Sequence record: OQ603353.1
Reading direction: 5' to 3' (one strand)
Length of the DNA stretch: 64,000 nucleotides
Shown: positions 1-64,000 of the stretch, piece by piece
How positions within the stretch are numbered: position 1 is the first letter of the stretch
Layout of the letters: every line of letters begins with the position of its first letter
Notes under the pieces: generated by a model
Told to the model about the DNA's origin: nothing
Seen by the model: the letters and a program-made list of their open reading frames with translations, nothing else
Database searches by the model: none
Program-made: the position numbers and the translations under genes

Positions 1-111
1 TATTCTCCTCTATATCTCCCTCTCTAGTTACTGTATTTCTTATTCTTATGCTTATGCGAAGATCGAGACACTTCTATGTTCGTCGTATCGTTGGATGCGT
101 CAGATGGGTAA

Positions 112-669
<558 letters not shown>

Positions 670-834
670 CCTCGGCAGTCCCTGATTGGCCTAAAAACAC
701 AGGAAAATCCTTGCCTCAAAACGCCCAAAAGTCGGTAGGATTAGGGGTTTTGAGGCATCCTGGGACCATCAGATTTGGGAGGACGTGCTACCCCACGTCC
801 TCCCTTATTTTCGGTATTTTCGACGGAATCCAGT

Positions 835-2304
835 ATGGCAAAGAAGGCTGTCAAGCCTGCAAAGAAATCGGTAAAGAAGGGAGCGGCCAAGGCTGCCTCC
901 AAGAAGAAGGAAGCCCCAGCTAAACTCAAGGCTTCTGCACCTGCGGTAAAGGTTTGGCGTCCTAACTACGACGACGTTATCACGGTCGTGGAAAAGAAGT
1001 CCAAGCTGTCTAGCAACATGCAGAATCGTTTCGACTACGCCATGCACTCGGGACTGCTCTGTCAGGACATGCTGCTGGGTGGTGGCTACGTGTATGGTGC
1101 AATGGTAACGAACGTCGGTGGTGAACAGTCTGCCAAGTCCACCAACTGCTCTAACTTCCTCGCCACCTTGCTCGACCTGCCGGAAGAAGAACAGCCCGGT
1201 CTGATTGTGTCTGCCGACCCCGAGGGTTCGACCGATGCAGTCTACATGAGCAACATGATGAAGAATCGAATTCCGGTAGAGGAAATCTTTGGCCAGCGCG
1301 CCAAGGACGGGTCGTGGGCTGTACGTCCTCGCATCCGCTACTACCCGGAAGAGCGCGGTGAACTACTGCTCAATGCACTGGCGATGATCCTGCGTCGTCT
1401 GCCGGACATGGAGTTGATGGATCAGCAGTGGTACTACGTGTACGAGAACACCAAGGAGAACCGTAGGATCGTTGGTGATCGGTACAACAAGAGTTTCTTC
1501 TCCAAGCACAACAAGTTCTACGTACAGGCACCGAACAACGCACCGCAGTGCGTGATCGTGTTGGATAGCTGGGTTAGCTTGGTCCCTGAGAACATGGACG
1601 ATGATGATCCGGCAGCGGGCCTCGCAGCGGTTGCACGTCTGCTGGCCGCTAACCTGTCGAAGATCAAGGGTAAGCTGCGTCGTAAGAACGCGATCCTAAT
1701 GGGTGTGAACCAGCTTCGTGAGAAGCCGATGGCGCAGGGTGATCCTCGCTATGAACCCGGTGGTCAGGCGCTGCGCTTCCAGTCGGACATTCGTATCTGG
1801 CAAACGCCGCGTGCTCTTAGCACCCCGCAGATCGGCCTGAGTGGTGCGAGCGGTCCTGTGCATGAAGAGACTTCGATCACTGGCGAAGGTACTGACAAGT
1901 ATCGGTACATCCACATGGTTGCGAAGAAGAACAAGCTGGCCGTTCCGGGCCATGAGTGCTTCGCTCGCATTTGGGTGGCTGACGAAGACGGTATCGCGCA
2001 TGGCTTCTGTCCCGCGTTCGACGTGTGGTACTTCCTCAAGATGACGGGCCAGTTGTCCGGCAGCCAGAAGAAGTTCTCGGTCAAATTGAACAAGGGTCAA
2101 GAGTTCAAGGCCAACATGGTTGACCTCAAGAAGATGATCCTGCTCAAGGGCGCCGAGCGCAAGGAACACTTCCGTAAGATGAAGCTCAAGCCGTTCGACA
2201 TAAAGGCGTTCTGTCTCAAGCAGATCAAGTCGGGCAAGGCTAAGGAACTCATGTACCAGCATTCCAAGGCGGGTGCCGCTGAGGAACAGGAGGACGAGGA
2301 ATAA
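835..2304 (+). CDS. RecA/UvsX-like recombinase
   Basis: P-loop GGEQSAKST, Walker B VIVLDS, GVNQLREK and EPGGQALRFQSDIRI match RecA signature segments; start moved to ATG 835. Confidence 0.88.
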   Translation: MAKKAVKPAKKSVKKGAAKAASKKKEAPAKLKASAPAVKVWRPNYDDVITVVEKKSKLSSNMQNRFDYAMHSGLLCQDMLLGGGYVYGAMVTNVGGEQSAKSTNCSNFLATLLDLPEEEQPGLIVSADPEGSTDAVYMSNMMKNRIPVEEIFGQRAKDGSWAVRPRIRYYPEERGELLLNALAMILRRLPDMELMDQQWYYVYENTKENRRIVGDRYNKSFFSKHNKFYVQAPNNAPQCVIVLDSWVSLVPENMDDDDPAAGLAAVARLLAANLSKIKGKLRRKNAILMGVNQLREKPMAQGDPRYEPGGQALRFQSDIRIWQTPRALSTPQIGLSGASGPVHEETSITGEGTDKYRYIHMVAKKNKLAVPGHECFARIWVADEDGIAHGFCPAFDVWYFLKMTGQLSGSQKKFSVKLNKGQEFKANMVDLKKMILLKGAERKEHFRKMKLKPFDIKAFCLKQIKSGKAKELMYQHSKAGAAEEQEDEE

Positions 2305-2621
2305 TGATGCAACAGGCTATCGACAAACTGCGTGGAAGGTTCGGGCAGCCTGACGGTAGCCTGTCCATCACAGTGAGCACTAAGCACAAGTCCGAAGCAG
2401 AAGTGCTGACGCTGAACCTCACTGTCACGTACCTCTATTCACAGATCGGGAACACTATCGTGCTCGACCCCATCAACGCGACAAGCCTAAGCGCGTTCCT
2501 GCGCCGACAGCTTGAACCGAAGATCATCAAGGCATTCGCCAAGGTGAGTGAGTCTAAGGCACGATTGGTTCCCGGCTCTGACCTGAAACACCTAAACCGC
2601 ATTCAATTGATGGAGAAGTGA
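2304..2621 (+). CDS. hypothetical protein
   Basis: 105-aa ORF coupled to both neighbours. Confidence 0.7.
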   Translation: MMQQAIDKLRGRFGQPDGSLSITVSTKHKSEAEVLTLNLTVTYLYSQIGNTIVLDPINATSLSAFLRRQLEPKIIKAFAKVSESKARLVPGSDLKHLNRIQLMEK

Positions 2622-3082
2622 GCGTGTACCGTAGCACGAAAACATGGGGCCATGAACGAGGCTTTAGCTGTGCCTTCCGACAGTGGCGTGCTCACGACAG
2701 CCATTGCCGATTGGTTCACGGGTACGCCCTTGGCTTCAAGTTTGTCTTCGAGACAGACCAGCTGGACGAACGCAATTGGGTAGTGGACTTCGGGGGCCTT
2801 GACGACCTCAAGCAAATCCTCGCGGACAACTTCGACCACACAACCATCATCGCCGAAGACGACCCGGAACTGGAATGGTTCAGGGAAGCAGACCGCCGTG
2901 GTGTCCTGCGCCTTGTCGTATTCCCATACGCGGGTTGCGAGCGCTTCGCCGAAATGGTGTACGCTGTGACCGAACAGTGGCTAAAGGATGCAGGGTTCAG
3001 TCCTCGCTGCCGGTTGGTATCGGTAGAAGTAAGTGAGCACGGCGCAAACTCTGCGATCTATCATGGCAGTAGTCAAAGCTAA
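2618..3082 (+). CDS. queD: 6-carboxytetrahydropterin synthase (QueD/PTPS family)
   Basis: CAFRQWRAHDSHCRLVHGY, WVVDFGGL, FDHT, GCERFAE, VEVSEHGANSA. Confidence 0.93.
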   Translation: MSVYRSTKTWGHERGFSCAFRQWRAHDSHCRLVHGYALGFKFVFETDQLDERNWVVDFGGLDDLKQILADNFDHTTIIAEDDPELEWFREADRRGVLRLVVFPYAGCERFAEMVYAVTEQWLKDAGFSPRCRLVSVEVSEHGANSAIYHGSSQS

Positions 3083-3593
3083 CAGCCGGGTGACTGTGCG
3101 GGAGAAGCTGTACCGTGCAGCCATCGGGCACATGGTCAAAAGAGGGTGGGCCGTCCATCGGGAGTTTGGTCTAAATGGTAGGGCGCGGCGAGGTGGACAG
3201 GGCCACTACCGCGCGGACCTATTCTGCAACACCTTGAAAGGCAAGTACGCCGCAATCGAGATAAAGTCCAGCGTCAGCGATCTACGTGCTGACAAGAAGC
3301 TGCACAACTATTGCGGATACTGCCATCGTCTGTGGATCGTAACCACGGAAACGGTGTGGAAGAAAATGAAGGACAAGTATCCGTTTCCCGAAGGCTGTGG
3401 CGTATTGGTCCTGTCAATGAAGACAGGATTGCTGCGCTCAGTTAGGCGGACTAAAGAGTACGATCTAGGTGATGACGTATGGCGTTCCATTGCTATGCGC
3501 CTGTCCTATCGTACAGCGGAATTCAGCAGACGCAACACGGTTCGACGCCGAGTATATCTAACAGAAGCGGAAGAGAAGGCGTCGGGTACTTAG
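3063..3593 (+). CDS. MmcB-like PD-(D/E)XK nuclease-fold protein
   Basis: RADL...IEIKSSVSDLRADKKLHNYCGYCHRLWIV pattern. Confidence 0.72.
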   Translation: MAVVKANSRVTVREKLYRAAIGHMVKRGWAVHREFGLNGRARRGGQGHYRADLFCNTLKGKYAAIEIKSSVSDLRADKKLHNYCGYCHRLWIVTTETVWKKMKDKYPFPEGCGVLVLSMKTGLLRSVRRTKEYDLGDDVWRSIAMRLSYRTAEFSRRNTVRRRVYLTEAEEKASGT

Positions 3594-3611
3594 TGTATTG
3601 ACGAGAGTGTT

Positions 3612-4733
3612 ATGCACTCGCTATCGGAGAAACTCATGCAACACAAGAAGAATTCGTTTGAGGAATTGGCTGCGCTCAAGGGTCACTTGAAGCCGAATGC
3701 TGAGAACGTCATTGATTCATTTACCGGGCGCTACGCCTTCCTGTCTGAGTCCTACCCTGCGCCTATTGAGCATGCAGGTACAGTGTTCCCTTCGGTGCTG
3801 CACGCCTTCCAAGCGAGCAAGACCAACGATCGGGCACGTCACGCAATGATCCTCCTGATTGATGATCCCCATGAAGTCAAGAAGTTCTCGTGGGAAGAGA
3901 AGGTGGCATGGCAGTGGATTCGGAAGAAGCTGCGACTGCGACTGGAAATGCGTCGTCAGCAATTCCCCTATGGCAGCACTCTGGCCCAGCAGTTGATCGA
4001 CACAGGCGAAGCCAAGATTTATTTCCACAATCGTTTCCTTGATCGGTATTGGGGAGTCACCCGCCGCAAGAATGGCCCGTACAAGGGAGACAACCATGAC
4101 GGCTTCATTCTGATGCAGGTGCGCGACGAACTGAACTTCCGGTCCAAGCTGCATGACGCCTACTTCGAGTGCATGGCCAATCCCGAGAACGCCAACCTGA
4201 GTCAAGCGGCTCTGGCGCTGAACGCTTTCGGTGCGCTGGGTATTCCGTTCGCTCACATCTTCGACAACAAGACTGCCTTTGACAACTCGGACGTGGTCCC
4301 ACGTGCGCTGGTGTTGGATGATCGCGTAGAGTTCACTATCGGTACGTACTCGCGCCCTCCTGTCGTCCTGACCATGACGCAGCTGGTGTCGGGTGCCTTT
4401 AGTGAGCACCTGAAACGTGGCCTCGCAGATGGCACACTGAGCATCCAAGGCAACAACGGCCTTAGCGTAGTTCCTCCGCCGACCGAGAAGGAACGAGCAC
4501 TGCACGTCTCCGATACCATCATCAAGATGCTGACGGCAATGGGAGTCACCCGGTACAATGGTGAGCCTACTCAGTGCCACACGCTGGAAGAATTCAACAG
4601 CTGTACGCAACTGCCGTGTTGGTACATCGACCCGAGCGATCCGATGCACTTCCATGTTCGGTACATGCCTACGGACCCTCAGCGTGCTATGTGCACTGTC
4701 GTTCTGGAGCGTAAGGAAGGTAACGCAGAGTGA
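3612..4733 (+). CDS. NADAR (YbiA-like) domain protein with unknown C-terminal domain
   Basis: FLSESYPAPI...HAFQASK, RQQF, LIDTG, DRYWG, GFILMQVRDEL follow the NADAR pattern. Confidence 0.75.
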   Translation: MHSLSEKLMQHKKNSFEELAALKGHLKPNAENVIDSFTGRYAFLSESYPAPIEHAGTVFPSVLHAFQASKTNDRARHAMILLIDDPHEVKKFSWEEKVAWQWIRKKLRLRLEMRRQQFPYGSTLAQQLIDTGEAKIYFHNRFLDRYWGVTRRKNGPYKGDNHDGFILMQVRDELNFRSKLHDAYFECMANPENANLSQAALALNAFGALGIPFAHIFDNKTAFDNSDVVPRALVLDDRVEFTIGTYSRPPVVLTMTQLVSGAFSEHLKRGLADGTLSIQGNNGLSVVPPPTEKERALHVSDTIIKMLTAMGVTRYNGEPTQCHTLEEFNSCTQLPCWYIDPSDPMHFHVRYMPTDPQRAMCTVVLERKEGNAE

Positions 4734-5773
4734 GCTTCGCCGGAGTATTCATGGGGGATATTCACGCCGACAAACTCGCACACCTGTTCGGTGCTGAACG
4801 ATCCCTTGAATTGCAGTACAACGAGTGGTGCAAGAGTGCCGACTACGCACTTGAGCACGGCATCAAGAATTGGTATCAGATGGGCGACGTAGCGGATAAG
4901 CCACGTCTCTCGGAAGAGGCTCGCGTTTGGCTCCTGCGGTTCATGCACAAGTATGACGGACTGCTGGAGCAGGATTGGATTCTCGGTAACCACGACACCG
5001 AGTACGAGGGCTACCATTCCATGCAGCAGTTTGAGGAAATGGCTAAGATGGGCATGTTCAAGTCCATCCGATTCCATTGCGTCAAGAAGCAGGTAGTGGT
5101 CGGTGGTGTCCCCATCAACTTCCTTCCCTTCCCTGAGAAGAAGGCGATGCCTTATCGGAAGGGAGGTGAGACACTCAACCTTGCACACCTTGAACGACCG
5201 GGCGCTATTCGTGACAACGGCACGCGTATGGACCTCAATCATGGCACACCCGAAGAGGGTAGCGATCACTGGGTCATTGGCCACCTGCACACGCAGCAGA
5301 TGATGGGTAACAGCTGGTTCGTAGGCACGCCCTACCAAACTAACTTCGGTGAGTCACTGCCAAAGGGGTTCGGTGTGCTTAGGGCGAAGCGATTGACTTC
5401 GGGTAAACTCAAGATCGAGCGCGAGTTCATCGAGACGCAACCGGGCTTCACCCTGCACAACCTCAAGGTGGAAAAGGTCAGCGACTTGAAGAAGATCGCA
5501 GATGACCCGCTCAAGCTCTACAAGGTTGTGGTGAAGCGTGGAGTGGAGTTGCCTTACGACGTAGGCGCACGTCACCCGAACGTGGTCAACAACGTGGTGA
5601 CCTACAAGACGGACAAGCAAGCTGAAACCCTGCTGGCTGACACTGACACTGAAATCAAGTTCGGTATCACTGACAATCTGCATGGTGAATTGAAGACCCG
5701 AGGTCACAACAAGGCGCAGCGCAAGCGCGGCGAAGCCATCGTATCTGAAATCCTTCCCACTATCGGAGTGTAG
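4730..5773 (+). CDS. SbcD/Mre11-like metallophosphoesterase nuclease
   Basis: GDIH, GDVAD, GNHD, GHLH motifs; partner SbcC-like ATPase at 11195. Confidence 0.88.
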   Translation: MSFAGVFMGDIHADKLAHLFGAERSLELQYNEWCKSADYALEHGIKNWYQMGDVADKPRLSEEARVWLLRFMHKYDGLLEQDWILGNHDTEYEGYHSMQQFEEMAKMGMFKSIRFHCVKKQVVVGGVPINFLPFPEKKAMPYRKGGETLNLAHLERPGAIRDNGTRMDLNHGTPEEGSDHWVIGHLHTQQMMGNSWFVGTPYQTNFGESLPKGFGVLRAKRLTSGKLKIEREFIETQPGFTLHNLKVEKVSDLKKIADDPLKLYKVVVKRGVELPYDVGARHPNVVNNVVTYKTDKQAETLLADTDTEIKFGITDNLHGELKTRGHNKAQRKRGEAIVSEILPTIGV

Positions 5774-5775
5774 TC

Positions 5776-6036
5776 ATGAGCGTCAACAATGAACCTGTAA
5801 AGGTTCCTGAGAGCGTGCAGTCTGCACGATTCATCAAGAGCAAGGACGGGACTTTAGCCCGTGTGGTGATACTTCCTACCGCACCCAGCCACAGTGCAAT
5901 CACGTCTGACGAACGTATGATGTTGGATATGAGCGACCACATCGAGTATCTGGAACTAATGCTCACAGCCGCAGGCGTACCCTTCAACCCTTATGGGCTA
6001 CCACCTGCTCCCGTAAACAAGGAACAAGGAAATTGA
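5776..6036 (+). CDS. hypothetical protein
   Basis: ORF in operon order. Confidence 0.65.
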   Translation: MSVNNEPVKVPESVQSARFIKSKDGTLARVVILPTAPSHSAITSDERMMLDMSDHIEYLELMLTAAGVPFNPYGLPPAPVNKEQGN

Positions 6037-6037
6037 A

Positions 6038-6895
6038 ATGTCACTGAGTAATCACGCACGACGCGAACTGGAACTGGCGGGCCTACTGAACCCGGAGAGT
6101 GACTACGGCGGTATGCTTGGCGATGCCGTGCTCCAGCTGATCGACACCTTCTCTGCGCAAGGCCACAGCGGCGCAAGTGCAGAAGTTGTAATCGACCTGT
6201 TTAGCCGGGTCGCCCGCTACGAAATCCTGACGCCCATCGTTGAGGATAAACCGGAGGATTGGCATGACGTGTCAGAGCCCAGCGGATACCCGTGCTTCCA
6301 GCACCGTCGCCTGAGCCGACTGTTCAAGGACGGCGAGGGTGTGATGCGCCTGCATGGTGCAGTGGTCAGCATCGACCCCTCGGGCGAACGCTTCCACGGT
6401 CCTGCTATCGAGGTCAAGTTGCCGATCATGTCCGACGTCAAGGAACGTCACGTTGACTTTGATGGCAACGAGATTCCGCAGGTTGTGTGGGAGCGTCTGA
6501 ACTCTGAGCACCGCGAACTGCTGGACGTTGGCGTCGAAGAGATTGATGACCTCGACGCGCGCAACCTTGTGGTGGAGGAACTGATTCCGGTGCCGACCAC
6601 GCTGACCGGAAGCGACGCAGCACTCGAAGCGGTTCAGTACGCCCACGATCACGAAAAGATTCTCTACACTTCGGTTGACGGCCTCAAGACTCTGCTGCTC
6701 AACGAGAAATTCCTTGCTGATTGGCAGCCCGCAAAGCAGTACAGCCTCATGATCGGGCGCGGCTACTGCGGTACGTGGCATGGCACTCCTGTCGTGACCA
6801 CTGGCTACCTTGACCCGACCAAGTACAACCATCTGATCGGTATCGAAGGTCTGTACTTCACCACTGCTGTATCCACTGATAACGAGGAAAACTAA
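6038..6895 (+). CDS. conserved-looking phage hypothetical protein
   Basis: RBS AGGA upstream; N-terminal HARRELELAG...QGHSGASA segment recalls a recurring phage domain. Confidence 0.7.
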   Translation: MSLSNHARRELELAGLLNPESDYGGMLGDAVLQLIDTFSAQGHSGASAEVVIDLFSRVARYEILTPIVEDKPEDWHDVSEPSGYPCFQHRRLSRLFKDGEGVMRLHGAVVSIDPSGERFHGPAIEVKLPIMSDVKERHVDFDGNEIPQVVWERLNSEHRELLDVGVEEIDDLDARNLVVEELIPVPTTLTGSDAALEAVQYAHDHEKILYTSVDGLKTLLLNEKFLADWQPAKQYSLMIGRGYCGTWHGTPVVTTGYLDPTKYNHLIGIEGLYFTTAVSTDNEEN

Positions 6896-7473
6896 TGGCT
6901 ACTCCGCGCAAGAAGAAGTCGGCTGCACCGAAGGCAAAGAAGGTAGTGAAGCCTGCCAAGCCTGCCAAGACCTTGACCCCGACGGACAAGTTCATCAACG
7001 GCATCATCAACGGTGACACCCCGCTGACCCATGACCAGCTGGAACTGCTCCAGCGTGCAGTGCTGGTGGCAGATGGCGACGAACCTGCTGCGGCCGAAGT
7101 GGAAAGCAACGCGGTGTCTATCAGCGAGTCCCCGAGGGTGTGGAAGTCGTCGGATCCGGTGAAGCAGGCAGAGCGCAGCATCACCAACCTCCTGAGCGAT
7201 GATGCAGCTGATTGCTGTGAACTCTCGGTGTACAGTGTGGGCAGCCTGCTGACCTACGTGGAATCGGAGTTCAATCAACTGACTGGCGCTCTGAGTCATA
7301 CGGAGGACATGCTCTATCCTGTGCTCAACACTGACGTGCTGGGTATTCCGACTGAATTCGCTGAGACGCCGGATAACGTTGCGTCCAACAACCGCACCCT
7401 GATCCGACTGCTGAACAACATCCGCAAACTGCGCGGTGAAGTCTACAGTCTCACCCATCGTATCAGCCTGTAA
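6895..7473 (+). CDS. hypothetical protein, basic N-terminus
   Basis: TAATG overlap with previous gene. Confidence 0.7.
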   Translation: MATPRKKKSAAPKAKKVVKPAKPAKTLTPTDKFINGIINGDTPLTHDQLELLQRAVLVADGDEPAAAEVESNAVSISESPRVWKSSDPVKQAERSITNLLSDDAADCCELSVYSVGSLLTYVESEFNQLTGALSHTEDMLYPVLNTDVLGIPTEFAETPDNVASNNRTLIRLLNNIRKLRGEVYSLTHRISL

Positions 7474-7483
7474 GGAACGAACA

Positions 7484-7837
7484 ATGGCTAACCCACGCAT
7501 TCCCGGTAAGCTCTCCGGCAAACTCCCCGCTGACAGCAAGGTTGTCGTCACTGGCGTCAAGCGTATCGCTTCGGAAAGCACTGATCCTCTGCCGCCATCC
7601 TCGGTCCGCTCCTTGATCCAGTCGATTGACAGCGAACTGCGCAACCTGCACGACAACATCACCGAGGTCAACGACACGTTCTCCATCGTGCTGACTGACG
7701 AAGCTTCGGTCAAGGATGAAGCCAAGATCGCGGATGCTTCATCGTCCGATCTTGTCAACACCCTACTCTCCATGCGTGATCGAATCGTTGAGGCACGCTT
7801 CCGTCTTATCTCGCTGGTGGAGCGGTCCTCTCTGTGA
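7484..7837 (+). CDS. hypothetical protein
   Basis: AAGGA RBS then ATG (MANPRIP). Confidence 0.65.
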   Translation: MANPRIPGKLSGKLPADSKVVVTGVKRIASESTDPLPPSSVRSLIQSIDSELRNLHDNITEVNDTFSIVLTDEASVKDEAKIADASSSDLVNTLLSMRDRIVEARFRLISLVERSSL

Positions 7838-8700
7838 TTCACCTGTACGATGGCAGCTATTTCGCACATCGTAACTTCCACGGGATGCCCAAGCTGACCA
7901 ACAGCAAGGGCAAACCCGTTGGCATGCTGGTCGGTGCTGCGTCTGCGATTCACAAGCTGGCCGCAGACAAGAAGATGGGTCCAACCTTGTTCGCCTTTGA
8001 CATTGGCAAGTGCAAGTGGCGTGCAAAGCTGGTCCCTACGTACAAAGCAAATCGTGTGCACGACCCAGACATTGGGGTGCAGATGAAAGTGCTGATGGAC
8101 ATTGTTGCAGCCTATGGCATCAAGACGTGGGCGAAGGCTGGAGTGGAAGCGGACGACGTGATCGGTACAGTGACACGCATGGCCTTAGAGCAAGGCGCAC
8201 GCGTCCGCATCCATACTGGCGACAAGGATATGAACCAGCTTCTGAAAGGAACCAAGGTAGACATTATCCATCCAGTGTCGGGGAAGATCACTACTGAGGC
8301 AACACTCAAGAAGGAGTTTGGTTTCGGTGCTGCACGTTTTGTTGACTACCTAGCGTTGATGGGAGACAGCACTGACGGTTACCCCGGCCTTCCTGACTGT
8401 GGACCGAAGACGGCCAAGGCGTTGCTTTCTGCCGGTGGATCGGTTAAGGCCATGCTGGCTGACCCGAAGACCGCAGGCAAGCTTGCCAAGACTGTCAAGG
8501 CCAATCTGGAAACGCTGGAGGCTAACTACAAGGTGGCGCGCATCCGTCGCAAGATCGCGCTACCGTTCAGTGTGGACGACTTGACACCTACCAAGATCGA
8601 CACGGAAAAACTGCTGGAGATATTCGACAAATGGGAACTGAATGCAGCAGCCAAGAGGGTGAAGGAAATCAAGAACAGACCGAAGGGTCTGTTCGGGTAG
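7834..8700 (+). CDS. 5'-3' exonuclease / flap endonuclease (Pol I N-terminal-like)
   Basis: LYDGSY, EADDVIGT, TGDKDMNQL, ALMGDSTDGYPGLPDCGPKTA (H3TH). Confidence 0.93.
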   Translation: MIHLYDGSYFAHRNFHGMPKLTNSKGKPVGMLVGAASAIHKLAADKKMGPTLFAFDIGKCKWRAKLVPTYKANRVHDPDIGVQMKVLMDIVAAYGIKTWAKAGVEADDVIGTVTRMALEQGARVRIHTGDKDMNQLLKGTKVDIIHPVSGKITTEATLKKEFGFGAARFVDYLALMGDSTDGYPGLPDCGPKTAKALLSAGGSVKAMLADPKTAGKLAKTVKANLETLEANYKVARIRRKIALPFSVDDLTPTKIDTEKLLEIFDKWELNAAAKRVKEIKNRPKGLFG

Positions 8701-8869
8701 AGTGGGCAGAAGATCAGTCGAAACTGCCGGACTGGTTCATTGACCAAGCATTACCTCCCGGCACTATCGACAATCGCTGCGTGGAAGTGGATGGCAAATC
8801 GTATGCCATCGCTAACATCACTGACCCGCGTAGCCTACACGCCATCATCGCATACATGAGGAACTATCA

Positions 8870-9181
8870 ATGAGTGAACGTGCACCTGTAAAGCTGGATT
8901 ACGTGCGTGATATTCTGCCGTGCATCGGCGAGGTTCGGTACGACCGCATCCCCGGCACCACCATCACCGTCTGCACCATTGACGTGCTGCGTGATGGCAA
9001 GTCTGTTGGCTTCCCGGTGACTGGTCAGAGCGCATGCGTATGTGACGGCCAGTTCAACGCGCAGTTCGGGGAGGAGGCTGCGTTCAAGCAGGCCACCAAC
9101 AAGATTTGGGAGTTGGAAGGTTACCGACTGGCTCATCGGATCATTGAGCAGGGCGACCATCCTGCCACTTACGAAGGTTGA
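8870..9181 (+). CDS. Gp49-like small phage protein
   Basis: TITVCTI...GFPVTGQSACV...FNAQFGEEAAFKQATNKIWELEGYRL. Confidence 0.75.
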   Translation: MSERAPVKLDYVRDILPCIGEVRYDRIPGTTITVCTIDVLRDGKSVGFPVTGQSACVCDGQFNAQFGEEAAFKQATNKIWELEGYRLAHRIIEQGDHPATYEG

Positions 9182-9186
9182 AACCG

Positions 9187-9219
9187 AGGCTCCATTCCCT
9201 AGCGGGATGGGGCCTTTTT
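9187..9219 (+). terminator. Rho-independent terminator
   Basis: AGGCTCCATTCC / GGGATGGGGCCT stem followed by a T-tract. Confidence 0.8.
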
Positions 9220-9233
9220 CGTATTCGGAATCC

Positions 9234-9241
9234 TGTAAATA
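9234..9241 (+). promoter_or_regulatory. candidate phage promoter TGTAAATA
   Basis: AATCCTGTAAATA just after a terminator and upstream of the clamp-loader gene. Confidence 0.65.
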
Positions 9242-9275
9242 ATCAGTGGCAGATGCCTCCATTGGAGAACCCGAA

Positions 9276-10523
9276 GTGAGCGACACGAAGATTAAGAAGA
9301 AGTCCAAGAACAAGGATGGGAAGGTCAAGAAGAAGTCCAAGTCTACGGAGGTTGCAGTACCCGTAAGCGATACGGTGGACAATCGCAGCCTCGCTGTACG
9401 CTGGCGTCCGAAGGACATTGACGACCTCGTTGGTCAGACGGAGATCATCAACAAGTTCCGGGGCATGTTGAAGACAAAGAAGATTCCGGGCGCGATCCTG
9501 CTGGTCGGTCCCACTGGCTGTGGCAAGACCACTGTTAGCCAGATGATCGCTCGGTACGTCAACTGCGAAACCATGAACGCATGTGGCAAGTGTCAGAACT
9601 GCCTGATGCCGATTGAGTCCCATCCTGACTACGAGCAGGTGAATGCTTCGGAGAAGCGTGGCATCGACGACGTGCGCGCGATCATCCAGCGCAGCAAGAA
9701 TCGTCCGCGCCTCGGTAACCTTCGCATCCTGCATCTGGACGAAGTGCACCAGCTTACGCCACAGGCTGCTGAGGCCCTGCTGGTGCCGCTGGAGAAGCCA
9801 CCGGAACAGACGCTGTATATCCTGAGCACCACCGATCCGCAGATGCTCAAGCAGACGATGCGCAATCGCTGTGTGCCGATGAACATCCAGCTGGTGCCGA
9901 CGGCGGACGTAATCAAGCGCATCAAGTTCATCGCAGGGAAGGAGAACATCAAGATCGGTGACTCGGTGATCGAGCATCTGGCCAACCTGTCCCAGGGTTA
10001 CATGCGTGACAGTGTGCAGTTGCTGGAAGCTGTGCAGATGCAGCTGGCCAACAACTCGAAGCTCAGTGACGATGAACTCAAGGTCATCTTGAGCAACAAT
10101 GCACAAGCCGGTGGTCAGGAAGGTCTGGACGATCTAGCGATCAAGGTACTGACTGCGTGCTACGGGCTCAACCGTGTTGGCGTCGCCAAGTACATGCTCG
10201 ACCTGCGTACCGATTGGGTGCCGTTCCTGTCCAAGTGCATCTGGCTGAATCAGTACATCGTGGACGCGGAACTGACCAAGAACATGCGCTACCACCCGAA
10301 CGTGTGGCATAACCCACTCAACAAGCGCTTCGCGTCTGTTATCAAGAACTCGGTCGAGGGCTTCGATCCCGGCAAGGGCAAGGTGATTGAAATGCTTGCA
10401 TCGTTGCAGCGCACCCTGATCGACCTCCGACAGAAGTGTATCAGCGGCGGCATCGCCAGTGTCGAGCGTATGATGATTACCTCCCACCTGATCGGCTGGG
10501 TTGTGGATTCCAAGAAGGGATAA
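9276..10523 (+). CDS. dnaX: DNA polymerase III gamma/tau-like clamp loader subunit
   Basis: LAVRWRP...LVGQ, GPTGCGKTT, Cys4 cluster, LDEVH, RNRC; GTG 9276 follows GGAG. Confidence 0.9.
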   Translation: MSDTKIKKKSKNKDGKVKKKSKSTEVAVPVSDTVDNRSLAVRWRPKDIDDLVGQTEIINKFRGMLKTKKIPGAILLVGPTGCGKTTVSQMIARYVNCETMNACGKCQNCLMPIESHPDYEQVNASEKRGIDDVRAIIQRSKNRPRLGNLRILHLDEVHQLTPQAAEALLVPLEKPPEQTLYILSTTDPQMLKQTMRNRCVPMNIQLVPTADVIKRIKFIAGKENIKIGDSVIEHLANLSQGYMRDSVQLLEAVQMQLANNSKLSDDELKVILSNNAQAGGQEGLDDLAIKVLTACYGLNRVGVAKYMLDLRTDWVPFLSKCIWLNQYIVDAELTKNMRYHPNVWHNPLNKRFASVIKNSVEGFDPGKGKVIEMLASLQRTLIDLRQKCISGGIASVERMMITSHLIGWVVDSKKG

Positions 10524-10762
10524 TGAGCAAGGTCATTGAATACGTCGGGGACGACGCTATGGAGCGGCTGTGCAAAGACATGGCCGCAGACGTGTTGCAA
10601 CACACTGATCCATTCAAACGGGCAACCGTGTACGAAGATTTACGCTTGACCCGCAAGATATTCATTAAGCTGCCTTTGGGATGGCACGAAGTAGTGGGCT
10701 TCCACGTCATCGGTACCACTCCTGAAACTGTGCAGCCACTACTCACTATGGTGAACAGATGA
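10523..10762 (+). CDS. hypothetical protein
   Basis: Coupled ORF starting MSKVIEY. Confidence 0.6.
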   Translation: MSKVIEYVGDDAMERLCKDMAADVLQHTDPFKRATVYEDLRLTRKIFIKLPLGWHEVVGFHVIGTTPETVQPLLTMVNR

Positions 10763-11202
10763 ACACCGATAAGAGCGCCACGACCGAAGCTTTCACCAAG
10801 CGTAACGCCAACCGAAAGAAAGACAATCAAGTAGCCACAGCAAAACGGGATCGCCGTGATGCTCGCCGCAAGACAGTCAAGCTGGCCCGCAAGGTGGAGC
10901 ATCTTGAAGGGGAAGTGATTCGGTTGCGCTCAGAAAAGTCTGCCGCGCTGCGCGACGTTCAAATGTTGGGAGCAGAGAACAGCACGCTGGAGGTGGAGGT
11001 GGAAACGCTAACCGCCACCATCGCCGAGCAGGCCGAAGAGTTGGCTGAGGTGTATGCCAAGAAGCACGACGCCGAACGAGAAGCCCGCGAGTGGATGCTG
11101 GCCCGTGGCTGGTGGAAGCGACAGGCAGCGCTACTGACGTGTGGTGTGATCGGTCTGTTCATCACCCTGATGGCCCTCATCTTCAAGAGTAACAATGGCT
11201 AA
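10759..11202 (+). CDS. coiled-coil protein with C-terminal transmembrane helix
   Basis: Heptad-rich middle; hydrophobic ALLTCGVIGLFITLMALIF at the end. Confidence 0.65.
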   Translation: MNTDKSATTEAFTKRNANRKKDNQVATAKRDRRDARRKTVKLARKVEHLEGEVIRLRSEKSAALRDVQMLGAENSTLEVEVETLTATIAEQAEELAEVYAKKHDAEREAREWMLARGWWKRQAALLTCGVIGLFITLMALIFKSNNG

Positions 11203-13510
11203 GAAGCAGAAGCTGGGGTGGCGATTCGGCCACCTCAGCCTCACCAATGTTGTGTATTTCAAGAAGGCGGAGTTAGACCTCGGGTACGAGGGAACCACCG
11301 TCATCAAAGGTCTGAACAAGAACTCTCGGCTCAAGCGCAAGACCAGCAACGGCGTAGGTAAGTCGGTGTTGGTTGCATCCCTCGCCAACGTGGTGCGCAA
11401 CTCGGCACCAGCACTCAGCATCGGCAAGCGCAACAGTGGTGCCAAGACCAGCCTGCTAATCAAACCGAACAGTGCGATTGAGTTTGACGTTCGGTGTAAT
11501 GGCAACGACTACGGCATCAAGAAGTACCGAGACAAGTCTGCGTCAGTGAAGTATCAGATCACCGAGAACGGTAAGGATATGAAGTTCCCTACCGCAACCA
11601 AGGCCGAAGCGCACATCGCTGACACCTTGTTCCCTATTTCGGATGATGAGTTCTACAGTTACGTCTATCTGCATGGCACCCGTACCTTCCCGTTGCAGAT
11701 GGGCACCTCCACGGATCGTATGCAGTTCTTCTCTGATATGTTCCGGCTGGAGAAGTTCGACTTGGTACGCGCGGCATGTAATGCACGACGCAACGAGTTG
11801 AAGGACAGCGAGATTCGGATCAAGGAACTACGCAAGCAGCTGGCTACCTTGGACGAAGAAGCGGGACGCGTAGACATTGATATGCTGCGTGCTAGGGCTG
11901 TCAAGTATCAGGGCAAGATCAAGAAGCTGGAGAAGAAGGTCAAGCGCCTGCGTAGTCGCCAGCGCATCTACACGGTCTACACCACGCACGCAAAGGAATG
12001 GGAGAAGCTGGATCACAGCATTCCGTTGAAGGACCAGCTGAAACAGGTCAGCGCCAAGATCACGAAGCTGGATGAGGCTGCAATCGCATGGCGCAAATAC
12101 GAACGCCACCAAGATGACTTGACTCGCTGGAAGGCCGAGTACCTCAAAGCCACCGAGAAGGCGGGTAAGCTCACGCTGGAAAAGTGCAGGGAGAAGATCG
12201 AAGGGGCCAAGCGAGCGGACCGGGATGCACGTCGAGCACTGGATGGACTGCGCAAGCCGACCCAACCCGAGGCCGTAGCCAAGGCCACGTTCAACCCTGC
12301 TGACTACGGGTTGGAAGGCGACACGTTCAAGCACTGGATCGTGGCAGCCGATAAGGAACGTGCACGCTTTGAAGCACTGATCGGTCTACAGAAGCAGATC
12401 AACAAGATCGGTAGCAAGGGTGGCAAGTGTTTCGTGTGTGGCTCGAAGGGAGGGAAGGCCACTGACCATCTGCCCGAGTACGAGAATCAGGCGAAGCGCT
12501 GGCGCAAGGCAACAGAGCAGATCGAAGCAGCACGGGACTACGCTGAGTATCAGGAAGAGGCAGCAGAGTACGAGAAGGAACTGTCGGCATTCAAGAAGCA
12601 GCGCAAGAAGCTGCAAGCGATCCTTGATGACTTGCCCGACGTGTCCAAGTACGAGAAGGCCATCAAGTATCTGGAATGGCTGGAAGAGAACCCCAAGCCC
12701 AAATGGAAGGGCGACGTTCCTGAGAAGCCCAGCACCAAGGCACGCGACAAGTTGGTTGCACAGCAGTCGGTGATCCGCACCCTGCTGCCCGTTGAAGAAC
12801 AGTTGAGGGAAGCGGCGCAGATCGACGTTGAGGAACTCCGATCGGCGGACAAGGAATATGAGTCGGTAAGCAAGAAGCTGTCTAACACGGTGGCCAAGAA
12901 TGCGGAGCTTGCACCTCGCATTGAGTATCAGGAGAAGCTGTTACGCGCCATCAAGCAACTTCGGGCGCAGGTACGCAACATCGGGGCAGACTTGGAAGAC
13001 CTCCCGATCCTCGACAGCCTGATCGACATCTACTCCAAGAACGGCCGCAAGCTGGAGGTGATGAAACAGTTCGCCCTGAGCCTAGAGCATCACATGAACG
13101 CTAACGCCCCACTGGTGTTCCCGGAGCCTATGCGCTTCGAGTTCGTGGTGCAGGCGAACAACTTTAGCATCAACGTCACCCGAGGGACTGGCAAGGAAGC
13201 GCTGACTTCTGACGTTCGGTTCCTCAGTGGTGCCGAGAGTAAGCAGTTCAACCTATGCCTAGTGAAGTCCCTGCTTCCGATGATACCTGCCTCGCGCCGC
13301 GCCAACATCATTGTGCTGGACGAATGCGAAGCGAACCTCAGCGAGGCAGCGCGTGACCTGTACGTAAACGACTTCATCCCAGCATTGCAAAAGGTAGTGC
13401 CGCACGTCATCGTCATCACTCCACTAGATGACGTATATCCATCCGCCCGAGTCTTCACCGTGGTCAAGGATGGCAACGAATCCAAACTCATTTCAACGGG
13501 TATGTCATGA
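11195..13510 (+). CDS. SbcC/Rad50-like SMC ATPase
   Basis: SNGVGKS Walker A, coiled coils, central CFVC zinc hook, FLSGAE signature, IIVLDE Walker B. Confidence 0.9.
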   Translation: MAKKQKLGWRFGHLSLTNVVYFKKAELDLGYEGTTVIKGLNKNSRLKRKTSNGVGKSVLVASLANVVRNSAPALSIGKRNSGAKTSLLIKPNSAIEFDVRCNGNDYGIKKYRDKSASVKYQITENGKDMKFPTATKAEAHIADTLFPISDDEFYSYVYLHGTRTFPLQMGTSTDRMQFFSDMFRLEKFDLVRAACNARRNELKDSEIRIKELRKQLATLDEEAGRVDIDMLRARAVKYQGKIKKLEKKVKRLRSRQRIYTVYTTHAKEWEKLDHSIPLKDQLKQVSAKITKLDEAAIAWRKYERHQDDLTRWKAEYLKATEKAGKLTLEKCREKIEGAKRADRDARRALDGLRKPTQPEAVAKATFNPADYGLEGDTFKHWIVAADKERARFEALIGLQKQINKIGSKGGKCFVCGSKGGKATDHLPEYENQAKRWRKATEQIEAARDYAEYQEEAAEYEKELSAFKKQRKKLQAILDDLPDVSKYEKAIKYLEWLEENPKPKWKGDVPEKPSTKARDKLVAQQSVIRTLLPVEEQLREAAQIDVEELRSADKEYESVSKKLSNTVAKNAELAPRIEYQEKLLRAIKQLRAQVRNIGADLEDLPILDSLIDIYSKNGRKLEVMKQFALSLEHHMNANAPLVFPEPMRFEFVVQANNFSINVTRGTGKEALTSDVRFLSGAESKQFNLCLVKSLLPMIPASRRANIIVLDECEANLSEAARDLYVNDFIPALQKVVPHVIVITPLDDVYPSARVFTVVKDGNESKLISTGMS

Positions 13511-15433
13511 ACGACCAAACACCGAACCTACACGTCAGGGTAGTGGACACGCAAGAGACGACCTTGATCGTTCCACCTGAATTCACCACTCCGGGCTGCT
13601 ACGACGTTACTGATCCTGCGGTTGGTGCCGCAGTGCAGAAGCTGGTACACATGGCAGCGCATTCCTATCAGGGTGTAAACAACACCGCAGCTAATCGGGC
13701 TGCGATCACCAGTCGCGTCAACGAAGTGTTCACCAACCTGCAAGCGCGTGGTGTCTCCTTCTATCGTGGCGAGGCGAAGCCGGGCAATCAGGTAGTGGGT
13801 TTCGTTGCCCGTGCCCATCCGATGCGCCCCAGCGAAATCAACATCGTTCCCCTGCTACACAAGTCGCTGGACCTGCACGATACCGATGAGAACGAGGAAC
13901 AGGAGGATACCGAAGATGGTAACGAAGAGTGAGCTAGAGAACTCCACGGGTGAGTTCAGCAAATTGATTTGGGGAGCGCAGCTGGTATCCATTTCACACG
14001 CAGGCACCGAAGTGCTGTGCGAAATGGAAAGCGGTGAAGTGCTGTGCATCGTAGCCGATGGCGCACGGCTAGTAATCAACTTCCCAACTGAACTGATCCT
14101 GCCTGTACCTGTAGGCGATTGGGCGATAAACGGGAACACCGCAAGCTGCTACGCTGAGGACAAGGAGCTTTACTTCCAAATCTACCCCGAAGGTGAGGAG
14201 CCGTTCTCTAAACTCTCCACCCGCGTTGCCAACATTTACTTCATGAAGAGGAAGACCGATGCAGCAGTTTAACCACGTCGAAGAAGCGGGATCGTGGCCC
14301 GAGGCGTATGACAATGCAGTGAAGGCAGAGCGACGCCTACCGCACTACAGCAATCGGATCATCCATCTGGATGCCAGCATGGAGGGCAGCTTCATTCTAA
14401 CCGTCATCTATCAGCGCATCGAAGTGCGGATCGCTATGGCAGGTCACTCCAAGACCACCCGTGATGACGTGGAGCGTTGGGCAGAAGTGGTTGCCATTGC
14501 CAACGAGGTTGTAACCGAAGTCGTCAACCACCTGCACGCTAACGGGTGCCGCCTCAAGTACAAGCGCAAGACCATCGCCGCCCTCACTGTCAAGGATGAC
14601 CTGTCGGTCGTCACTATCTACCCGGAGAAGTAACATGCAAGAAGCTGGAATCGAAATCCCCTCCATGAGTGTTGAAGAACGCCTCGCCTCCCTCACCCGT
14701 GACTTGGCTGCTACCCGCACTGCACTCCAGCAGTCCACGCAGCTGCTCGGTATGAAAGAACTGTTCCTGCAATGCCTGACCTCCGCGCTGCTCACCCAAG
14801 GCGTTCGGATCGAGGCCAACGGCAACGTGGTCAATCAGGCAGCGGACGAACAGCGCGCACTGGTCACTGTGCTGACGCAGAAGCTGGAAGACGTGACTGC
14901 GGCCAATGAGAACTACGTTCGCATGATCGAAACCGCCCAGCAGAACGTTGAGGCACCCGCTGCGGTCCTGCCGCTGAACACGGAAGCTGCTGCTCCTGCA
15001 TCTGCTGATGGGGAATACCCGGATGACTAACTGGTCCCCATCCATCACTCAAGCAATCAGGATTGGCCGTGGTCCTACCCTCGGGCGCGGTCCTGCGGTC
15101 AATGGTCAGCGTGAGGCACCCAAACGTACATCGTATCCCGACGATAGCTTGGGCATGAACAAGGTAGCTCCTGTTCCGCCTATCGCCAAGAAGAACAAAG
15201 TAGATGCCAGCGATCCGTTGCCGCTTATCATCCAGCTACTGCGCATGCTTGGTTACACGAAGATCACTTCCAGTGAACGCATCGCCATGCAGCGCCTGCT
15301 GGATGATCCGTCACACCCCAAGCACCTGTCGGTCATGCACCAGCTGATTGCAGACCCTCGCAGTATGGAACTGGTCCGTAAGTATTACACCATCATGGGT
15401 CATATCCCGAAAGCGGTGCGTGGCCTGTTCTAA
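13507..15433 (+). other. run of five hypothetical genes (13507-13932, ~13916-14272, 14259-14633, 14635-15030, ~15023-15433)
   Basis: Overlapping start/stop codons and host-like codon use; no recognisable motifs. Confidence 0.6.
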
Positions 15434-15789
15434 TGATCGTTGGTGTAACAGGAGGGCGGGACCTAGGTGAAGAGGATAGAGCCTGGGTCTACAAGAAGCT
15501 CGACCGCTACCACAAGAAGTACCAGTTCACTCATCTTGTCCACGGAGGGGCAAGAGGGTTGGATACGTTAGCCGATCAATGGTGTGAGACGAAGCCGGGT
15601 GTGCAACCTGTGTGCTGCCGTGCCATGTGGAGTCGTGATGGCAACAAGGCAGCCGGGCCGATCAGGAATAGGGCAATGCGTCCTCTGATAGCTCGGCTCT
15701 TGTCGTTTCCCGGCGGTAACGGAACCAAGGATATGACTGACCACTGCGCACATCACGGTGTGCCAATCACAAGGATCAAAGCACCATGA
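15433..15789 (+). CDS. SLOG/YspA-like DUF2493 protein
   Basis: VGVTGGRD, LVHGGARGLDTLA, AAGPIRNRAM, FPGGNGTKDM. Confidence 0.85.
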   Translation: MIVGVTGGRDLGEEDRAWVYKKLDRYHKKYQFTHLVHGGARGLDTLADQWCETKPGVQPVCCRAMWSRDGNKAAGPIRNRAMRPLIARLLSFPGGNGTKDMTDHCAHHGVPITRIKAP

Positions 15790-17979
15790 CAAAGTACGGT
15801 GAAGGACTGGGCAGCAGCTGCTCGGGCAAGGGCCTGCGCTCACCCACCAAAGGACGCGCCCGTGGTTTCAGTCGAACCACGATGGCTGCACTCACTGACC
15901 CCGATCGTCAACCCATTGAGGACACTATGAAGAAGTCTGAACTCGGTAACACCAGCAGTCAGGATCAAACCAACCTCCCCTACGCCAACCAGCCGGAAGG
16001 AGACAACCGCATGGGTGATCCTACGCCGCCGAAGACCCGCGAAAAGTATTTCTCTGACCTCGCCAGCAGCCTACAGGGCCATGCGCGTTGCCTGAGCTAC
16101 AACGATGAGAACGGGCCACTCAAGCATCGCCTGCACGAAGCATCCCATGCTCTCGACAGCGTGGCCATTCGCGTCCACAAGAAGAAGGACGGGCTGCTGC
16201 TTATCACCGGACGTGGCAAGTCTAGGTTCGCTACTGCCCGTGAACGACTGGCCATCTGGCTGCTGCGCGGCAACACGGGGATCGAGGTATGATCGACAGC
16301 GAATTCCAAGACCGGGGTGCTCCCCACCTCCCGCGTCCTACCGACACACTGAGCACCAGCGACCCACACAGGAACGTCTCCGGCAAAGCTCAATTCTGGC
16401 CAAAGGGAGTAAAGAAGCCTGACCCCATCGACGATCCACGCCTGCACGATCCCGAATACGCAGACTACAGCATCAAGAAGGGAGACGAAGTTTACGCAGC
16501 AGGCTGGACCCTGACGCCGCTGTACGTGGTGGACGTGAACTGGGCCCTACGCGCAATAGCAGTACGCCTAGGCCATACGGGTGACATTGTGATCTGGAGC
16601 GTCATGGGCAAGGTGAAACGCCATGATTGAGCCGTCGCCCATCTTCATGCAGATTAAGAAGCGCGGGTTAGAGCGGATGGAGCGCCTGCATCTTGATCCC
16701 TACGACCTCACCCACCTTCGGGCCTACGTGGTCGAGCACTGCAACATCAACTACGAAGAATGGGAACAAGCGATGGCGGGTGGCACCATCTTTGGCCATC
16801 CCTTCGATCCCGAAGACTTTGCCTGTATGCAGGTGCTGGTAATGATCTGCACCAAACTTGAACCACCGAGGGAGAACCAGCTATGTGGCAAGTAGTCGCC
16901 TTCGTGGGCGCTATTATCATCGTGGGACTAATCATCCGCCTGTCAGAAGTGTACCGCGAAGTCCTTAGCCCCTTGAGCAACAAGGAAATGCTCCAGCTGT
17001 ACGCAGACAGGGCGGCAGAGCGTATGATTGCAGACGGGCTAGACCCCACGCGCATCGAGGACATTGACGAGTTCTACAGGAAGCTGACGTTCACCGACAG
17101 TCCTGACCCCTTCCTCGATCACTACTGTACTCGGGTGTACGGCCAGCCCTTCGATCCCTTCAACACCCAGCACCTGCTGGCCATCTGCGAGCAGTCATAC
17201 CCAGCCTACCAACAAGCCCACTACCTCATGCAGCGGGAAAGGAGAACCCAGTGAACACGCTCATGCGCGACAAAGCAGAAACCATCTTGGAGCTTTTGGA
17301 CCAGCTGATTGAGGAAGACCGGCAGGCTAACGCAGACATCAACTATTGGGGACCGGGTGACAAGGATTTGGCGGCTGCACGCGCCAGCATGGCTGCATAC
17401 CTGACGGGCATCTGTCCAGCACCGCACGCACATCCTTCCGGCTACCCCTACGACGACCCATACGCACGCCCGGCTACCTTCACCCGCGATCTAGTCCCGC
17501 CAAAGTCTAACTCCACGTCCCAGATTATGGAGGCTGCGGCGGAGTCTGAGAATAGGAGGAAGGACAGGAAGGAGGCAATAGACCTGCTTCGGATCGATCA
17601 CCCCAACCTAGCTACGATTCTAGAGCAGGATAGGGCGCTGCACAGGTACAACGAACTACTCGGTCTGGAGGGTAGTTCTGAACTGATTGCCCTTCTCACC
17701 TTCCTGACCAGCATCGAGCAGCAGGACCAGCTTACCTACACGCTGACCGCCAAGATTCCCCACACTCTGGGAATCCACATCCTGCTGCCCCTGCTGCCCA
17801 ATCTACCCCTGTGTCTGCACCACCACAGCCCCGCAGGGAACACGGTGCACACCCTGACCATCGACCACCTCAGTATCGACGCCCTCGACCCAGCCAGCAG
17901 CCACAGGGTCATGGAGGTTACGGTCAAGACAGAGCGATGCCTGCCCGCAAACATCCTGGGAACGGTGTGGCACTCCTAA
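15786..17979 (+). other. run of C/A-rich hypothetical genes (15786-16292, 16289-16630, 16623-16895, 16883-17254, 17251-17979)
   Basis: Coupled ORFs; + strand visibly C-rich and G-poor. Confidence 0.55.
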
Positions 17980-18279
17980 CCTCCCTCCGGCAATCCCTAT
18001 TCCCCTGTCCCTCCACTCTAGGCCCAGCCACTCCCCACCCCGGCTATCCTCCCCTGCACATTCCCTCCGGCAAAAGCTTCCCACCCCACTAACAAGGTAG
18101 TTAGGGATAGGGAGGATAGGGAGACAACCATAGCAGCATAGACAGTGAGGGAAGAGAATACAGGGAAGAACATAGGGGAGGAAGCATAGACAGGGGATAA
18201 GCCTACTGCACACAATACAGAGAGCACAGGGACATAAGCTGGTATCCACCCCATAGAGAAGAAGGAGCATAGGAAGATC

Positions 18280-18778
18280 ATGCAAGAGATAGCAGCTACG
18301 CATCCAGATCATACGTTCCAGAATGAAGTAACCACCCTACAGGAGCAGACTAGGCAGTTAGTAGACAATGACCTAATCTCCCCCCCCTATGGTCAGAGCT
18401 ATCCTCTCGGAGCAGCGCTCCACCGCCCTACTGTCTGACCGCACGGCAATCATTGGTCATCCTACACTGACTGCCCTGCTTACCAACCCATTCACCATCA
18501 CGGGAGGATCACCCTATTACATCCTGTCGCTATGGGGAATCCACGTCTCCCCATTGCTGACCCTACTCGACACAGCGATCCAAGCTGGGCATAACAGCTG
18601 TGTGATCGACTGTTCTCAATCGGACTACAACACGAAACACCTCACCTACTGCGTGACCATCCTGTCTGCCGACCCAATTCGGGGCCTAGTGTCGATCCAC
18701 TGCCGCCATCCCTTACCCCAACACCTATTGTCATCGCATCCCCATCAAAAACCTCTAGAAGTCGGTTACACCCACTGA
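18280..18778 (+). pseudogene. gene split at a C8 homopolymer
   Basis: ORF from ATG 18280 (AGGAAG upstream) joins the 18389-18778 ORF in frame if C8 at 18380-18387 were C7. Confidence 0.45.
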
Positions 18779-18804
18779 GTAATCGGGCAGATAAGGCAAC
18801 AGGG

Positions 18805-19259
18805 TGCCATTTTGGCATCATCTGGACAACTACCGGAGTTTAGGGCAGTAAAGACCAGTATTTTCGTGCGAACACCTTGCAGACCCCTAGGGCTTCCCCT
18901 TTGAACGAGTGGAGGCCCTTCTTTTTGACCGAAATATGACTGATTGACCATCTGAATGACCGGAGTTGCCATTTTGGCACCTTATAGTAGAGGCCGAAAG
19001 AAGATTTTCTTCTCGGACCTCGGGCATCCCCTCATGCGTTGCCAAAATGGCACCGTCGGAGTGTCGGAATACACCCGAAAATGGCCCTTGACGTGGTACC
19101 CCACAGGGCGAAAAATTTAGGGGCTCCAGGATGCGTCTAGACACCCGATCCTTGCCAAGGATTACCGAGTTTGACGCAAGGATTTTTCAAATATTTTGAG
19201 TCTGAGCAGGCCAATCCTGTAAATATTGGGTGTGGGCAAAACAGGGTGCCAAAATGGCA
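18805..19259. repeat. cluster of four TGCCA-N3-TGGCA palindromes
   Basis: Copies at 18805-18817, 18967-18979, 19040-19052 and 19247-19259. Confidence 0.9.
19218..19225 (+). promoter_or_regulatory. candidate phage promoter TGTAAATA
   Basis: AATCCTGTAAATA upstream of the gene starting at 19347. Confidence 0.6.
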
Positions 19260-19346
19260 ACATCACTGCCCTGTCCGAACAATTTTTCGACGCAGAACGC
19301 ACCCTCCGTCCGAGGGTATGAATTTTTTGATGGCCGAGGGTCAAAA

Positions 19347-19877
19347 ATGACCAAAATTTCAGATATTTTACCCGACGACGCAGTGACCGAAGTGGTGCGA
19401 TCTGTTTTGCATCGCCTAGTGGTGGTCCGAGGCCTTTCCCTCTCCGAAATCATCAGGGACAACAGCGATATTGATCCTGACCTGTTCGGGGCACGACTTT
19501 TCTCAGTGATCGCCAACACCGAGGTGCAAATTCCTGTCTCACCGAAGGGGACCGAGGCAGCGCTCTCAGATTCAAGGGAGGACCGAGGGTACAAGAGGGG
19601 TGTGCGCGATTATGTGCTGTTCCGGCAGGACAAGAGTGGCAGGGGACGTCGGGAGTACCTGCACGTGAGCACGAATCTGTACGGGTGGCAGCAGTCCATA
19701 CCCCAGGATGCGCTGACTCACTTTGAGAGCGTAGAGGCGGTCCAGAATCGGGTGAACGGGATGCGACTCGATCCCGGCTACTTCTACTACACCGCTACCG
19801 CTGACGATCTGATAGACGAAGCGCTGCATAAGGTAGGGATAGTCCAGCATGCTATCGAGGTGGCCGAAGATGTTTAG
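19347..19877 (+). CDS. hypothetical protein
   Basis: Start trimmed to ATG 19347, past the motif block. Confidence 0.65.
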   Translation: MTKISDILPDDAVTEVVRSVLHRLVVVRGLSLSEIIRDNSDIDPDLFGARLFSVIANTEVQIPVSPKGTEAALSDSREDRGYKRGVRDYVLFRQDKSGRGRREYLHVSTNLYGWQQSIPQDALTHFESVEAVQNRVNGMRLDPGYFYYTATADDLIDEALHKVGIVQHAIEVAEDV

Positions 19878-19989
19878 GATCAGCCCAGCCCTGTATGGGG
19901 TCAAGGGATGGACCGAGTTGGCTTCCGCTGTGGGAGTGAGGAAACGTGGGAAGAGTAAATACACTAGGAAGAGGGGTAAGCGGAAATGA
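19870..19989 (+). CDS. 39-aa peptide with basic C-tail RKRGKSKYTRKRGKRK
   Basis: Translated by hand; ATGA overlap with the next gene; tail shared with 35594-35764. Confidence 0.7.
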   Translation: MFRISPALYGVKGWTELASAVGVRKRGKSKYTRKRGKRK

Positions 19990-20486
19990 AGTTGAGTGAC
20001 ATTCTGACTGAGCGGGATTTGATTGATCTGGCAGATGAGGTGTCGTCCGGTAACTACGAATCCCTGCTGGAGAAGCTGGGTGGGTATGAGTTTGAACCAC
20101 CCTATATGATCGGGGTAGCGGTAGAGGCACACAAGCTTGCAACGTGCGCTACCGAGGATGATCCTCCCCTGATATGGGATAGCGTGTCGCCGGAGTCGAT
20201 GCAGAAGTTAGGTGAGGGGCTGGCCGATAGTATGCACACCCTGCCCATGCAGCCGGGTACCACACGCAGGTTGCTAGGCAAGAGGGAGACAGACTGGAAC
20301 CTACGAGAGGCCGTGAGCTTGGCTGAGGCTCGGGTGTTCCGTAGCATGTCAGGACTCAGGGCAGTACGGGTTGATGAGAATGGTGATCCCCTGCGAGGAC
20401 CAGCATACGAGGCGGGCGAGTGGAGTCTGCGTAACTGGGAAGCAATCAAGCGTGACCAACAAGGAGAAAGCAATGCTACAGATTGA
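19986..20486 (+). CDS. hypothetical protein
   Basis: ORF track; coupled to the upstream peptide. Confidence 0.65.
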   Translation: MKLSDILTERDLIDLADEVSSGNYESLLEKLGGYEFEPPYMIGVAVEAHKLATCATEDDPPLIWDSVSPESMQKLGEGLADSMHTLPMQPGTTRRLLGKRETDWNLREAVSLAEARVFRSMSGLRAVRVDENGDPLRGPAYEAGEWSLRNWEAIKRDQQGESNATD

Positions 20487-22089
20487 CCGTGACCGATATG
20501 ATGAGGAAGCTTACGTGCCTCTGACGCTGGGTCAGATCATCAAGTGGGTGGAGACACAGCCGGAAGGGCAATGCTTCCATGGCCTGCACATGCCGCACAG
20601 CTACCGGGGCTACTACCAATGCTTGGCGTTCACCCCTAGCCCGGAGACTCTCAGCAAGGCAGAACTGCTGCATAGGCTTCGGGAAGGCGTAGGCGTATAC
20701 GACGGGTACAAGGGTGGTGTCTACCGCATGGGCCTCGACACCGAGTGCTACCTTGCTCGATACGGTGAGACGGGTGCGCCCATGTGCATGCGGTGGCTGG
20801 AGGATGAACTTCGGGTAACGGTGACGATGGTGCCGGAGAGTACAGCGCGCGCATCACGGGATGCCGTAGCCGATGTACAATCAGAGACAGCGGTGGAGGA
20901 AGCACGGGATGCGCGCGCTGTACCCGTAGACCCTGTGTCCACCCATCACGTGCATCGGGGTGCAGAGTCCCTGCCCTGCTACTGTGCACGCACGACAGAC
21001 CACCCGAACGGCCATGAGCTACTGTGGGAGAACCCCGCACCTCATGCTGCTGGCGCACCGTCGCCCTCTGCCCAAATGAAGATCAGTAGCCTGCCTGCTG
21101 ACAAGATGGACCCGGTGGATCACCTCGAATCCCTGCCTCCCGATATGCGTCTTGGTTCTGCTGACTATCTCGACTACCTTGACTCGGATACGCCGATGAC
21201 CACCAGTGATCCCAACGATTTGGTTGAACGTTGCAACAAGTACATGGCGCTGCGTGAGCGAGCCGAACAGGGCTTGTATGCGGTGGCGCGCGCTGCACAG
21301 GAAATGCGGGCGGTGTCTCAGCGTGGTAAGGACGCAGCCATTGTCCTTACCGAGACTCTCCCATCTGAGCAGATGCGTCAAAGCATTCGGTCTACCGTTG
21401 CGTTCTTCGCTGCACAGGAGGAGCGCATGACCGACATTCTCAACACCCTCTCGGCAGCGCGCGACAATGCTTTGCAGAAGGGTGACTGCCGGAGGATTGA
21501 TGGCCAGTGGTACGTCTGCACTGATCCCGATATGGCACGCTTCGTTACCTTTGATGGGATGGAGACTCCGTGCACCAACCTCAAGCGAGCGTATGATGCT
21601 CTTCGGTTCTACGTTGATGCCAGCGACACTGAGTTGGAGGAACGTGGGATTGATCGCGCTGAGGCACTGCGTCTTGCCCGTGATGCTGAGCGCGCGCTGC
21701 ACAACCACCTGAGCAAGGACCCAGATGACGTGTGGTGGGCCGAACCCCTGCCGCTTACTGCTATCGACCACGGTGCTGTCGTTCCCCTTGATACCGAATG
21801 GCAGGTGACCACCAATCCGGTGCCTGCCGATGCTGATCTTGGTGGCGAGGATGGTCCCGTGTGGGCTGTGATGCTGCCGCTGTCCATCGGGCCGAACGCC
21901 TACTACGATCCTTCCCCGCTGATCCAGCGTTTCAACCGAGGCTCCCACGTCCACTTCTTCCGTAAGGCTACGGCCACGAAGATCCGCGATCACTTCAACG
22001 CAATGGTGCGCACGAGCACCGAACAGCCGTTGGCCGAGATCGTTCACCACACCCTACAGCGACACGTACCCGGAGACAACAATGCTTGA
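20473..22089 (+). CDS. large mosaic hypothetical protein
   Basis: AAGGAG RBS; several unrelated-looking segments in one frame. Confidence 0.65.
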   Translation: MLQIDRDRYDEEAYVPLTLGQIIKWVETQPEGQCFHGLHMPHSYRGYYQCLAFTPSPETLSKAELLHRLREGVGVYDGYKGGVYRMGLDTECYLARYGETGAPMCMRWLEDELRVTVTMVPESTARASRDAVADVQSETAVEEARDARAVPVDPVSTHHVHRGAESLPCYCARTTDHPNGHELLWENPAPHAAGAPSPSAQMKISSLPADKMDPVDHLESLPPDMRLGSADYLDYLDSDTPMTTSDPNDLVERCNKYMALRERAEQGLYAVARAAQEMRAVSQRGKDAAIVLTETLPSEQMRQSIRSTVAFFAAQEERMTDILNTLSAARDNALQKGDCRRIDGQWYVCTDPDMARFVTFDGMETPCTNLKRAYDALRFYVDASDTELEERGIDRAEALRLARDAERALHNHLSKDPDDVWWAEPLPLTAIDHGAVVPLDTEWQVTTNPVPADADLGGEDGPVWAVMLPLSIGPNAYYDPSPLIQRFNRGSHVHFFRKATATKIRDHFNAMVRTSTEQPLAEIVHHTLQRHVPGDNNA

Positions 22090-22456
22090 CCTTAGCAATG
22101 ACGAACTGGCCAATGCCCTCAACAGCATCAACATGCAGAACTTCACTCTGTCCTCGGGCACAGAGGCGATGCAGGGTATCGCACGTGGACTCCGCGCTTT
22201 CAGCTCTACGCGTAGCGCCCTGCATGAAATGCACCTCACCACCGAAGCTCTGCACGCTGAGTGGACGAAGAAGCTGGAAGAGGCCAGCCATGAACAGCGC
22301 GCTCACGTACTGGCGATCCTGAGTTCCCTTGCACAACAGCGCGCGGGTCTGCACAAAGCACTGACCACCATCACGCACACCGAAGACATGATCCTCTCCA
22401 TCGCCACTGAACTGACGGGCGTTACCTTCCCCGCGGAGGCCGCAGAATGGGTCTGA
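22082..22456 (+). CDS. hypothetical coiled-coil protein
   Basis: Coupled ORF. Confidence 0.6.
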   Translation: MLDLSNDELANALNSINMQNFTLSSGTEAMQGIARGLRAFSSTRSALHEMHLTTEALHAEWTKKLEEASHEQRAHVLAILSSLAQQRAGLHKALTTITHTEDMILSIATELTGVTFPAEAAEWV

Positions 22457-22605
22457 GTGATTGCCCTAAGTGTTGGGACACGCCGTGTGGCTGCGGCCAC
22501 CAGTACGAACAGTGGACAGAAGAACGTCTGCGTGACCACATCAAGATGCTGGAAATGGTGCTTGCCAAGAAGCAGGCGCAACGATACAAAGGAGAGTCCA
22601 AGTGA
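22447..22605 (+). CDS. 52-aa Cys-rich protein (MGLSDCPKCWDTPCGCG...)
   Basis: Translated by hand; fills the gap, with GTGA overlap to the next gene. Confidence 0.65.
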   Translation: MGLSDCPKCWDTPCGCGHQYEQWTEERLRDHIKMLEMVLAKKQAQRYKGESK

Positions 22606-22874
22606 GCATGTATCGAGTTGTGTTGCAGCCTGTATGCAGGGCGTTCGGCGGTTGGGTGAGCGACCCGGATCGTGTTGAGCGCAGTCACCTGATGAACACC
22701 ACGGATACACTGGCGGTGTTGCAGTTTGACGACAACGGCGAATCCACCGGCAAAACGTTGTCCCAGACCTACCTGTTCCTGTGCCTCGGTGACATTGTGG
22801 AACTCCACGACGACCAAGGCAGCATCGGACACCACCGCGTACTGGACGTGATGGATGCGGAGGTAGCGCAATGA
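22602..22874 (+). CDS. hypothetical protein
   Basis: AAGGAG upstream. Confidence 0.6.
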   Translation: MSMYRVVLQPVCRAFGGWVSDPDRVERSHLMNTTDTLAVLQFDDNGESTGKTLSQTYLFLCLGDIVELHDDQGSIGHHRVLDVMDAEVAQ

Positions 22875-23033
22875 ACGTGGTACAACATCGGGAAGCTCAA
22901 CCACCATGAAGGCGAGGTCATCCTGCATCCCGGCACCAAGTACAAGGTATCGCACCACTCCCAGCACACTGATCCCGACAGCGGGCACATCTACCACGTG
23001 GTCCACCTGACCGCACACAGTCCGAAGCACTAA
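22875..23033 (+). pseudogene. start-less 3' remnant of a His-rich ADP-ribosyltransferase
   Basis: 52 codons TWYNIGKLNHHEGEVILHPGTKYKVSHH...; the ExE-VILH-G-K-KV segment matches the C-terminus of the ART at 25511. Confidence 0.7.
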
Positions 23034-23039
23034 TCCGAA

Positions 23040-23073
23040 GGGCCTATCCTGCTAACGTGGGGTAGGCCCTTTT
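23040..23073 (+). terminator. Rho-independent terminator
   Basis: GGGCCTATCC / GGGTAGGCCC stem plus TTTT. Confidence 0.8.
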
Positions 23074-23157
23074 GCATAGCCCGGCGATAGGTTCCAATTT
23101 CGTGCAAGTTGTCCCTGAATCGAACCTGAACGGCAGCTGAACGAAAATGAACAGTGG

Positions 23158-23186
23158 TTGACAGGGGGATAGGGTCCAGGCATAAT
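23158..23186 (+). promoter_or_regulatory. host sigma70-type promoter
   Basis: TTGACA (23158-63), 17-nt spacer, CATAAT (23181-86). Confidence 0.85.
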
Positions 23187-23268
23187 AGGCTTGTGGTAGG
23201 GAAACAAGGGCGTCAGCCCACCGGGACCCACCTATCGGAACCCCTAGTCAGATACCTCGGAGAATCTC

Positions 23269-25425
23269 ATGAAGCGCAAGTCCCCTCGGAACCGTCCCCT
23301 GATCGCTGAACTGATGCCGGTACGCGCTGCCGCCGAGCGCATGGACCTTCGGACCGCCAACCTGTCCAGCCACCTGATGACGGTGGAGTTTCTGGAGCAG
23401 GACGACTCCCAGGTTATCCTGACCTTCATGCTGAACAAGAATGACCAGCTGGTGGCCTCGGTGGAACTGGAACGTGCGGGTCATGTGCAGTGCGCCACCC
23501 CTTACCTGCGCGGTGCCATGCTTCGGAACAGCCTGAGCGCCACGCTTGACGACTATGACGTGGAGCGCGACCGCATCGCCTCGGTCATCGCCTTCCTCGA
23601 CAGCATCGTCTAACCCTTCGGAGCCCCTCATGAACGCCAACGTCCTCGCCCTGATCGTACAGACCGCCGTTGAAATGGGACTGGTGGTCCAGCATACTGC
23701 CAACGACATTACTGTCCTGTTTGATGAATCGGAGATGGAAGCGGCAGGCATGTTGGTGCAAGCTGCTCCGGCCCTTCGATTTGTGTATGGCCCTGTCCTG
23801 ACCGCCTACCCCGAAGCTCACATGGGATACCACGAAGGGGAGTTGCAGGCCATCGGGTTCGCCACCAAGGGCGTTCGGGGCGACGAACTGCGCGACTGCA
23901 TCGAAAAGATGAAGACCCACTTCAAGCCCGAAGCCGTCATGCCCCTCTTTACCTTCCTCGGCCTGCTGAACCGCAACGCCGCCAACCACTAAGGAACCGA
24001 CCATGAAGATCAAGACCATCCCGCTGACCGCCGTTGTTATCTCGGCCATCCTTTGGGCCGTCGCCATGATTGGCAGCGCCCCGTTCGTCGGCCCCACCCT
24101 TTCCACCACCGTCCGCGCCTAACCCACCCAGCATCCAAAGGAATGACCATGAGCAAGTACCCCGCAATCGCCAACCTCGATCACGTCATCACTCAGACCG
24201 TCCAGTTCGGGCTGGATGACTACGCGGGCCAGACGGATCACGTGCCCGAGGCCGTCGCCCACAGCATCGCCTACATCGCCAGCTGCTTGATGGCCCAGCA
24301 CACCACCAATGGTTACCTCGGCGTGCCCACCGACGCCGCCCTGAACGCCCTGCAAATCACCACGGTCCACATGAGCTACGAAGACCGACTGGCGCTGACC
24401 CGCGCCTTCATTGCAGAATACGGCGGCGTCAAGTGATCCGCATCCTCGCCCTGCTGATCGTCACCCTGTCCACCATCCTGACCTACCGGAACTAACATGA
24501 ACGCCAAGACCAAGACCACTTCGGACGTCAACGCACAGCGCGATGCCATGCAGAAAGCCAATGCGGCCGAGCAATTCCGTCGTCACTCCCTGCTGCACAC
24601 CATGACGGCCGACGGTCCCCTGTTCGTCCCCCTCGACAAGGCCCACACCTTCGGCCTCGCCCCTGCTGGCCGTGGCGGTGCTGCCTACCTTGATGCACTG
24701 GAAGCCCTCGGCCTCATGGCTGCACTGGTGCCCCACGCAACCAACCCGGACACGTGGGGCGGCTACCTCGTCTGCCGGTCCAGCTGGGCACGCGAGCAAG
24801 TGGGTCCGGACGACGCCAAGTTCCTCTGACCCACCCTGTAAACCTAGATTAGACCCTGCCGCCTTCGGGCGGCTTTGTCGTGTCTGCCCTCCCGACCTAA
24901 AGGAACCATCATGAACAAGCTCTCCGCATTCTTCTCCAACCTGATCGCCTCTTCCGCTACCGACATTGACGGGTTCTCCATCAAGGTCAAAGGTGAGCGC
25001 ACGCTGGAACTGCTGGATGAAGGGCGTGCCGCTGTGGCCGACCCTGAGTTCGTGCAGCGCCACGGCAACTACTGGCACTTCGTCGAACAGAAGCATCCCG
25101 AGTACCTGCTGGTCAGCACGGGCCGACTGGTCATCGTCAAGGTACTCCCCGACAACGCCATCGACGCAGCCGCATGAGTACCGACACCCCGTTGCCCAAC
25201 GTCGAGGCCGTGACCCACAACACCTTCGTGGTGCGCACGCAAGCAGGCTTCCGACAGGCCCTCAAAGCATGGGGCGGTAAGGTAAAGGGCGACACGATTC
25301 ACGACTGGCCCACCGCCTATCCGAGTCTTGTCACGTTCACCGTCGGCTACTGCGGGTATCATTACGTGCAGTGTACTGCCATCCACCTCAACACACTGAT
25401 GCCCGTAGTGGGCCGGCACGCATAA
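23269..25425 (+). other. putative early operon of small genes (23269-23613, 23630-23992, 24003-24122, 24149-24436, 24433-24495, 24497-24829, 24911-25177, 25174-25425)
   Basis: Follows the sigma70 promoter; strong C-ending codon bias; AAGGA RBSs. Confidence 0.7.
24858..24876 (+). terminator. GCCGCC-TTCG-GGCGGC hairpin, probable terminator
   Basis: UUCG loop with short T-tract. Confidence 0.6.
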
Positions 25426-25475
25426 GGAAATCCCATGCCCGACGTTACCCTGCACCTGTGCATCATCTGAGTCCT

Positions 25476-25485
25476 CTAATTTCAG
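25476..25485 (+). promoter_or_regulatory. candidate late promoter CTAATTTCAG
   Basis: Identical 10-mer 23-25 nt upstream of both His-rich genes. Confidence 0.55.
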
Positions 25486-25510
25486 GTGTCTTCCCCTAAG
25501 CAGAGAAACC

Positions 25511-26299
25511 ATGAGAGTCCTGTCTACCGTAGGGTCCAACAAGTTCGTCTGGACCGATCATCACCTAGACTACACCGCACCCGAAGACGATTCGCTATCT
25601 AGTGAGACTGCTTCCTCCGAAGAACACGCTCATGCGTTGAAACGTACTTCCTTACATCCCGAAGACCAAAAAGGGCACAAGGCACACGTAACTCGGGCAC
25701 GCCAAACATCCGAACACGTTGGCCATGCAGTAGATCACTACAGAAGTATCGGACACAACGATTTTAACCGAGAACTCCGCCATCCCTCCCACAAGGGTAA
25801 GATCAAAGGCAACGGTGACTACAACTTCACCGACCATTCGCTACATGATCTGCATAAAGGATTGGGGCACGCTACCAGTTATCAGCTGAAACACAAGACC
25901 GCTGTGTACCGTGGGGTGGGCGAAGCCGCCCACAAGATCAAGGCGCTCAAGAAGGGAGACACCTTCACTGACCACGGGTACACCAGTACCAGCCATAGCC
26001 CCTCAGTAGCCATTTCTTCCTTCGGTCATAGCGAGCACACGGGTACGCATCGAGAGCATCACGTCGTCAAGATTCATTTGCCCAAAGGCTCCAAGATTAT
26101 GCACGTACCTCACCACGTTGATGATGGCCTTACCCGGCATGAGGCAGAAACGGTGCTGCACCACGGTAACAAGTTCAAGGTCTTGGGTCACAGCGTCCAC
26201 GATCTACCGGGTAGTCCGTCCGGACACTCTTCCTCATTCGATAGCACCAAGCACCGGGTGCACGTAACCCACGTCAAGCTAGTAAAGCAACGCAAATGA
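25511..26299 (+). CDS. His-rich ADP-ribosyltransferase (R-S-E clade, VIP2/Alt-like)
   Basis: YRSIGHNDFNRELR, VYRG, GDTFTDHGYTSTS, HEAETVL; 39 of 262 residues are His (hand count). Confidence 0.88.
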   Translation: MRVLSTVGSNKFVWTDHHLDYTAPEDDSLSSETASSEEHAHALKRTSLHPEDQKGHKAHVTRARQTSEHVGHAVDHYRSIGHNDFNRELRHPSHKGKIKGNGDYNFTDHSLHDLHKGLGHATSYQLKHKTAVYRGVGEAAHKIKALKKGDTFTDHGYTSTSHSPSVAISSFGHSEHTGTHREHHVVKIHLPKGSKIMHVPHHVDDGLTRHEAETVLHHGNKFKVLGHSVHDLPGSPSGHSSSFDSTKHRVHVTHVKLVKQRK

Positions 26300-26306
26300 G
26301 CGACTC

Positions 26307-26328
26307 AGGCATCCGAAAGGGTGCCTTT
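26307..26328 (+). terminator. Rho-independent terminator
   Basis: AGGCATCC-GAAA-GGGTGCCT plus TT. Confidence 0.7.
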
Positions 26329-26355
26329 GTCGTTTCTGCGCTCCCGAGTCGAGGG

Positions 26356-26379
26356 TGCCATTTTGGCATCCTGTAAATA
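26356..26379 (+). promoter_or_regulatory. TGCCA-TTT-TGGCA plus TGTAAATA composite site
   Basis: Palindrome 3 nt before the promoter motif, then a GGAGG RBS. Confidence 0.7.
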
Positions 26380-26492
26380 TAGGGACAAAGGAGGCGCTAT
26401 GCCCCTCAAAGAACGGGTCCAACGGGGTGGCCCTTTTATCCCCGACTTCGTAGACGTTCGCTACATCACCCATAGCCCAACAAGGAAGCCCC

Positions 26493-29400
26493 ATGAGCCC
26501 GAAGCTCTGCATCATGAACGACACCCACAACCAGCAGTCGGCTGTGATCGTCACCATCCAGAAAGACGCGATTGACCACACGATAAAGTTTGCCTACGAG
26601 GGTGATCCGGAGGGCCCTCGTTTCCGCCTGCCCACCGATCGGGGTAGCCTGATGCGCCTGCGTGACCTGATCGACAGCGTGCTTGATCCGAGCGTGGTTC
26701 CTGTCAACACCCTGCGTCAGCTGGCCGACCGTTGGGCAGCTGATCGTGACTACAAGGGCAGCCCGGTTGACGACATTCGCGCGCTGATTGGCGACACGCA
26801 AGATTCAGCACCCACCCTCGATCCCAAGTATCAGACGGCGTTGAAGTTTGCTATAGGTCATCTGGACATGAGTGACCAACCCGAGTACGGACAGCTGCAA
26901 GAACTGTTGGCCATGACCGAGCGTGGGAAAGGTGCCTCCAACCCGTGCACGCACTACGAGGACACCACGACCGACTGCCACGTAGGACCGAACTGCATCT
27001 GCCAACACAAGGATTAACCATGAAACTTTCCCCAGCTACGGCCGATGCAATAGCCGACTTTATTCGCCTGCCCATTTCCAGCACGTCCCCTTGGGACCGG
27101 GTATCCTTCCACATAAACAAGACGCTCAAGGCCACTGCCACGTGTGGCACTTCGGTGCTGACAATTGTCAGCACAGACGAACACGACTTTGCCCAGCAGT
27201 TGCGCTTGGTGGTCGCTGGTGCTCGCCGCATGCAGGTAAAGGAAGATGAGGAAGGCTGTGAGTGCAGGGACGGTGAAGGATGCTCCGTGTGCTCTACGTT
27301 GCCACTCGCCAGTGCTCGTAAGGCGTGCAAGCGCGTGCGTAGGACTCCCGAAGAGGCAGTGCTAGAGTGTGACGAGTGCGATGCCGATCCGGGTGTGCCA
27401 TGTGACTGTGGTACCGAGAATGAGGACAACGCCCCTCTAGGGGCCAACTAGAAGCGAGCGCCGTGATGATCGCATTGTTCAAGATCGTAGTGACCTTGGC
27501 GTTGATCGGGGAAGCACTATGTACCGCGTGGGCCGCGTGGAGTGATCGAGCTTTGATGGGACGCACGTACACAATCCTCACCATCATCGCCGTGTTGTTT
27601 GCGGCCCTCGCAGTAGGCGCCATTACCTACCGCACTCTACAGTTGGATGGGACACTATCATGAACCTTGACGCACTCAGCGTTCTCTTCATCGTGGTATT
27701 CGTCCTGCTGTCGTTTGTGTTCCTGTGGCTGGGACGTGGTGCATGGCGTGGTCGTGCGCGTACCGGCATCGCCCCTGTCTTCGCCAGCGCCTTTGGTTTC
27801 GGTGCCTGCTACACTGGCATCCTCCTTCTACTGGAAAGGCTATGACCAACAAGACCTTCAACATCAAGACCGAGTTCTTCACCAAGCTGTGCATCTACCT
27901 GATGCTAGGTGGCCTAGTTACTGGTGTGATCGAACGCCAGTACGCCAAGGAGTGCCCCGGTGAGGCCGGTGGCATGTTGACCATCACCGAAGCTGGGATC
28001 GTCAGCGCCACGTGGCCTGCGTTGCTAGGCGCTACGGTGTTCCATCTACTGACCAAAGATGGGGCCGACCGTCCCACCCAATGCAAGAGCGCCCGAGGTG
28101 ATCTATGACCTTCGATCTGACCATCCAACCAATCTCGGGTTGGAGCGAAGAAAGGAACTGCTGGCTGCACCCGCCTAGCTTCGCCAAGGTGTACGAAGCC
28201 AGCCTCGATCCCGACCACCTGTTGCTGCGTGTGGTTCCCCACCGTCACAGCCATAGCGTCAGCTACCTGAGCGTCAAGGCCCAACACTTGGCGGTCAACG
28301 ACGTGGTAGTGTGGCCGTTCCCTACCGGCGAGCAGTTCGGGATCATCCACCACGTACCGAGTGTGATCTAATGGAAGAAGCCGTTAGCATGCTATACACC
28401 CACATAGACTGTCCGTATTGTGACAACACCTTTGAGGTCGAAGGCGATCAACGAGGTTCCGTAGTCACGTGCGATCATTGCGATAAGGAAATGTTGGTAT
28501 GACCAACCACGAACAAGCAATCACCGACGCACTGTGGAGAGACAATGGACACAATTGACCTGAGCAAACCCACACGTGTGGTCACTGGGACCGTGACTAT
28601 GCCTGCACCTGCCTTCCAGCAGATTCCGAAGGCCAACACGTACACTCGACTGTACACCCCAGCTGAAACCCTCAGTGACATGGGCCAAGAGTTTGACGCG
28701 GCGCTGCATGCTGCTGTCCAACCACTGGTTGCCACCTTTATTGAGCGTGGGGCCGACAGTCACGACATGGAAGCGTTGGCCGTCGCTATGGTGACCAGCG
28801 AGATTGCCAGTCTGCGCATGGCCCGGCAGCTGCGACGCCGCAACGAAGAACGCGAGGCAGAGCGGTTGCAGTTGGAGACCGACATTTTGCAGTATGGGGA
28901 TCGTGCCTACGAACTGTGGTGCGAACACCAGCACAATGCAGTCAAGCGAGAGAACCGTCCAACTTACTGGAGCCAGCTGCACCCACAACACAAAGCCGCG
29001 TGGGTCATTCGGGCCAAGCGCGAGGCAGAACAGACAGGATGCGAGGAGGCCCACGATGAATGATTGCCCGCTGTGCAAAGCAACTCGACCCACCTGCCCA
29101 TACGGTCCCGTGGTGGCCACCAACGTGAAGACCGGCAAGAAGGTATGGCTGTCTAGCGCGTTGGTCCAGAAGATCATGAAGCTTGTGCCCAATAAGGAGG
29201 CTACCGCATGACCGTCAAGCTCACAGGATGGACCAAGGCCGATGGGCACACGTTGTGGATGACACAAGATGGCGAACCTGTGTTCCGTGAAGGCCACCTG
29301 CCTGACCTCGGCCCCAACAAAGCTGTGCATCTTACGGGCAAGATGCCGCTGCTGGACGATCCTCGCTACCTCAAATACCCAGGTTACGAATACCTTGAGG

Positions 29401-29609
29401 CCATCAGCGACGATCAAACCCAGTACCTGATCGAGCCCAAGCGCAACACTCGCCTGCGGATACGTAGGAGCCCGACGTTGGTAGGTGGGTGGACTATGGA
29501 CATTCGGTCGTATGGTGAATGGGTTGTCTACCTTCCAGACGGTAGCAGCAAGACCATGATCCAAGATACGCTCGACAAAATCATTCGCTACGGTCCGGTG
29601 GGCGAATGA
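26493..29609 (+). other. run of small hypothetical genes (26493-27017, ~27020-27451, 27463-27663, 27660-27845, 27842-28108, 28105-28371, 28371-28502, 28545-29063, 29056-29211, 29208-29609), several with TM helices or CxxC pairs
   Basis: ATGA-coupled ORFs. Confidence 0.6.
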
Positions 29610-30385
29610 GGATTTTAGCCAAGTACGGCACCGGGAGTTCAGCTGTCTACATTGCAGTGGATGAGAGCACTCCCGATGTTGAGTACATCGTAACCTGCGC
29701 CGTAGAGCTACAGATTGGTCAGCAAGTTGAGGCGTCCAGTTGTTCGCTGCACACAGGGGTGCACACGCACCTTCCGTCTTACCTGTCGTTCCCATACCTG
29801 TACTCAGCCATGTCCGGTTTGTGGATGCTGTGCCGCCGTCAAAGCAATAGGCGTGCGCTGGTGCTGGGTTTAGGTGGCGGCAATGCCTCGCGTTACATTC
29901 GCTACACGTGGCCCGATGTAGCCCTAGTGTCTGTCGAAGCAAGTCCCGAAATGATCGCGGTGGCAAAGCTGTGGCCTGACGTCGGACCAGTCATTAAGGG
30001 CGATGCAGTGCAAGTGGTCAAGCGTACCGAAGCTGGGTACCTTGATTTCGTGCTGGTGGACTGCTATCCCTTCGAGAACAACACGATAGGCCAGCGGTTC
30101 TTTTCAACCGAGTTCCTGCGAGAGCTACGTAGTGTGTTGACCGACGACGGGATCGTGGCTTTCAACTTCATTGATGACGTGCCCCAGCTACCCGTAGCGG
30201 AGGTTGGGTTCAATGGAGGTGTGTTGGTGCGAAGCCCTGCGCGGTTACGGGAATCAAACAAGGTGGTGATGCTGACCAAGGCGCCGCTTGATCCCAACGA
30301 GTTTGTTACCGAGTGTCATTCATCCAATCCAGCTTACGCTTTGTCGCGGCAGCTGACTGACTTTACCTTTGAGGCATACCCATGA
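29606..30385 (+). CDS. spermidine-synthase-like SAM-dependent transferase
   Basis: ALVLGLGGG, VSVEASPEMI, GDA, VLVDCY, GIVAFN. Confidence 0.8.
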   Translation: MRILAKYGTGSSAVYIAVDESTPDVEYIVTCAVELQIGQQVEASSCSLHTGVHTHLPSYLSFPYLYSAMSGLWMLCRRQSNRRALVLGLGGGNASRYIRYTWPDVALVSVEASPEMIAVAKLWPDVGPVIKGDAVQVVKRTEAGYLDFVLVDCYPFENNTIGQRFFSTEFLRELRSVLTDDGIVAFNFIDDVPQLPVAEVGFNGGVLVRSPARLRESNKVVMLTKAPLDPNEFVTECHSSNPAYALSRQLTDFTFEAYP

Positions 30386-32914
30386 AAATCATTTTGCAAA
30401 TCCGTTGGCCCAGCGATGCTCCTGCCGCAGATGCAGCAGACGTGCCCCGTATCACCGACCGCTTGTTCAATCTCACGCGTCCGATTCTGGAAGAGTACGA
30501 CGCAGGCAACTACAATCTGGATGACGTGATGACTGCGCTGGAGAACGCAGGGTTCCTCAACCCGAGTCCCTACCGTCGCGCCGGTGTTGTCTCGCTCATC
30601 TGCCCAGCCCACGCTTACGAAGGTGCGGCCGATCTTGTCAGTACGGTCATGAAGAGTATTGCTGGGGGTACCGAGAGTGCAATCATTGTGTTCACCAATC
30701 CGGACATTCGCATTGGTGCAGAGGTTGGCATGTTCGTGGCTGGTCCTCAGTTCACACTGCTCAACGTGAGCTTCGACCCCAGCAAGTTCCTGTAACCAAG
30801 GAGACCGACGATGACTTGCCACTGTGGATCGTATTCGTGTATGGACTGCATCTGTCCAGATACCTGCGGTCTATGCGACCGAAAGTGGCACAAGTGCCAG
30901 TGTAGCACAGAGCCGCGTGAGTACGAGTTGGAGAACGGCCGCAAGTACCGAGCGGTCTACACCAAGACGCCGTTTATCGACGGCGAGTATCCGAAGGGCG
31001 GCATCGTCGTGCACGTGTGGAGCACCGAATGGTGCTACCTTGCCAACTGCGAATCGTGGGAGGCAGTGGACGAAATGATGCGGTTGCTGAAACGGCTGCC
31101 CGAACGCAAGGAGAGAAATGATGGGCAAATGGATTGACAAGATGCAGGTAGTGCATGGCACGACCATAGCCGAGTACAAAGCAATCTTGCTAGAGCGGGT
31201 ACGCCACCCTTCCAAGATGTACCGAGACTTGGGATGCAAGCCTGTTGTCAAGCCTATCTACCTGTACGAACTGACCGACGGTACGATTTTGAACACAGGG
31301 TATTATCCATTGTGCCGTTCGCTACGCACCATGCTGGGTGCCTCGATCAAGAGCGAGGAATTTTGGTACGGCGACCCGAGTGTAACGCCGCTCCTGTTCG
31401 CGCATGGAGCAATCGTCTTTCCTCAACGTGTGGAGAAGACCGCATGAATGGTACTGGCCTTGGCCCTCCACGTCCACGCGTGGTGACACTGTCCGAGTTG
31501 TACGGTAAGCCCTACCCTTTGATTCTTTCGATAGATCGCCTCCTTGAGGGCAACCACTTACCGATGAGTAAGCCCCTCAGTAGAGACGAAATCCTCAACA
31601 CCGATTGGACCCTCGTAGTTCAAACCTTTGCGCTGATTGCGTTCGGTCCAGAGGATATGGTAGCTGAGTTTGAACGTGCTAGGACCGAGGTCAAGCGTCC
31701 GCTGCACCCACGCACGTTCAAGAAGAACCGACTGGTCGAAGGTGTTTCCCTAGAGGGCACCTTCCTGATCCAAGGGCCTTTGCGTGGTTACGCACCCGGT
31801 GACAACGTGTGGCAACTCAGCGTTGATTACGCCGTTAACAGGAATCGAAAATGACACACATTGTCGCACCAAAGCCGAAGGAACGTTGGCTCAAGGAACA
31901 GACCACCAAGTTCCGTCCCCTCTACAACAAGCGCACCAAGCTTGGTTCGGGAAACAAGCTCACGTTGCTCGAAGAGTGGTGGACGGTTGAGAACACCGAT
32001 CACGTCGTAGTGGATGATGACGGCAAGCCCGTTCGCTTCCACTTCTTGCCGATGGCACAAATCTGCGCCGACTCTGTGAACGGTCCTACCGTTTCCCTGC
32101 AAGAGCAGACGCGCCAGATTCTACAGGACGTGGTGGACCGAAAGATCGACAACAACAAAGCAGTGGCTTTGTTGTTTGCAGTCTATGGGATTGACCTATG
32201 AAGAAGCTACTTAGGATCGTAGATGATTGGTGGTTGTTCATCGGCCGTGCTGCCATAGTGGTGTGCGTTACGTTCGTTGTCGGCATGATTGTATGGATCA
32301 ACGTGCTTACGATCAAGTCCAATCGTCACGCTAAAGAATGGTGCCCTCGACACAACGGCGTGCTGATCGAAGCAGGTTCCGGTAACGTCAAGTGCGTCAA
32401 GAGCATCGAATACTTCACCGAAGAGGAACTCAAGGCGCCATGACACCCAAGACCTTCCACATACAGGCAGGATACACCATTACCCACGGCGATCTGGAGG
32501 TAAAGAAAAACCGAGTCCGCTGGCGAGGTAAGACTATGGTGTACCTGGGAATTATGGAGCACGTTATCCAGCGTAACGTTCGTAAACTACTGCTGGCAGC
32601 GTAAAGGAGTCATGATGCACATTGTAGATTCGGGAGCCTTCACGATGGCGCTCAATGTACTGCGCCGTGCAGGTAAGACCGAAGTAGCTGACGAACTAGA
32701 GAAGGCCAGCAGGACGCTGCACCCACGTGACCTCGCTGAGGCAATGGACCATGTGCTACAGACCAAGACCGAAGACGTGATGGACGGCGGCTACTACGAA
32801 TCGCCCAACACTTCGTTAGGCGATGATGCACTGGAACAAATGACCACTGTGATCGACGGCAATCTCTGCTTGGTTCCGTTTGCTGGTCGCGTGCTCAACT
32901 CAATCAAACCATAA
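30382..32914 (+). other. run of hypothetical genes (30382-30795, 30811-31137, 31118-31447, ~31444-31854, 31851-32201, 32198-32443, 32440-32604, 32612-32914)
   Basis: Coupled ORFs without recognisable motifs. Confidence 0.6.
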
Positions 32915-32924
32915 GGAAAGACTC

Positions 32925-33245
32925 ATGCCATACTCTACCCGTAATCGTGGCCTCTACATCATCATCGCGTTGCTCACGGGCATGCTGGGGTTCCATAACT
33001 TCTACGCAGGTCACTTGAAGAAGGGTGGTCTCCAGTTCTTGGCCACCGTGGTCAGCATCCTGATTATCCCCGTGACTGCCATGCTGTCTGTCCTGATTTC
33101 TGGCGGCGATGACAGCGGTGGAGCATCCAAGCTGGTGATGTTCGCTGTAGTGGCTGCGCCTGTGCTCGCAGTGTGCAATGCAATCAGCGTGATCCTGGAC
33201 ATCGTTGAAACCAAGACCGATGGCTATGGCGATTTGATGCGTTGA
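32925..33245 (+). CDS. TM2-domain membrane protein
   Basis: IALLTGMLGFHNFYAGHLKKGGLQ plus further hydrophobic helices. Confidence 0.8.
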   Translation: MPYSTRNRGLYIIIALLTGMLGFHNFYAGHLKKGGLQFLATVVSILIIPVTAMLSVLISGGDDSGGASKLVMFAVVAAPVLAVCNAISVILDIVETKTDGYGDLMR

Positions 33246-33276
33246 AGAAGAGGCCCCAATTGGGGCCTCTTCTTTT
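33245..33276 (+). terminator. terminator (perfect 30-bp palindrome)
   Basis: AAGAAGAGGCCCCAATTGGGGCCTCTTCTT at 33245-33274, then TT. Confidence 0.8.
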
Positions 33277-33327
33277 GCCGGAAATAAGGAGAGATTGAAG
33301 ACCAGTTAAGGCCGAGGGCAAGCCTGC

Positions 33328-33337
33328 CTAATTTCAG
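33328..33337 (+). promoter_or_regulatory. candidate late promoter CTAATTTCAG
   Basis: Second copy, 23 nt before ATG 33361. Confidence 0.55.
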
Positions 33338-33360
33338 ATGACCTATGTAGAGCATCTAAT

Positions 33361-34116
33361 ATGCGCATCCTCAAAGCAACAAACAGTGCCGACAAGTCTA
33401 CGCCAGAGCCCAAGTATGAAGGCATTAGTGCTGGGCTGCGTCGCCTCGAACTTTCGTACATTGATGACACGGGTGTCGCCAAGCCAAACAGTGCGCCTAC
33501 TGTGCATCAGAAAAATCTGGAGAACGTGGCCTACAAGAATCCGAAGAAAGCATACAACAGCTTGGTCAAGGATTTGCGTGGGGCCAAGCATTTCAAAAAG
33601 GACTACGCGTACATCAAGGTGAAGAATACTGGTCATGGTGGCGGGCATCGTCTCCATATCATGCACGTTCCAACCCTGCACAAGGAACTGCACAGGATGC
33701 ACGCAGCGTACAAGTCCGGCGGGGAGACTGCTCTCAAGAAAGCTGTCCTCGAACACGCTAGATCAAAGTCGGGGCACGGACATGCAGGCCATGTCCGAAT
33801 GGTAGGCGATCAGGTTGGCATGGCAACGTTGCACAAGGAACACACAAAGAAGGGAGTGATGCACGATCTGTATCACCACCTTGTTACCAAGGAAGGCAAG
33901 AAGCTCCGAAGCTCCTCGCAATCCAAGGGCGCTCGGGCGCTGTGGACCAAGCTGTCCAAGCACAAGGACTTGCAGGTTCACGCGCTAGTCAACCACGGCG
34001 ACGGGGTAGTCAAGCTCAAGCCCGGATTGACACACGCATCTGGCCATAGCGTCTATGACAAGAAACACAAGCCCAACAAAGACGTGTACGCTCTGCACCT
34101 CAGCAAGAAGAAGTAG
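33361..34116 (+). CDS. His/Lys-rich protein with probable C-terminal GNAT-like domain
   Basis: LHKEHTKKGVMHDLYHHL...LRSSSQSKGARALWTKL resembles the rG.G.a..lY / S..QS.ga..lW pattern of phage GNATs; 25 of 251 residues are His. Confidence 0.6.
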   Translation: MRILKATNSADKSTPEPKYEGISAGLRRLELSYIDDTGVAKPNSAPTVHQKNLENVAYKNPKKAYNSLVKDLRGAKHFKKDYAYIKVKNTGHGGGHRLHIMHVPTLHKELHRMHAAYKSGGETALKKAVLEHARSKSGHGHAGHVRMVGDQVGMATLHKEHTKKGVMHDLYHHLVTKEGKKLRSSSQSKGARALWTKLSKHKDLQVHALVNHGDGVVKLKPGLTHASGHSVYDKKHKPNKDVYALHLSKKK

Positions 34117-34121
34117 CCCAG

Positions 34122-34153
34122 AAAGGCCCCTAGAAATAGGGGCCTTTTCTTTT
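34122..34153 (+). terminator. Rho-independent terminator
   Basis: AAAGGCCCCTA-GAAA-TAGGGGCCTTT plus T-tract. Confidence 0.85.
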
Positions 34154-34172
34154 GCCGGAAATAAGGATGGGT

Positions 34173-34197
34173 TGCCAAAATGGCAATCCTGTAAATA
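34173..34197 (+). promoter_or_regulatory. TGCCA-AAA-TGGCA plus TGTAAATA composite site
   Basis: Same architecture as 26356 and 41224. Confidence 0.7.
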
Positions 34198-34217
34198 TAG
34201 GATACAAGGAGGACGAT

Positions 34218-35594
34218 ATGATCCCAGACTTTGACCTGTCCAAAGCAGTGCGCCAAACCAAGTTCGTGGGCCCCAACTCGAAGACAGGTAACTGCACTGA
34301 GGCGGCTATTGCCACCCTGCTGCAAATTCCCCTAAGCGCCGTTCCCGAATTCAATCGTAGCGGAGACGACGCATCTGACTTTTGGGAGAGCGTTGAAAGC
34401 TTCTTGGTAGAGCACGGGCTCTACATCAAGTACACCACCAAGCACAAACAAGGTGTGTATCTCGTAAGCGGCCCTACGGTAAGGGGCCGGGGTCACCACA
34501 CTGTCGTCTACAAGGATGGACAGTTGGCGTGGGACCCGCATCCCTCCGACGCAGGCGTCACCGAAGACGTGTGGTGCCTACACCTTCAAGACACGGATCC
34601 ATACGCATGAGTACCGACTGGAGTAAAGCAATGGTTATTGACTGGGAACTGCTTGCCCTTCGTATGCTTGCAGCCAACCAACTTGGCATCCGCATTGAGC
34701 AAAGCGACGGTCATCGTTGGATCATCGAAGACCTGTGTTCTGAATTCTGCCTGCACCTGTTCGGGGAGCCTGTACCCCTCAACGTGGTGGACCCTGAGCG
34801 TGAAGCCTACCAAAAGGTATACGGTTCCTATAGCGCTGCCCTCGATTTGATTGACGAACGGTTAGTTGCCAAGGGCCACAAGATTCTGGCAGAGCAATTC
34901 GATCACATCAATTACCACAACGACCTGTCAAACATCTTCGGAGACGGCGTGCAATGATTTTCAATGAGGATGAACTCAACCGAATAGCCGATCAGCTTGT
35001 GGGCAAGACCGCTGAGATTTGGGATGCACGTACGATACGCGAAGTAGCCCGAATAGGCGAAGTTCCCTTCTACCTGAAAGGCACCGTGGAGCAAATGACT
35101 GTAAGCGCTCACGTAGGCAACATTGTCGCACGTGACGAACAGGACCAACCCATCTACCTGACGATCAAGGGCTGCATTTGCTGGGAGGGTCGATACACTC
35201 TGCGCGCCGACCTGAACTACGAACCGTACATGGGCTCTGTGGGAGCCGTCCCTGTTGACATTGAATGGAACCAACCATGAGCAAGATCAAATTCCCGCAG
35301 GGCATGCGGGCCTATCGTCCACCGATGCACGCACCCCGACACGCCGTTACGGCACTGACCCTCGATGTTGAGGAATTCATTGCATTCCTACGCGAGCAGA
35401 AGTCCGACGTGGTACGCCTCAACGTGTTGGCATCCAAGGGCTCGGGTCATCATTACGTCTGTGTCAACGAGTGGCGACCGGGCAACCCTGTGCAGGAAGA
35501 GGCACGTGCGAAGCGTGCGCCTAAGCCGCAGCCGGATCATCATGATTACGAGGATCACAGCGTTCCACTCAATGACGAGGATATTCCTTTCTGA
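34218..35594 (+). other. four hypothetical genes (34218-34610, 34607-34957, 34954-35280, 35277-35594)
   Basis: AAGGAGG RBS and ATGA coupling; the first has NC..A and GHH..V, a peptidase-like Cys/His pattern (weak). Confidence 0.62.
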
Positions 35595-35764
35595 TGCTAG
35601 GACCTACTGATACCATCACAGAGTTCCCTGTGCCACGGCCCCGAACGTATCCCTCTGATGGAATGTTTACATGGGAAGGGCATCGCATCCACACTCACAG
35701 CAAGCCCGAGCCGCGCAGGCGGGGCAAGAGTAAGTACACCCGAAAGAAGGGGAAGCGCAAATGA
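35594..35764 (+). CDS. 56-aa peptide with basic C-tail RRRGKSKYTRKKGKRK
   Basis: Translated by hand; TGATG overlap upstream and ATGA overlap downstream. Confidence 0.75.
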   Translation: MLGPTDTITEFPVPRPRTYPSDGMFTWEGHRIHTHSKPEPRRRGKSKYTRKKGKRK

Positions 35765-38211
35765 GCAAGACCCTGTTGACCCAGCACGCTGAGGCTCATA
35801 CCAACCTGACCATGTTTGGTGCGATCCAGTCCCTGTGCGAAAGCGGTTGCTTCTACGGTGGACGGGTCCACCCGGCACTGGACAAGATCATCAAGATTTG
35901 CAAGGCCGAGCAGCGCAAAGAACTCAAGATCATGGACAAGGCTGCGGAGAAGCTGAAATGAAATTCGATCTACTGACCGCGTATACGATGTTCGACCTTG
36001 CAGGTTTCAAGGTCACCAGCATCACTGAGATTCCGAACGACTATTGGCCTCGCACCTCCCTGTACGAACAGCTGCGAGCCGAAAGTCCTTGGTTCGTCGT
36101 AGGCACTGACTTCGGTGGTGTTCGCATCGGTTGGCGCAAGCGCGTTATCTCGATTGAGTGGGATAGCGCTATGCACAGCGGCATCATCACCGAGGACGAC
36201 ACCACCAAGGACCCGCATATGGTTCACGCGTGGAGTCGCGCTGATGCAGTGAAGTACCTTAGCAACCTTCGGGAGGCAGCGTATGCAGCCAAGAGCCGCA
36301 GGCCCACCCAAGTACAGGTAGAATCCAATGAATCTATGTGAGCTTCTGCATCGACCGTTGTTCATGCCCAAGGACGCAATCAAGTGTAGCTACTGCGGCT
36401 ACTACAACATGCCCAATACGGAACGCTGCCTTGGCTTCCTGTGTGGTGCCAACCTGCGCCCTACCGGCGGCGGATTCGTGGAGTTCTAATGACTAGCGCG
36501 CCTGAAACCACAAGCGTTACAGCCCGTATCGCACAGTCCATCCGTGAGCAGATCGGTACGGACTTGCCTACGATCACTCTGATGAATGGACAGATCATCG
36601 ACATTCAAGAACTGGCGCGTGCTATCGCAGCGCGTCTCGGACCTCCCAAGCCATGAACACATACATCTACCGACCGTACATCCAAGGCCCCGGCACTCAC
36701 ATGCTGACGGTTGCGACAGATAGGCAGTCTGCCGTAGTCAACATTGTGCGCAACCTCAAGCACTATTTCCCCGATGACGTTGCCAAGTTCAAACCCGAAG
36801 CCCTGACTTCTATGGTCAACGGGCAAACGTCCATCCTCCTCCTGAATGATACCGCTGTCATCCTGCCGCCTGATAGCACCGTGTCGATTGGAGTTTGACG
36901 TGAGCTACTCAGTGTTGTTCCGGCCGCAGCGTGGCGACTTTCAAACTAGCTACGCTGAGACTGTGCGAGTACGTAACACCCCCGAGGGTATTGCTGCACA
37001 CCTGACTCAGATACTCGGTCAGGTGGTGGGCCCTTCGCAAATCACATTCGAGGATGCAGGCTTTGACAAGCGCCTCGGTACCAACAATCAATACGTTCTT
37101 CTCGACGGCCAATGCGTAGGCTACGTTTGGGAAGGCGACGAAATCTAAAGGACAGACCATGCTTCCGCAAGCCCGTTACCTCGTTGCTTTCAGCAACTGC
37201 TACTTCCACTTCACGGACACAATGATGCCGCTGCGCATTCTTGAAAACTGCGACGTGGCCATTCAGATCAAGCCGAACATGGAGCTAACTCTCATCAAGG
37301 TTCGTACCGACACTGCGCTGCTCAAGCTGCTGAATGCCGAGACTTCAAACGAAACCAAAGACCTGTACGACGGCAAGCCTCCGAGAGAAGACAAGCGTGA
37401 TTGGCGCGCGTTCAAGATCGAGTGCATCAACAACAGTCCCATCCCGGCTCCACTCATCTAAGGGGCCGCGTATGGGAACTTACATTGGTGGATGCGCCGA
37501 GCGAAAGACTGACTCGGGCTGGGAGGTTGTAGAGATTCACCTGCCGTGGCTGCTGGACTATCAGTGCTACGAATACTTCGGATGGCTTGGTGGGGTGCGC
37601 AACTATGCAGCTGTGTCCTCGGTTGCCGAACAACGTGGCCTACCTGCCGACGTATCCAAGGAGGCTGAGGTTGAGTACGATCACTGCTACGATGCTAGTT
37701 CCCCTAGTTATGTCACCGTGGAGGAACTGCTTGCCATCGACTATCAGCAGTTGGTTGAGAACCGTAGATGGGATGGCACGCATCTACGCTCAGGGACTTT
37801 AACGTGCGAGCCGGGTCAGGGCGAGACGATGACCCTTGAAGAATACCTCGGTCCGGAGCGCGTGGCCGAGATTCGTTCCCTGCCAGATAAGGGTATCGAC
37901 CGACTTGTGTTTTGGTTTAGCTGAGGATCGTCATGTTCGAGAAAATCAAACGCTACTTGTTCGTCCAGTTGATGCGGTACTTCATCCACGACAAGATCAA
38001 GTGGCAGGCAATCTTGCACGTCTACTGGATTGAATACCGCAAGCGTTACACCGAAGAGACGACGCCCACTTCCCTTGACAGCATCTACACTGTCTTGAAG
38101 GAGGCATCCGAACGTGAGTTGGCTGCCAGCGCACGTGATCGCAAGATTCGGGAACTCAATCAGCAAGTAGCACAAATCACTAGCGAGAACTATCACGACT
38201 ATTGGGACTAA
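35761..38211 (+). other. run of small hypothetical genes (35761-35961, 35958-36341, zinc-ribbon ORF ~36328-36490, 36489-36656, 36653-36898, 36900-37148, 37159-37461, 37472-37924, 37933-38211)
   Basis: Coupled ORFs. Confidence 0.6.
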
Positions 38212-38214
38212 ACC

Positions 38215-38598
38215 ATGAAAGAGTTAGGCCATAGCGGCATAATGATTTATCCGCTTACTCCGTTGCAGTCCGAAGCCTCAAAGATTCTCGCGGAAGAATG
38301 CGTAGAGCTTGCGAAGGAATGCAGCAAGATCGAGCGTTGCGGTTTGCCATTCATTGCGACTGGTGAAGCACTCACGTTCAAGGAAAAGTTCACTGAGGAA
38401 ATTGCGGACGTCCTCACGCTGATCGACGAGGCAATCGCTGCCGGGTTGGTAGATCGCCAGCGCCTTGTCCAAGTGCTTGACAACAAGCCCGCACGTCTGC
38501 GCAAGTGGACGACCCACCTTGGCTACGCTCCAGTGCGTTACGCCAATCCCCTGCTCCTCAACTTCAATTCTTCTGACGACACTTCGGATCGAGACTGA
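38215..38598 (+). CDS. MazG-like nucleotide pyrophosphohydrolase
   Basis: ILAEECVELAKECSK...EEIADVL (ExxE/ExxD). Confidence 0.75.
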   Translation: MKELGHSGIMIYPLTPLQSEASKILAEECVELAKECSKIERCGLPFIATGEALTFKEKFTEEIADVLTLIDEAIAAGLVDRQRLVQVLDNKPARLRKWTTHLGYAPVRYANPLLLNFNSSDDTSDRD

Positions 38599-38600
38599 CT

Positions 38601-40289
38601 ATGACCATTCGCTATATCCACCTGCGCTCCCCGGTAATCCCGTACCTGCAAGAAACGGGTGAACACTTCGGCGGCATCACTGTGGCCTACGAACTGTGGA
38701 CCACCAAGGACCCGACCGGCGTCTCCCACCTGTTCGCCAACGTAGCACTGGCCCTGTGTGATCACCGGGATCGTTACAACAAGGTGGAAGGCCGTCGCAT
38801 TGCTTCCGAGCGCCTGCGCAATCGTCTCTCGGTGTCTCCGCTGCTCGCGTTCACCACGCACCTTGGCTTCGCTGCTATGGAAGAGGAAGTTGGCCACGGC
38901 GTCGGTTCCTATATGGACCGCTTCTACGCCAAGCTGACGCGCGACGCTTCGGGTGGCATCGACGTGAACGAACGCGAAATCAAGGTCACCAAGATTCTGA
39001 CCCAAGTTGCCATCCAGCATGGCGAGGTTTGCTTCTACTCTTGGGGAGGCAAGTAATCGAAAGGGGGCCTTCGGGCCCCATTCCATTGAGGGACATACCA
39101 TGCAATATACAGGCGGCTGCGGACCTATGCTAATCAGTAGCAGTACAAAGTGGCTCACCAAGATTCACCTCTCCCAAGAGGACGGCAAATGGAAGGCCAC
39201 ATGGAAACCAACTAACGGGTACCACCCAAAGGACTGCCCTTCTTTCGTGTTCAGCGCTGCGACTCCTGTGGAAGCCTATGCTACTACAATGGCCGAAGCG
39301 TCCAACTACCTGCTGTGTATTTTCTGGCAACCGCCTCGGACATACAACGGAAGGTACAAGCCTGCGCATCTTGCACTGCTCGATGCAATCACGCTCCAAG
39401 CTAAGAGGGATCGCAATGGGAATTGAAAACGGCGTAGGACTGAGTTACAACGACTACCGAGCAATGAACGGTCGCCAGATTGTGTGGCGATTGGTAAAGG
39501 AAGCGAACGGTAGCTTCACTCACATTCTGGAATTCAACGGCAAGCGCGGCATCTTCCCCAGCGATGATCCCGAGGATATTGAGAAGCATTCCAAGTACCT
39601 CAACGCAGAGTCCTACCTGCGCGCTATTAACGTGGTCAGCAATGGCGACGGTACTGCAACCGGGACAGGCCATCTGATCGTGGCAGAAGACTACTTCACC
39701 TTTGCGCTTGCGATGGTTCCGATGGTTGTTCGCCAAGGCAGGCACAAGGGCAAGAATCTCCCGATTAAGAAACAAGTGTGCGTGTTCAAGGCAGGCAAGA
39801 TCGCCGACTACCTACATTCCGAGGCCACGGTATGAGCAAGATCGACGTACAGGAAATCATGCGCGAAGTGCGTGAGAACCTAGACCGACTGCAAGCGTGC
39901 AAGGGCCACAAGTGGCCGAAGATCGAACGTGAGAAACGTTCGCCGTTGGAGAAGTACACGTGCACTGAATGCAAGGGCAAGGTCGGCTTCACTGAAATGC
40001 TCTACTACGTGCGTGGTGCTGTGCACTACGGCGGTGTAGACCCCAACACAATCTCCCCGGAGTGGCCGTTCAAATGAGTGATAGCTTTGTAGTGCAACAG
40101 AAGCTGGGAACGAAGTCGCTGTATTTCACCACCATTGATCGAGGCGGTGCCGTGTGGTCCGAAGGTGATCTGGCCAAGGCCACTCAGTTCGCTTCGGAAA
40201 TCAATGCACAGGACATTGCTGAATTCATCGCCGAACGTGCCGTTGGAACTTGGGAGGTAGTGACGTATGCGACCGCCGCAGCCGCGTGA
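38601..40289 (+). other. hypothetical genes (38601-39056, 39100-39426, 39416-39835, 39832-40077, 40074-40289)
   Basis: Coupled ORFs. Confidence 0.6.
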
Positions 40290-40809
40290 AGTTTGGACCC
40301 ACACAAACGGGAGGGACTACACTGTCCTGCTGATCGCTAACCAGCATTCAGAGAATCCGAAGTACCCTCCGACCGTCGTGTACGAAGGTGACAACGGTAG
40401 GGTGTGGAGTCGCCCGCTTAGTGATTGGCATCGCTCCATGACGTACAAGGCGGAGTGTCTGCACAATTGGGTAGATGCGCGCAACAAGTACATCGACTCG
40501 GGTGAGGTATGCCTGACCTGTTTCAAGATGCGTGCTGGCAACCCGACTACGGAAGGATTCAAGATCAACTGGATCGACCCGGAATTGTCCTTGGTGCATG
40601 CCAAGCCTATAACGGTTATGCCGCAGGACGTAAAGAAGACCCTCAATGATTGGATCGAAAAGGAGTACCCTGTTCTATCCAACATGCGCCGCTTTGTGGG
40701 CAGGTATGAAGAAGGTCAAGGCTACCCGGTGGTGCTCGACGGCTGCATGATGGGGCGAGTGGCTGTTGCTTACTTTGATCGTGACCCTTCGGACTATCTC
40801 TATGACTAA
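40267..40809 (+). CDS. DUF1653-like N-terminal domain protein
   Basis: WTHTNGRDYTVLLIAN...TVVYEG...VWSRPLSDW. Confidence 0.55.
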   Translation: MRPPQPREVWTHTNGRDYTVLLIANQHSENPKYPPTVVYEGDNGRVWSRPLSDWHRSMTYKAECLHNWVDARNKYIDSGEVCLTCFKMRAGNPTTEGFKINWIDPELSLVHAKPITVMPQDVKKTLNDWIEKEYPVLSNMRRFVGRYEEGQGYPVVLDGCMMGRVAVAYFDRDPSDYLYD

Positions 40810-41221
40810 GCCCGGCATCTTTCTAATCCAATGCGAGCTAGAAGGAAGGCTCCTCATTCAACTTCTCAGTGAAGGTGGCTCCCAGCAAATCGCCCGTGCC
40901 AATTTTTACGCAGACGACCGTGGCGCGTGGGTGTTCAATGTGCTGGTGCATGAGCCGTTCCGTAGGATGAAGATGGGTAGGATGCTGCTAGAAGGAATCG
41001 CAACCTACCTCCGTGATCCTGACAAGACTATCAGCTTCAAGGTAGACCACGACAACGAGGTGGCGCTGAAATTCTACAGCAGCTTGGGGTTCAAGCGAAC
41101 CGGAGTATTGCAGAATTCAAGAGGCGCTGGGCTGGACGAAGTAGTCATGGAGGCTCGGATACGAAACACCACGGTGAGCCCACCAACCATGAACAAGTGG
41201 ACTTATCAAATCACGGTATAG
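40802..41221 (+). CDS. GNAT acetyltransferase
   Basis: NVLVHEPFRRMKMGRMLL...VDHDNEVALKFYSSLGF. Confidence 0.88.
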   Translation: MTKPGIFLIQCELEGRLLIQLLSEGGSQQIARANFYADDRGAWVFNVLVHEPFRRMKMGRMLLEGIATYLRDPDKTISFKVDHDNEVALKFYSSLGFKRTGVLQNSRGAGLDEVVMEARIRNTTVSPPTMNKWTYQITV

Positions 41222-41223
41222 AG

Positions 41224-41248
41224 TGCCATTTTGGCAACCCTGTAAATA
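41224..41248 (+). promoter_or_regulatory. TGCCA-TTT-TGGCA plus TGTAAATA composite site
   Basis: Directly upstream of the winged-helix regulator gene. Confidence 0.7.
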
Positions 41249-41275
41249 TCAGATACCTAACACACTAGGACTGTC

Positions 41276-41845
41276 ATGACTGCCCCGATCAGGCTATACG
41301 ACCCTTTCGTCGTCACCTACTACGTGCAGGACAAGGAAGCTTTGATGGCCAACCATCGGTCCCTGTTCTCCGTTGATGAAGTAAACAAGATGCGCTTCCC
41401 GATCGTCATCGGTATGGATGACGTGCCTCAGTGGATGAATGCACAGGAGTACCGGGACCATCTAGGCGTCCGCATGCAGGCGCTCAATCGCTACCTGTTC
41501 CCTCCGGACTTTAACCTAGATCGCATCCTCTATGTAACCTTGGGCGATCAGCAGGTACCGATTCAGCTTACGCACGCTGAGAGCGTGTTGTTGCATTGCC
41601 TGATGGAAGCTAATCGGGTAGTGAGTAACGGCGAACTCTTGAATTTGCTGGAGTCGCTGCCCACACGCAATGGTAAGGAGCGGAATTACACCAAGAGCAC
41701 GCGCTCTAGTCTAGTGCACGTCATGACGTATCGGATACGGTCGAAGGTGCGCCGCATCGGTGGCCCTACGCTGCTTGAGGTTATGCACGGTGTAGGCTGC
41801 CGTTACGTAGGTGGTTCAAACTTCTCTATGGCACAGGTGAATTGA
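41276..41845 (+). CDS. OmpR/PhoB-type winged-helix DNA-binding protein without receiver domain
   Basis: IQLTHAESVLLHCLM...VVSNGELL...VHVMTYRIRSKV...EVMHGVGCRY. Confidence 0.78.
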   Translation: MTAPIRLYDPFVVTYYVQDKEALMANHRSLFSVDEVNKMRFPIVIGMDDVPQWMNAQEYRDHLGVRMQALNRYLFPPDFNLDRILYVTLGDQQVPIQLTHAESVLLHCLMEANRVVSNGELLNLLESLPTRNGKERNYTKSTRSSLVHVMTYRIRSKVRRIGGPTLLEVMHGVGCRYVGGSNFSMAQVN

Positions 41846-41846
41846 A

Positions 41847-42365
41847 ATGAGCGATCCGATGACGGGCACCTTGCCCGCAGTAGAAGAACTGAAAGACGAT
41901 ATGGGCTTCAACAATGTTGGCCCGACCTTGAGCAGCAAGCTGTTTCAAGTGTGTGCACAAGAACTGCGTGAGTGGTATCAGAAGCGAGGTCACAAGACCT
42001 ACCCGGCTGACGCTCCGTTCCTGACACGCGAAAAGAAGATGCCGGCCAACACACGGCTGATTCTGATCTACCCATCCAAAGGCCGCTACGTTGTTCTGCG
42101 CCGCGATCCGGGCAACCTCACTCCGCCGACAGTCGAGTATTCGCTGGCGCGATTCGCAGTGGTGTCAGCAAAGGCACTCAAGAAACTCAACCCCGAGAGC
42201 ACATTTGTCGTAGCACGTGCCCTGCGTTCAGAATGCTGGTGGGAGTACCCTCACTATCCACGCAACGCACGTCGCAAGATTGCTCCACGCGACCTGAATC
42301 CCGTTGATCTGGCAGACTCTTACGCTGTCATCTTCACCACCGACCTTACCGCCAAGACGCCCTGA
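41847..42365 (+). CDS. hypothetical protein
   Basis: ORF track. Confidence 0.6.
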   Translation: MSDPMTGTLPAVEELKDDMGFNNVGPTLSSKLFQVCAQELREWYQKRGHKTYPADAPFLTREKKMPANTRLILIYPSKGRYVVLRRDPGNLTPPTVEYSLARFAVVSAKALKKLNPESTFVVARALRSECWWEYPHYPRNARRKIAPRDLNPVDLADSYAVIFTTDLTAKTP

Positions 42366-42371
42366 TTGCAT

Positions 42372-42409
42372 AGGGTGCCAAAATGGCAACGGTGCCAAAA
42401 TGGCACCCT
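42372..42409. repeat. tandem pair of TGCCA-AAA-TGGCA inside an AGGGTGCCA/TGGCACCCT inverted repeat
   Basis: Copies at 42376-42388 and 42393-42405. Confidence 0.88.
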
Positions 42410-42426
42410 CGATTATTGGAGTCTTC

Positions 42427-42942
42427 ATGGCCGTTGAAATCGAACGCAAGTGGTTTGTGAAATCCCAGGAATGGGAGAAGCAATCCACTATGCACTACTC
42501 TATCGTGCAGGGCTACTTGGCAATGTCTGCCGACGCGACTGTTCGGGTGCGTAACGGAGACAAGGGTGCACAGGTGTGCATCAAATCAAGAAACGCAGGT
42601 GTGTCACGTCAGGAATTTGAATACCGAATCCCTGCCGAAGATGCAGATGCACTGATGAACATGTGCAGCCTCATCGTTAGCAAGACCCGTCACCTTGTTC
42701 CCTACGGAGGTCACACCTTTGAGGTTGACGTTTTCCACGGGCCCCTGCAAGGCTTTGTTATGGTCGAGCTTGAACTCAAGAGCGAAGACGAAGAGTTTGC
42801 CTTGCCAGAATGGCTCGGTAAGGAAGTCACCAAGTACCGCTGCTGTTACAACGAAGACCTTGCACGCTTGGTACGTGCTAACCCCGACACCAACATCTAT
42901 CGCCTGTTGAAACAGGAAATGGAGGCGGAGGATGGACGTTAA
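42427..42942 (+). CDS. CYTH-family (triphosphate tunnel) protein
   Basis: EIERKW, QGYL, VRVR, RQEFEY, SKTRHLV, FEVDVF, VELEL. Confidence 0.9.
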   Translation: MAVEIERKWFVKSQEWEKQSTMHYSIVQGYLAMSADATVRVRNGDKGAQVCIKSRNAGVSRQEFEYRIPAEDADALMNMCSLIVSKTRHLVPYGGHTFEVDVFHGPLQGFVMVELELKSEDEEFALPEWLGKEVTKYRCCYNEDLARLVRANPDTNIYRLLKQEMEAEDGR

Positions 42943-43339
42943 AATTCCTGGGCTTAACCTTGAGTACGTGCGTGCCATTACAGGTGTCACTTCCCGAACC
43001 ATAGCCATGTGGCAGAGTGGCAAGGCCCTGCCGACGATGAAACAGATGGACGTAATCGAAACGGTTAACGCCATCCTCGCCAACTGCCCTTCGGTACACC
43101 ATCAAATCGCAACCTCGCATGTTCTGTCGTATGGCCTCAAGCAACCCATCGAGGGTTTCAATACGCTGGCCGAGTTGTGTCAGGCTGCGTGTCAGGAACG
43201 CAACCCACAATTGCACTCACTGCTGATTAGCGGGATTGCTGAGTTTGAGGCGGAGATTGAGGCGCATGCAAAACGTCTAGCACGTCCCCGTGCTCGCCAC
43301 CCTAACCGAGCGTGGGAATCCGAGTACCCATCCTGCTAA
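42932..43339 (+). CDS. HTH (XRE-like) protein
   Basis: LEYVRAITGVTSRTIAMWQSGKALP. Confidence 0.65.
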   Translation: MDVKIPGLNLEYVRAITGVTSRTIAMWQSGKALPTMKQMDVIETVNAILANCPSVHHQIATSHVLSYGLKQPIEGFNTLAELCQAACQERNPQLHSLLISGIAEFEAEIEAHAKRLARPRARHPNRAWESEYPSC

Positions 43340-43348
43340 GGAACGCAC

Positions 43349-43789
43349 ATGTATACGCCTTATCAATACGAGTGCAAATGCAAATGTCACGTGCCGGACT
43401 CCACGGTAGTCCACGATACACCTTGCTGCAAGCCTAATCCTACTCAGCAGGAAATGATCCTTCGGGAGCTACTGGCCAGCTACGCAGGCAGTCCACTGTT
43501 GTATCGGGACGATGGTGAGTTGCAGGACAGTGAGATTGACTTCCTGCGCGATCATCCAATAGAGATTGCCAAGAAGCTGACCACTCGGGCGCTGATGAAA
43601 GTTGCAGCCGCACGGCAACGCATAGAAATCAAAGAGTTTGAGCACGTGCATCCGTGCCACATGGAAACGTGTGCGTGTTCAACGCATGTTCTGTACCTTG
43701 ATGGCGTAGCACTCACCGACGGTTCGCGGAAAGAACTTGAATTCATCGAACGTCACCTCCGTAGTTCACTGGCGAATAGTAGTGCATGA
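43349..43789 (+). CDS. hypothetical protein with Cys-rich N-terminus
   Basis: AAGGA RBS; CKCKCH...PCC. Confidence 0.6.
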   Translation: MYTPYQYECKCKCHVPDSTVVHDTPCCKPNPTQQEMILRELLASYAGSPLLYRDDGELQDSEIDFLRDHPIEIAKKLTTRALMKVAAARQRIEIKEFEHVHPCHMETCACSTHVLYLDGVALTDGSRKELEFIERHLRSSLANSSA

Positions 43790-44019
43790 ACGTCTTCAAG
43801 GATTGGCTCACACGGAACAACTTGACGCTAATCCAAGGAGCAAAGGAACTGGACTTGGGGAAGCGGACTATCGCACGTTACTGTGCCGAACCATCTGAGG
43901 TTCCCGAGATAAGTATCCTCGCGCTGGCAGGCTGGGAGTTCAGCAAAGGCAAGAGGAAGCAAGCTACTGCATTGTGCGAGCTTGTCGAGAAACTCAAAAA
44001 GAAGAGGATGAAGTCGTGA
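43786..44019 (+). CDS. small HTH protein
   Basis: NNLTLIQGAKELDLGKRTIARY. Confidence 0.6.
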   Translation: MNVFKDWLTRNNLTLIQGAKELDLGKRTIARYCAEPSEVPEISILALAGWEFSKGKRKQATALCELVEKLKKKRMKS

Positions 44020-45705
44020 CCGAACAGAAAGAAACGTTTGAAGAATTCCGAGCACGCAAGCAAGCAGAGTTGCAGCCGCATCTGCAAGACACCTTCCAAG
44101 GTGACGATGCCCGTCTGATCGCATCGGTTGAGTCCTTGATTGCAATGGACCTTGACGGCGTGTTGGTGCCGCATGGTATCGGTGGTACGGGTCGATCCCT
44201 GCTGGCTTCACTGGCCTCACGACTGCGCATCCTGAACGAGGTCATGGAGCACGTGGACCCTGCACAACTGCCGGGCCTTCCTTCTGAACTGCGGTTCAAG
44301 CTGGGTGCCTACGCAAAACCAGCAGGTTCTATCCCACGCCTGATCGTGGAACCCACCACGCCTGACGAACATCGTGCCCTGTCGGAACATCTTAATTCGT
44401 TGAAGCGTGAGCAGCTGGTCACCGACGATCAAAGTGAAGCCAAGGCCAAGCTGCTGACCCTGATGCAGAGTCGCCGTTCCGAACGTGCTCCCATTGATGG
44501 GGATCACAAGGATGGCCTCGACCGCATGTTCTCGGACATCGTGCACGAACGTGCTATCGACCTTGGCGCCATTGGCGAAGATAGCTGGTTCGAGTTCGAC
44601 AGTCAGGAGAAGCTGGAAGAATACATCAAGCTTGTCATGCAGGACTGGATGCCCACCATGATCGAAGGCACCGAAGTCAGCGTTGACCTTGACTCCATAT
44701 TTGGTTCCGAAGGTCGTCGCCTGTTTGGTACGGTTACTTGCGCGCAGGAGCACAATGGTCACAACGGCGTCATCCTGCTGATGCAGGAGCCGGAACCAAA
44801 CTGGAATCACTTCCCTACGCGAGAGGGTGTGGATGCAGACAACGATCCAGTGTGGACCGGACGCTTTGAAGCGCAAGGCCAGTGCATGATTTCGTCCACC
44901 ACCGAAGGCGTCGTCATTTCCAATGGGGCCCGCGTTGCGTTCCTAGGCCCACGCGAAGTCAACAAGTAACGGAGCTGTCATGACAAGAAGTGTATACTCA
45001 GAACGCCGCGAGCAATTCCAAGCCATCTTGGCTAGTCGTGATCCGGATTTCCTGCCCTACATCACGCAATGGATAGACTACGAAGGCAACCACAAGAACC
45101 GGCTCAAGATGGTACACGACATTGAACTCAAGGACGGGCGTGTCCTCACCGAGTATCGACCCAACGGTTCGGGATGGTATGCCAACGTTGATCGCAAGGG
45201 AGAACCTACTCGGGTTGATGATAGTCAAGTGAAGCGCATTCGCTTGTCCTTGCGCCAGTATCCGTGGGAGGCTGATCCGAATGATGGCAACTGATGATGG
45301 TCCTACCCCAACAGAGCAGGAGCTAGTCCGCGCTGCTATCGAACGCCTGCGTCAATTGCCGGTGGGCGTATTTCATTTCGATCCACAACTTGCATCCCTA
45401 GTTCAGCAAATTAAAGCAATTCGGAGGACTACCTCTTGAAGCTTAAATGGCAGTCAGTTAGCAAGATGGTCAGCTTCGGGCCGCACACCCGAGGCATGAG
45501 AATGCAACAGGTTGACGAAGCTCGCTATGCGGGCTATGTCGCTGCGATTACGCCAGAGAACGTTGTCCTGATTCATCCCGACGACACAACGCCTGCCACT
45601 TATGGAAGTCAGCGCGTGAGCATCCATATCCACGCGGGCAACCGAGAGAGTGCTCAGGAGTTTGCGGTAGCTACCCTCAAGGCACTGGAGAAGGTGAACG
45701 CGTAA
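44016..45705 (+). other. hypothetical genes (44016-44969, 44980-45294, ~45284-45440, 45436-45705)
   Basis: Coupled ORFs. Confidence 0.6.
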
Positions 45706-46127
45706 TGGACTTCGTGGCTGGTCCGATATTGATGTTTCGCAACACACACGTGGCAATGATTCACCGCCGCGATAACAACAAGTGGGTGATCCCGGGTGGT
45801 AAGCCTGACCACAACGAGTTGCCTGTCATGACAGCGATTCGTGAACTCAAGGAAGAGACGGGCATCGACTTGCTTTCACTGGGCTACATCAGCATGGATA
45901 TGCAACCCTGCTGGTTTGCTTCGCCTAAGCTGGGTGTGCCGTCCAAGCACACACTCATTCTGTACTACCTGGTACAGGTAGACGAAATGTATCCCATCCA
46001 CAACATTGAACCTGCCAAGCATCACGATGCACAATGGATCGACCTCAAAGAACTGGGTCGCTACAACGTGGGCTCACGTGATTTGCAGGCACTCCGTAAC
46101 GCTCGACTTCTGCAACGAGGACGCTAA
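45705..46127 (+). CDS. Nudix hydrolase
   Basis: Nudix box PGGKPDHNELPVMTAIRELKEETG. Confidence 0.9.
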   Translation: MDFVAGPILMFRNTHVAMIHRRDNNKWVIPGGKPDHNELPVMTAIRELKEETGIDLLSLGYISMDMQPCWFASPKLGVPSKHTLILYYLVQVDEMYPIHNIEPAKHHDAQWIDLKELGRYNVGSRDLQALRNARLLQRGR

Positions 46128-46577
46128 TGCTTCTTACCCATAAGCTGAACCCACTGGTATTCCTGACTGGCGCAAATGATCTTGAACAGGCCCGACGCAT
46201 CATTGCAGTTGAGGAAGGACTCATGCAGCGCCCTGACCTCCGGCACCTTACTGTGATCCCCACCAAGGAGCAGCAGGAGGCCCACATCAATCGGACTCTC
46301 AAGGAAATGGATGATGAAACGCCAGCAGCGTAAGTTCCTGTTCGGTGCTCTGTACCTCGTTTGCGTTCTCCTGTTTGCGTTCTTTATCAACCGTACTTAC
46401 GTGATCGGGAAGAACTTGGACAGTAAGCAGAACGCAATCAACACGGAATGGTGTGAAGAACGTGGTGGTCACCTAACGTTCCAGCGATACCCGCCACGCA
46501 CATTCTGCATGAAGGACGGCGTAGAGGTTGAACCGCAGTATCTCAAGTCCGAAGTTTGGATTGGCACTACCCCTTAA
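46127..46577 (+). other. two small hypothetical genes (46127-46333, 46311-46577, the second with an N-terminal TM helix)
   Basis: Coupled ORFs. Confidence 0.6.
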
Positions 46578-46594
46578 TACCGCAATCTCAATAG

Positions 46595-46602
46595 TGTAAA
46601 TA
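46595..46602 (+). promoter_or_regulatory. candidate phage promoter TGTAAATA
   Basis: Intergenic, ahead of the nucleotide-metabolism block. Confidence 0.6.
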
Positions 46603-46661
46603 ACCTATGGGTGGTATGCTCCGGCATGCCGCTCATTTTTCATTTCCCAATCGGAGTTTCC

Positions 46662-47471
46662 ATGTCTCATCAGCAACTCAATGCCAACGTCAATAACCTC
46701 GTAGGCAATACCCCGAACGCCCACCCGCTGCTGCGCATTCTGACCTCGCAGGGTCGGATCATCAAGCAGGAAGCGGAAGAGTTGATGGCCGCTATTCTGG
46801 CCAAGGACATTACCGAAGTTCGTGACGGTCTGAGCGACGTGATCGTTACCACTGACGGCATGTACCATCGTCTCGGCATCGAGGGTGCCGATCTGGAAGA
46901 AGTGGCAAAGGGTGCGGCTGACGTTTCTGCCGTGTACTCGGGCAAGAGCGCATCTTCCCTGCTGAGTATCGTGCTGGAGCAGATCAACGCTCAGATCAAC
47001 TTCCTTGCTGTCGTCGGTGGCCTGACCCAGGATCAATTGGACGGCATGGCATTCAAGAGCCACACTTCCACGAAGGAACAGGCCAACGAAGCTTGGATCA
47101 AGGATACCATTGCCAGCTGCGATAGCCTGCGCCGCTCTGCCTACCTGTTGTCTTCCATGTTCGGTGTTGACATTGCTGCCGATCAGCAGGCCGTGTACGA
47201 GTCGAACATGAGCAAGTTCGACACCGACCGCAGCGTGGCTGAGGAAGGCGTCGGTCGCTACTGGCGTACCGTTGGTGTCGAAGTGGAAATCTTCCCAAAC
47301 ACCATCAACGACGTGGAATACTTTGTCCTCAAGTCGGCCAGGGATCAGAAGGGCACTGACGGTAAGGACTACCCCGCTGGCAAGTTCCTCAAGTCCAGCA
47401 ACTTCTTCGAGCCGCGCTTCCAGCCCTTGCCGGAAGACGCACCCATCTTTGAAATCCTCGCTTCCAAGTAA
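46662..47471 (+). CDS. MazG/HisE-like (DR2231-type) nucleoside triphosphate pyrophosphohydrolase
   Basis: QEAEEL...EVRDGLSDV; VYESNMSK; GKFLKSSNFFEP. Confidence 0.8.
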   Translation: MSHQQLNANVNNLVGNTPNAHPLLRILTSQGRIIKQEAEELMAAILAKDITEVRDGLSDVIVTTDGMYHRLGIEGADLEEVAKGAADVSAVYSGKSASSLLSIVLEQINAQINFLAVVGGLTQDQLDGMAFKSHTSTKEQANEAWIKDTIASCDSLRRSAYLLSSMFGVDIAADQQAVYESNMSKFDTDRSVAEEGVGRYWRTVGVEVEIFPNTINDVEYFVLKSARDQKGTDGKDYPAGKFLKSSNFFEPRFQPLPEDAPIFEILASK

Positions 47472-48304
47472 TGAAGGCTGTACTGACTGTTTCCAACAAT
47501 TGCATCGCGGATACCCTCAAGCTCGTCAACCGATGGGCTGAGGGTCATCCAAAGAAACCGAAAGTCGAGTTGATTGGCTTCGGAGAAAAGCTGCGTGACG
47601 CAGACGTGCTGTTGCTGCCTGCTTCTTCCATGCTGTATAGCGCACGGGAAAAGTTGGCCAAGATGAAGTCGGTGGTGATTGTGTTTGACGCCCCCCTCCA
47701 GTGCACGATGATCCAACCAGCAACGCATCTGGACATTGAGTATCAGCGTCCTAGCTACAAGTGTGCGTTCCGTAAGCTGACTCAGGGATTGGTCAGTGAA
47801 GAACTGGATAAGGCGTTCGGGGCAAAGTCTGTTGACATTGAGTGGGAGCGGATTGAAGTCGCTCCGCGTTTGATGAATCAGCAGCTTACCAGCATCCTGA
47901 ATCCGATCATGACGTTCCTGCATTCTGTGCGTGATCCTGACAACAGGCAGCACTATCAGAAGCTGGTATACACATGGTTGTTCTCTGACGCTCCCGTCAG
48001 TGCGCTACAATCCAAGGTCATGGAAGATGGTAACTACAAGAAGGTTCCTGCCGCACTTGCCAAGTTGGTCGAAGCTATGACGCCAATGGACAAGGCACGC
48101 GAGGCATTCCGCGAAGTCCTGAGCAGGACGGAAGCGGGTAAGGCGGTGAGCTACAAGAAGTTGAGTGCGAAGTACGGAGTGGCTGTGTTTGACCTCCGGT
48201 ATACGATGAGTGTTGTCCGCAAACTTGGCAAGTATCATGTGGTTCAAAAGACGGTCAAAGAACTGTATGACACCCGCCAGAAAGAGAAGCGGTTGAAGGA
48301 ATGA
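47471..48304 (+). CDS. hypothetical protein
   Basis: 277-aa coupled ORF. Confidence 0.7.
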   Translation: MKAVLTVSNNCIADTLKLVNRWAEGHPKKPKVELIGFGEKLRDADVLLLPASSMLYSAREKLAKMKSVVIVFDAPLQCTMIQPATHLDIEYQRPSYKCAFRKLTQGLVSEELDKAFGAKSVDIEWERIEVAPRLMNQQLTSILNPIMTFLHSVRDPDNRQHYQKLVYTWLFSDAPVSALQSKVMEDGNYKKVPAALAKLVEAMTPMDKAREAFREVLSRTEAGKAVSYKKLSAKYGVAVFDLRYTMSVVRKLGKYHVVQKTVKELYDTRQKEKRLKE

Positions 48305-48364
48305 AATTTTGCAATTTCATCTTGCCCCTCTGAGGGCATTCCCAAACTCATCGGACTACTGACC

Positions 48365-48706
48365 ATGAAAGAAATCTCCATTGAATCACTTGACCATCTG
48401 GACGAAGTGGTCGCCAGCAACCCGCTGGTGATCGCCAAGTTCGGTAAGGACAACTGCCCCGGCTGCAACGCTCTGGATATTACCTTGCAGAACATGCGTA
48501 GCAAGGCGGAGTACACTGAGGTGGTTGTTGCTAACGTCAAGTTGGAGAAGATCGGCCGTGATGAATTCATCACTGTAGCACGTGCAGCCCCTACCACTCT
48601 GCTGTATCGGTATGGGGACGAAGTGTACCGCCTCAACAGCTTTACTGGCGCGGTGCCTTTCATCAGTGCAGTTGACCAGCATCTGCTGTCCAGCTGTGAA
48701 GCGTAA
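48365..48706 (+). CDS. thioredoxin-like protein
   Basis: KFGKDNCPGCN, PT, adjacent to RNR. Confidence 0.88.
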   Translation: MKEISIESLDHLDEVVASNPLVIAKFGKDNCPGCNALDITLQNMRSKAEYTEVVVANVKLEKIGRDEFITVARAAPTTLLYRYGDEVYRLNSFTGAVPFISAVDQHLLSSCEA

Positions 48707-48781
48707 GTGAATTAAATCCAACTAATAGACCAAGGGCGTACAGGGCTGACACCCAACTACGTCGGCGGTTGCAGGTGAACC

Positions 48782-51376
48782 ATGATTAAGACGATTATCA
48801 AGCGGGACGGGCGAGTAGAAGATTTTAGCCCGGAGAAGATCAATGGATGGGGCGTGTGGGCAGCACAATCCCTAGGCGGTTACGTAGATTGGTCCGGCGT
48901 CGTGATGACTGCCGTGGCGGGTCTGCCTGAATACTGCGATAGTGAGAAGCTGCAACTGGCGCTCATCCAAGCCTGTCTGGACCAAGCGGATTGGGCACAC
49001 AATCGTATGGCGGGACGTCTCTACACCGCACTGCGTCGCAAGCAACTGTTCGATGGCAAGGTTCCGACCTACCGCGAACTGCAAGAGCGTATGGCTGAAC
49101 ACCTCGGTGATGTGGTCGAGCGTTATGACTACACCGATGCTGATTGGGAAAAGATCGAGGGCATGATTGACCATGACCGAGACTTTGGCTATGCGTACTT
49201 CCAGACGGATCATATCCGCAGGAAGTATTCGCTGCGCGACCGTGTTGCAGGTAAGGAGTACGAAACTCCGCAGTTCACCTTTATGCGTATGGCGAGTGCG
49301 CTTGCGCATGATGAACCCAAGGCCACTCGCCTTGAGCACACCCGGAAGTGGTACGACCACTTCTCGTACAACCGCATCAACGCTCCGACCCCTAATTGGG
49401 TCAACCTCGGTACGTCGCATCGTGGTTACGCGTCGTGCTGCTTGTATACCACGCTGGACACGGAGCCCTCATTGGAAGTGGGCGACCATATCGCGCGCGC
49501 CATGACGGCGCAGAGTGCAGGCATCGGCGGCATCATCCAGAGCCGGAGCCTGAGCGACAAGGTGCGTGGTGGTTTGATCGAGCATCAGGGTAAGCTGCCC
49601 TACTACACTGCACTGGCTGGCGCTGTGAAGTCCAGTTTGCAGAACGGTCGCGGTGGTGCGTGCACTACTTACTTCTCGGTCTACGACCCTGAGATTGAAG
49701 TGCTGATTCGCCTCAAGCACCCGCTTACCCCGGAAGAGAAACAGAACCTTGACATTGACTACAACGTCATCTTCAATCGGTTCTTCGTGCGACAGGCCGC
49801 ACTGAATAAACAGGTGTTCCTGTTCAACATCAAGTCGGCTCCTGATCTGTGGGAGGCACAGTTCCAAGGCAACCCGGGACTGTTCGAGTCCTTGTACGCC
49901 AAGTACGAGGCCGATGATTCGTTCGTCAAGAAGTACGTCAGCGCTCGCAAGCTGGCGGTGAATGTCATCAACGTTGGTCTGGAGACGGGTCGCCTGTACC
50001 TGTTCAACAGCGACGAGGTGAACATCCACACTCCGTTCAACGACTCCATCTACAGCAGCAACCTGTGTGCTGAAATCACTGAACCGACCTACGGTTACGA
50101 GTCGATGCCTGACCTGTATACCAATGGCCCGGTTGGCTACGTCGAACTGGAAATGACCAACTGCGATCTGACCCTTACTGCACCTAGTAAGGTCAAGGTC
50201 CGCCGCTCGGTCCGCAAGTACGCACGTCACGAACACCCCGGCAAGCTTGTCTCGTATCGGGATGAGAAGGGCCACCTTATCCCGGGGCCGTTCATTGAAA
50301 GCATTCAGGACATTTTCATTGCCGCACAGGAAATCCAGGATGGCGACATTATTCTGGAGGGGCAGACGCTTGAAATGCGTATGCGGGATGGGCGCATTGA
50401 GCAGCGGACGTGGGATGAACCGCAGACGGTCTACAAGATTGTCAAGCTCAAGAAGGAACCGGAAGTCGCAATGTGCTCGCTGGCCGCGCTGTGCGTGCAC
50501 AACATTCATTCCCAGGAAGAGTACGAGGACGCTGCTTACTACGCCCTCAAGATGATCGACAAGGCTATCCACCTGTCGGATCACCCGCTGCCCCACGTTG
50601 CATGGAGCAGCCGTCAACGCCTGTCCGCTGGTGTTGGCATGACGGGTGTTGCGTACTACATGGCTCGCAAGAAGCTCAAGTTCAACTCGCCGGAAGGCAT
50701 GCGTGAACTGCATCGACTGGCCGAGCGTCACATGTATGCCCTCATCAAGGCTTCGCTGCGCCTCGGTAAGGAACTCGGAAACGCACCGTGGATGCACCGT
50801 ACCAAGTGGCCTCAGGGTTGGATGCCCATCGACACCTACAACCATCGGATCGATGAGTACGCTGACTTCCCGCTGGAACAGGATTGGGAAAGCCTGCGTG
50901 CAGAAGTGATTGCCAATGGTGGTATTCGACACTCGGTCGTGTGCGCGCACATGCCTGTGGAGAGTTCCTCGAAGGCTTCCGGCGGTCCCAACTCGCTGTA
51001 CCCTGTTCGTGGGCTCGACCTGTCCAAGACGGATCGCGGTTCAGCACTTGAGTGGGTGGCAAACGATGACGTGAAGCTGCGTCGTCACTACCAGCTGGCG
51101 TGGGATATTCCCATGTCGGATATGGTCAAGGTGTACGGCATCTTCCAGAAGTTCTGCGATCAGGCCATCAGTGCTGATATGTGGCTCAAGCTGGAGGCAG
51201 ACGCATCCATTACGGATCGTGATCTGCTGCAACACATGATTGATATGACTCGCTACGGCATGAAGACTCGGTACTACTTCAACAGCATGACCTCCATCGT
51301 TGGTGACGACGGCGAAGTTACGCTGGTCGAAACCGAAAAAGAGAACGCCTGCACCAGCGGCGCGTGCGACGTTTAA
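48782..51376 (+). CDS. nrdA: class Ia ribonucleotide reductase alpha subunit
   Basis: ATP cone (IIKRDG), YASCCLY, SNLCAEI, AMCSL, C-terminal CTSGAC. Confidence 0.96.
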   Translation: MIKTIIKRDGRVEDFSPEKINGWGVWAAQSLGGYVDWSGVVMTAVAGLPEYCDSEKLQLALIQACLDQADWAHNRMAGRLYTALRRKQLFDGKVPTYRELQERMAEHLGDVVERYDYTDADWEKIEGMIDHDRDFGYAYFQTDHIRRKYSLRDRVAGKEYETPQFTFMRMASALAHDEPKATRLEHTRKWYDHFSYNRINAPTPNWVNLGTSHRGYASCCLYTTLDTEPSLEVGDHIARAMTAQSAGIGGIIQSRSLSDKVRGGLIEHQGKLPYYTALAGAVKSSLQNGRGGACTTYFSVYDPEIEVLIRLKHPLTPEEKQNLDIDYNVIFNRFFVRQAALNKQVFLFNIKSAPDLWEAQFQGNPGLFESLYAKYEADDSFVKKYVSARKLAVNVINVGLETGRLYLFNSDEVNIHTPFNDSIYSSNLCAEITEPTYGYESMPDLYTNGPVGYVELEMTNCDLTLTAPSKVKVRRSVRKYARHEHPGKLVSYRDEKGHLIPGPFIESIQDIFIAAQEIQDGDIILEGQTLEMRMRDGRIEQRTWDEPQTVYKIVKLKKEPEVAMCSLAALCVHNIHSQEEYEDAAYYALKMIDKAIHLSDHPLPHVAWSSRQRLSAGVGMTGVAYYMARKKLKFNSPEGMRELHRLAERHMYALIKASLRLGKELGNAPWMHRTKWPQGWMPIDTYNHRIDEYADFPLEQDWESLRAEVIANGGIRHSVVCAHMPVESSSKASGGPNSLYPVRGLDLSKTDRGSALEWVANDDVKLRRHYQLAWDIPMSDMVKVYGIFQKFCDQAISADMWLKLEADASITDRDLLQHMIDMTRYGMKTRYYFNSMTSIVGDDGEVTLVETEKENACTSGACDV

Positions 51377-51383
51377 GGAGAAC

Positions 51384-52517
51384 ATGATGAGTACCGAAAT
51401 CAATCAGTCCGTTGCTGGCAGCAAGATTTTCAATTTCTCCAAAGTTGATTACGCAGAGAAGACCAGTATCTTCAAAGGTCAGGACGCTGGCCTGTTCGAC
51501 ACGCTGCACAAGAAGCACCCGACCCTGCAAAAGCTGTTTGTCCACCTGCGCAGTATCGACTGGAAGGAAACGGAGTTTGAGTTCCTTCCCTGCAACGCAG
51601 AGTTCAAGCGTTACCCGCGTCGCCTGTCCAACATGATGAAGGATACGCTGGCGTGGCAGTGGGAAGCGGATAGCGTCGCAGCCAAGATGGCGTTCGCAGT
51701 GCTGGCACCGTTCATCACGGACTCCACCGCTGCACGTCTGCTTGGCCGCATCCTCGACAACGAACACCTGCATGCTGCTACCTACTCGGAGATCGTCAAC
51801 TTCTCGTTCGATGATCCTACCGAAGTGATGCAGAGCGTGGTCGATAACATGGAAGCCATGCGCCGCTTGACCACCATCACTACCGTGATGGAAGAAAGCT
51901 ATGTGGTCAGCCACAAGGTTGCCCTCGGCATGATCGACCGCAACTCGGATGAGGCTTACGATGCTGCCATGATGTTTATGGCCGCGATGCTGGCGATGGA
52001 ACGAATTGCGTTCATGAGTTCGTTCGTCATCACCTTCGCGTTTGGTAAGGCGGGCATGTTCGTCCCCATCGCTACGGCGGTGCAGAAGATTTGTCAGGAT
52101 GAGCATGAAGTACATGTCCAGTTTGACAAGTACGTCATCAAGCATGAACTGTCCCTGCCGTGTGGTCAGGCTTTCATGCAGCGTTGCGGGCACAAGGTTC
52201 AGGCCCTGCTGGACGAGGCAGTAGAAAGTGAAATGAGTTGGATCGCCTACACTGGCATTGATGAAGATCCGATCGTTGGTGTCAACGGTGACAACCTGCG
52301 CAGTCAGGTGCGTTACTTTGCGGGCGATGCTTACGCGACGTTTGGCCTCAAGCCTGACTTCGTTGTTCCCCGCAAGATGCCGATGCCGTGGCTAATCAAG
52401 TGGCTCAACATGGGCAAGACTCAGAAGGCATTGCAGGAAGAGAAGAACGGCCAGTACAAGGTCAACATGCTTCGCTTCGTGATGCCCGAGGACGAAATCA
52501 TCGCCGTAGATTTCTAA
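51384..52517 (+). CDS. nrdB: ribonucleotide reductase beta subunit
   Basis: WQWEADSV, NEHLHAATYS, ERIAFMSSF, DEHEVH; AAGGAG RBS. Confidence 0.95.
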   Translation: MMSTEINQSVAGSKIFNFSKVDYAEKTSIFKGQDAGLFDTLHKKHPTLQKLFVHLRSIDWKETEFEFLPCNAEFKRYPRRLSNMMKDTLAWQWEADSVAAKMAFAVLAPFITDSTAARLLGRILDNEHLHAATYSEIVNFSFDDPTEVMQSVVDNMEAMRRLTTITTVMEESYVVSHKVALGMIDRNSDEAYDAAMMFMAAMLAMERIAFMSSFVITFAFGKAGMFVPIATAVQKICQDEHEVHVQFDKYVIKHELSLPCGQAFMQRCGHKVQALLDEAVESEMSWIAYTGIDEDPIVGVNGDNLRSQVRYFAGDAYATFGLKPDFVVPRKMPMPWLIKWLNMGKTQKALQEEKNGQYKVNMLRFVMPEDEIIAVDF

Positions 52518-52544
52518 TGGAAACCCGGCCAAGGATGGCCTTCC

Positions 52545-52552
52545 TGTAAATA
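52545..52552 (+). promoter_or_regulatory. candidate phage promoter TGTAAATA
   Basis: TTCCTGTAAATA upstream of primase. Confidence 0.62.
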
Positions 52553-52580
52553 CTATGCGAGTACGTTTGGAGAGTTGACG

Positions 52581-53609
52581 ATGGCGAAGCCATTGAAGGA
52601 ACAGGACACACCGAATTCGGTTGCAGCAGAAGTCATCATGCGCAATTTGCCGAAGGTGCCTGGGCCTAAGAAATATCAGAGCAAGGGTACGATCAACATT
52701 TGGTGTCCGTTCCACGGTGACCCGAATGAACGCATGGTAGGCAACCCCTCCTTCATGCTCAACCTTGCTGCTGGCGAAAGATTCCCTGTCGGATTTGGTC
52801 ATTGCTTCTCTTGCGGCAAGACTAAGAACTGGAATGACATTGCAGCAAAGTATGGACTAGAGAGATATGGCGAAGGCGATGACGCTGACATTTGGGCAGT
52901 GAAGCCGGACTTCGACAAGCTCAGTGATCGCATGTTCGCGGAAGATGATGGCGAATCTCTTGACCACCTGTGTCCTCAAATGCGAATCCCTTTCCACCTC
53001 GGGTGGCAGAAGGGTATCAAGTGGCGCGGCATCAAGTCGAAGACGTTGATAAGCATCGGGGCGCACTATGGTCTTGACGAAGAGACCGAAGATCAGGCGG
53101 TGATCCTGCCAGTCAATGTGCAGGGAGATTTGGTCGGGGCAGTCAAGGCGCGGTGGAAGCCGCAGGACGGCAGCCCTAGCTATATCAACAGCCCCGGCAA
53201 ATGGACAAAGCGTAAGGGCCTGTTCCTGCTGGATGAGTCGCTGGAACTCGGCGATGGGGCAACGATCATTTTGGGAGAAGGTCCACGCGATGGCCTGCGG
53301 TTGTACCAAGATGGTCTTCCCGGCGTAAGTATTCTAGGCGTCACCAACTGGACGAAGCAGAAGCGCGATCTGCTGATGGAAGCTGGGGTTGAACGTATCA
53401 TCCTGTGTATGGATGGTGACAAGGCTGGTAACGAGGCGATCAAGAAGATCAAGCCTGACCTGATCGGGTACTTTGACGTGTACGTGTTCAACCTCAACAA
53501 GTGGCGCAAGAGGTTGAAGTGGAAGAAGATGGACCCAGGCAACATGCCAGAGGAAGTCCTAGAACGCCTGCGCAAGATGTATGAGCGGGTATCAGAAAGT
53601 GATGAGTGA
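52581..53609 (+). CDS. DNA primase (Zn finger + TOPRIM)
   Basis: WCPFH...HCFSC; GEGPRD; DGDKAG. Confidence 0.9.
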   Translation: MAKPLKEQDTPNSVAAEVIMRNLPKVPGPKKYQSKGTINIWCPFHGDPNERMVGNPSFMLNLAAGERFPVGFGHCFSCGKTKNWNDIAAKYGLERYGEGDDADIWAVKPDFDKLSDRMFAEDDGESLDHLCPQMRIPFHLGWQKGIKWRGIKSKTLISIGAHYGLDEETEDQAVILPVNVQGDLVGAVKARWKPQDGSPSYINSPGKWTKRKGLFLLDESLELGDGATIILGEGPRDGLRLYQDGLPGVSILGVTNWTKQKRDLLMEAGVERIILCMDGDKAGNEAIKKIKPDLIGYFDVYVFNLNKWRKRLKWKKMDPGNMPEEVLERLRKMYERVSESDE

Positions 53610-53616
53610 TACGAAT

Positions 53617-53642
53617 AAAGGGCCTTCGGGCCCTTTCTTTTT
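53617..53642 (+). terminator. Rho-independent terminator
   Basis: AAAGGGCC-TTCG-GGCCCTTT plus T-tract. Confidence 0.85.
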
Positions 53643-53782
53643 GCCCAAAATAGGGGCTCCAACAAGCCACTTTGGTGCAACGGGAGGGCCTGTAGACGCA
53701 AGGATTTGAGCCCAAATTTCAGGGTACGTGGTAGGGGTGCTGTCGAGCAAACTTGGCAGAAAATTGCCGGATTCCGAGCAAA

Positions 53783-53808
53783 AGAAAAGGCGCCTAGGCG
53801 CCTTTTCT
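53783..53808 (-). terminator. terminator of the leftward block (perfect 26-bp palindrome)
   Basis: AGAAAAGGCGCCTAGGCGCCTTTTCT, 12 nt past the stop at 53821. Confidence 0.78.
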
Positions 53809-53820
53809 CGTTTCTGGGAT

Positions 53821-56009
53821 TTAGTCGTTCAGGAGGGCAGACTCCCAACGCCACTTCGGATCGGTCAGGCCGTTGTGGTAATCACTCAACGCCAAGATGC
53901 CAAGATCAGGGCATTCGACTTTGAGGATACCACCCTCGGGGAACACCTTGACCAGTTCGTAGTGCTCGTTGTTCTCCATGCAGGCCATGCGGTAATAGCC
54001 CGGCACCACTGGACAGCCAAGGGCTGCGATACGATCCCTCAAAGCGTTCTCCTTCTTCCGGTGAGCGACAACCATTGCTTCGAGTTCGTCATGCAACCTA
54101 CGCACTTGCTGTTCCAACTCAGCAACCTGCTCGTCGGGTGACTTGACCGTGGGGTCTTGTCGTGTAGCGCCGCCCATGCGTGCGATCAGAGCCGACCATG
54201 TGTTGTCACCAAGCTTGTAGAAGTTGGGGTCACCACTGTCTTTCAACGTGATCCCATACTCGATGAACGGTGCTGGGTAGGACGTGTAGGAAACCACGTT
54301 CGGCCCATTGCATCCCGCCCTACCAAGCGTCTGTGCCACTGTGCGATCCTTAGTGGGCTGGCCACCTACGAACAGGATGACGCGAAGGAAGGGAAGCCGG
54401 AAGCCGGTGGCCATGTCCGGATGGACAAGTACGATCTGCTTGCGCAGTGCTGCCTCACGGTCTGCCTTGGTGGCAGTTGCACGCAGCAAGCCTACGCTAG
54501 GAGCCCGGCAGTGAGCACCTTCTAGTGGACCAACCTCGTTGGAAATATGGTGACGCAGCGACGCAGCAAGCTCCTGTATGTAACGCCCGTGCATGCGGCA
54601 CACAATCATCACTTGAGGGTTGTCGTTCCACGTCCAGAAGTTAGTGCCTTCTTCTTCGGCAGCCTTGGTCAGCAGGTTGATAATCCGTGCGGCCTCCCTG
54701 CGCGAAAGCAGGCCATCCATATTAGAGTCATTCGGGAACGCATAGTTACGATCATCGCGGTAGAGCCTGCTCATTCCTTTACCTCATATCCGTAGTAGGG
54801 GCTTTCAACCCACTTGCCATTCTTGTACCACCCGTCCTCTTCAAGCTCTGCGTAAGCACGCTCGGGCCCTGCGATGAAGGTGACACTACCTTCGGAGTAG
54901 CCTCCATCAAGCTTGCCCCACAAGCATTCATGAGTGATGCCCCGATCGTTGTAGATCGAACCCTTAAAGAACAGGGGTTGGGGTGAGAGGCTGATCCAGT
55001 AGAGCGGAGTTTTGTCGCAGTCGCGTCCGCAGTGGACAACGAATGCGCGCACACCCGAACTCAGTTCTACCAAGGAGCCAAGCTCGATGGCGTGCTCCAG
55101 CTTTGAGTTGCGCTCCTTTGAAGTCAGCCCATCGTCGTCTTCAATGTCAGACACGTTGATGAGATAGCCACCACCTTGAAGTCGGGATACACCTTGAGAG
55201 CGGACGCGCAAGTCATCACCGAGAACGACAGTATGAGGCTTCGCGCTCATTCGTCTTCCCCTTCATCCCCGTCAACGGTGTCCGAGCAGTCGTCGCAGAC
55301 ACCAAAGTTGGTGTCGAACTCAGCTTGCGTAATCGGATCACCGCAGTCGGCGCAGTGCTCGTTGTCATCAAGCTCGTCATCCGTGGAGTAGGGATCGTCC
55401 AAGCAGGCGTCGCACAATCCGGCCTGATCTTCGTAGTCCATCCCGTCTACTTCGATACCGCAGCTATCACATGGCTTGTTCATGGCGTTCCTCAATTAAC
55501 GTATGCCGAGTTCCCGGCGGGCTTTCTTTTCCATCCGCTTCTGCTTACGCTCCAACGACATACGCGAAGGAGGTTTGGCTTTGCGGGGTTCCTCTGAATA
55601 GGAAGTGGGTGCAGCGACATGCGAGGCAAGAGCCAACGCAACCAAACTACGCTGCAACTTGCGTGACAAGGCCATTAGCCTCCTCCCGATGTTGTTCCTT
55701 CCAATCCGCGTAGGCTTGCACCACGCGGTCGCGCCACTCGGGGCACTGTTCAGGGATCGGCAGTGGATGAGGGCCATGCAGACCGAAGATCACGATGCAG
55801 CCACAAGCGTTCTCGTACACCCACGCATTCTCATGCTCCATCGCAAACTTTGCATGGCCGTCGGCAAAGCCATACTTGCCACACTTGCAGCGGAAGTCCC
55901 ACCCGAACTCATGTAGGGCTTTCTTGCGGCGCTTCTTGAGCGCCTTCACTTCGAGGTGCTCGGTGTAGGTGGTGCGTAGCCATGCTGCAAGCTTAGAGAA
56001 TCCGCGCAT
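53821..56009 (-). other. hypothetical genes (53821-54774, 54771-55250, acidic Cys-rich 55247-55495, 55496-55675, 55647-56009)
   Basis: Coupled minus-strand ORFs. Confidence 0.62.
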
Positions 56010-56820
56010 GCTGTTCCTCCCCTTCAATCAGAGTGCCCAAGTGCTGATGCAGCTTGGTCAGAGTTTCAGTCACGTCGTTGTGCTTGATGGCGATACCGCC
56101 CGCCTCCACCCATGCCGCGCAATTCTTGGTGTGGTCATCAATCAGCAAGTCCAGCGGCGCGTGCATCATGACGCATTTGGTACTGCCACCCGGCACTGGA
56201 ATAATCATCGTGTCAGGGCGCATGGTCACCGAGGCATTCAACCAACCACGCTTCTGGATAGCCGTCGGGATGTAGTTCGACTTGGGGCAGCCGGTCAAGA
56301 AGTGGTATGGCGTGTGGCGCAGGGCGTGCAGCAAGTCCTGCGCGTGGGGCATCTTGGGCAGGGCACCGAAGAAGTTCTCGTGGCCACGAACCATCGCCCA
56401 CTTTTCGTCTTCGGTAATCGTGTCATGGTGGACACCAAAGATCAAAGGGAATCCCGTATCAAAGTCAGCCATGACGCCATCCACGTCAACGTTTATCAGC
56501 GGCATGCGAACCCGCCGCATCCGAGACACCACTTGAATGCGATAGTTCACTTCACGCATCCACTCTTCCCGAAGATTCTGTTCGTCATCATCGAAGGCAC
56601 CAAGGCCCTCTTCTTCGAGAACGTTGCCCATCCAGCCGTGGAACTCCGGCCAGTTCAAGCCACGATTCTCAAAGCTGAAACTGTGCGAGGTATCGGTCAG
56701 CGTGACTTGCCCTAGAGCGTGGCCCCGATTCTGCATCTTCTGCACAACCTTCATGGCCTGCCCTACGTCCAATGGCAGTTCCATTACAGAACCCGGAGCG
56801 GTTTCGTACAGGAACTTCAT
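55993..56820 (-). CDS. 5'(3')-deoxyribonucleotidase (HAD, NT5C-like) with N-terminal extra domain
   Basis: DVDGVMADF, FLTG, LLIDD...W.EAGG. Confidence 0.85.
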   Translation of the reverse strand: MKFLYETAPGSVMELPLDVGQAMKVVQKMQNRGHALGQVTLTDTSHSFSFENRGLNWPEFHGWMGNVLEEEGLGAFDDDEQNLREEWMREVNYRIQVVSRMRRVRMPLINVDVDGVMADFDTGFPLIFGVHHDTITEDEKWAMVRGHENFFGALPKMPHAQDLLHALRHTPYHFLTGCPKSNYIPTAIQKRGWLNASVTMRPDTMIIPVPGGSTKCVMMHAPLDLLIDDHTKNCAAWVEAGGIAIKHNDVTETLTKLHQHLGTLIEGEEQHARIL

Positions 56821-58050
56821 TTCGCATCCTCCTTGCACACCTGCGCTCCCTTGATCTTGAAGCTGACCCAACTCCAACGCAGATGGACACGTTGATAGTC
56901 CGGGTCGTTGCGCTCACGCATGGCCTTGAGGACAGTCCGCAGCTGGGCCTTGAGCACGTTGAGGTTGGTCGGGGTTTCGTACTTGGTGGTCTTGCTGCCA
57001 GCGCACTGGTCCGGCGTACCGAAGCGATCACCAAGGAACACCACAGGGACGCCATCAATGGTGTGGATGAACACCGTGTACGTGGCGTAGTCAGGGAGAG
57101 CCTTGGCCTTGTTTACCATCGGGCCCTGCACACCCAACACCGCGGGACGACTTGCGAGGTCCACCGACTTGACGATGGCTGTGCGCAGGCTGTGCAACTT
57201 GCGCCACTTGTTCTGCAAGTGCGGTAGCGCTATGCCACCAAGGCCAGCGGCTGTCTTGGAAGCAGTGATGGCCGTATCGAGTTCCGCGATCTTCTTGTTG
57301 AGTGCAGCGAACACCTTGGCAAGGATCGGACCTTCCACGCACCACATTAGGACACTGCCGGAACCCCGTCGTGCACGAGGAATCGTACGCGTGTAGGTTT
57401 TGGGTTTCGGAACGAGACGCTTGAACCACGCCTCATTCTCTACGCAGTGCAGACGTGATGCGGGTAGATGGTATTCCCGGTGTGCGATTTCCTTAGCCAT
57501 ATTAGGCTCCTTGAATGTTGATGATCCCGTTGTACTTGGTGGGTACTTGCATCGGAGCAGCTTGGGTTAGCATGAAGGGGCTGTGATGCCGTTGCTTGCC
57601 GTACTTCGCTTCGTGGCCGAGTATCTCAGCGCGCACGCGCAGAATATTCTCCACGACAGACTCCGGCGTCTTTGCACGCAGTAGACGCTCTGCGCTAGGA
57701 CCAACCGGAGAGAACTGAGGTACTACAGGTGCGAACCTTGCAACAGATTCCACCGCAGCCTGCACCCGAAGCGCAGCCTCAGCAGGAGGTTCGCCCCTAC
57801 CCTCGGGTAGCCGCTCCTTCAAATCCTTCCACGTCTGCGAGTTGACCATGATGACGCTATCGCCGTGCATGCGATAGAACTGCCCATCCCCAATCAGCGG
57901 CGTGGTGCCATGTTTCTTGAGCCACTTCTTGTTGACCCGAGGGGCGTAACAACGCCCCTCGTGCCACTTGCGGGGACGCACAGCTTTCTTGGGCATGCGC
58001 GTGTCGTTGATGACGATGCGTACACCAAAGATGGTTTGCTGGAGTGCGTC
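56817..58050 (-). other. two hypothetical genes (56817-57500, 57502-~58050)
   Basis: ORF track; start of the second uncertain. Confidence 0.6.
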
Positions 58051-59095
58051 AATTTGTTGCAAGGGTCTTCCCTCCCATGTCTTGTCTGAGACGTTCGTTG
58101 AACCCACTGCCTCCTTCGGGCAGCTTCAAGAACAAGCCAGCAAGGTTGCAGTATTCAGTGACGTTGCCCGAGGCAAGCAACTCGTCCAGCAGCACGTCGT
58201 TGGTATGGTTGTACCCTCGCTGTGCAAGCCAGTTCGAGAAGTCGGCATCGAACTTGCCAGTAATCAAGTCGATGTAGTACAAGCGCTTACCCGCATATCG
58301 CTCTCGCAGTTGCGACAGGGCGAACCCCGTCTCTGGAGTATCGCGCACGATCATGTTGGGGTGCTCGGTCTTCACCAAGTCGATTTTCTGAATCACGTTG
58401 CGATATACGATCTGCCCATCGGTGTCGCGTTCTTCGTGCATCGCCTTCCGGCTAGCCGTGGTGTGATGGTATTGCAGGTTCGTACACGCGTTGGTGATGG
58501 TCCGCTTCATGATGTTGAGCATGTGCTTGGCGTTTTCGATCCGAGGGTAGGTCTTGTAGACTCCCTGAATCGCGGAAAGGACTAGCTCATCAATCAACTC
58601 ATCACGCTGGCTTTGTCCTGCCGATACCACGAACGCCAAGTCCTTACCGACCTTGTACGCTGCATACTTCTTGGCATGCGGCAGGTTTGACACAATGGCT
58701 CGTTGAAGCTTACCCCACGACACCGGCAAGTAGCCTTGGTCAAGGAAGCCCTCGAACACTTCGGATAATGAGTCTCGGCGGCGGACCCATCGTTTCAGTT
58801 TTACGTCACGCACACGCAAATCGCTTTCAGCGAAAACACGATCAAGGTTGCCCTTGGCGTAGGCTCGGAAGAGGAACGTCTTGGCTTGGTACATGCGTCC
58901 GGTACTCTGCAACGCCATGCGATAGTCAATGATGCGTTCCCCAGCAAGCGGTCGCATTATCTTGGTGAACTCACTCACGTTCATTCCGTTGAACGCATAG
59001 AGCAGCGTCGTCTCGACCGCTGCACACTTGTCCCTCTTGTTGAGGGACAAGTAAGTCTCCGGAAAATGCGTACTCAATAGTTCAGTGATAATCAT
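58049..59095 (-). CDS. putative sigma-factor-like protein
   Basis: DELIDELVLSAIQGVYKTYP...HMLNIMKRTITNACTNL resembles sigma70 region 2; weak. Confidence 0.45.
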   Translation of the reverse strand: MIITELLSTHFPETYLSLNKRDKCAAVETTLLYAFNGMNVSEFTKIMRPLAGERIIDYRMALQSTGRMYQAKTFLFRAYAKGNLDRVFAESDLRVRDVKLKRWVRRRDSLSEVFEGFLDQGYLPVSWGKLQRAIVSNLPHAKKYAAYKVGKDLAFVVSAGQSQRDELIDELVLSAIQGVYKTYPRIENAKHMLNIMKRTITNACTNLQYHHTTASRKAMHEERDTDGQIVYRNVIQKIDLVKTEHPNMIVRDTPETGFALSQLRERYAGKRLYYIDLITGKFDADFSNWLAQRGYNHTNDVLLDELLASGNVTEYCNLAGLFLKLPEGGSGFNERLRQDMGGKTLATN

Positions 59096-59110
59096 CCCGA
59101 AGTCCCCTCC

Positions 59111-60010
59111 TTAGACTTCGTTCAGGATGAGTCGCCCACCTGCCCCCTTCTTGATGTTCGATTTCTTCGCCTTGCGTTCCAGCAATTCCTTTGTTTCGCG
59201 TACAGACATTTCCGACCCCTTCTTCTTTTTCTTCTTGCGAGAATGGAAGATAATGCCTTCATCCTCGATGCCGCGTTCAAACCATTCCTTCGGAACCGTA
59301 TCGATGGTGGGCACGTCATCATCGATAAGGGGGCGTGCTCTCCACGGGCGTTCCAGCAGAGCAGCAATCGCCTTGCGAGTCTCCTTCGGCATCTTGGTCT
59401 TGCCTTCCGCTTCCAAGCGCGTCCGACGCTTGCGGAAGTTCTTGCCGCCGACTACGTACTCCGGCAGCCTACCGCCCTCCTTAGCAGTCAGGGAAATGGT
59501 GTAGGGATCAGCCTTGCCCGGTTCACTTGGACTGATATACACTTCGATGCTGTCGCCATGATTCACAGCACCGATCACGTACCCCTTGTAGTATTGGTCG
59601 ATGTAATGCAGGTCATACTTTTCCATCTGCGTCCGAATCTCACGCGGCATGCCGAGCGTCGGAGGAAGATAGACATACAGCGGTTGCCCCAAACGCAGGC
59701 CGACTTTCTTTAGCGGCTCCTGTCGCAGCAGGGAGTAAGCGAGGATGCGCAGACTTGCACCCTCCATCCCTTTTGCAGCATTCGCCAGTGCAGCAAACAA
59801 CTCGGTACTGCCATCCGCCTGCTTGATGCGCGTCAAGTCAGGGGTGTAGAACTTGCAAGCCTTCGCAAAAGGCAGAACGCCCGTCTTGCTGCACTTGTCA
59901 GCATAGTGCGGACTAGCCGGTCCTTTGAAATGCAAGCACTCACTGCACTTGAGGCCAATGGCGAGCTTGTTGGAATGGACTGGCGTGACTGCCTTAGAAT
60001 TGGTCGGCAT
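59111..60010 (-). CDS. hypothetical protein with N-terminal Cys cluster
   Basis: CSECLHF...C...CKFY. Confidence 0.7.
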   Translation of the reverse strand: MPTNSKAVTPVHSNKLAIGLKCSECLHFKGPASPHYADKCSKTGVLPFAKACKFYTPDLTRIKQADGSTELFAALANAAKGMEGASLRILAYSLLRQEPLKKVGLRLGQPLYVYLPPTLGMPREIRTQMEKYDLHYIDQYYKGYVIGAVNHGDSIEVYISPSEPGKADPYTISLTAKEGGRLPEYVVGGKNFRKRRTRLEAEGKTKMPKETRKAIAALLERPWRARPLIDDDVPTIDTVPKEWFERGIEDEGIIFHSRKKKKKKGSEMSVRETKELLERKAKKSNIKKGAGGRLILNEV

Positions 60011-60021
60011 CGAAGGTACTC

Positions 60022-60501
60022 CTAAAGTCGTGATAAATAACGGGCGTGCAACTCATGTATCGCGTGGACCAATGCTTGTTCCTGATTCCGGTATCCCCAA
60101 TAGTCGCGCAAATCCTTTAGCTTGTCGCTGGTATCCTTGGTAAAGTTCGTGTGGAACTTGACCTTCTTGTTAGGATCATTCTCAGTCAACTCGCGCGCGG
60201 CTTTAATGCGCCCGGCAAGGTAAAGCGCAACAGAGATAGCCCTCTTTGCTTTGGCTACAGGTAGAGCGCGAATGCGATCATCCTCGGCCAGCATCGTGGG
60301 GACTACTCTTCCCTTGCCTAGCTGGTAACTCAGAGTGTGCACAAGGCTATGGTCAATAGCGCACAGCGAAACTTGCGGACCATCCACCCCACCATAAGCG
60401 CAGGGGATGATGTGATGCAGTTCCAAGCTGGACTGAGTGCCACACACAAAGCATGGCCCATCATTGATATAGCCCGGTGTCAGTACAAGCTGTTTACTCA
60501 T
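60022..60501 (-). CDS. HNH endonuclease-like protein
   Basis: CFVCG...ELHHIIP...GG...LCAIDHSLVH. Confidence 0.78.
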   Translation of the reverse strand: MSKQLVLTPGYINDGPCFVCGTQSSLELHHIIPCAYGGVDGPQVSLCAIDHSLVHTLSYQLGKGRVVPTMLAEDDRIRALPVAKAKRAISVALYLAGRIKAARELTENDPNKKVKFHTNFTKDTSDKLKDLRDYWGYRNQEQALVHAIHELHARYLSRL

Positions 60502-60502
60502 G

Positions 60503-61360
60503 TTAGCGGAAAGGGAAGCCCCAATCGTTGAGGACAGCTTCACCGATCAGTCGGTTCATGCGATTCAACAGCGCGTGCGGTACAGCCCAGAAATACACGT
60601 AACCCTTGCTCGAAGCGACGCGACGGCCTGCACCCAGCACCAACTCGTCGCCCATGATCGAGTAACGCTCGTTGCTCTTCTGCCCGACAATGGCAGCGAT
60701 CTGCTTGGCGTAGTGGGTCAGGTTGGCAGGCAGGTCTTCATGCTTGAGGTTGATACCGATCACCAGCTGATTGCCCAGCACGGTGTAGAAGCCCGACTGA
60801 CCTTCGATGCGGAAGCCTGCCTTGGCAAGCTGCTCGGTGGTGACCACACCTTCAAACTGAGGAACGATCGGAAGGTGACGGATGATGAAGGGATCGTCCT
60901 TGGCCTTGGCGTCCTTGGGTAGAGTGGAAGCGTACTTGCTGGTCTTGCCGAACAGGCGCTCGTTGACTTGGGTGCCGTCTGGATCATGGGCACGCATCGA
61001 AGCCTGCTCCTTCTTGAGCGCGAAGCGATTCACGGTGGCGATGGCTTCGTCCAGCGAGGCGGTCAGCATCGTCACGCCTTCCTGCACGTCCGACAGTTCC
61101 ACGTCACCCGATTCCATGCCATCCATCAGCGAGGTGGCGATGTTGATGCTGGTGACCACGCTGGTCTTACCCGAAGCGTTCGGCATCGCCGACGGTGCAG
61201 CCTTGGAGAATTGACCTTCGACCGCGCGCAGGCTCGGGACCATAGATGCCAGCGCTTGATGGTGCAAGCTGCCTGCGCTAATCAGGTCGCCGGCCTTCGG
61301 CGCAGGTACGGCGTGGCGCAGGGCGCTTAGGGTGGTAGCGATTTCTTGCAAGGTGCTCAT
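60503..61360 (-). CDS. hypothetical protein
   Basis: AAAGG RBS; strong codon bias. Confidence 0.7.
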   Translation of the reverse strand: MSTLQEIATTLSALRHAVPAPKAGDLISAGSLHHQALASMVPSLRAVEGQFSKAAPSAMPNASGKTSVVTSINIATSLMDGMESGDVELSDVQEGVTMLTASLDEAIATVNRFALKKEQASMRAHDPDGTQVNERLFGKTSKYASTLPKDAKAKDDPFIIRHLPIVPQFEGVVTTEQLAKAGFRIEGQSGFYTVLGNQLVIGINLKHEDLPANLTHYAKQIAAIVGQKSNERYSIMGDELVLGAGRRVASSKGYVYFWAVPHALLNRMNRLIGEAVLNDWGFPFR

Positions 61361-61665
61361 TGTGCATTACCTTTGTTAGAGCGGGCCGAAGACGATTCGT
61401 TCTTGACGCGGACTTCCGACAGCGGCACTTTACCAAAGATGGTTTTGCCGCTTGGTGCAATCACTTCAACGGTTAGCCCGTTGAGTTGGGGACGCAGGTG
61501 GCCACGCACAAAGCGTTCGACCCACAGCGAATTTCGGGAGGCGTTGGGCAGCGCCTCGTATCGCTTCACCTGCGTTTTGGCAGGTGCGCGCACGATGATC
61601 TTGATGCCCTCGGCACGGAGCACTTGACGCTCAAACTCCAATACCGAGACTAGCTCTTCCGACAT
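61357..61665 (-). CDS. hypothetical protein
   Basis: GGAG RBS, MSEELV start. Confidence 0.65.
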   Translation of the reverse strand: MSEELVSVLEFERQVLRAEGIKIIVRAPAKTQVKRYEALPNASRNSLWVERFVRGHLRPQLNGLTVEVIAPSGKTIFGKVPLSEVRVKNESSSARSNKGNAQ

Positions 61666-61715
61666 GTAAACAGTTCTCCATTTGTGCGCATCCTTTTCGG
61701 GCCTTGAGAAACACG

Positions 61716-61743
61716 AAAAGGCAGGAGGGACCGAAGTCCCTCC
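61716..61743 (-). terminator. Rho-independent terminator
   Basis: GGAGGGAC-TTCG-GTCCCTCC then TGCCTTTT on the minus strand. Confidence 0.8.
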
Positions 61744-61759
61744 CACCTGTTACCGAAGA

Positions 61760-63151
61760 TTACTCTTCGTCTTCTTCGTCTTCTTCGTCTTCTTCGTCTT
61801 CTTCGTCTTCTTCGTCTTCCTCGTCTTCTTCGTCTTCCTCGTCTTCCTCGTCTTCTTCGTCTTCTTCGTCTTCTTCGTCTTCTTCGTCTTCTTCCTCTTC
61901 CTCGTCTTCGTCTTCTTCCTCTTCCTCGTCTTCTTCCTCTTCCTCTTCCTCGTCTTCTTCCTCTTCCTCGTCTTCTTCCTCTTCCTCGTCTTCTTCCTCT
62001 TCCTCTTCCTCATCCTTCTTGGACTTCTTGCCAGCAGCCTTCTTGCCACCCTTGGCCGGCTTCTCTTCTTCCTCCTCGTCTTCCTCGTCCTCTTCCTCAG
62101 CGTTCATCAGCTCCGCGATCTGCTCCTTGATTTCGTCGATCTGCGCTTGCAGCGACTCCAGAGACAGTTCCGACTTCTTGCCCTTACCCTTGGCAGCGGC
62201 CTTCGGCGCAGCCTTGGCAGCCTTCTTGCCACCCTTGGCCGGCTTCTCTTCTTCCTCTTCCTCTTCCTCTTCCTCTTCTTCGTCTTCTTCCTCTTCTTCG
62301 TCTTCTTCTTCCTCTTCCTCGTCTTCGTACTCTTCGTCTTCGTCGTCACCCTTCACCGACTTCTTGCCACCCTTGGCCGGCTTCTTGGCAGCGGCCTTCT
62401 TGCCACCCTTGGCCGGCTTCTCTTCCTCGGCGTCACCGCCAAAGGTGTAGATGCCCTCGTCGGCCAGATAGGTCAGGAAGCCCTTGAGGCCATCCTTGCT
62501 GTTGATCGGATCCAGCGTCGGCAGCAGCTTGGCGATGGCAGCACCGTTGCTGTGCTTCTTCACGTCAATGTCGCCGTCCTCGTAGATTTCCGAGGCCCAC
62601 TTGTTATGAGCGACAGCGATGGCCTTGGCCTGCTTGTCGGTCAGCTTCTTGGCTTCCTTCTGGATGTCCGCGATTTGCAGGCCATTGAAGACGGCGCGGC
62701 CAGCAGCGGCCTTGGTGTCCTTCTTGGCAGCGGCCTTGGCCGGAGCGGACTTGCCCTTACCCTTCGCAGCCGGCTTACCCTTGCCGCCCTTACCCTTGGC
62801 CGGAGCCTTGGCGCTCGACTTCTTGCTCACGACCTTGGCCGTCTTCTTGGTGGTGGCCTTGGCGTCCTTCTTCGGAGCAGCCTTGGCTGCGGTCTTCTTG
62901 GCGACCGGCTTCTTCGCAGCAGCCTTGGTGGTCTTGGCGGCAGCCTTCTTGGCCGGAGCAGCCTTGGTGGTCTTGGCAGCAGCCTTCTTCACGGCCGGCT
63001 TCTTGGCGGCAGCCTTCGGCGCAGCCTTGGTCTTGGTGGCCGGAGCCTTCTTCGCAGCGGTCTTCTTCACGGTGGTCTTTTCCGATTTGCCCTTGGCAGC
63101 AGCCTTGGTCTTGGTGGCGGCGGTCTTGGTGGTCTTCTTGGTGGTAGCCAT
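61760..63151 (-). CDS. histone-H1-like Lys/Ala-rich protein with very long poly-Glu/Asp tail
   Basis: N-terminal KKAAAK/KKP repeats, small central domain, acidic tracts separated by KPAKGGKK; AAGGA RBS before ATG 63151. Confidence 0.85.
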   Translation of the reverse strand: MATTKKTTKTAATKTKAAAKGKSEKTTVKKTAAKKAPATKTKAAPKAAAKKPAVKKAAAKTTKAAPAKKAAAKTTKAAAKKPVAKKTAAKAAPKKDAKATTKKTAKVVSKKSSAKAPAKGKGGKGKPAAKGKGKSAPAKAAAKKDTKAAAGRAVFNGLQIADIQKEAKKLTDKQAKAIAVAHNKWASEIYEDGDIDVKKHSNGAAIAKLLPTLDPINSKDGLKGFLTYLADEGIYTFGGDAEEEKPAKGGKKAAAKKPAKGGKKSVKGDDEDEEYEDEEEEEEDEEEEEDEEEEEEEEEEEEKPAKGGKKAAKAAPKAAAKGKGKKSELSLESLQAQIDEIKEQIAELMNAEEEDEEDEEEEEKPAKGGKKAAGKKSKKDEEEEEEEDEEEEEDEEEEEDEEEEEEEDEEEEEDEDEEEEEDEEDEEDEEDEEDEEDEEDEEDEEDEEDEEDEEDEEDEEDEE

Positions 63152-63194
63152 GTGAAACAGTTTCCTTATAAGGATGAATGGTTGGGTAGTACGT

Positions 63195-63276
63195 ACATGG
63201 TTGGCCGTTCGGCGAACTCGTCCATGCCCGAATTCGCTAAAGTGTGCAGCGCCGTCCGGCCTAGCTCGCCGCTGCA
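63195..63276 (-). ncRNA. structured 5' leader: hairpin plus H-type pseudoknot
   Basis: 7-bp stem (63245-51/63270-76); 9-bp stem (63212-20/63229-37) whose loop GCAUGG pairs with CCAUGU (63195-63200). Confidence 0.55.
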
Positions 63277-63283
63277 TATCCCT

Positions 63284-63291
63284 TATTTACA
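63284..63291 (-). promoter_or_regulatory. candidate phage promoter TGTAAATA
   Basis: AATCCTGTAAATA on the minus strand upstream of the H1-like gene. Confidence 0.65.
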
Positions 63292-63294
63292 GGA

Positions 63295-63564
63295 TTACTC
63301 GCCAGCGTACTTTCGCTGGAACAGGTACGCTTCAACGTCGCCGATGGTCACCCACTTCTCAGCGTCCTCATCCGACACTTCGATCTGGAAGGTTTCCTCC
63401 AGTTCCATCAGCAGTTCGATCAAGTCGAGCGAATCTGCCCCGAGGTCAGAGACAAGGCTGGCGGTGGGGAGAACCTCTTCCGGCTTGACGCCGAGGAACT
63501 CCACTACCGCGTCGGTCACCCGCTTATGCAGGGTGGGGTAAAGGGGACTTTGTTCGATGCTCAT
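63295..63564 (-). CDS. acpP: acyl carrier protein
   Basis: DLGADSLDLIELLMELEETFQIEVSDEDAEKWVTIGD with the phosphopantetheine Ser. Confidence 0.93.
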   Translation of the reverse strand: MSIEQSPLYPTLHKRVTDAVVEFLGVKPEEVLPTASLVSDLGADSLDLIELLMELEETFQIEVSDEDAEKWVTIGDVEAYLFQRKYAGE

Positions 63565-63589
63565 AAGTACCGTCCTGTGGATGTGTCAG

Positions 63590-63597
63590 TATTTACA
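63590..63597 (-). promoter_or_regulatory. candidate phage promoter TGTAAATA
   Basis: CTGTAAATA on the minus strand upstream of ACP. Confidence 0.62.
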
Positions 63598-63640
63598 GTA
63601 TTGAGGTGGCCGGAGCCACCTCAAGTTGCCCCAAGTGGGG

Positions 63641-64000
63641 TCAGTCGTCCAAGCTCTCGAAGAGATCCGCGAGGTTGGCTCGGCTGACCACCCGGACCAG
63701 CTGGTCCTGCTGGATGAGGGCGTTAGTGAACACCGGATTGCCTTGGCGATTGCGGCGCACTTCGTACATGATCTTGAAGTTGTCCCACCGGACTGCCCTG
63801 CCTTGCGTCTTGATGCCCCGGTCAGCCTCGATCACAAGGGCTCGCGTGTTGGCACTGCTGTCCGTCCACTTGACCTCCACCACGCAGCCCGGTTGCACGT
63901 CTACAAACTTGACCCCGATCGGATAGCCCCCGTTGACCTTCACGTTGTTCATCTTGAAGGCCGTGTTGGAGTGGTGCACAATGTAGTCAGCGTTGAAGTG
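63641..64000 (-). CDS. hypothetical protein (5' truncated by window end)
   Basis: Frame open to the window edge. Confidence 0.6.
   Translation of the reverse strand, partial: HFNADYIVHHSNTAFKMNNVKVNGGYPIGVKFVDVQPGCVVEVKWTDSSANTRALVIEADRGIKTQGRAVRWDNFKIMYEVRRNRQGNPVFTNALIQQDQLVRVVSRANLADLFESLDD

What the first reader, a model, noticed from the sequence alone, without database searches (positions are those of the whole stretch)
18805..42405. Nine copies of a 13-bp operator-like palindrome TGCCA-(AAA/TTT)-TGGCA, three docked on the phage promoter
Seen: copies at 18805, 18967, 19040, 19247, 26356, 34173, 41224, 42376 and 42393, all intergenic once starts are corrected, all with an A3/T3 centre. 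At 26356, 34173 and 41224 it sits 3-4 nt upstream of TGTAAATA; four cluster in the candidate origin; two are tandem before the CYTH/HTH genes. Inference: a phage dimeric protein acting both as promoter activator/repressor (analogous to the T4 MotA box) and as origin/partition binder.
Basis: partly seen in the sequence, partly recalled or inferred. Interest (0 to 1): 0.65.

Follow-up and report, generated by a model that had tools for sequence, protein, structure and literature searches.

The report
Conserved operator palindrome of a jumbo phage
A giant Xanthomonas phage carries nine identical copies of a short mirror-image DNA word, unchanged even in a distant relative, that most likely serve as docking sites for one of the phage's own gene-switch proteins, which would control a 25-kb block of accessory genes; this is an ordinary kind of control, but newly seen in this phage lineage.

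Summary
The window is bases 1-64000 of Xanthomonas phage Ep026 (227 kb). TGCCA-AAA/TTT-TGGCA occurs nine times in the whole genome, with 0.006 copies expected. All nine are non-coding and lie between 18.8 and 42.4 kb.

A relative only 70-80% identical (Logan contig ERR6221067_1691) also has nine perfect copies. Seven are orthologous; the flanks are only about 42% identical. Spacings are kept: 3-4 nt to the promoter, 17 bp in the tandem, 161-162 and 73 bp in the cluster. At two orthologous sites the centre is flipped (AAA to TTT), so the unit is read as duplex DNA. With a G two bases outside each arm (34 of 36 half-sites), it is a 17-bp operator.

Best reading: the operator of a phage-encoded dimeric helix-turn-helix regulator, probably a repressor. 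It overlaps -30 to -18 of the phage's -10-only CCTGTAAATA promoters, lies downstream of a fourth promoter, and sits in tandem before an operon encoding two very conserved HTH proteins (43786, 42932).

The MotA analogy and the origin/partition role are not supported. No binding or transcription data exist.

Similar palindromes occur in unrelated phages and bacteria, but no protein is shared with Ep026.

The parts
18805..18817 (.). Operator copy 1 (TTT centre), first of the non-coding cluster
   Evidence: Intact in PhiXhv-12/-15/-16 and in environmental relatives. The orthologue in the distant relative has an AAA centre.
18967..18979 (.). Operator copy 2 (TTT); polymorphic
   Evidence: The left arm is replaced in PhiXhv-12/-16 and in run X1. 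The copy is present in Ep026, PhiXhv-15 and the distant relative.
19040..19052 (.). Operator copy 3 (AAA), 73 bp from copy 2
   Evidence: The orthologue in the distant relative has identical flanks but a TTT centre.
19214..19227 (+). Phage promoter ATCCTGTAAATAtt, heading the gene that starts at 19347
   Evidence: Kept as TGTAAATG in the distant relative.
19247..19259 (.). Operator copy 4 (AAA), 21 nt downstream of the 19218 promoter motif, about +15 to +27
   Evidence: Only a degenerate remnant is present in the distant relative.
18779..19346 (.). 568-bp non-coding hub holding copies 1-4, a terminator-like hairpin and a highly conserved block at about 19060-19225
   Evidence: about 100% identical in four phages while the upstream genes differ; blocks conserved in the distant relative.
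26356..26379 (+). Operator copy 5 (TTT), then tcc, then the TGTAAATA promoter. It follows a terminator-like hairpin and heads a small ORF (26399) and the gene at 26493
   Evidence: The orthologue is perfect in the distant relative.
34173..34197 (+). Operator copy 6 (AAA), then atcc, then the TGTAAATA promoter, heading the gene at 34218
   Evidence: The orthologue has a 3-nt spacer. The upstream cassette differs between Ep026 and the PhiXhv phages.
41224..41248 (+). Operator copy 7 (TTT), then accc, then the TGTAAATA promoter, heading the gene at 41276
   Evidence: The same 25 bp are identical in the distant relative while the flanks differ.
41276..41845 (+). 189-aa protein with a C-terminal OmpR/PhoB-type winged helix; weaker candidate binder
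   Evidence: Pfam Trans_reg_C E 1.7e-4, below cut-off. Atlas: 22 of 30 neighbours fall in the Trans_reg_C set. Only 33% identical to its orthologue.
42376..42405 (.). Tandem operator copies 8 and 9 (AAA, AAA), 17 bp centre to centre, ending 21 nt before ATG 42427
   Evidence: Same arrangement, spacing, orientation and distance to the ATG in the distant relative.
42427..42942 (+). CYTH-domain protein, first gene behind the tandem operators
   Evidence: Pfam CYTH E 1.7e-10.
42932..43339 (+). 135-aa orphan protein with an N-terminal helix-turn-helix read by eye; candidate binder
   Evidence: No Pfam or PDB hit. No relatives among 1.84 billion representatives apart from its own lineage. 81% identical to its orthologue, with a near-identical putative recognition helix. 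Low-confidence model shows helices at 10-17 and 21-29.
43786..44019 (+). 77-aa XRE/Cro-type HTH protein; best candidate binder
   Evidence: HTH_3 E 0.03. PDB 2auw putative DNA-binding protein E 1.2e-5. One of only two HTH_3-like hits in the whole phage. 87% identical to its orthologue, the most conserved protein of the neighbourhood.

Best explanation
The 13-mer is the core of a 17-bp operator, G-n-TGCCA-AAA-TGGCA-n-C. It is probably bound as duplex DNA by a symmetric dimer of a phage-encoded helix-turn-helix regulator. The most likely binder is the 77-aa XRE-type protein at 43786 or the 135-aa protein at 42932. Both are encoded in the operon directly behind the tandem operators.

The regulator would control the accessory-gene block at 19-44 kb, most likely as a repressor:
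- At three promoters the operator occupies about -30 to -18, just upstream of the phage's -10-only promoter CCTGTAAATA. That promoter is presumably read by host RNA polymerase with the phage's own sigma factor.
- At a fourth promoter the operator lies at about +15 to +27.
- The tandem pair sits 21 nt before the first gene of the regulator's own operon, which would give autoregulation.
- The three further copies in the 568-bp non-coding hub would be auxiliary sites, for looping or titration.

Shown here: the sites, their uniqueness, their conservation and their geometry. Inferred: protein binding, which protein binds, the sign of control and the position of the transcription start.
For: 1. Uniqueness. 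Nine exact copies are the only ones in 227 kb, all non-coding and all in 18.8-42.4 kb.

2. Conservation in a distant relative. A relative with 68-82% nucleotide identity in the alignable parts has nine perfect copies. Seven are orthologous, with arms 70/70 identical, against 117/280 (42%) in the 40 nt upstream, ungapped.

3. Conserved geometry. The spacer to TGTAAATA stays at 3-4 nt. The tandem stays at 17 bp and 21 nt before the ATG. The cluster spacings are 162/73 versus 161/73 bp.

4. Centre flips. The centre is AAA in one phage and TTT in the other at two orthologous sites whose flanks are unchanged there, and mixed centres never occur in 18 sites. The same duplex works in either orientation, as expected for a symmetric dimer on double-stranded DNA and not for an RNA hairpin.

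5. Longer symmetric site. G at position -2 in 34 of 36 half-sites extends the symmetric site to 17 bp.

6. Close relatives. Eight of nine sites are untouched in three phages about 97% identical. In environmental run X1 the three other copies of the cluster are untouched next to an 11-substitution patch.

7. Link to the promoter class. All four TGTAAATA promoters inside the block carry a site, and none of the 14 outside does.

8. Sign of control. Scored with a matrix trained on promoters without a site, these four cores rank 1, 4, 8 and 13 of 18. They are not weak, which fits repression better than activation.

9. Non-transcribed position. Terminator-like hairpins lie just upstream of the sites at 26356 and 34173, placing those sites in DNA that is probably not transcribed.

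10. Candidate binders. 43786 and 42932 are 87% and 81% conserved, against 29-77% for their neighbours, with near-identical HTH segments. 43786 matches HTH_3 and a PDB DNA-binding protein.

11. RNA polymerase. The phage encodes a sigma factor (phrog_17569, E 8.6e-50). No RNA polymerase was detected, although one of the two polymerase searches failed its own control.
Against: - There is no binding, transcript-start or expression data. The public runs that hold the phage are contigs only.
- The sign of regulation rests on geometry and on an assumed start site about 7 nt after TGTAAATA.
- Complete invariance of 18 sites is stricter than in most repressor regulons. It is more typical of parS or KorB-type sites, or of sites read by enzymes.
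- The fourth cluster site is not kept in the distant relative, and copy 2 is dispensable in some isolates.
- The HTH assignments are weak. 43786 is below the Pfam cut-off, 42932 is by eye only, and the structure models were poor or unmatched.
- A host factor cannot be excluded, because no Xanthomonas genome could be scanned.
- Two promoters outside the block (124990 minus strand, 216909) carry only the proximal half-site GTTTTGGCATCC at the same position. Part of the motif may therefore belong to the promoter itself.
Confidence: 0.62

Rival explanations
1. Activator site. The dimer bound at -30 to -18 recruits or remodels RNA polymerase at a subclass of phage promoters, as MotA, class II activators or phi29 p4 do. 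The other copies are enhancer-like or reservoir sites.
For: The position just upstream of a promoter that lacks a -35 element. Two further promoters carry the proximal half-site at the same position. The spacing to the promoter is conserved.
Against: The site is symmetric and occurs in both orientations. Only 3 of about 21 promoters have it upstream, and their cores are as strong as those of promoters without it. One copy lies downstream of a promoter, and the tandem pair has no TGTAAATA beside it. No MerR-family domain was found in the phage.
Confidence: 0.15
2. A host (Xanthomonas) transcription factor or nucleoid protein binds the sites, and the phage uses it to time the block.
For: The same palindrome type is used as a tandem operator in many unrelated bacteria and phages. 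No phage protein has been shown to bind.
Against: The sites frame the phage's own HTH genes in an autoregulation-like layout that is conserved in the relative. A 100% identical phage is recorded on an Erwinia host. No Xanthomonas regulator with this site is known to me, and no paper holds the 13-mer as an operator.
Confidence: 0.1
3. Replication-origin or partition (centromere) sites. The four-copy hub is the origin or a parS-like locus, and the same protein also silences promoters, as KorB does.
For: A cluster of 3-4 invariant copies in a 568-bp non-coding region that is itself highly conserved. The perfect invariance resembles parS or OB sites.
Against: No DnaA-box cluster, and only modest AT content, about 0.55 in the richest 150-bp stretch there. 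No GC-skew change at 19 kb. No ParB_N domain in the phage. The neighbouring genes have no replication-initiator signature. Five of the nine copies are dispersed in front of operons.
Confidence: 0.07
4. RNA- or single-strand-level hairpin: a processing site, a translational operator, or an N4-type hairpin promoter.
For: A 5-bp stem with a 3-nt loop. The tandem pair lies 21 nt before a start codon.
Against: Both loop orientations occur on one transcribed strand, and they flip between orthologues. The sites at 26356 and 34173 lie between a terminator-like hairpin and the next promoter. The stem is short. No giant virion RNA polymerase is present: the largest ORFs are an SNF2 helicase and PolA. 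There is no Rfam match.
Confidence: 0.04

Closest known systems
Lambdoid/434-type CI-Cro operators (XRE-family HTH dimers)
   Same: A palindrome of about 17 bp with an A/T centre that tolerates either orientation. Sites overlap promoters. There is a tandem pair in front of the regulator's own operon. The candidate binders are small HTH proteins.
   Different: No lysogeny module was noted in this lytic jumbo phage. The sites head at least four operons spread over 24 kb. The promoter is a phage-specific -10-only type. All copies are identical rather than graded in affinity. Membership of the protein family is only weakly supported.
Phage P1 C1 repressor with its many dispersed operators; IncP KorA/KorB global regulons (from my own knowledge)
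   Same: One invariant operator repeated about 10 times across a large replicon. Some copies lie on promoters, some downstream and some remote, giving one-protein control of many operons.
   Different: P1 operators are asymmetric and serve lysogeny. KorB is a ParB homologue, and no ParB_N domain is present here.
T4 MotA box of middle promoters
   Same: A phage-specific element upstream of the -10 region that replaces a -35 element.
   Different: The MotA box is an asymmetric 9-mer centred at -30. It is present at all middle promoters and is read by a monomer together with AsiA. Here the site is symmetric, sits at a minority of promoters, and also occurs away from promoters.
T4 late promoter TATAAATA read by gp55 (from my own knowledge)
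   Same: The partner promoter CCTGTAAATA is a -10-only octamer, 7 of 8 identical to TATAAATA. The phage encodes its own sigma factor.
   Different: This concerns the promoter, not the palindrome. Here the promoter also drives replication genes: an SNF2 helicase and PolA.

Membership tests
Phage repressor-operator system (XRE/Cro-CI type) | Palindromic operator of about 14-20 bp, conserved under selection | tested here: met
   The 17-bp symmetric site is perfect in 18 copies of two lineages about 25% diverged.
Phage repressor-operator system (XRE/Cro-CI type) | Operator overlaps or immediately flanks the core promoter | tested here: inconclusive
   The site lies 3-4 nt upstream of the conserved TGTAAATA motif at three sites and 21 nt downstream at one. 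Transcription starts are not mapped.
Phage repressor-operator system (XRE/Cro-CI type) | Adjacent gene encodes an XRE-type HTH protein | tested here: inconclusive
   43786: HTH_3 E 0.03, below cut-off, and PDB 2auw E 1.2e-5. 42932: HTH by eye only.
Phage repressor-operator system (XRE/Cro-CI type) | The protein binds the operator as a dimer | not testable with these tools
No protein-DNA tool was available.
T4 MotA-box middle promoters | Asymmetric box centred near -30 at every promoter of the class | tested here: not met
   The site is symmetric. Its centre is at about -24. It is present upstream at 3 of 18 exact TGTAAATA promoters, about 21 by weight-matrix scan.
ParB/KorB-type centromere or global operator | ParB_N-domain protein encoded by the replicon | tested here: not met
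   PF02195 search of the whole 227-kb record gave no match at E <= 1, and the controls gave matches.
MerR-type spacer operators | MerR-family HTH protein, and a -35 element with a 19-20 bp spacer | tested here: not met
   PF13411 gave no match. There is no conserved -35, and terminators abut several promoters.
Replication origin | Initiator-box cluster, AT-rich unwinding element, skew change | tested here: not met
   No DnaA-box cluster in 18.8-19.3 kb, and the AT maximum is only 0.55. The skew profile is flat there. Other initiator types were not tested.
N4-type hairpin promoters | Giant virion RNA polymerase, and a hairpin at a fixed distance before the transcribed genes | tested here: not met
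   The largest ORFs are 1662 aa (SNF2) and 1023 aa (PolA). Both orientations of the site occur.

The most novel reading that the evidence does not exclude
One phage regulator, through a single invariant 17-bp operator, switches a whole 25-kb plastic block of accessory genes (possibly host-takeover or anti-defence genes) as a unit. It would do so from a multi-site non-coding hub by looping. The same conserved operator-promoter units would double as the junctions at which gene cassettes are exchanged between phages. This would be a KorB-like global silencing system without a ParB fold in a lytic jumbo phage.
Probability: 0.15. Interest if true: 0.6.

Novelty: new member of a known kind. Interest (0 to 1): 0.42.

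Why it matters
No paper I found describes transcription control in this jumbo-phage lineage. The paper describing its close relatives mentions neither promoters nor RNA polymerase.

This analysis yields three concrete, testable parts. The first is a promoter class, CCTGTAAATA, together with a phage sigma factor. The second is a 17-bp operator with nine exact copies. The third is a set of three named candidate regulators.

The analysis also marks out a 25-kb regulon of accessory genes. In Ep026 these include an ADP-ribosyltransferase, GNAT acetyltransferases and a CYTH protein. The relative also carries Lar-like and TacA-like genes.

The perfect conservation in a relative about 25% diverged, with the centre flipped at two sites, makes a binding assay very likely to be informative. 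It is still an ordinary type of regulation, so the interest is moderate.

Tried and rejected
- Composite operator-plus-promoter pattern. Scans of IMG/VR and of JGI metagenomes returned only unrelated, low-GC chance hits. They gave no extra relatives.
- Tandem-palindrome scans. Scans of IMG/VR and of the species genomes found many loci. However, tblastn of all Ep026 ORFs against the viral loci found no shared regulator. An HMM built from the Firmicute HTH-nucleotidyltransferase proteins next to such sites hit nothing in Ep026. I conclude that the motif type recurs without homology.
- Word searches for 41276, 42932 and 43786, and the full-library search for 42932, found only the phage's own lineage. 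The single outside hit, P0004, is a repeat artefact.
- Structure models. 43786 folded alone gave pLDDT 83 in only one of five models and had no PDB fold match. 42932 gave pLDDT 61. Neither is used as evidence beyond secondary structure.
- Rfam found nothing in the window.
- Sigma-54 reading of TGGCA: rejected, because no TTGC lies at the right distance.
- Extended -10 reading of TGcCAAAAT inside the AAA-oriented copies: possible for the tandem site but untestable here.
- Public runs are contigs only, so they give no transcript starts.
Full report
**Identity of the window.** Megablast places the window at positions 1-64000 of Xanthomonas phage Ep026 (OQ603353.1; 227,420 bp, circular record, unannotated). 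A 100% identical Erwinia phage Ep032 exists, and three annotated phages, PhiXhv-12, -15 and -16, are about 96-97% identical. I fetched the rest of the genome and joined it for whole-genome scans. The paper describing the PhiXhv phages calls them a new lineage without relatives. It contains neither 'promoter' nor 'RNA polymerase'.

**The observation.**
- The pattern TGCCAWWWTGGCA matches exactly nine times, at the stated coordinates. None was found in shuffles.
- In the whole 227-kb genome these are the only copies. No copy has another 3-nt centre.
- Apart from coding low-complexity repeats, this word and the promoter word ATCCTGTAAATA are the most repeated 12-mers of the genome.
- All nine copies are the same duplex 13-mer in two orientations (5 AAA, 4 TTT).
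- With corrected starts, all nine are non-coding.

**The partner promoter.**
- TGTAAATA occurs 18 times genome-wide. Its strand switches with the direction of the coding strand, and most copies lie shortly before a ribosome-binding site and start codon, several just after a terminator-like hairpin.
- There is no conserved -35 element. A weight matrix finds about 21 such sites in all.
- They precede, among others, an SNF2 helicase and the PolA gene.
- No multisubunit polymerase domain was found. The search for a T7-type polymerase found nothing either, but its control found nothing anywhere, so it is uninformative.
- A 338-aa ORF at 225384-226397 is a phage sigma factor (phrog_17569, E 8.6e-50; weak Sigma70_r2 hits).
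- From my own knowledge, the octamer is 7 of 8 identical to the T4 late promoter TATAAATA. I infer a phage-sigma-dependent, -10-only promoter.

**Geometry of the nine sites.**
- At 26356, 34173 and 41224 the palindrome ends 3-4 nt before TGTAAATA. If transcription starts about 7 nt after the octamer, the site covers roughly -30 to -18.
- At 19247 the site lies 21 nt after the 19218 promoter octamer.
- Copies 42376 and 42393 are 17 bp apart and fill the 62-bp gap before the CYTH gene, where there is no TGTAAATA.
- Copies 18805, 18967 and 19040 lie further upstream in the 568-bp non-coding region.
- All four TGTAAATA promoters inside 19-42 kb carry a site. None of the other 14 does, although two (124990 minus strand, 216909) have the proximal half-site GTTTTGGCATCC at the same position.

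**Conservation in close relatives.**
- PhiXhv-15 has the same nine sites genome-wide.
- PhiXhv-12 and -16 have eight in the stretches I fetched. The left arm of the 18967 copy is replaced.
- 111 of the 117 palindrome positions are identical in all three relatives, against 87.7% of positions across 15-46 kb.
- In the contig of an environmental run, copies 18805, 19040 and 19247 are intact, although 11 substitutions cluster at 18845-18870. The 18967 arm is again replaced.
- Upstream of 34173, and of the hub, the neighbouring genes differ between phages. Homology resumes at the terminator or hub. This agrees with an earlier first-reader note that cassettes sit in front of these sites.

**The decisive comparison.** The 135-aa protein at 42932 has one relative, 81% identical, on a 69-kb Logan contig. 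I walked 47 kb of that contig. It is syntenic with Ep026 but only 68-82% identical where it can be aligned at all.
- It holds nine perfect copies of the 13-mer, all with an AAA or TTT centre:
  - three in the equivalent non-coding hub, spaced 161 and 73 bp (162 and 73 bp in Ep026);
  - four docked 3-4 nt before TGTAAATA, three of them orthologous to 26356, 34173 and 41224;
  - a tandem pair 17 bp apart that ends 21 nt before an ATG.
- Across the seven orthologous sites the arms are 70/70 identical. The 40 nt upstream are 117/280 identical.
- At the orthologues of 18805 and 19040 the centre is flipped between AAA and TTT. At 19040 the immediate flanks are otherwise unchanged.
- Position -2 outside each arm is G in 34 of 36 half-sites, so the symmetric unit is 17 bp.
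- These facts show purifying selection on a double-stranded, orientation-free site. That is what a symmetric protein dimer reads.

**Which protein.** Behind the 41224 operator-promoter lies a 189-aa protein with a weak OmpR/PhoB-type winged helix. Behind the tandem pair lie CYTH, the 135-aa protein (an XRE-like HTH segment read by eye), a Cys-rich 146-aa protein and a 77-aa protein. The 77-aa protein matches HTH_3 weakly and a solved putative DNA-binding protein (2auw, E 1.2e-5). It is one of only two HTH_3-like hits in the phage.

Between the two lineages these proteins are conserved as follows:

| Protein | Identity to orthologue |
|---|---|
| 77-aa (43786) | 87% |
| 135-aa (42932) | 81% |
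| Other neighbours | 29-77% |
| 189-aa winged helix (41276) | 33%, with changes in its recognition helix |

An invariant operator fits the two well-conserved HTH proteins better. This is inference only. The models were poor and the dimer prediction could not be run.

**Repressor or activator.**
- Scored with a matrix trained only on promoters without a site, the four site-bearing promoters rank 1, 4, 8 and 13 of 18. They are not the weak cores typical of activator-dependent promoters.
- One site lies downstream of a promoter, and the tandem pair sits in an intercistronic gap.
- Together these favour repression by promoter occlusion or roadblock, with feedback on the regulator's own operon and hub sites acting as auxiliary operators.
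- The spacings of 73 bp and 207 bp are close to whole numbers of helical turns (my own calculation).
- I put repression at about 0.6 given binding. Activation remains a live rival.

**Rejected or weak readings.**
- Origin or partition: no DnaA-box cluster, no strong AT-rich stretch, no skew change, no ParB_N domain, and no initiator signature in the neighbours.
- MerR-type operator: no MerR domain and no -35 element.
- N4-type hairpin promoter: no giant polymerase.
- RNA hairpin: both orientations occur on one strand, the centres flip, and some sites lie between a terminator and the next promoter.

**Wider occurrence of the word.**
- Tandem TGCCA-W3-TGGCA pairs are common elsewhere. In at least 68 loci from unrelated, uncultivated phage contigs (some over 200 kb) there are 161 pairs spaced 29 bp. 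Of these, 76 lie directly after a sigma-54-type promoter.
- In bacteria such pairs precede hsp20 and clpB genes in several phyla, and HTH-nucleotidyltransferase genes in Firmicutes.
- No protein links these to Ep026, and no paper holds the 13-mer as an operator.
- The motif type is therefore a recurrent operator solution. The Ep026 regulon is a new instance rather than a member of a described system.

**Verdict.** The most likely function is an operator for a phage HTH regulator controlling the 19-44 kb block (confidence 0.62). Novelty: a new member of a known kind. Interest is moderate.

Noticed in passing
L009-L128 (IMG/VR contigs, e.g. L018, L059, L086): Unrelated uncultivated phage contigs, some over 200 kb, carry dozens of paired palindromes cTGCCA-W3-TGGCAg spaced 29 bp centre to centre: 161 pairs in 68 loci. 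Of these, 76 begin 4-6 nt after a sigma-54-type TGGYAY-N5-TTGCW promoter. This looks like an undescribed promoter-operator cassette.
   Followed up: partly
L129-L248 (bacterial genomes, e.g. L129, L130, L132, L143, L157): Tandem (C)TGCCA-W3-TGGCA(G) sites lie directly upstream of hsp20 (14 loci) and clpB (8 loci) in Gemmatimonadota/Longimicrobiales, Planctomycetota and Bacteroidota. This may be an uncharacterised heat-shock operator. The same sites also lie upstream of HTH_3-nucleotidyltransferase genes in Firmicutes.
   Followed up: partly
L004:11384-12400 (Ep026 225384-226400): A 338-aa phage sigma factor (phrog_17569, E 8.6e-50). It is the likely reader of the CCTGTAAATA promoters, whose octamer is 7 of 8 identical to the T4 late promoter.
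   Followed up: partly
window 19060-19225: A non-coding block of about 165 bp, nearly identical even in the relative that is 70-80% identical overall. It contains the perfect palindrome ATCCTTG-C-CAAGGAT (19148) and two ACACCCGA repeats 70 bp apart. Its function is unknown: a regulatory DNA site or a small RNA.
   Followed up: partly
window 18000-18780 and 33260-34170: Gene content immediately upstream of the hub and of the 34173 operator differs between otherwise near-identical phages. Homology resumes at the terminator or operator unit, so the conserved regulatory units coincide with mosaic junctions.
   Followed up: partly
window 23113-23141; 25470-25490; 33320-33340: There is a sigma-70-like TTGACA-17-CATAAT promoter inside the block. 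The word CTAATTTCAG is shared upstream of the ADP-ribosyltransferase (25511) and GNAT (33361) cassettes, suggesting further promoter classes.
   Followed up: no
window 40900-43400 (public runs X1-X16): About half of the sampled 31-mers of this stretch (shares 0.43-0.54) are held by 16 runs, including drinking water, honey, wastewater and sediment samples and several organism-labelled runs. The four I laid were 95-99% identical, so the phage species is widespread. Runs X4 and X5 lack the 18.0-20.8 kb segment.
   Followed up: partly

Follow-up and report, generated by a model that had tools for sequence, protein, structure and literature searches.

Xanthomonas phage Ep026, a 227-kb jumbo phage, has two micro-protein genes, ORF1 and ORF2, in its first 64 kb. 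Their products have unrelated N-terminal halves and end in the same polycationic tail of 16 residues. We refer to this entire 64-kb stretch of DNA as the window. Our preferred reading is that both are genuine accessory genes for disordered proteins, in which the shared tail binds a polyanion, probably nucleic acid, and the N-terminal halves differ in role. We put the probability of this reading at roughly one half. Comparative sequence alone establishes the two micro-genes, and a 16-residue module under strong selection. Note that gene callers mostly miss micro-proteins of under 60 residues. Ep026 belongs to a new and isolated genus, which also includes PhiXhv-12 and PhiXhv-15, along with PhiXhv-16. 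The features discussed are listed in Table 1.

Table 1. Positions of the micro-protein genes, their tails, and nearby features in the window.
Feature	Position	Strand	Remarks
Gene 5' of ORF1	19230..19877	+	215 aa; no family match; stop overlaps ORF1 start
Shine-Dalgarno-like GAGGT	19857..19861	+	8 nt ahead of ORF1 ATG
ORF1 micro-protein gene	19870..19989	+	39 aa; 40-41 aa in relatives
ORF1 basic tail	19939..19986	+	RKRGKSKYTRKRGKRK; peptide identical in all variants
ORF1 tail codons forming Shine-Dalgarno-like GAGGGG and ATGA overlap for next gene	19971..19989	+	
Gene 3' of ORF1	19986..20486	+	166 aa; no family match; ATGA-coupled
Neighbouring gene	20371-22089		572 aa; matches PHROG family of uncharacterised function
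Spermidine-synthase-like gene	29606-30385		
Gene 5' of ORF2	35265..35594	+	109 aa; no family match; TGATG overlap with ORF2
ORF2 micro-protein gene	35594..35764	+	56 aa
ORF2 basic tail	35714..35761	+	RRRGKSKYTRKKGKRK; 14/16 identical to ORF1 tail
ORF2 tail codons forming Shine-Dalgarno-like AAGGGG and ATGA overlap for next gene	35747..35764	+	
Gene 3' of ORF2	35761..35961	+	66 aa; no family match; ATGA-coupled

Both micro-ORFs are coding sequences

A preliminary description of the window reported the two frames as unannotated and their shared tail as under purifying selection. Both are present, with translations that agree. The term unannotated holds only for Ep026, because its record has no annotation whatever. 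In the relatives it fails: the three PhiXhv genomes each have ORF1 as an annotated CDS of 41 aa, and PhiXhv-16 has an annotation for ORF2, which is uncalled in the other two annotated relatives and in large protein collections. Coding status is thus backed by other annotators, who called both ORFs as CDS.

When orthologues are compared, each ORF behaves like a coding sequence constrained by purifying selection, the tests being made with a small evolutionary sample of two to four sequence variants per gene, all from one genus. The ORF1 frame is intact in each of four distinct nucleotide variants. Within its tail, four codons vary and no residue changes; one serine is kept through a switch between AGT and TCC. 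Translation of ORF1 likely starts at 19870, because conservation in this frame does not extend back to the in-frame ATG upstream, at 19849. For ORF2, comparison with PhiXhv-16 gives 13 differences, 11 synonymous and two replacement (pS 0.28, pN 0.016, Fisher p 1.7e-6). Codon position 3 holds 11 of the 13 (p 2e-4). Between the same two phages, the flanking gene ends at this locus diverge, with indels.

Both micro-ORFs lie in a long co-directional cluster of replication genes and small uncharacterised genes. Coupling by ATGA is frequent in Ep026: plus-strand ORFs of at least 60 aa form 42 pairs of this type. Profile scans of six neighbours matched one, a 572-aa protein, to a PHROG family (Table 1). 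The sole phage tRNA is for Asn and, this being the only one, a tie between the micro-proteins and phage tRNA was rejected.

The tail is conserved as a peptide

The claimed identity of 14 residues in 16 between the tails was borne out, and the two replacements are conservative K/R changes. The PhiXhv-16 ORF2 tail, RKRGKSKYTRKKGKRK, is closer still, matching the ORF1 tail at 15 of 16 positions. It is the peptide, and not the DNA, that is conserved, as had been suggested. Of the 14 identical residues, 8 are encoded by different codons; the nucleotides agree at 35/48 positions, in runs of no more than 8 nt. Synonymous sites are randomised between the tails (Nei-Gojobori pS 0.95, pN 0.08, Fisher p 5.5e-8). 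A chance origin of the match is excluded. When the 16 residues were permuted, 1 in 2 million permutations attained 14/16. The placement of G, S, Y, T, and G among the basic residues is one arrangement in 262,080. Similarly, a degenerate DNA pattern of the tail has two matches in the window, compared with none in 100 shuffles.

The tail is the sole similarity between the two loci. The N-terminal halves are unrelated, as described previously: their best local alignment is equalled by 54-61% of shuffles, and homology was rejected as being at chance level. Neither the upstream genes nor the downstream genes are paralogous, and so a larger duplicated region was also rejected. We likewise rejected frameshift fusion to the upstream gene, since the relative frames differ, with overlaps of just 35 and 19 nt. 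Whole-genome scans of Ep026 and PhiXhv-16 found exactly two tail copies per genome, with no third copy in either at up to 7 mismatches.

The tail has 11 K/R residues in 16, a charge of +11, two glycines, and no hydrophobic residues. AlphaFold2 models, made from single sequences, are of low confidence and essentially disordered (pTM 0.14 and 0.20). The ORF2 model, with a pTM of 0.14, has no secondary structure.

The 3' tail codons also serve the next gene

Both ORFs end in AAATGA, the stop overlapping the ATG of the next gene, which confirms the coupling described earlier. Shine-Dalgarno-like sites and overlap coupling are found on both sides of each micro-ORF. The last nine codons of ORF1 show no nucleotide variation in any of the four variants, and the last six of ORF2 show none between Ep026 and PhiXhv-16. 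For both tails pooled, 0 of the 15 last codons vary, compared with 9 of the 17 first (p 9e-4). The last six to nine tail codons also provide the next gene with its ribosome-binding site and ATGA restart.

These invariant codons suggest another explanation, in which the DNA or RNA itself is conserved, for example as a recombination linker, an RNA structure, or a site for ribosome binding or stand-by, and the ORFs are incidental. Each tail is nucleotide-invariant in its 3' third, which contains the Shine-Dalgarno-like site of the next gene, and the tracts are 75-81% purine. However, the 5' two-thirds differ between the two copies at nearly all synonymous sites, orthologues show synonymous variation there, and the shared run noted above is short. 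There is no stable RNA fold (z-scores of 0.00 and -0.41 for the two ORFs), and promoter and terminator signals are no higher than in shuffles. The substitution pattern largely refutes a DNA or RNA unit, and we consider it highly improbable.

A more distant relative, L012, has no ORF1, yet both flanking genes are present. The gene upstream of ORF1 is 85% identical to its L012 homologue, and the downstream gene 41%. In L012, GAGGT likewise precedes the ATG of the downstream gene's homologue. The indel, an insertion or a deletion, is the entire ORF1 micro-gene (122 nt in PhiXhv-12), with AATGA bounding it on either side. It is positioned after the GAGGT ribosome-binding site and before the ATG of the next gene. 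Since the tail codons carry a ribosome-binding site and an ATGA restart for that gene, the micro-gene can lie between the binding site and the ATG of a resident gene without silencing it. The indel shows how a micro-gene can be gained or lost at a point between ribosome-binding site and start codon, with the next gene still coupled. The absence of ORF1 from L012 as a whole-micro-gene indel, and the DNA-invariant last six to nine tail codons, are new here.

Conservation up to the stop of a short coupled ORF, as found here, is a mark of arrest and leader peptides. The tail might work in cis, with the last 16 residues, in the exit tunnel, tuning termination-reinitiation at the ATGA and so downstream output. 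At both loci, the conserved residues directly precede a stop that overlaps the next start, and ORF1 has taken over the downstream gene's ribosome-binding site and start position. The ORF1 tail is also enriched in rare codons, AGG being three of its five Arg codons compared with 7% in long genes (p 0.003). Rare codons are not enriched in the ORF2 tail, however, and the two downstream genes are unrelated to each other. SecM, TnaC, and MifM show the same residue-level conservation up to the stop, ahead of a coupled gene. Unlike these, the micro-proteins match no known arrest motif, and have no evident sensing function. Furthermore, the 40-residue N-terminal half of ORF2, which would be outside the tunnel, is conserved as strictly as the tail, with seven synonymous and no replacement changes relative to PhiXhv-16 in residues 1-39. 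This half is entirely kept, which fits a protein acting in trans. We regard action in cis as unlikely.

In the collections searched, the tail occurs in one genus

The tail was previously proposed to be portable. In the collections searched, it was found only within the Ep026/PhiXhv genus, and portability across phages is not supported. Matches by tblastn, in 50,697 phage records, are confined to the five genomes of this genus. When 1.84 billion representatives were searched exhaustively with HMMER, a two-sequence profile gave one match only; this is spurious, being a repeat protein aligned to the N-terminal part alone. A word search of 5.8 billion proteins detected no homologue of ORF1 or ORF2. 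No match to a degenerate DNA pattern encoding RGKSKYTRKxGK was found in IMG/VR, in JGI metagenomes, or in GTDB genomes. Relatives sought via the neighbouring genes were absent from IMG/VR and JGI metagenomes, and extra contigs were obtained only from Logan assemblies. Pfam, PHROG, NCBIfam, and PADLOC scans identified no family for either micro-protein, and none of these searches gave a homologue of known function. As judged from these collections, the tail is at present an orphan module of one genus.

Possible targets of the tail

We infer that both ORFs are translated in vivo. The shared tail, with its fixed G, S, Y, T, and G positions, most likely anchors the protein to a polyanionic target. 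This is probably nucleic acid, whether DNA or RNA (ribosomal RNA included). The variable N-terminal half would act as an adaptor, giving each micro-protein its own role. Equally, the polycationic tail may instead bind membranes, polyphosphate, or acidic proteins. With respect to the last of these, the phage has genes of its own for long poly-Asp and poly-Glu proteins. ORF1 and ORF2 make a clean pair with which to study the action of a short polycationic tail in jumbo phage infection.

In other large phages, basic internal proteins neutralise charge in the capsid. The micro-proteins could be packaged internal peptides of this kind, loaded into the capsid with the DNA. Their charge, +11 in 16 residues, is extreme, and the spermidine-synthase-like gene indicates that the phage invests in polycations. 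However, the micro-genes are set in a region of replication genes and small accessory genes, a long way from the structural module, located at ~142-200 kb in PhiXhv-16. We find packaging quite improbable.

The preliminary description likened the tail to that of ArfA. This was not borne out. At E up to 10, no Pfam, NCBIfam, PHROG, PADLOC, or PDB entry was matched by the whole proteins or by the tails alone; the PDB library searched includes ArfA-ribosome entries, and the tail queries were 22 residues. ArfA (Pfam PF03889) and BrfA, which recruit RF2 to ribosomes whose mRNA channel is empty, are produced from truncated non-stop mRNA. No signal for such expression was found in the micro-genes, both of which end in a normal in-frame TGA, preceded by neither hairpin nor terminator. 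A KH motif, common to ArfA and BrfA, contacts the mRNA entry channel (PMC8012679). The motif is absent here: ORF1 has zero histidine, and ORF2 has GH, IH, and TH only.

In general build, the micro-proteins nevertheless resemble rescue factors. ArfA, BrfA, and ArfT likewise have 40-70 residues, a disordered positive C-tail, and differing N-terminal parts (PMC8012679); the products of ORF1 and ORF2 have 39 and 56 residues, with basic tails and variable N-terminal parts. Because rescue factors share almost no sequence, and further undiscovered examples are expected (PMC8012679), the missing similarity leaves room for an ArfA analogue. The tail could then enter the mRNA channel or bind rRNA, making these phage analogues of ArfA, BrfA, and ArfT, or plugs that stop host translation. 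The PhiXhv-16 annotation also lists translation-related genes, for CsrA and a Leu/Phe-tRNA-protein transferase. Besides the points above, the two glycines and lack of hydrophobics are probably unlike tails that turn helical in the channel. We think it improbable that the tail is a ribosome-directed module, and so that these are the first phage-encoded analogues of the ArfA/ArfT/BrfA class, or translation plugs, on a self-contained cassette. If they were, the small-rescue-factor theme would extend to phages, and the cassette, supplying on its downstream side a ribosome-binding site and restart codon of its own, could settle between any gene and its ribosome-binding site.

Resemblance to other systems

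Returning to the tail as a nucleic acid anchor, phage antiterminators of the lambda N type bear RNA-binding peptides with arginine-rich motifs. Like the micro-protein tails, these are short, disordered, and highly basic peptides, with a few fixed non-basic positions, on a disordered phage protein. Unlike them, the Ep026 motif is C-terminal, has more lysine than arginine, and has no family match. The N-terminal basic arm of homeodomains occupies the DNA minor groove. The Ultrabithorax homeodomain arm (PDB 1b8i) gave the only PDB alignment touching a tail, which is not significant (E 0.85). It shares R-x-R-G-x-x-x-Y-T-R spacing with the ORF1 tail, an analogy at most. Unlike a homeodomain, ORF1 has no three-helix domain, the protein ending after a 22-residue arm-like alignment, and ORF2 has no match. 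The AT-hook core, G-R-P, is absent from both tails, which have RGK, KGK, and zero proline, with no Pfam match.

As genes, ORF1 and ORF2 are like the small early accessory genes of T4-like and jumbo phages: short, coupled, lineage-restricted, placed among replication genes, and gained or lost from one related phage to another. Unusually for such orphans, the two have a single strictly conserved module in common.

Two micro-proteins share a basic C-terminal tail

ORF1 and ORF2 (coordinates are in the table) translate as previously quoted, and each ends AAATGA, overlapping the ATG of the next gene. Their products have a common 16-residue basic tail, in which 14 of 16 residues, and 35 of 48 bases, are identical. 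Different codons are used at 8 of the 14 identical residues; every arginine, glycine and threonine codon differs. The preliminary description held that peptide, rather than DNA, is conserved between the tails. This is supported by a pS of 0.95 versus a pN of 0.08 (Fisher p 5.5e-8), a level close to that expected from independent codon choice at this genome's usage. On permutation of the same 16 residues, a 14/16 match was reached once in 2 million attempts. As also proposed, the N-halves are no more similar than shuffled sequences. The flanking genes at the two loci are unrelated, and the tail is the sole match. Whole-genome six-frame scans of public bacteriophage records (OQ603353.1 and PV764603.1) found exactly two tail copies in Ep026 and exactly two in its relative PhiXhv-16. 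We conclude that the match is real and beyond chance, and that the selection argument is right.

Both micro-ORFs behave as coding sequence

A comparison of ORF2 in Ep026 and PhiXhv-16 gives 13 base differences, of which 11 fall at codon position 3 (p 2e-4). Eleven changes are synonymous and two are replacements (pS 0.28, pN 0.016; p 1.7e-6): P to S directly before the tail, and R to K within it. Around ORF2, the upstream gene end and downstream gene start are heavily diverged, with indels. For ORF1, there are four nucleotide variants among GenBank genomes and Logan contigs. Across these, the N-half differs by four conservative replacements and an indel of one codon, and the tail peptide is constant despite four variable codons. 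The tail serine is retained through a three-base switch (AGT/TCC). Judged from these substitution patterns, both micro-ORFs behave as coding sequence, and non-coding explanations are extremely improbable.

The sequence GAGGT is 8 nt upstream of the ORF1 ATG, and the ORF2 start overlaps the upstream stop (TGATG). In the ORF1 frame, the stretch between an in-frame ATG at 19849 and the start of ORF1 shows no conservation of residues. Hence, 19870 is the likely start. An opposite-strand ORF spans ORF1. Since substitutions follow the plus-strand frames, this is most likely spurious.

ORF1 is present or absent as a unit

Both genes flanking ORF1 have homologues (85% and 41% identity) in L012, a 4.3-kb Logan contig (SRR12874582) from a more distant relative. 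In L012, ORF1 is absent and the end of the upstream gene directly overlaps the downstream ATG. Relative to PhiXhv-12, this is an indel of 122 nt that begins at the ORF1 ATG and stops immediately short of the downstream one. AATGA borders the indel at either end, and GAGGTACC precedes it in each of the lineages. In genomes with ORF1, this micro-gene uses the start position and ribosome-binding site that belong to the downstream gene in L012, and the downstream gene is served by a ribosome-binding site inside the tail. Hence, on this alignment, ORF1 comes and goes as a unit, which the preliminary description did not include. With two lineages compared, the indel may be an insertion or a microhomology deletion.

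In PhiXhv-16, the gene directly 3' of ORF2 has a diverged start. There is also an extra downstream gene of 270 nt, found in none of Ep026, PhiXhv-12 and PhiXhv-15. Hence, the ORF2 neighbourhood is also a mosaic junction.

The final tail codons have a dual use

The final nine codons of the ORF1 tail, and final six of the ORF2 tail, are invariant at the DNA level. With the tails pooled, 0 of 15 such codons vary, versus 9 of the 17 preceding (p 9e-4). The 3' codons are AAG AGG GGT AAG CGG AAA TGA for ORF1 and AAG AAG GGG AAG CGC AAA TGA for ORF2. Both supply the ATGA overlap as well as a Shine-Dalgarno-like run that lies 8-11 nt upstream of the next start codon. Because these codons carry signals for the next gene, purely peptide-level constraint is clearest in the first ten residues (R-[KR]-R-G-K-S-K-Y-T-R). 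This dual use is also newly described here.

The tail is private to one phage genus

Searches of family libraries and PDB sequences gave no significant match, ArfA included, to either micro-protein. A review describes both ArfA and BrfA as made from non-stop mRNA, recruiting RF2, carrying a KH motif and placing a basic tail in the mRNA channel (PMC8012679). The basic tail is the one such feature found here; the KH motif and non-stop arrangement are both missing. The proposed analogy with ArfA is hence unsupported. Note that small rescue factors share almost no sequence, and more may exist (PMC8012679). A mode of action like that of ArfA is therefore less probable than it seemed, though it keeps some likelihood. 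Overall, a ribosome-directed factor is quite unlikely. The importance of the tail would rise if expression and localisation tied it to the ribosome.

The tail does not occur outside the genus among 5.8 billion clustered proteins, among 1.84 billion representatives, or in six frames of 50,697 phage genomes. A degenerate pattern had zero matches in IMG/VR, JGI metagenomes and GTDB genomes. Note that profile searches approach their scoring limit with a K/R-rich motif of 16 residues, a weakness that exact pattern searching avoids. Given its absence from all collections searched, the tail is private to this genus, and the idea that it is portable among phages was not borne out. We conclude that ORF1 and ORF2 encode a pair of orphan micro-proteins that belong to one phage genus.

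The tail as a candidate nucleic acid anchor

AlphaFold2 predicts that both micro-proteins are essentially disordered. Of the 16 tail residues, 11 are positively charged, and the tyrosine and glycines are fixed. Such charge, the fixed residues, and strict retention on two different N-halves, point to a module that docks specifically with a polyanion. The target is most likely nucleic acid. The sole PDB alignment touching the tail, to a homeodomain DNA-binding arm, is not significant (E 0.85). We favour bipartite micro-proteins, with a probability of about 0.5, in which the tail would anchor the protein to nucleic acid. The peptides might act in cis, as they emerge, in coupling to the next gene. 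This is unlikely; the whole N-half of ORF2 is strictly conserved, which argues for a trans-acting protein over a cis-acting nascent peptide. Packaged internal peptides are very unlikely.

Genomic setting

The window spans bases 1-64000 of the genome of Xanthomonas phage Ep026 (OQ603353.1), which is 227,420 bp; the record is flagged UNVERIFIED, without annotation. That the ORFs were called unannotated is an artefact of this. At both loci, Erwinia phage Ep032 is identical to Ep026, and PhiXhv-12, -15 and -16 are 91-99.9% identical. The PhiXhv phages have been described as a new jumbo-phage genus without detectable relatives (PMC13340338). The window encodes a UvsX-like recombinase, SbcCD-like nuclease subunits, a clamp loader, ribonucleotide reductase and primase. 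Between these genes is a long series of short ones that point the same way and have unknown functions; both micro-ORFs belong to it.

The synthase-like and QueD-like genes hint at polyamine synthesis and 7-deazaguanine-type chemistry. The ADP-ribosyltransferase domain protein resembles the ADP-ribosyltransferases with which T4-type phages modify host proteins. Taking PhiXhv-16 annotation as given, labels include a Leu/Phe-tRNA-protein transferase, CsrA translational regulator, DksA-like protein and sigma factor, an expression-control set unusual for a phage.

Coordinates of features in Ep026 and PhiXhv-16
Feature	Position	Strand	Remarks
ORF1	window 19870-19989	+	39 aa
ORF2	window 35594-35764	+	56 aa
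ORF spanning ORF1	window 19572-20132	-	186 aa
Gene 3' of ORF2	window 35761-35961		compared with L003 (PhiXhv-16 stretch) 2359-2831
Spermidine/spermine-synthase-like	window 29606-30385	+	Pfam PF01564, just above cut-off; PhiXhv-12 label polyamine aminopropyltransferase
QueD-like	window 2618-3082	+	per PhiXhv-12 annotation
ADP-ribosyltransferase domain	window 25511-26299	+	262 aa; Pfam PF03496, E 2e-8, above gathering score
Expression-control labels	L027 (PhiXhv-16 stretch) 14427-15260, 27204-27440, 23773-24030	-
Expression-control labels	L025 (PhiXhv-16 stretch) 15075-16091	+
Repeat-rich ORF	window 61760-63277	-	505 aa
9-nt tandem repeats	window 61764-62002		AT skew strongly negative
GAT/GAC tandem repeats	window 124-557, 388-669	+	code for poly-Asp stretch
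Lys-rich tail ORF	window 388-669	+	93 aa
Larger Lys-rich tail ORF	genome 73798-74238	-
Larger Lys-rich tail ORFs	genome 199359-202430, 223274-224986	+

The repeat-rich ORF has no Pfam match. A/K/T repeats (KAAAKK-like, similar to histone H1) abound in its N-part, and a very long poly-Glu/Asp run makes up the C-part. The 93-aa ORF ends in a Lys-rich tail, after the poly-Asp stretch, and Lys-rich tails also end three larger Ep026 ORFs.

Follow-up and report, generated by a model that had tools for sequence, protein, structure and literature searches.

Alt of phage T4 and the T-even internal proteins (IPI/II/III and their variants) are non-homologous, basic and non-essential proteins that have only a short N-terminal leader in common, a capsid targeting sequence (CTS) that directs them to the prohead. 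The internal proteins are polycationic and the gp21/CTS signature reads (L/I)-x-E (PMC9026906), with the leader as the sole part shared among these basic proteins (PMC3012670, PMC12373910). The genes for Alt and the internal proteins lie in variable regions outside the head module and vary from one close relative to the next (PMC9026906, PMC3012670, PMC12373910). Modular shuffling in T4-type phages has also been described for PeSL (promoter-early stem-loop) regulatory cassettes (PMC2839356, PMC4122927). T4 ModA and ModB, other R-S-E ADP-ribosyltransferases (ARTs; PF03496; PHROGs 3895, 802 and 832) and MuF-fused ART toxin domains have an R / S-T-S / E-x-E catalytic signature.

Here we compare with these systems two genes, ORF-A and ORF-B, from a window of 64,000 nucleotides (bases 1–64000 of the 227 kb genome of Xanthomonas phage Ep026, a jumbo myovirus that represents a new genus). 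Ep026 carries T4-type replication and tail-sheath genes, and the two cassettes sit in a hyperplastic region of small ORFs. The features described in a sequence-only reading of this DNA were all found where it placed them, one gene remnant excepted (Table 1). The modular family that it proposed holds up, in that proteins of unrelated fold (ART and GNAT-like) begin MR(I/V)L, are extremely rich in His/Lys and are encoded between a common 5′ motif and a terminator. The best fit, to which we give an even chance, is that these are leader-tagged effector enzymes in shuffling cassettes, in the manner of Alt and the internal proteins of T4.

Table 1 Positions of the features discussed, numbered from the first base of the window
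Feature	Position	Strand	Description
ART remnant	22875..23030	+	C-terminal 52 codons, ExE-type 'HEGE' region, 21% His
Intrinsic terminator	23036..23078	+	Closes the remnant's transcription unit; -28 kcal/mol, z -5.3
Sigma70-like promoter	23158..23186	+	TTGACA-17-CATAAT, 11/12 matches; starts unit toward ORF-A
CTAATTTCAG of ORF-A	25476..25485	+	25 nt before ATG
ORF-A	25511..26299	+	Predicted His-rich R-S-ExE mono-ADP-ribosyltransferase, 262 aa, starts MRVL
Intrinsic terminator of ORF-A	26300..26337	+	-21.7 kcal/mol, z -4.9, U-run after
Palindrome TGCCATTTTGGCA and CCTGTAAATA promoter-like element	26356..26379	+	Drives next unit; TGTAAATA at 26372
Left direct-repeat copy	33249..33293	+	Terminator of TM2-domain gene and spacer TTCTTTTGCCGGAAATAAGGAGAG
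ORF-B cassette	33294..34170	+	877 bp; edges ambiguous within direct repeat
CTAATTTCAG of ORF-B	33328..33337	+	23 nt before ATG
ORF-B	33361..34116	+	Polycationic His/Lys-rich protein, 251 aa, starts MRIL; unnamed family
Right direct-repeat copy	34121..34170	+	ORF-B's own terminator and spacer TTCTTTTGCCGGAAATAAGGATGG
Palindrome TGCCAAAATGGCA and CCTGTAAATA promoter-like element	34173..34197	+	TGTAAATA at 34190

The encoded proteins and their His-rich class

ORF-A matches PF03496 at 34.2 bits (Pfam cut-off, 23.4 bits), and its PHROG matches are ART toxin and Alt-like families. The predicted catalytic triad, Y133-R134, S159-T-S161 and E211-x-E213, is kept in full in the homologue P0004. The sequence thus firmly assigns ORF-A to the ART family as a putative Arg-type ExE mono-ART, in agreement with the earlier description of an R-S-E ART of about 15% His (39 His in 262 residues, 14.9%). 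ARTs of cultured phages are only about 20–35% identical to ORF-A. Like the phage-encoded ARTs of the ModA/ModB type, ORF-A may have a host-modifying role; it differs from these ARTs in being a stand-alone protein of 262 aa with an acidic N-terminal stretch of 60 residues and 15% His. Its net charge is +8 at pH 7.5, and its AF2 model has a pLDDT of 34.

Upstream of ORF-A lies what its sequence identifies as a decayed second ART gene, also present in PhiXhv-16. This remnant has no start codon, follows immediately on the stop codon of ORF 22602–22874 and shares 52% identity with the ORF-A ExE region. The sequence-only reading had correctly recognized an ART remnant of 21% His that closes a transcription unit, but had assigned it to a segment that does not contain it. 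A sigma70-like promoter, rather than a TGCCA/TGTAAATA site, follows on its 3′ side.

ORF-B contains 10.0% His and 15.1% Lys, carries a net charge of +29 at pH 7.5 and belongs to a family with only 15 representatives among 1.84 billion proteins searched. Its only close homologue is the metagenomic protein P0002 (63% identical). Pfam returned no match to ORF-B, GNAT models included; a profile search of the PDB found nothing, and Foldseek against the PDB gave E values no better than 0.07. Profile matches through P0006 and P0010 reach GNAT domains, the strand and helix order of the AF2 model is GNAT-like, and Foldseek against BFVD matched a viral NAT_SF protein (E 2e-3), weakly suggesting that ORF-B is a remotely GNAT-like, acyltransferase-type protein. 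The earlier account of its His and Lys content stands, whereas its GNAT-like label draws solely on remote evidence. As in the GNAT superfamily, the predicted core runs β4-α3-β5-α4, with HxxKGVM at the motif A position; unlike GNAT proteins, ORF-B has Met instead of Gly or Ala at the last position of motif A, a long inserted helix (residues 103–134) and conserved Y-H-H-L...Q-S-x-G-A...W-x-K-L residues specific to its family.

Five ORFs in the genome contain at least 10% His (z-scores +3.2 to +5.5). Their codons have an unremarkable composition at third positions, and no enrichment is seen for Gln, Asn or Pro: the excess of His is under selection at the level of the protein. At least three unrelated families of proteins show it, in distant phages too; P0004 has 12.0% His and adjoins a second His-rich protein, of 408 aa and 9.8% His, with which it forms a two-gene island of opposite orientation. 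The remaining Ep026 members are ORF 137359, after the tail tube gene; ORF 160638, which starts MRIL and is flanked by lysozyme-like genes and the tail-spike gene; and ORF 171320, a few kb upstream of head-fibre and connector genes. An MR[ILV]L start, encoded by different codons in each gene, is found in 3/5 His-rich ORFs compared with 2/264 others (p=3e-5). The start is common to ORF-A and ORF-B, as had been claimed, without being exclusive to His-rich ORFs. Among homologues, P0002 starts MRLL and P0004 starts MRIL.

Gain and loss of the ORF-B cassette

ORF-A and ORF-B each end in a strong terminator followed by a TGCCA-N3-TGGCA/TGTAAATA site, just as the sequence-only reading described; the ORF-B terminator has a folding energy of -21.0 kcal/mol (z -3.6) and a U-run after it. 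In the phages PhiXhv-12/15/16, which are about 97–97.5% identical to Ep026, the ORF-B cassette is missing, a clean presence/absence difference of 877 bp whose empty site falls exactly at the junction of terminator and operator-promoter site. The comparison shows ORF-B to be gained or lost as a unit, through recombination between direct repeats of the 'terminator + spacer' type. The proposal that self-contained cassettes move is thereby upheld at least for ORF-B. ORF-A shows 0/789 nt differences from PhiXhv-12/15/16 and lies in the longest zero-difference tract (1173–1298 nt) of the 13 kb compared.

This arrangement resembles that of PeSL cassettes, in which an ORFan lies between two terminator-containing composite elements while a phage about 97% identical has a single element; the insertion is likewise intergenic, in a hyperplastic region, and the cassette supplies its own terminator. 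It differs in that the repeated unit of Ep026 is a terminator plus TTCTTTTGCCGGAAATAAGGA, that a phage-specific TGTAAATA element and its palindromic operator, not a sigma70 consensus, form the promoter next to it, and that the cassette's own 5′ control element, CTAATTTCAG, is unlike the resident promoter. Under the favoured explanation, each cassette would consist of a short 5′ leader with CTAATTT(C/T)A, an ORF that begins M-R-(I/V)-L and encodes a His-rich, polycationic modifying enzyme, and, at the end, a strong intrinsic terminator, the whole lying directly 5′ of a resident TGCCA-N3-TGGCA/TGTAAATA promoter site. Close relatives would swap such cassettes by recombination at the repeated terminator-promoter junctions.

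The upstream motif and transcription of the two genes

The element CTAATTTCAG, noted earlier as otherwise unseen and 23–25 nt upstream of both ORFs, indeed occurs just twice as an exact match when all 227 kb of the genome are scanned, both times in the window. Only 0.16% of gene pairs have a 10-mer in common at a similar upstream offset. We considered whether A/C-rich strand bias, non-coding frames and a coincidental motif could account for these features. One frame was rejected on such grounds: the '31% His' frame at 77–637(-) is truly the antisense of a poly-Asp repeat. ORF-A and ORF-B, by contrast, are backed by homologues and by Pfam or profile matches, their third codon positions are normal in composition, and the motif is unique genome-wide and kept in L004; an artefact is refuted and retains a negligible probability.

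The wider motif CTAATTT(C/T)A is rare and non-randomly placed upstream of genes, with seven copies in the genome, 6/7 of them intergenic. Co-orientation with a called gene start 33–45 nt downstream is seen for 4/6 intergenic copies, one of which precedes the head-tail connector gene; the other two, at 180685 and 213888, precede uncalled ATG-initiated frames. We sought a late-promoter consensus for Ep026 and none was derivable; the copies are too few for CTAATTT(C/T)A to be a general late promoter. The genome-wide scan suggested earlier did yield further His-rich ORFs, but CTAATTTCAG precedes none of these three.

A scan of IMG/VR for the motif with an ORF added no further case, leaving only two to three instances. 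Such scarcity would suit ordinary morons or selfish accessory genes without a common mechanism, whose shared features reflect cassette-end ancestry or local recombination and whose His-richness is a peculiarity of the lineage that has nothing to do with delivery (metal binding, for example). P0005, which shares 52% identity with ORF-B, contains just 4.9% His and lacks the motif, and the upstream region of P0004 also has none, as this account would have it; close homologues without these traits also weigh against the favoured explanation. We nevertheless consider it improbable: CTAATTTCAG stands 20 nt before the ATG of the P0002 gene, perfectly conserved despite 63% protein identity, and neither the spread of His enrichment across unrelated families and distant phages nor the MR[ILV]L association, with its gene-specific codons, fits a local quirk.

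ORF-B is insulated by a strong terminator, which has a folding energy of -26.7 kcal/mol and lies about 85 nt upstream; the gene would therefore need its own promoter, and we infer that the cassettes carry one. Upstream of ORF-A no terminator intervenes directly, so transcription from the sigma70-like promoter at 23158 could reach it, past a single weak hairpin (24858). T4 modA and modB are read from an upstream sigma70-like promoter. ORF-A and ORF-B could similarly be unpackaged host-takeover enzymes of the early or middle phase. They would be co-transcribed with the small early ORFs around them, and their targets in the cytoplasm would be ribosomes, RNA polymerase, nucleic acids or defence proteins. 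Their His/Lys composition would then reflect binding to nucleic-acid-associated targets, and CTAATTTCAG with MR(I/V)L would be a translation-initiation or regulatory module, such as an mRNA-binding repressor site; the motif does lie in the would-be 5′UTR, 20–25 nt before the ATG and 5′ of a weak AGAG Shine-Dalgarno-like element. Both genes are co-oriented within arrays of early-type small ORFs, which speaks for such enzymes and against the favoured explanation. The insulation of ORF-B points the other way, and we regard the unpackaged alternative as possible though rather unlikely.

Comparison with T4 head-packaged proteins

Under the explanation that we favour, the cassette genes would be expressed from their own, probably late-class, promoter, and their products loaded into the virion and delivered alongside the DNA, with which they would travel by virtue of their strong positive charge. 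As infection begins, they would act by ADP-ribosylation or acylation on defence proteins or on host targets associated with nucleic acids. With non-homologous bodies behind a common N-terminal leader, the class would play the part that Alt and the internal proteins play in T4, and Alt, like ORF-A, is an ART. The Ep026 cassettes differ in including a GNAT-like protein in their putative cargo. To our knowledge, the extreme His content (10–15%) has not been described for T4 internal proteins.

ORF-A and ORF-B start MR(I/V)L and have no (L/I)-x-E site near the N-terminus, another difference from the T4 internal proteins. A tblastn search of Ep026 for T4 gp20, gp21 and gp23 found nothing, tail sheath alone being detectable, so a T4-type prohead core is unproven. 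The missing leader and the undetected head protease would both be expected of unpackaged early enzymes. That reading leaves unexplained the other His-rich/MRIL ORFs in tail and baseplate modules and the CTS-like leaders of distant relatives, one of them within a baseplate operon. A T4-type (L/I)-x-E ending at residue 5–12 occurs in 6/13 distant ORF-B relatives and in P0004 (background 7.8%, p=2.4e-4). The gene for P0011, a relative of ORF-B, has baseplate genes on both sides, gp5-like on one and PAAR/gp25/gp6 on the other. These observations indirectly support virion packaging of the cassette proteins, as do their polycationic character, which resembles that of the T4 internal proteins, the positions of ORFs 137359 and 160638 near tail genes, and the fusion of ART-domain relatives to head proteins (phrog_595; a 'minor capsid component').

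The ORF-B cassette and its empty site in relatives

In Ep026, ORF-B, the gene for a His/Lys-rich protein, occupies an 877-bp segment (33294–34170) lying exactly between a spacer and an operator-promoter, and the close relatives PhiXhv-12, -15 and -16 keep the corresponding site empty. In alignments to these three genomes, window positions 32604–33297 and 34122–35941 both abut a single 49-nt stretch. Positions 33249–33293 and 34126–34170 both align to one copy, at 10217–10265 of the compared locus L001, and the same holds in 3/3 PhiXhv phages. At the empty site the stop codon of the TM2-domain gene is followed by a terminator, TTTTCTTTTGCCGGAAATAATGAGAG and then GTTGCCAAAATGGCAATCCTGTAAATA. The Ep026 segment adds a leader with CTAATTTCAG, ORF-B, ORF-B's own terminator, whose loop is different, and the spacer a second time. 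Searches with tblastn showed ORF-B to be absent from PhiXhv-12, -15 and -16. As the sequence-only reading had proposed, the segment directly precedes the operator-promoter site. Ep026 with ORF-B and PhiXhv without it provide a natural, isogenic-like pair for assessing the effect of the cassette on host range or counter-defence, in phages that are under development for biocontrol of lettuce leaf spot.

This arrangement resembles promoter-early stem-loop (PeSL) shuffling in T4-type phages, where an ORFan lies between two terminator-promoter elements and a near-identical relative has one element (PMC2839356, PMC4122927). The ORF-B locus likewise holds an ORFan with two terminator-containing repeats in Ep026 and a single copy in its close relative, and judged from sequence its topology is that of PeSL-mediated modular shuffling. 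Unlike PeSL cassettes, which use a strong sigma70-consensus early promoter, the locus has a non-sigma70 promoter of the CCTGTAAATA type, and its cassette brings a distinct 5′ control element of its own. The indel shows that shuffling at terminator-promoter repeats is not confined to the systems known in T4-type coliphages but operates with a non-sigma70 promoter class as well.

Features of the Ep026 genome considered here
Feature	Position	Strand	Product or composition	Setting
ART remnant	22875–23030	+	52 codons, 21% His, no start codon	immediately 3′ of the stop codon of the upstream ORF
ORF-A	25511–26299	+	262 aa	small-ORF array
TM2-domain membrane protein gene	32880–33245	+		adjoins the ORF-B insertion site on the 5′ side; supplies the left direct-repeat copy through its terminator
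ORF-B	33361–34116	+	251 aa	small-ORF array
ORF 137359	137359–137739		126 aa	directly 3′ of the tail tube gene
ORF 160638	160638–161003		121 aa, MRIL start	after two lysozyme-like genes, before the tail-spike gene
ORF 171320	171320–173263		647 aa	next to SprT-like and topoisomerase-IB-like genes, a few kb 5′ of the head-fibre and connector genes
(C)CTGTAAATA	9234, 19218, 26372, 34190, 41241, 46595, 52545, 63291, 63597	− for the last two		window; 9 more elsewhere in the genome
TGCCA(AAA/TTT)TGGCA	18805, 18967, 19040, 19247, 26356, 34173, 41224, 42376, 42393			window

ORF-A, the gene for a His-rich ADP-ribosyltransferase (ART), is present in all five phages (Ep026, Ep032 and PhiXhv-12/15/16) with 0/789 nt differences. 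It lies in the longest zero-difference tract of the 13 kb compared (25151–26555 region), which runs for 1173–1298 nt between Ep026, from Israel, and PhiXhv-12/15/16, from France. Within the tract lie ORF-A with its leader and terminator and also the next promoter site; the flanks of the tract differ by 1–8%. Other zero-difference runs are mostly 300–550 nt long, and one of 1134 nt touches the edge of the compared region. Such a tract fits recent recombinational spread or unusual constraint and is no proof of mobility. The proposal that these genes move as self-contained cassettes is borne out for ORF-B, by a clean 877-bp indel, but not established for ORF-A.

The genome of Xanthomonas phage Ep026 (OQ603353.1) comprises 227,420 bp, of which the window is positions 1–64000. 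'Erwinia phage Ep032' is 100% identical to it over 10 kb around the ORF-A/ORF-B region, and PhiXhv-12, -15 and -16, jumbo myoviruses of Xanthomonas hortorum pv. vitians, are ~97.5% identical over the same 10 kb, with gaps. A new genus with no detectable relatives has been proposed for the PhiXhv phages (PMC13340338). T4-type replication and recombination genes occur in the window (UvsX-like, gp46/47-like, clamp loader, RNR and primase), and from 19 to 46 kb there is an array of co-oriented small ORFs without assigned function, a hyperplastic, early-type region. Rfam detected no RNA families within 22–36 kb. By eye, a possible tRNA gene lies at ~129.65–129.8 kb of OQ603353.1 (locus L011, ~15.7 kb), 5′ of ORF 129821, with an arm ...GTAGCTCAGCTGGTAGAGC.... 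The database hosts, 'Xanthomonas sp. Q' for Ep026 and 'Erwinia sp. YA1' for Ep032, belong to different bacterial orders despite the 10 kb of identity, and both records (OQ603353.1 and OQ603359.1) are flagged UNVERIFIED and unannotated.

Two unrelated His-rich proteins

The ORF-A product (14.9% His) matches Pfam PF03496 (ADPrib_exo_Tox) over residues 64–226 with 34.2 bits, above the curated cut-off of 23.4, and its PHROG matches are an ART toxin and Alt-like proteins. With its triad intact (Y133-R134, S159-T160-S161 and E211-A-E213), it is the R-S-E ART of 15% His described from sequence. The sole database homologue, the metagenomic protein P0004 (36% identity), scores 35.8 bits against PF03496, and R134, S159, E211 and E213 are invariant in the pairwise alignment. 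In R-S-E ARTs an ExE motif goes with arginine-directed mono-ADP-ribosylation, and ORF-A is predicted to be an arginine-directed mono-ART. The AlphaFold 2 (AF2) model of ORF-A, built on a two-sequence alignment, has a mean pLDDT of 33.8, and a PDB sequence search gave no match.

A decayed second ART gene (the ART remnant) has 52% identity to both ORF-A and P0004 in their ExE regions, keeps H-E-G-E and is also carried by PhiXhv-16; its existence means that such genes also decay. The sequence-only reading had named this remnant as a third case that also ends a transcription unit. The remnant exists and is followed by a strong terminator, but it lies outside the stretch to which that reading assigned the cassettes, and downstream of the terminator stands a near-consensus sigma70 promoter (23158–23186), not a TGCCA/TGTAAATA site. 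In another metagenomic phage (L015, 2583–4513), the genes for P0004 and for a His/Lys-rich protein of 408 aa together make up an island that is transcribed opposite to the flanking genes and bounded by a terminator on each side; this island is an independent moron-like unit.

ORF-A and ORF-B were rejected as paralogues, being unalignable (BLASTP E ~0.5). ORF-B contains 10.0% His and 15.1% Lys. Pfam and PHROG, GNAT HMMs included, gave no match to ORF-B, to its metagenomic homologue P0002 or to the relatives P0005 and P0008. A profile of ORF-B and P0002 picked out only 15 of 1.84 billion representatives at E ≤ 1e-3. It matched P0006 (E 2.5e-8) and P0010 (E 7.8e-5), both multi-GNAT proteins, in segments that coincide with Pfam Acetyltransf_1/7/10/CG, a weak, short-range similarity over ~60–90 residues. 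The family core of ~60 residues reads ...G-x-M-H-D-L-Y-H-H-L-V-T-x-x-G-x-x-L-x-S-x-x-Q-S-x-G-A-x-x-x-W-x-K-L....

The AF2 model of ORF-B (pLDDT 68; ~80 over residues 60–251, with the first 57 residues disordered) shows the GNAT strand and helix order plus one extra long helix. Foldseek comparison of this model with the PDB gave a best E of 0.075, with GNATs frequent among the low-ranked matches; in BFVD it matched uncharacterised phage proteins (E 1e-5) and a NAT_SF protein (E 2e-3, TM 0.41–0.49). A PDB profile search returned nothing useful. GNAT motif A, Q/R-x-x-G-x-G/A, binds the acetyl-CoA pyrophosphate; its position reads T162-K-K-G165-V-M167 in ORF-B and Q-G-K-G-(I/V)-M in the relatives P0008 and P0017, and is degenerate in P0011–P0013. 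On the profile links, the predicted topology and the Foldseek matches, a GNAT-like relationship is plausible for ORF-B but remote. The composition given in the sequence-only reading was confirmed; its GNAT-like label draws on remote profile and fold matches, with no family HMM match. Among cultured phages, only Ep026 and Ep032 encode an ORF-B relative, and P0011 and P0012 have no cultured-phage homologues outside the Ep026/PhiXhv genus.

Control elements at the two loci

Exact copies of CTAATTTCAG stand at 25476, 25 nt before the ORF-A ATG, and at 33328, 23 nt before that of ORF-B. These two are the only copies in the window and in the whole 227 kb genome, as expected of a motif said to be otherwise unseen. 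The motif is real: it recurs 20 nt before the ATG of P0002 (63% identity to ORF-B), encoded by a metagenomic phage of only distant relationship, in which conservation does not extend to the remainder of the leader. A 10-mer shared at a similar upstream offset occurs in 58 of 35,245 gene pairs (0.16%), many of them real promoter pairs. The relaxed form CTAATTT(C/T)A has seven genome copies, 6/7 intergenic. Four of these lie 33–45 nt 5′ of, and co-oriented with, called genes (ORF-A, ORF-B, the gene for a 171-aa membrane protein at 112887 and the head-tail connector gene at 178830), and the two remaining intergenic copies, 180685 and 213888, stand in front of ATG-initiated frames that are not called as genes.

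CTAATTT(C/T)A is thus a non-random regulatory element and probably a promoter. A strong terminator ~85 nt 5′ of ORF-B means that ORF-B must have its own promoter; ORF-A could also be transcribed from the sigma70-like promoter at 23158. Its one structural-gene client, 178830, weakly suggests late timing for the element. At two exact and seven relaxed copies per 227 kb, a general (late) promoter was rejected. Searches upstream of genes generally, or of structural genes, found no enriched motifs beyond CCTGTAAATA and Shine-Dalgarno-like words, and no late consensus could be derived. All 68 matches from an IMG/VR scan for the motif with MRxL ORFs were short or unrelated frames, in keeping with chance occurrence.

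Strong hairpin/U-run terminators lie 3′ of both ORF-A and ORF-B, each followed, as had been noted from sequence, by TGCCA-N3-TGGCA and CCTGTAAATA. The promoter-like element (CCTGTAAATA; TGTAAATA; (C)CTGTAAATA) has 18 copies in the genome, and since every one of them lies between genes in the orientation of the gene that follows, mostly within ~50 nt of it, TGTAAATA represents, on this positional evidence, a genuine class of phage-specific, non-sigma70 promoter-like element. None lies in the tail/baseplate block; the clients are replication and nucleotide-metabolism genes (clamp loader, MazG-like, primase and DHFR-like) and small-ORF arrays. A sigma70 reading of the TGCCA/TGTAAATA site was rejected because spacing and hexamers do not fit, and no sigma70-like site occurs at 26340–26400 or 34150–34210. 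All nine copies of the exact palindrome TGCCA(AAA/TTT)TGGCA fall within 18.8–42.4 kb, with four clustered at 18.8–19.3 kb and two in tandem at 42.4 kb, and it is likely an operator for a local regulator.

A His-rich class and its likeness to T4 internal proteins

Five real ORFs in the genome have a His content of 10% or more, where the mean over genes is 2.9%; the search for further His-rich ORFs thus added three (137359, 160638 and 171320) to ORF-A and ORF-B. Their His z-scores range from +3.2 to +5.5, with nothing unusual at third codon positions and no enrichment of Gln, Asn or Pro. A/C strand bias was rejected as the cause on these grounds: with other residues of A/C-rich codons not enriched and third positions ordinary, the His-richness is selected at the protein level. 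His content is also high in P0002 (13.4%), P0004 (12.0%), its 408-aa neighbour (9.8%), P0011–P0016 (8–15%) and P0019 (11.5%) but is not enriched in P0005 and P0008. Net charge at pH 7.5 is +8 for ORF-A, +29 for ORF-B, +23 for P0004 and +26 for P0002, and the proteins gain 15–30 further charges by pH 5.5.

The class also has an N-terminal tag. An M-R-(I/V)-L start occurs in 3/5 His-rich ORFs versus 2/264 other genes (Fisher p = 3e-5). Starts of the MR(V/I)L type in P0002 and P0004 use different codons, and the tag is therefore a protein-level feature, not merely shared DNA. ORF 171320 (L012, 7320–9263; 13% His) is 100% identical in PhiXhv-16, but in PhiXhv-15 the identity is only 68% and spans 69% of its length; it has an ~85-aa region in common with ORF 137359. 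Its metagenomic homologue P0019 keeps the SprT-like and topoisomerase-IB-like neighbours. No cultured-phage homologues of ORFs 160638 and 171320 were found outside the Ep026/PhiXhv genus.

Alt and the T-even internal proteins are basic and non-essential, differ widely between relatives and enter the host along with the DNA, where they counter defences or help to take over the cell (PMC9026906, PMC3012670, PMC12373910). They are non-homologous except for a 7–19-residue N-terminal capsid-targeting leader, cut by the prohead protease after (L/I)-x-E (PMC9026906). ORF-A and ORF-B are similar in being basic and in joining unrelated bodies to a common MR(V/I)L start. Together with the ORF-B cassette and the protein-level selection for His, this agrees with the core of the earlier proposal, which stands up better than anticipated: the modifying enzymes form a modular family comparable to T4 Alt, tagged by a leader and carried on cassettes. 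P0004 has I-L-E at residues 3–5, and (L/I)-x-E ending at residue 6–12 occurs in 6/13 distant ORF-B-family representatives versus 7.8% of Ep026 genes (p = 2.4e-4). P0011, one of these, is translationally coupled within a baseplate operon of T4-like type, with a gp5-like gene on one side and PAAR, gp25 and gp6 genes on the other, and head-protein fusions are found among the ART-domain relatives.

Unlike their T4 counterparts, ORF-A and ORF-B have no (L/I)-x-E in their first 20 residues, and no gp21-type protease was found in Ep026 (gp21 itself was sought by BLAST only). Of the T4 virion genes, gp18 sheath alone matches by tblastn; T4 gp20, gp21, gp22, gp23 and gp24 gave no significant match, BLAST being too insensitive for a distant protease, and PHROG and Pfam scans of ~40 large Ep026 ORFs revealed no capsid, portal or protease genes. 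The His-rich enzymes might instead be cytoplasmic, in the manner of ModA/B, and never packaged, a possibility that we consider real but doubtful. For the packaged-effector reading, drawn by analogy, we judge the case evenly poised; late expression, virion packaging and a His-based switch are what we infer under it.

If the proteins are packaged, the T4 paradigm of injected, hypervariable, leader-tagged cargo in the phage-host arms race would extend beyond Tevenvirinae to a phage with unrecognisable head genes, and would take in enzymes of a new family without a name, which has only 15 representatives in 1.84 billion proteins. Novel relative to known systems are the pairing of putative IP/Alt-type cargo with shuffling of the PeSL kind, the new protein family and the compositional signature. 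The 10–15% His is convergent across unrelated folds and could serve as a simple predictor of delivered proteins.

A more specific version, which we think improbable, would make ORF-A, ORF-B and 160638 a hitherto undescribed, virion-delivered MR(I/V)L effector class of a new jumbo-phage lineage, with the untagged 137359 and 171320 perhaps in a broader set, the 10–15% His a functional adaptation and CTAATTT(C/T)A a dedicated regulon promoter. Its relatives would be small YHHL/GNAT-like proteins in T4-like baseplate or head contexts. His would act as a charge switch, protonated in DNA-packed or acidic surroundings, or as a metal switch, so that the proteins could co-condense with DNA, pass through the tail and then refold or become active in the host cytoplasm.

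Two further frames were observed. A spermidine-synthase-like (polyamine aminopropyltransferase) ORF at 29606–30385 (+) begins MRIL and is not His-rich. Since polyamines serve T4 as counter-ions in the capsid (PMC3012670), this shared start could be meaningful or fortuitous. At 110–637 (+) of the window, a poly-Asp open frame has runs of up to ~40 D alternating with KGKGKK-type blocks; GAT/GAC tandem repeats at 124–557 underlie it, and its antisense yields a spurious '31% His' ORF at 77–637 (−).

What the first reader, a model, noticed from the sequence alone, without database searches (positions are those of the whole stretch)
61760..63151. Bipolar nucleoid-type protein: H1-like basic arm joined to a nucleoplasmin-like acidic tail
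Seen: about 150 aa of Lys/Ala/Thr repeats, an ~80-aa globular-looking core, then well over 100 Glu/Asp in blocks split by three KPAKGGKK motifs. Established: H1/AlgP-like repeats condense DNA and long acidic tracts chaperone basic proteins or mimic DNA. Inference: a self-regulating DNA-condensing or condensate-forming protein organising the phage replication compartment; a possible substrate of the phage GNATs.
Basis: partly seen in the sequence, partly recalled or inferred. Interest (0 to 1): 0.65.

Follow-up and report, generated by a model that had tools for sequence, protein, structure and literature searches.

The report
Charge-split orphan protein of jumbo phage
A giant Xanthomonas phage encodes a 463-residue protein that is a strongly positive, histone-H1-like chain at one end and an extremely negative Glu/Asp chain at the other; it has no detectable relatives outside its own phage genus, sits among DNA-replication genes, and most likely coats or tethers DNA while its acidic tail regulates that binding and attracts other proteins, but this is inference and no experiment exists.

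Summary
The window is Xanthomonas phage Ep026 (227 kb, distantly phiRSL1-like). The minus-strand gene 61760-63151 encodes 463 aa. The Lys/Ala/Thr arm (aa 1-150) has net charge +47. A 90-aa core is predicted helical at low confidence. The tail (aa 241-463) has net charge -109, with four PAKGGKK motifs at three interruptions and one heptad helix. Charge segregation far exceeds shuffles (kappa 0.61 vs 0.15).

The gene has a promoter-like motif shared with the DnaA-like, primase and topoisomerase II genes. That motif is absent from the structural block. A strong terminator follows the gene, and codon bias is strong.

Core and whole protein are orphans in sequence, profile and fold searches.

Three new points:
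- Three intact alleles differ by many indels, yet all keep a 223-aa tail with 154 acidic residues.
- The phage's SSB and a third protein carry similar acidic tails with Lys-rich islands.
- Distant relatives encode basic-arm/core/acidic-tail proteins beside their topoisomerase II genes.

Best reading (about 0.4): an abundant replication-phase DNA-associated protein with a self-shielding, partner-recruiting tail.

I found no support for a phage nucleus. No GNAT turned up among the ORFs tested. Membership of the H1 and nucleoplasmin families is not met.

The parts
61760..63151 (-). Gene for the 463-aa charge-split protein (stop 61760-61762)
   Evidence: ORF list and translation. Conserved in 5 phage records. 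All neighbouring genes are on the same strand.
63152..63277 (-). 5' leader, or alternative 42-codon N-terminal extension (the longest ORF and the start annotated in PhiXhv phages)
   Evidence: The ATG at 63277 lies only 6 nt after the promoter-like motif. In the other 7 window sites the start codon is 19-34 nt after it. The stretch is 100% identical in four genomes, so substitutions give no information.
63284..63293 (-). Promoter-like motif CCTGTAAATA
   Evidence: 8 sites in the window against 1.2 expected, and 0 of 100 shuffles reach 8. All sites are in gene orientation, upstream of the DnaA-like, primase, ACP and topo II large subunit genes. None lies in the structural block of PhiXhv-16.
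63163..63167 (-). Shine-Dalgarno-like AAGGA, 11 nt before the ATG at 63151
   Evidence: Read from sequence. The next gene downstream has a near-identical initiation region, GGAGAACTGTTTACATG.
62702..63151 (-). Basic arm, aa 1-150: irregular Lys/Ala/Thr/Pro repeats, net +47
   Evidence: Composition. Imperfect tandem repeats of 15-42 nt at 65-75% match. Only sub-threshold compositional matches to HC2 and the Burkholderia H1-like model. AF2 gives no structure.
62432..62701 (-). Non-repetitive core, aa 151-240, about neutral, predicted as four helices at low confidence
   Evidence: AF2 pLDDT is about 45-68. The core is invariant apart from 1 nucleotide among four genomes. No homologue was found in any search.
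61763..62431 (-). Acidic tail, aa 241-463, net -109
   Evidence: At DNA level, 27 copies of a 9-nt unit at 61764-62002 plus 6/9-nt arrays at 62243-62347.
62348..62419 (-). Lys-rich island 1 (aa 245-268), two PAKGGKK copies
62174..62245 (-). Lys-rich island 2 (aa 303-326), one PAKGGKK copy
62099..62173 (-). Amphipathic heptad helix (aa 327-351). L/I at 331, 334, 338, 341, 345 and 348 have 3-4-3-4-3 spacing. Candidate oligomerisation element.
   Evidence: Heptad count. AF2 helix 331-361, among the better-scored stretches, pLDDT about 64-66.
62015..62062 (-). Lys-rich island 3 (aa 364-379), one PAKGGKK copy
61763..62014 (-). Terminal uninterrupted run of 84 Asp/Glu (aa 380-463)
61709..61748 (-). 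Intrinsic terminator: 13-bp stem with 8 G-C pairs, UUCG loop, then a T-rich run, beginning 11 nt after the stop
   Evidence: Fold -29.2 kcal/mol, z = -3.7, 0 of 200 shuffles as stable. The core sequence is present in all three PhiXhv relatives.

Best explanation
This is an abundant, replication-phase, largely disordered protein that associates with DNA.

Shown:
- It is a real gene with extreme charge segregation.
- It has its own promoter-like motif of the class found before replication genes, plus a strong terminator and strong codon bias.
- It lies inside the topoisomerase II cluster.
- Tail length and charge are invariant across alleles.

Inferred:
- The 150-residue Lys/Ala/Thr arm binds DNA without sequence specificity, as H1 C-terminal domains and bacterial H1-like proteins do.
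- The helical core and the heptad helix mediate self-association or bind a partner.
- The tail (-109) outweighs the arm (+47). In the free protein it would fold back on the arm and shield it, as an electrostatic autoinhibitor like the tails of phi29 p6, T7 gp2.5, T4 gp32 and HMGB1.
- On DNA the tail would be released as a polyanionic brush that limits over-compaction and attracts basic clients.
- Candidate clients are the phage's own enzymes with Lys-rich ends: a DNA polymerase, the small topo II subunit and the DnaA-like protein. Host nucleoid proteins and polyamines are also possible.
- The Lys-rich islands inside the tail make it a multiblock polyampholyte that can also make intermolecular contacts, so a hub or condensate is possible.
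For: - Architecture and statistics.
- Gene signals: SD and start, terminator, promoter-like motif and its distribution.
- Codon bias against other window genes: AAG 89/90, GAC 38/41, ACC 23/25, GCC+GCT 72/81.
- Context: GyrB-like and GyrA-like subunits lie upstream and the small topo subunit (phrog_17701) lies downstream. The structural module is about 60 kb away on the other strand.
- Constraint: three intact alleles with many indels all have a 223-aa tail, 154 D+E and net -109. Acid runs of 27/12/84, 34/11/78 and 30/11/82 each sum to 123.
- Internal comparator: the phage SSB (phrog_15004, E = 3e-57) carries a roughly 230-aa poly-Asp tail with similar KPAKGKK / KKPVKGKGKGKK islands.
- Analogues: BCSR5, BcepSauron, Motura, phiRSL1 and three IMG/VR contigs encode basic-arm / core / acidic-tail proteins 2-4 genes upstream of topo II. 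One has PAPAKGKK islands and one allele, present on two of the contigs, has KPGRPK AT-hook-like motifs in its arm.
- Lys-rich ends on the DNA polymerase, small topo subunit and DnaA-like protein.
- Precedent for an acidic tail as a shield on a phage genome-organising protein: PMC10899789. For SSB tails: PMC10359462 and PMC12424635.
Against: - There is no experimental datum for this protein or for any analogue.
- There is no homology to any DNA-binding family. The arm's match to H1-like models is compositional and far below threshold (9.6 and 10.8 bits against cut-offs of 40 and 80).
- Lys/Ala/Pro repeat proteins also bind polyphosphate (AlgP, PMC9239181) and RNA (PhaF, PMC12818456), so DNA is not the only candidate ligand.
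- Promoter timing is inferred from which genes carry the motif, not measured.
- The invariance of tail length rests on only three alleles from short-read-era assemblies.
- Indels that are multiples of three are expected anyway from 3/6/9-nt repeat slippage.
Confidence: 0.4

Rival explanations
1. Decoy or DNA mimic. The working part is the 223-residue polyanionic tail. It would soak up host DNA-binding proteins (HU- or H-NS-type nucleoid proteins, restriction or other defence nucleases) or polyamines. The basic arm would only place it on DNA or keep it soluble.
For: The net charge of the whole protein is -63, so the tail dominates. Phages are known to neutralise nucleoid proteins and restriction enzymes with acidic proteins: Gp46 against HU (PMC8892312), and Ocr (my own knowledge). 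Early or middle-type promoter class. The phage also encodes a spermidine-synthase-like enzyme.
Against: Known DNA mimics are compact folded proteins with a fixed array of carboxylates, not 84-residue homopolymer-like runs. The same tail type sits on the phage's own SSB, where a replisome role is the established one. The position inside the topo II cluster, with analogues beside topo II in relatives, fits phage DNA metabolism better than anti-defence islands. No PADLOC or anti-defence evidence was sought or found.
Confidence: 0.2
2. Virion-associated protein. It could be an internal head protein or scaffold-like protein whose basic arm neutralises packaged DNA and whose acidic blocks are removed by the head protease or expelled. 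Alternatively it could be a protein ejected with the DNA.
For: T4-type heads contain both basic internal proteins and acidic core-derived peptides (my own knowledge). The phage encodes a head maturation protease. Jumbo-phage structural genes can be scattered. H1-like proteins in other large phages have been proposed to aid packaging (PMC12619734).
Against: The gene is far from the structural module and on the opposite strand. Its promoter-like motif occurs 18 times in the genome and never in the structural blocks. The neighbours are topoisomerase, HNH and ACP genes.
Confidence: 0.1
3. Binder of another polyanion. The arm would bind RNA or polyphosphate rather than DNA, for example as a translation or ribosome modulator, or by association with polyphosphate granules. 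The tail would act as its regulator.
For: AlgP (H1-like) associates with polyphosphate granules (PMC9239181). The H1-like region of PhaF binds RNA and activates translation (PMC12818456). The window encodes a CYTH-type triphosphatase-like protein.
Against: Genomic context and promoter class link it to DNA replication genes. Analogues in relatives are tied to topo II, and one allele, present on two of the contigs, has AT-hook-like motifs that point to DNA.
Confidence: 0.1
4. Not a functional protein as read. It could be a low-complexity ORF inflated by repeat slippage or assembly error, or the antisense strand could be the real gene.
For: One relative's copy carries a frameshift. The SSB gene's repeat breaks the Ep026 and Ep032 records, and the PhiXhv-16 copy of the SSB gene also carries one. 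A 619-aa ORF is open on the opposite strand.
Against: Five records agree on the gene and two agree at 100% identity. The core is non-repetitive and invariant. SD, promoter-like motif and terminator are all on the minus strand. Tail length and charge are identical in three alleles despite reshuffled blocks. The antisense ORF is poly-Phe/Leu/Val, the mirror of Lys/Glu codons.
Confidence: 0.05

Closest known systems
Basic-arm / beta-looking-core / acidic-tail proteins of phiRSL1-like jumbo phages (BCSR5 QRE00115.1, BcepSauron gp172, Motura gp335, phiRSL1 ORF328+329, three IMG/VR contigs). All are annotated hypothetical and uncharacterised.
   Same: The polarity is the same: Lys/Ala-rich N-terminus and a long Asp/Glu C-terminus. 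BcepSauron has Lys-rich PAxKGKK islands inside its tail. All lie in the topoisomerase II neighbourhood of a distantly related jumbo phage.
   Different: Their cores align with each other but not with the finding's core (hhalign probability 0.1%). They sit upstream of the large topo subunit, whereas the finding sits between the medium and small subunits. The finding's arm and tail are longer, and only it has the heptad helix inside the tail.
phi29 protein p6 (phage genome-organising, histone-like protein)
   Same: It is a phage-encoded, abundant, non-specific dsDNA binder. Its disordered acidic C-terminal tail lowers DNA affinity and is proposed to shield the basic DNA-binding face (PMC10899789).
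   Different: p6 is 103 aa with a folded alpha+beta DNA-binding core and a 20-residue tail carrying about 10 acidic residues. Here the DNA-binding candidate is a 150-residue disordered arm and the tail has 223 residues. There is no sequence or fold match.
Acidic C-terminal tails of phage SSBs (T4 gp32, T7 gp2.5) and this phage's own SSB
   Same: The tail competes with DNA for the basic binding surface and recruits replisome partners (PMC10359462, PMC12424635). The phage's own SSB has a roughly 230-aa poly-Asp tail with similar Lys/Gly/Pro islands.
   Different: The finding has no OB-fold or gp32-like domain and no phrog_15004 match. Its tail is Glu-rich rather than Asp-rich.
Bacterial histone H1-like proteins (chlamydial Hc1/Hc2, Pseudomonas AlgP, Burkholderia H1-like NF038053)
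   Same: Lys/Ala/Pro/Thr-rich, low-complexity polycationic sequence. The arm aligns end to end with the HC2 and NF038053 models, but only at about 10 bits.
   Different: Scores are far below the family cut-offs. There is no regular KPAA-type repeat. None of those proteins carries a long acidic tail.
Eukaryotic acid-tailed chromatin proteins (HMGB1, nucleophosmin/nucleoplasmin, prothymosin-alpha with H1)
   Same: Alternating acidic tracts and basic tracts, with intramolecular shielding and heterotypic electrostatic binding or condensation (established knowledge, from my own memory).
   Different: There is no HMG box and no nucleoplasmin pentamer core. Both partners of an H1 / prothymosin-like pair are on one chain.

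Membership tests
Linker histone H1/H5 | Winged-helix globular domain (Pfam Linker_histone) flanked by a basic C-terminal domain | tested here: not met
   No Pfam match for the whole protein or the core at E <= 10. The core is predicted as four helices at low confidence, with no Foldseek match.
Chlamydial Hc1/Hc2-type H1-like nucleoproteins | Match to Pfam HC2 (PF07382) or Hc1 at gathering score | tested here: not met
   HC2 gives E = 1.2 and 9.6 bits against a cut-off of 40. Hc1 is not listed.
Burkholderia-type histone H1-like DNA-binding protein (NCBIfam NF038053) | Equivalog score of at least 80 bits | tested here: not met
   10.8 bits, E = 0.44.
AlgP-type | Long regular tandem array of KPAA-like tetrapeptides | tested here: not met
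   Arm repeats are irregular, with periods of 15-42 nt and 65-75% match. A single KPAA is seen in the sequence.
Nucleoplasmin/nucleophosmin | N-terminal pentameric beta-sandwich core domain | tested here: not met
   No Pfam match. The N-terminus is a disordered basic arm.
Nucleoplasmin/nucleophosmin | Acidic tracts alternating with basic tracts | tested here: met
   Acid runs of 6, 27, 12 and 84 residues are separated by three Lys-rich islands. This is a resemblance of composition only.
phi29 p6 family | p6 alpha+beta fold with a dimerisation helix | tested here: not met
   No PDB sequence hit at E <= 1 other than chance-level ones. No Foldseek hit. The model is of low confidence, so the fold test is weak.
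gp32-like phage SSB (phrog_15004) | SSB core domain | tested here: not met
   The finding's protein has no PHROG match, whereas the phage's true SSB matches at 3e-57.
Bipolar beta-core family of phiRSL1-like phages | Homologous core of about 95 aa | tested here: not met
   hhalign of A1 against the core gives probability 0.1%. tblastn with the BCSR5 member finds no Xanthomonas phage.
Bipolar beta-core family of phiRSL1-like phages | Basic N-arm, acidic C-tail, location in the topo II neighbourhood | tested here: met
DNA-mimic proteins (Ocr-like) | Folded protein whose surface carboxylates reproduce the phosphate pattern of B-DNA | not testable with these tools
   The tail is predicted disordered or as a poly-Glu helix at low confidence. 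No structure is available.
Chimallin-type phage nucleus system (as the supposed 'replication compartment') | Phage encodes a shell protein, multisubunit RNA polymerases and usually a tubulin | tested here: inconclusive
   The whole-genome annotation of PhiXhv-16 lists a sigma factor and none of these, and the nearest relatives are phiRSL1-like. Most genes are 'hypothetical', and I ran no dedicated search.

The most novel reading that the evidence does not exclude
Non-nucleus-forming jumbo phages of the phiRSL1 type build their replication factory electrostatically. A small set of DNA-anchored block-polyampholyte hub proteins would do this: this protein, the giant-tailed SSB and the beta-core bipolar family. 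Each would have a selected, fixed charge budget (here exactly 223 tail residues and 154 acidic residues in every intact allele). They would concentrate Lys-tailed replication enzymes and polyamines on phage DNA as a condensate.
Probability: 0.15. Interest if true: 0.8.

Novelty: new variant of a known kind. Interest (0 to 1): 0.5.

Why it matters
Phage-encoded chromatin-like proteins are few (phi29 p6 and a handful of nucleoid-protein inhibitors), and none combines an H1-like polycation with a polyanion of more than 200 residues on one chain.

If the reading is right, this protein and its analogues beside topoisomerase II in several jumbo-phage genera would be a natural system for three questions:
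- how intramolecular charge shielding tunes DNA binding;
- how total charge, rather than sequence, is kept constant by selection;
- how large phages that lack a protein-shelled nucleus organise replication.

It also carries a practical warning. These repeats break assemblies and create apparent frameshifts, so such genes are easily mis-annotated.

Tried and rejected
Searches for the core and the whole protein:
- Pfam, PHROGs and NCBIfam on the whole protein, arm, core and tail gave nothing at threshold.
- tblastn of the core against 50,697 phage records found only the five near-identical genomes.
- Word-indexed search of 5.8 billion proteins was blank for the core region and for the whole protein, and also blank for the BCSR5 analogue.
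- Full HMMER scan of 1.84 billion representatives with the core gave one hit. It is a 1304-aa tail-fibre-like protein whose triple internal repeat sums to E = 3e-5. I treat it as a chance or repeat-inflated match.
- IMG/VR and metagenome scans with the core gave nothing.
- PDB sequence search gave nothing meaningful.

Structure and RNA:
- AlphaFold2 on the whole protein (pLDDT 45) and on the core alone (pLDDT 54, pTM 0.40) was too poor to trust.
- Foldseek against PDB and BFVD gave no match with E < 1.
- Rfam on the locus gave nothing.
- The 5' leader fold is not unusual, z = -1.0.

Other attempts:
- The sigma-70 consensus scan found no promoter.
- I looked for a distinct late-gene motif upstream of structural genes and found none with a crude k-mer count.
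- By eye, the third bipolar protein of the Xanthomonas phages and its neighbour looked related to the beta-core family. hhalign and BLASTP do not support it, so I dropped the claim.
- An alignment-driven locus search that seeded on acidic patterns was useless. Repeating it with cores only worked.

Housekeeping:
- For the genome-wide motif scan I tiled the fetched, unchanged stretches of the public PhiXhv-16 record into one string in /scratch. Nothing was altered, repaired or merged between genomes.
- Possible slip, declared: an earlier count said, at the level of a protein region and without coordinates, where frame changes lie in relatives' copies. The report gives only counts.
Full report
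**Where the window comes from.** The 6 kb around the finding is 100% identical to Xanthomonas phage Ep026 (OQ603353.1, same coordinates) and to Erwinia phage Ep032. It is 97-98% identical to Xanthomonas phages PhiXhv-12, -15 and -16, which are 227-229 kb myoviruses described as a new jumbo-phage genus (PMC13340338). By its small topoisomerase subunit the phage is a distant relative (24-29% identity) of phiRSL1, BCSR5, BcepSauron/Saruman, Motura and some Vibrio, Pseudomonas putida, Dickeya and Erwinia jumbo phages.

**The observation.** The minus-strand ORF ends at 61760. From the ATG at 63151 it encodes 463 aa: E 113, K 90, A 81, D 41.
- Residues 1-150 hold 50 basic and 3 acidic residues (net +47), with 49 Ala and 21 Thr.
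- Residues 151-240 are of ordinary composition.
- Residues 241-463 have net charge -109. Acidic runs are 6, 27, 12 and 84 residues long, and the last 84 are uninterrupted.
- PAKGGKK occurs four times, at three interruptions of the acid.
- Between the second and third acid blocks lies a non-repetitive stretch, aa 327-351. Leu/Ile there have 3-4-3-4-3 spacing.
- Charge segregation is far beyond chance. Kappa is 0.61 against 0.15 +/- 0.02 for shuffles, and SCD is -92 against +46.5 +/- 2.7.

**Is it a real gene, and on which strand?** Several signals all lie on the minus strand.
- All neighbouring genes are on the minus strand.
- AAGGA lies 11 nt before the ATG at 63151. The next gene downstream has an almost identical initiation region.
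- Eleven nucleotides after the stop there is a 13-bp G+C-rich hairpin with a UUCG loop and a T-run. It folds at -29.2 kcal/mol (z = -3.7) and is present in all relatives.
- At 63284-63293 there is a motif, CCTGTAAATA, that occurs 8 times in the window against 1.2 expected. In the whole PhiXhv-16 genome its 8-mer core occurs 18 times against about 1.8 expected per strand.
- The motif is always in the orientation of the local genes. Where I read the context (the eight window sites), it lies 19-34 nt before the start codon.
- It precedes the DnaA-like, primase, topoisomerase II large subunit, ACP and clamp-loader-like genes. It never occurs in the structural blocks (with annotation).

The gene therefore looks like a single-gene transcription unit of the promoter class that serves the replication genes.

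Start codon and expression:
- The longer ORF used by the PhiXhv annotators starts 6 nt after that motif. This is unlike every other site, so I prefer the 63151 start. A leaderless longer form cannot be excluded, because the stretch is invariant in four genomes.
- Codon use is much more one-sided than in ten other window genes: AAG 89/90, GAC 38/41, ACC 23/25, GCC+GCT 72/81. This fits high expression, although repeat homogenisation contributes.
- The 619-aa ORF on the plus strand is the Phe/Leu/Val mirror image of the Lys/Glu codons.

**Variation among alleles.**
- Against Ep026, the PhiXhv-16 and PhiXhv-12 copies show 8 and 7 indels. All are multiples of three and all lie in the arm or tail.
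- The core has at most one nucleotide change.
- In-frame indels are expected from slippage of 3/6/9-nt units, so they prove little.

The striking result is this: the three intact alleles have acid runs of 27/12/84, 34/11/78 and 30/11/82, yet each has a tail of exactly 223 residues, 154 acidic residues in all, and net -109. The arms are 150, 152 and 155 residues at +47, +47 and +48. Gains in one block are offset by losses in another. This suggests selection on total length or charge rather than on sequence. It rests on three alleles only.

The PhiXhv-15 copy carries one frameshift. Whether that is biological or a sequencing error cannot be told from the records.

**Homology.** Every search for a relative of the core or the whole protein was blank outside the five genomes (details in Tried and rejected).
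- The single formal hit is a tail-fibre-like repeat protein, which I regard as spurious.
- AlphaFold2 without an alignment gives low confidence: 45 overall and 54 for the core, which it draws as four helices. Foldseek finds nothing.
- The arm touches the HC2 and Burkholderia H1-like models only at about 10 bits, far below their cut-offs.

The protein is an orphan. 'H1-like' and 'nucleoplasmin-like' describe composition, not membership.

**Context, and the most informative comparisons.**

*Position.* The gene lies inside a T4-type topoisomerase II cluster. The order is:
- GyrB-like subunit (630 aa);
- GyrA-like subunit (502 aa);
- two unknown genes;
- an acyl carrier protein;
- this gene;
- in two relatives only, an inserted HNH gene;
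- two unknown genes;
- an HNH gene;
- the small topo subunit.

*The phage's own SSB.* Window bases 112-666 are the 3' end of another gene with a huge acidic tail. In PhiXhv-16 the complete gene encodes a 260-aa domain that matches the phage SSB family phrog_15004 (E = 3e-57). That domain is followed by about 230 residues of poly-Asp, interrupted by KKGKGKGKKPVKGKGKGKK and EKPAKGKKSKKSK, and the gene lies next to a RecA-like recombinase. The Ep026 and Ep032 records begin inside this repeat, and the PhiXhv-16 copy has one frameshift. Such repeats clearly trouble assemblies.

*A third charge-block protein.* PhiXhv-16 has a 259-aa protein with a Lys-rich start, a beta-looking middle and an acidic tail with Lys/Pro islands. 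It lies upstream of the topo genes and also follows a TGTAAATA motif.

*Lys-rich ends.* Several replication proteins of the phage have Lys-rich ends: a DNA polymerase, the small topo subunit and the DnaA-like protein.

*Analogues in distant relatives.*
- A family with a Lys/Ala arm, a conserved core of about 95 residues and a long acidic tail sits 2-4 genes upstream of topo II. It occurs in BCSR5, BcepSauron, Motura, phiRSL1 (annotated there as two ORFs, one frameshift) and three IMG/VR contigs.
- BcepSauron's tail has PAPAKGKK islands.
- One allele, present on two of the IMG/VR contigs, has KPGRPK AT-hook-like motifs in its arm.
- Their cores do not resemble the finding's core.
- These phages also have a small coiled-coil plus Lys/Ala-rich protein just after the topo genes.

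The finding's protein combines features of both classes: the Lys/Ala arm, the heptad helix, and the acidic tail with islands.

**How it most likely works.**

*Shown:* a real, probably highly expressed, replication-class gene for a block polyampholyte with a conserved charge budget. It occurs in a phage lineage where acidic tails with Lys islands recur on DNA-metabolism proteins, including the SSB.

*Inferred:*
- The arm binds DNA non-specifically.
- The core and the heptad helix give self-association or partner binding.
- In the free protein the tail shields the arm. On DNA it is released to limit compaction and to attract basic partners.

The shield role is what is reported for the 20-residue acidic tail of phi29 p6 (PMC10899789) and for SSB tails (PMC10359462, PMC12424635). 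I put this at about 0.4.

*Rivals:*
- a decoy for host DNA-binding proteins or polyamines (0.2);
- a virion or packaging protein (0.1, weakened by promoter class and position);
- a binder of RNA or polyphosphate, as for PhaF and AlgP (0.1; PMC12818456, PMC9239181);
- an artefact (0.05).

- *Phage nucleus.* The annotated relatives list a sigma factor and no phage RNA polymerase subunits, tubulin or shell protein. The relatives are phiRSL1-like.
- *GNATs.* I found none in 20 window ORFs and none in the annotations, so the substrate idea has no basis yet.
- *Polyamines.* The window does encode a spermidine-synthase-like protein (PF01564, just above threshold). That is of interest for a phage making very large polyanions.

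**Novelty and score.**
- H1-like proteins in large phages have been noted from annotation (PMC12619734), and acid-tailed DNA binders are known.
- Full-text searches found no description of a phage protein that joins a 150-residue polycation to a 223-residue polyanion, nor of the bipolar family beside topo II.
- I rate it a new variant of a known kind, interest 0.5. It is an orphan with a clear, testable physical logic and an unexpected conservation of total charge, but it has no functional evidence.

Noticed in passing
window 112-666 (+); full gene in L006:631-2100: This is the 3' end of the phage SSB gene (phrog_15004, E = 3e-57 for the N-domain). It has a roughly 230-aa poly-Asp tail interrupted by Lys/Gly/Pro islands. 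The Ep026 and Ep032 records both begin inside this repeat, and the PhiXhv-16 copy has one frameshift, so the repeat breaks or corrupts assemblies.
   Followed up: partly
window 9232, 19216, 26370, 34188, 41239, 52543 (+); 63293, 63599 (-): Promoter-like motif CCTGTAAATA(T)AGGRTA, often preceded by a TGCCAnnnTGGCA palindrome, 19-34 nt before start codons. In PhiXhv-16 there are 18 TGTAAATA sites, all co-oriented with genes, before replication-type genes and absent from the structural blocks.
   Followed up: partly
L019:5018-5797 (-) and L019:3828-4268 (-) (PhiXhv-16; outside the window in Ep026): A third charge-block protein of 259 aa has a Lys-rich N-terminus, a beta-looking core and an acidic tail with Lys/Pro islands. 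A 146-aa neighbour has a Lys-rich C-tail. Both lie upstream of the topo II genes. Homology to the beta-core family was not demonstrable.
   Followed up: partly
L004:3230-3844, L009:3195-4022, L010:5557-6444, L011:5673-6528, L014:2430-3449, L015:5617-6636, L016:5728-6594: An uncharacterised family with a basic arm, a conserved core of about 95 aa and a long acidic tail lies 2-4 genes upstream of topoisomerase II in phiRSL1-like jumbo phages. The phiRSL1 record splits it into ORF328 and ORF329 (one frameshift). The L014 and L015 arms carry KPGRPK AT-hook-like motifs.
   Followed up: partly
L004:8929-9414, L009:11007-11477, L010:11444-11905: A second conserved class in those phages, of about 155 aa, has an N-terminal coiled coil followed by an H1-like Lys/Ala/Pro-rich chain. 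It lies directly after the topo II medium subunit gene. The Motura member matches phrog_38087 (unknown function).
   Followed up: no
L001:9756-10325 (-) and L003:6756-7325 (-), absent at window about 61750: An HNH_3 endonuclease gene is inserted immediately downstream of the finding's gene in PhiXhv-16 and PhiXhv-12, overlapping its 3' end by 23 nt. It is absent from Ep026, Ep032 and PhiXhv-15. This is a presence/absence polymorphism typical of homing endonucleases.
   Followed up: no
window 63295-63564 (-): An acyl carrier protein gene (PP-binding, E = 2e-15) with its own TGTAAATA motif lies directly upstream. Motura also has an ACP near its topo cluster. Its role in a phage is unexplained.
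   Followed up: no
window 29606-30385 (+): A spermine/spermidine-synthase-like gene (PF01564, 23.6 bits against a cut-off of 22.9). It is annotated as polyamine aminopropyltransferase in PhiXhv-16. Polycation synthesis in a phage that makes very large polyanionic tails may be connected.
   Followed up: no
PhiXhv-16 216400-219465, 12971-14677, 215642-216283; window 59111-60010 and 9246-10523: Several replication-type proteins have Lys-rich ends of 6-10 residues or more: a DNA polymerase, the small topo II subunit and the DnaA-like protein. They are possible clients of the acidic tails.
   Followed up: no
window 63641-63979 (-): The C-terminal part of the 352-aa upstream protein gives a weak, sub-threshold match to the TriTu immunity protein family (PF24689, 19.9 bits against 27).
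   Followed up: no
window 61682-63541 (+): A 619-aa open frame antisense to the gene encodes poly-Phe/Leu/Val. It is a shadow of the Lys/Glu codons and could mislead gene callers.
   Followed up: yes
P0001 (1304 aa, metagenomic): This was the only hit of the core in 1.84 billion representatives. It is a thrice-repeated segment of about 50 aa in a tail-fibre-like protein (39% identity, E = 3e-5). It is probably repeat-inflated chance, but this was not disproved.
   Followed up: partly
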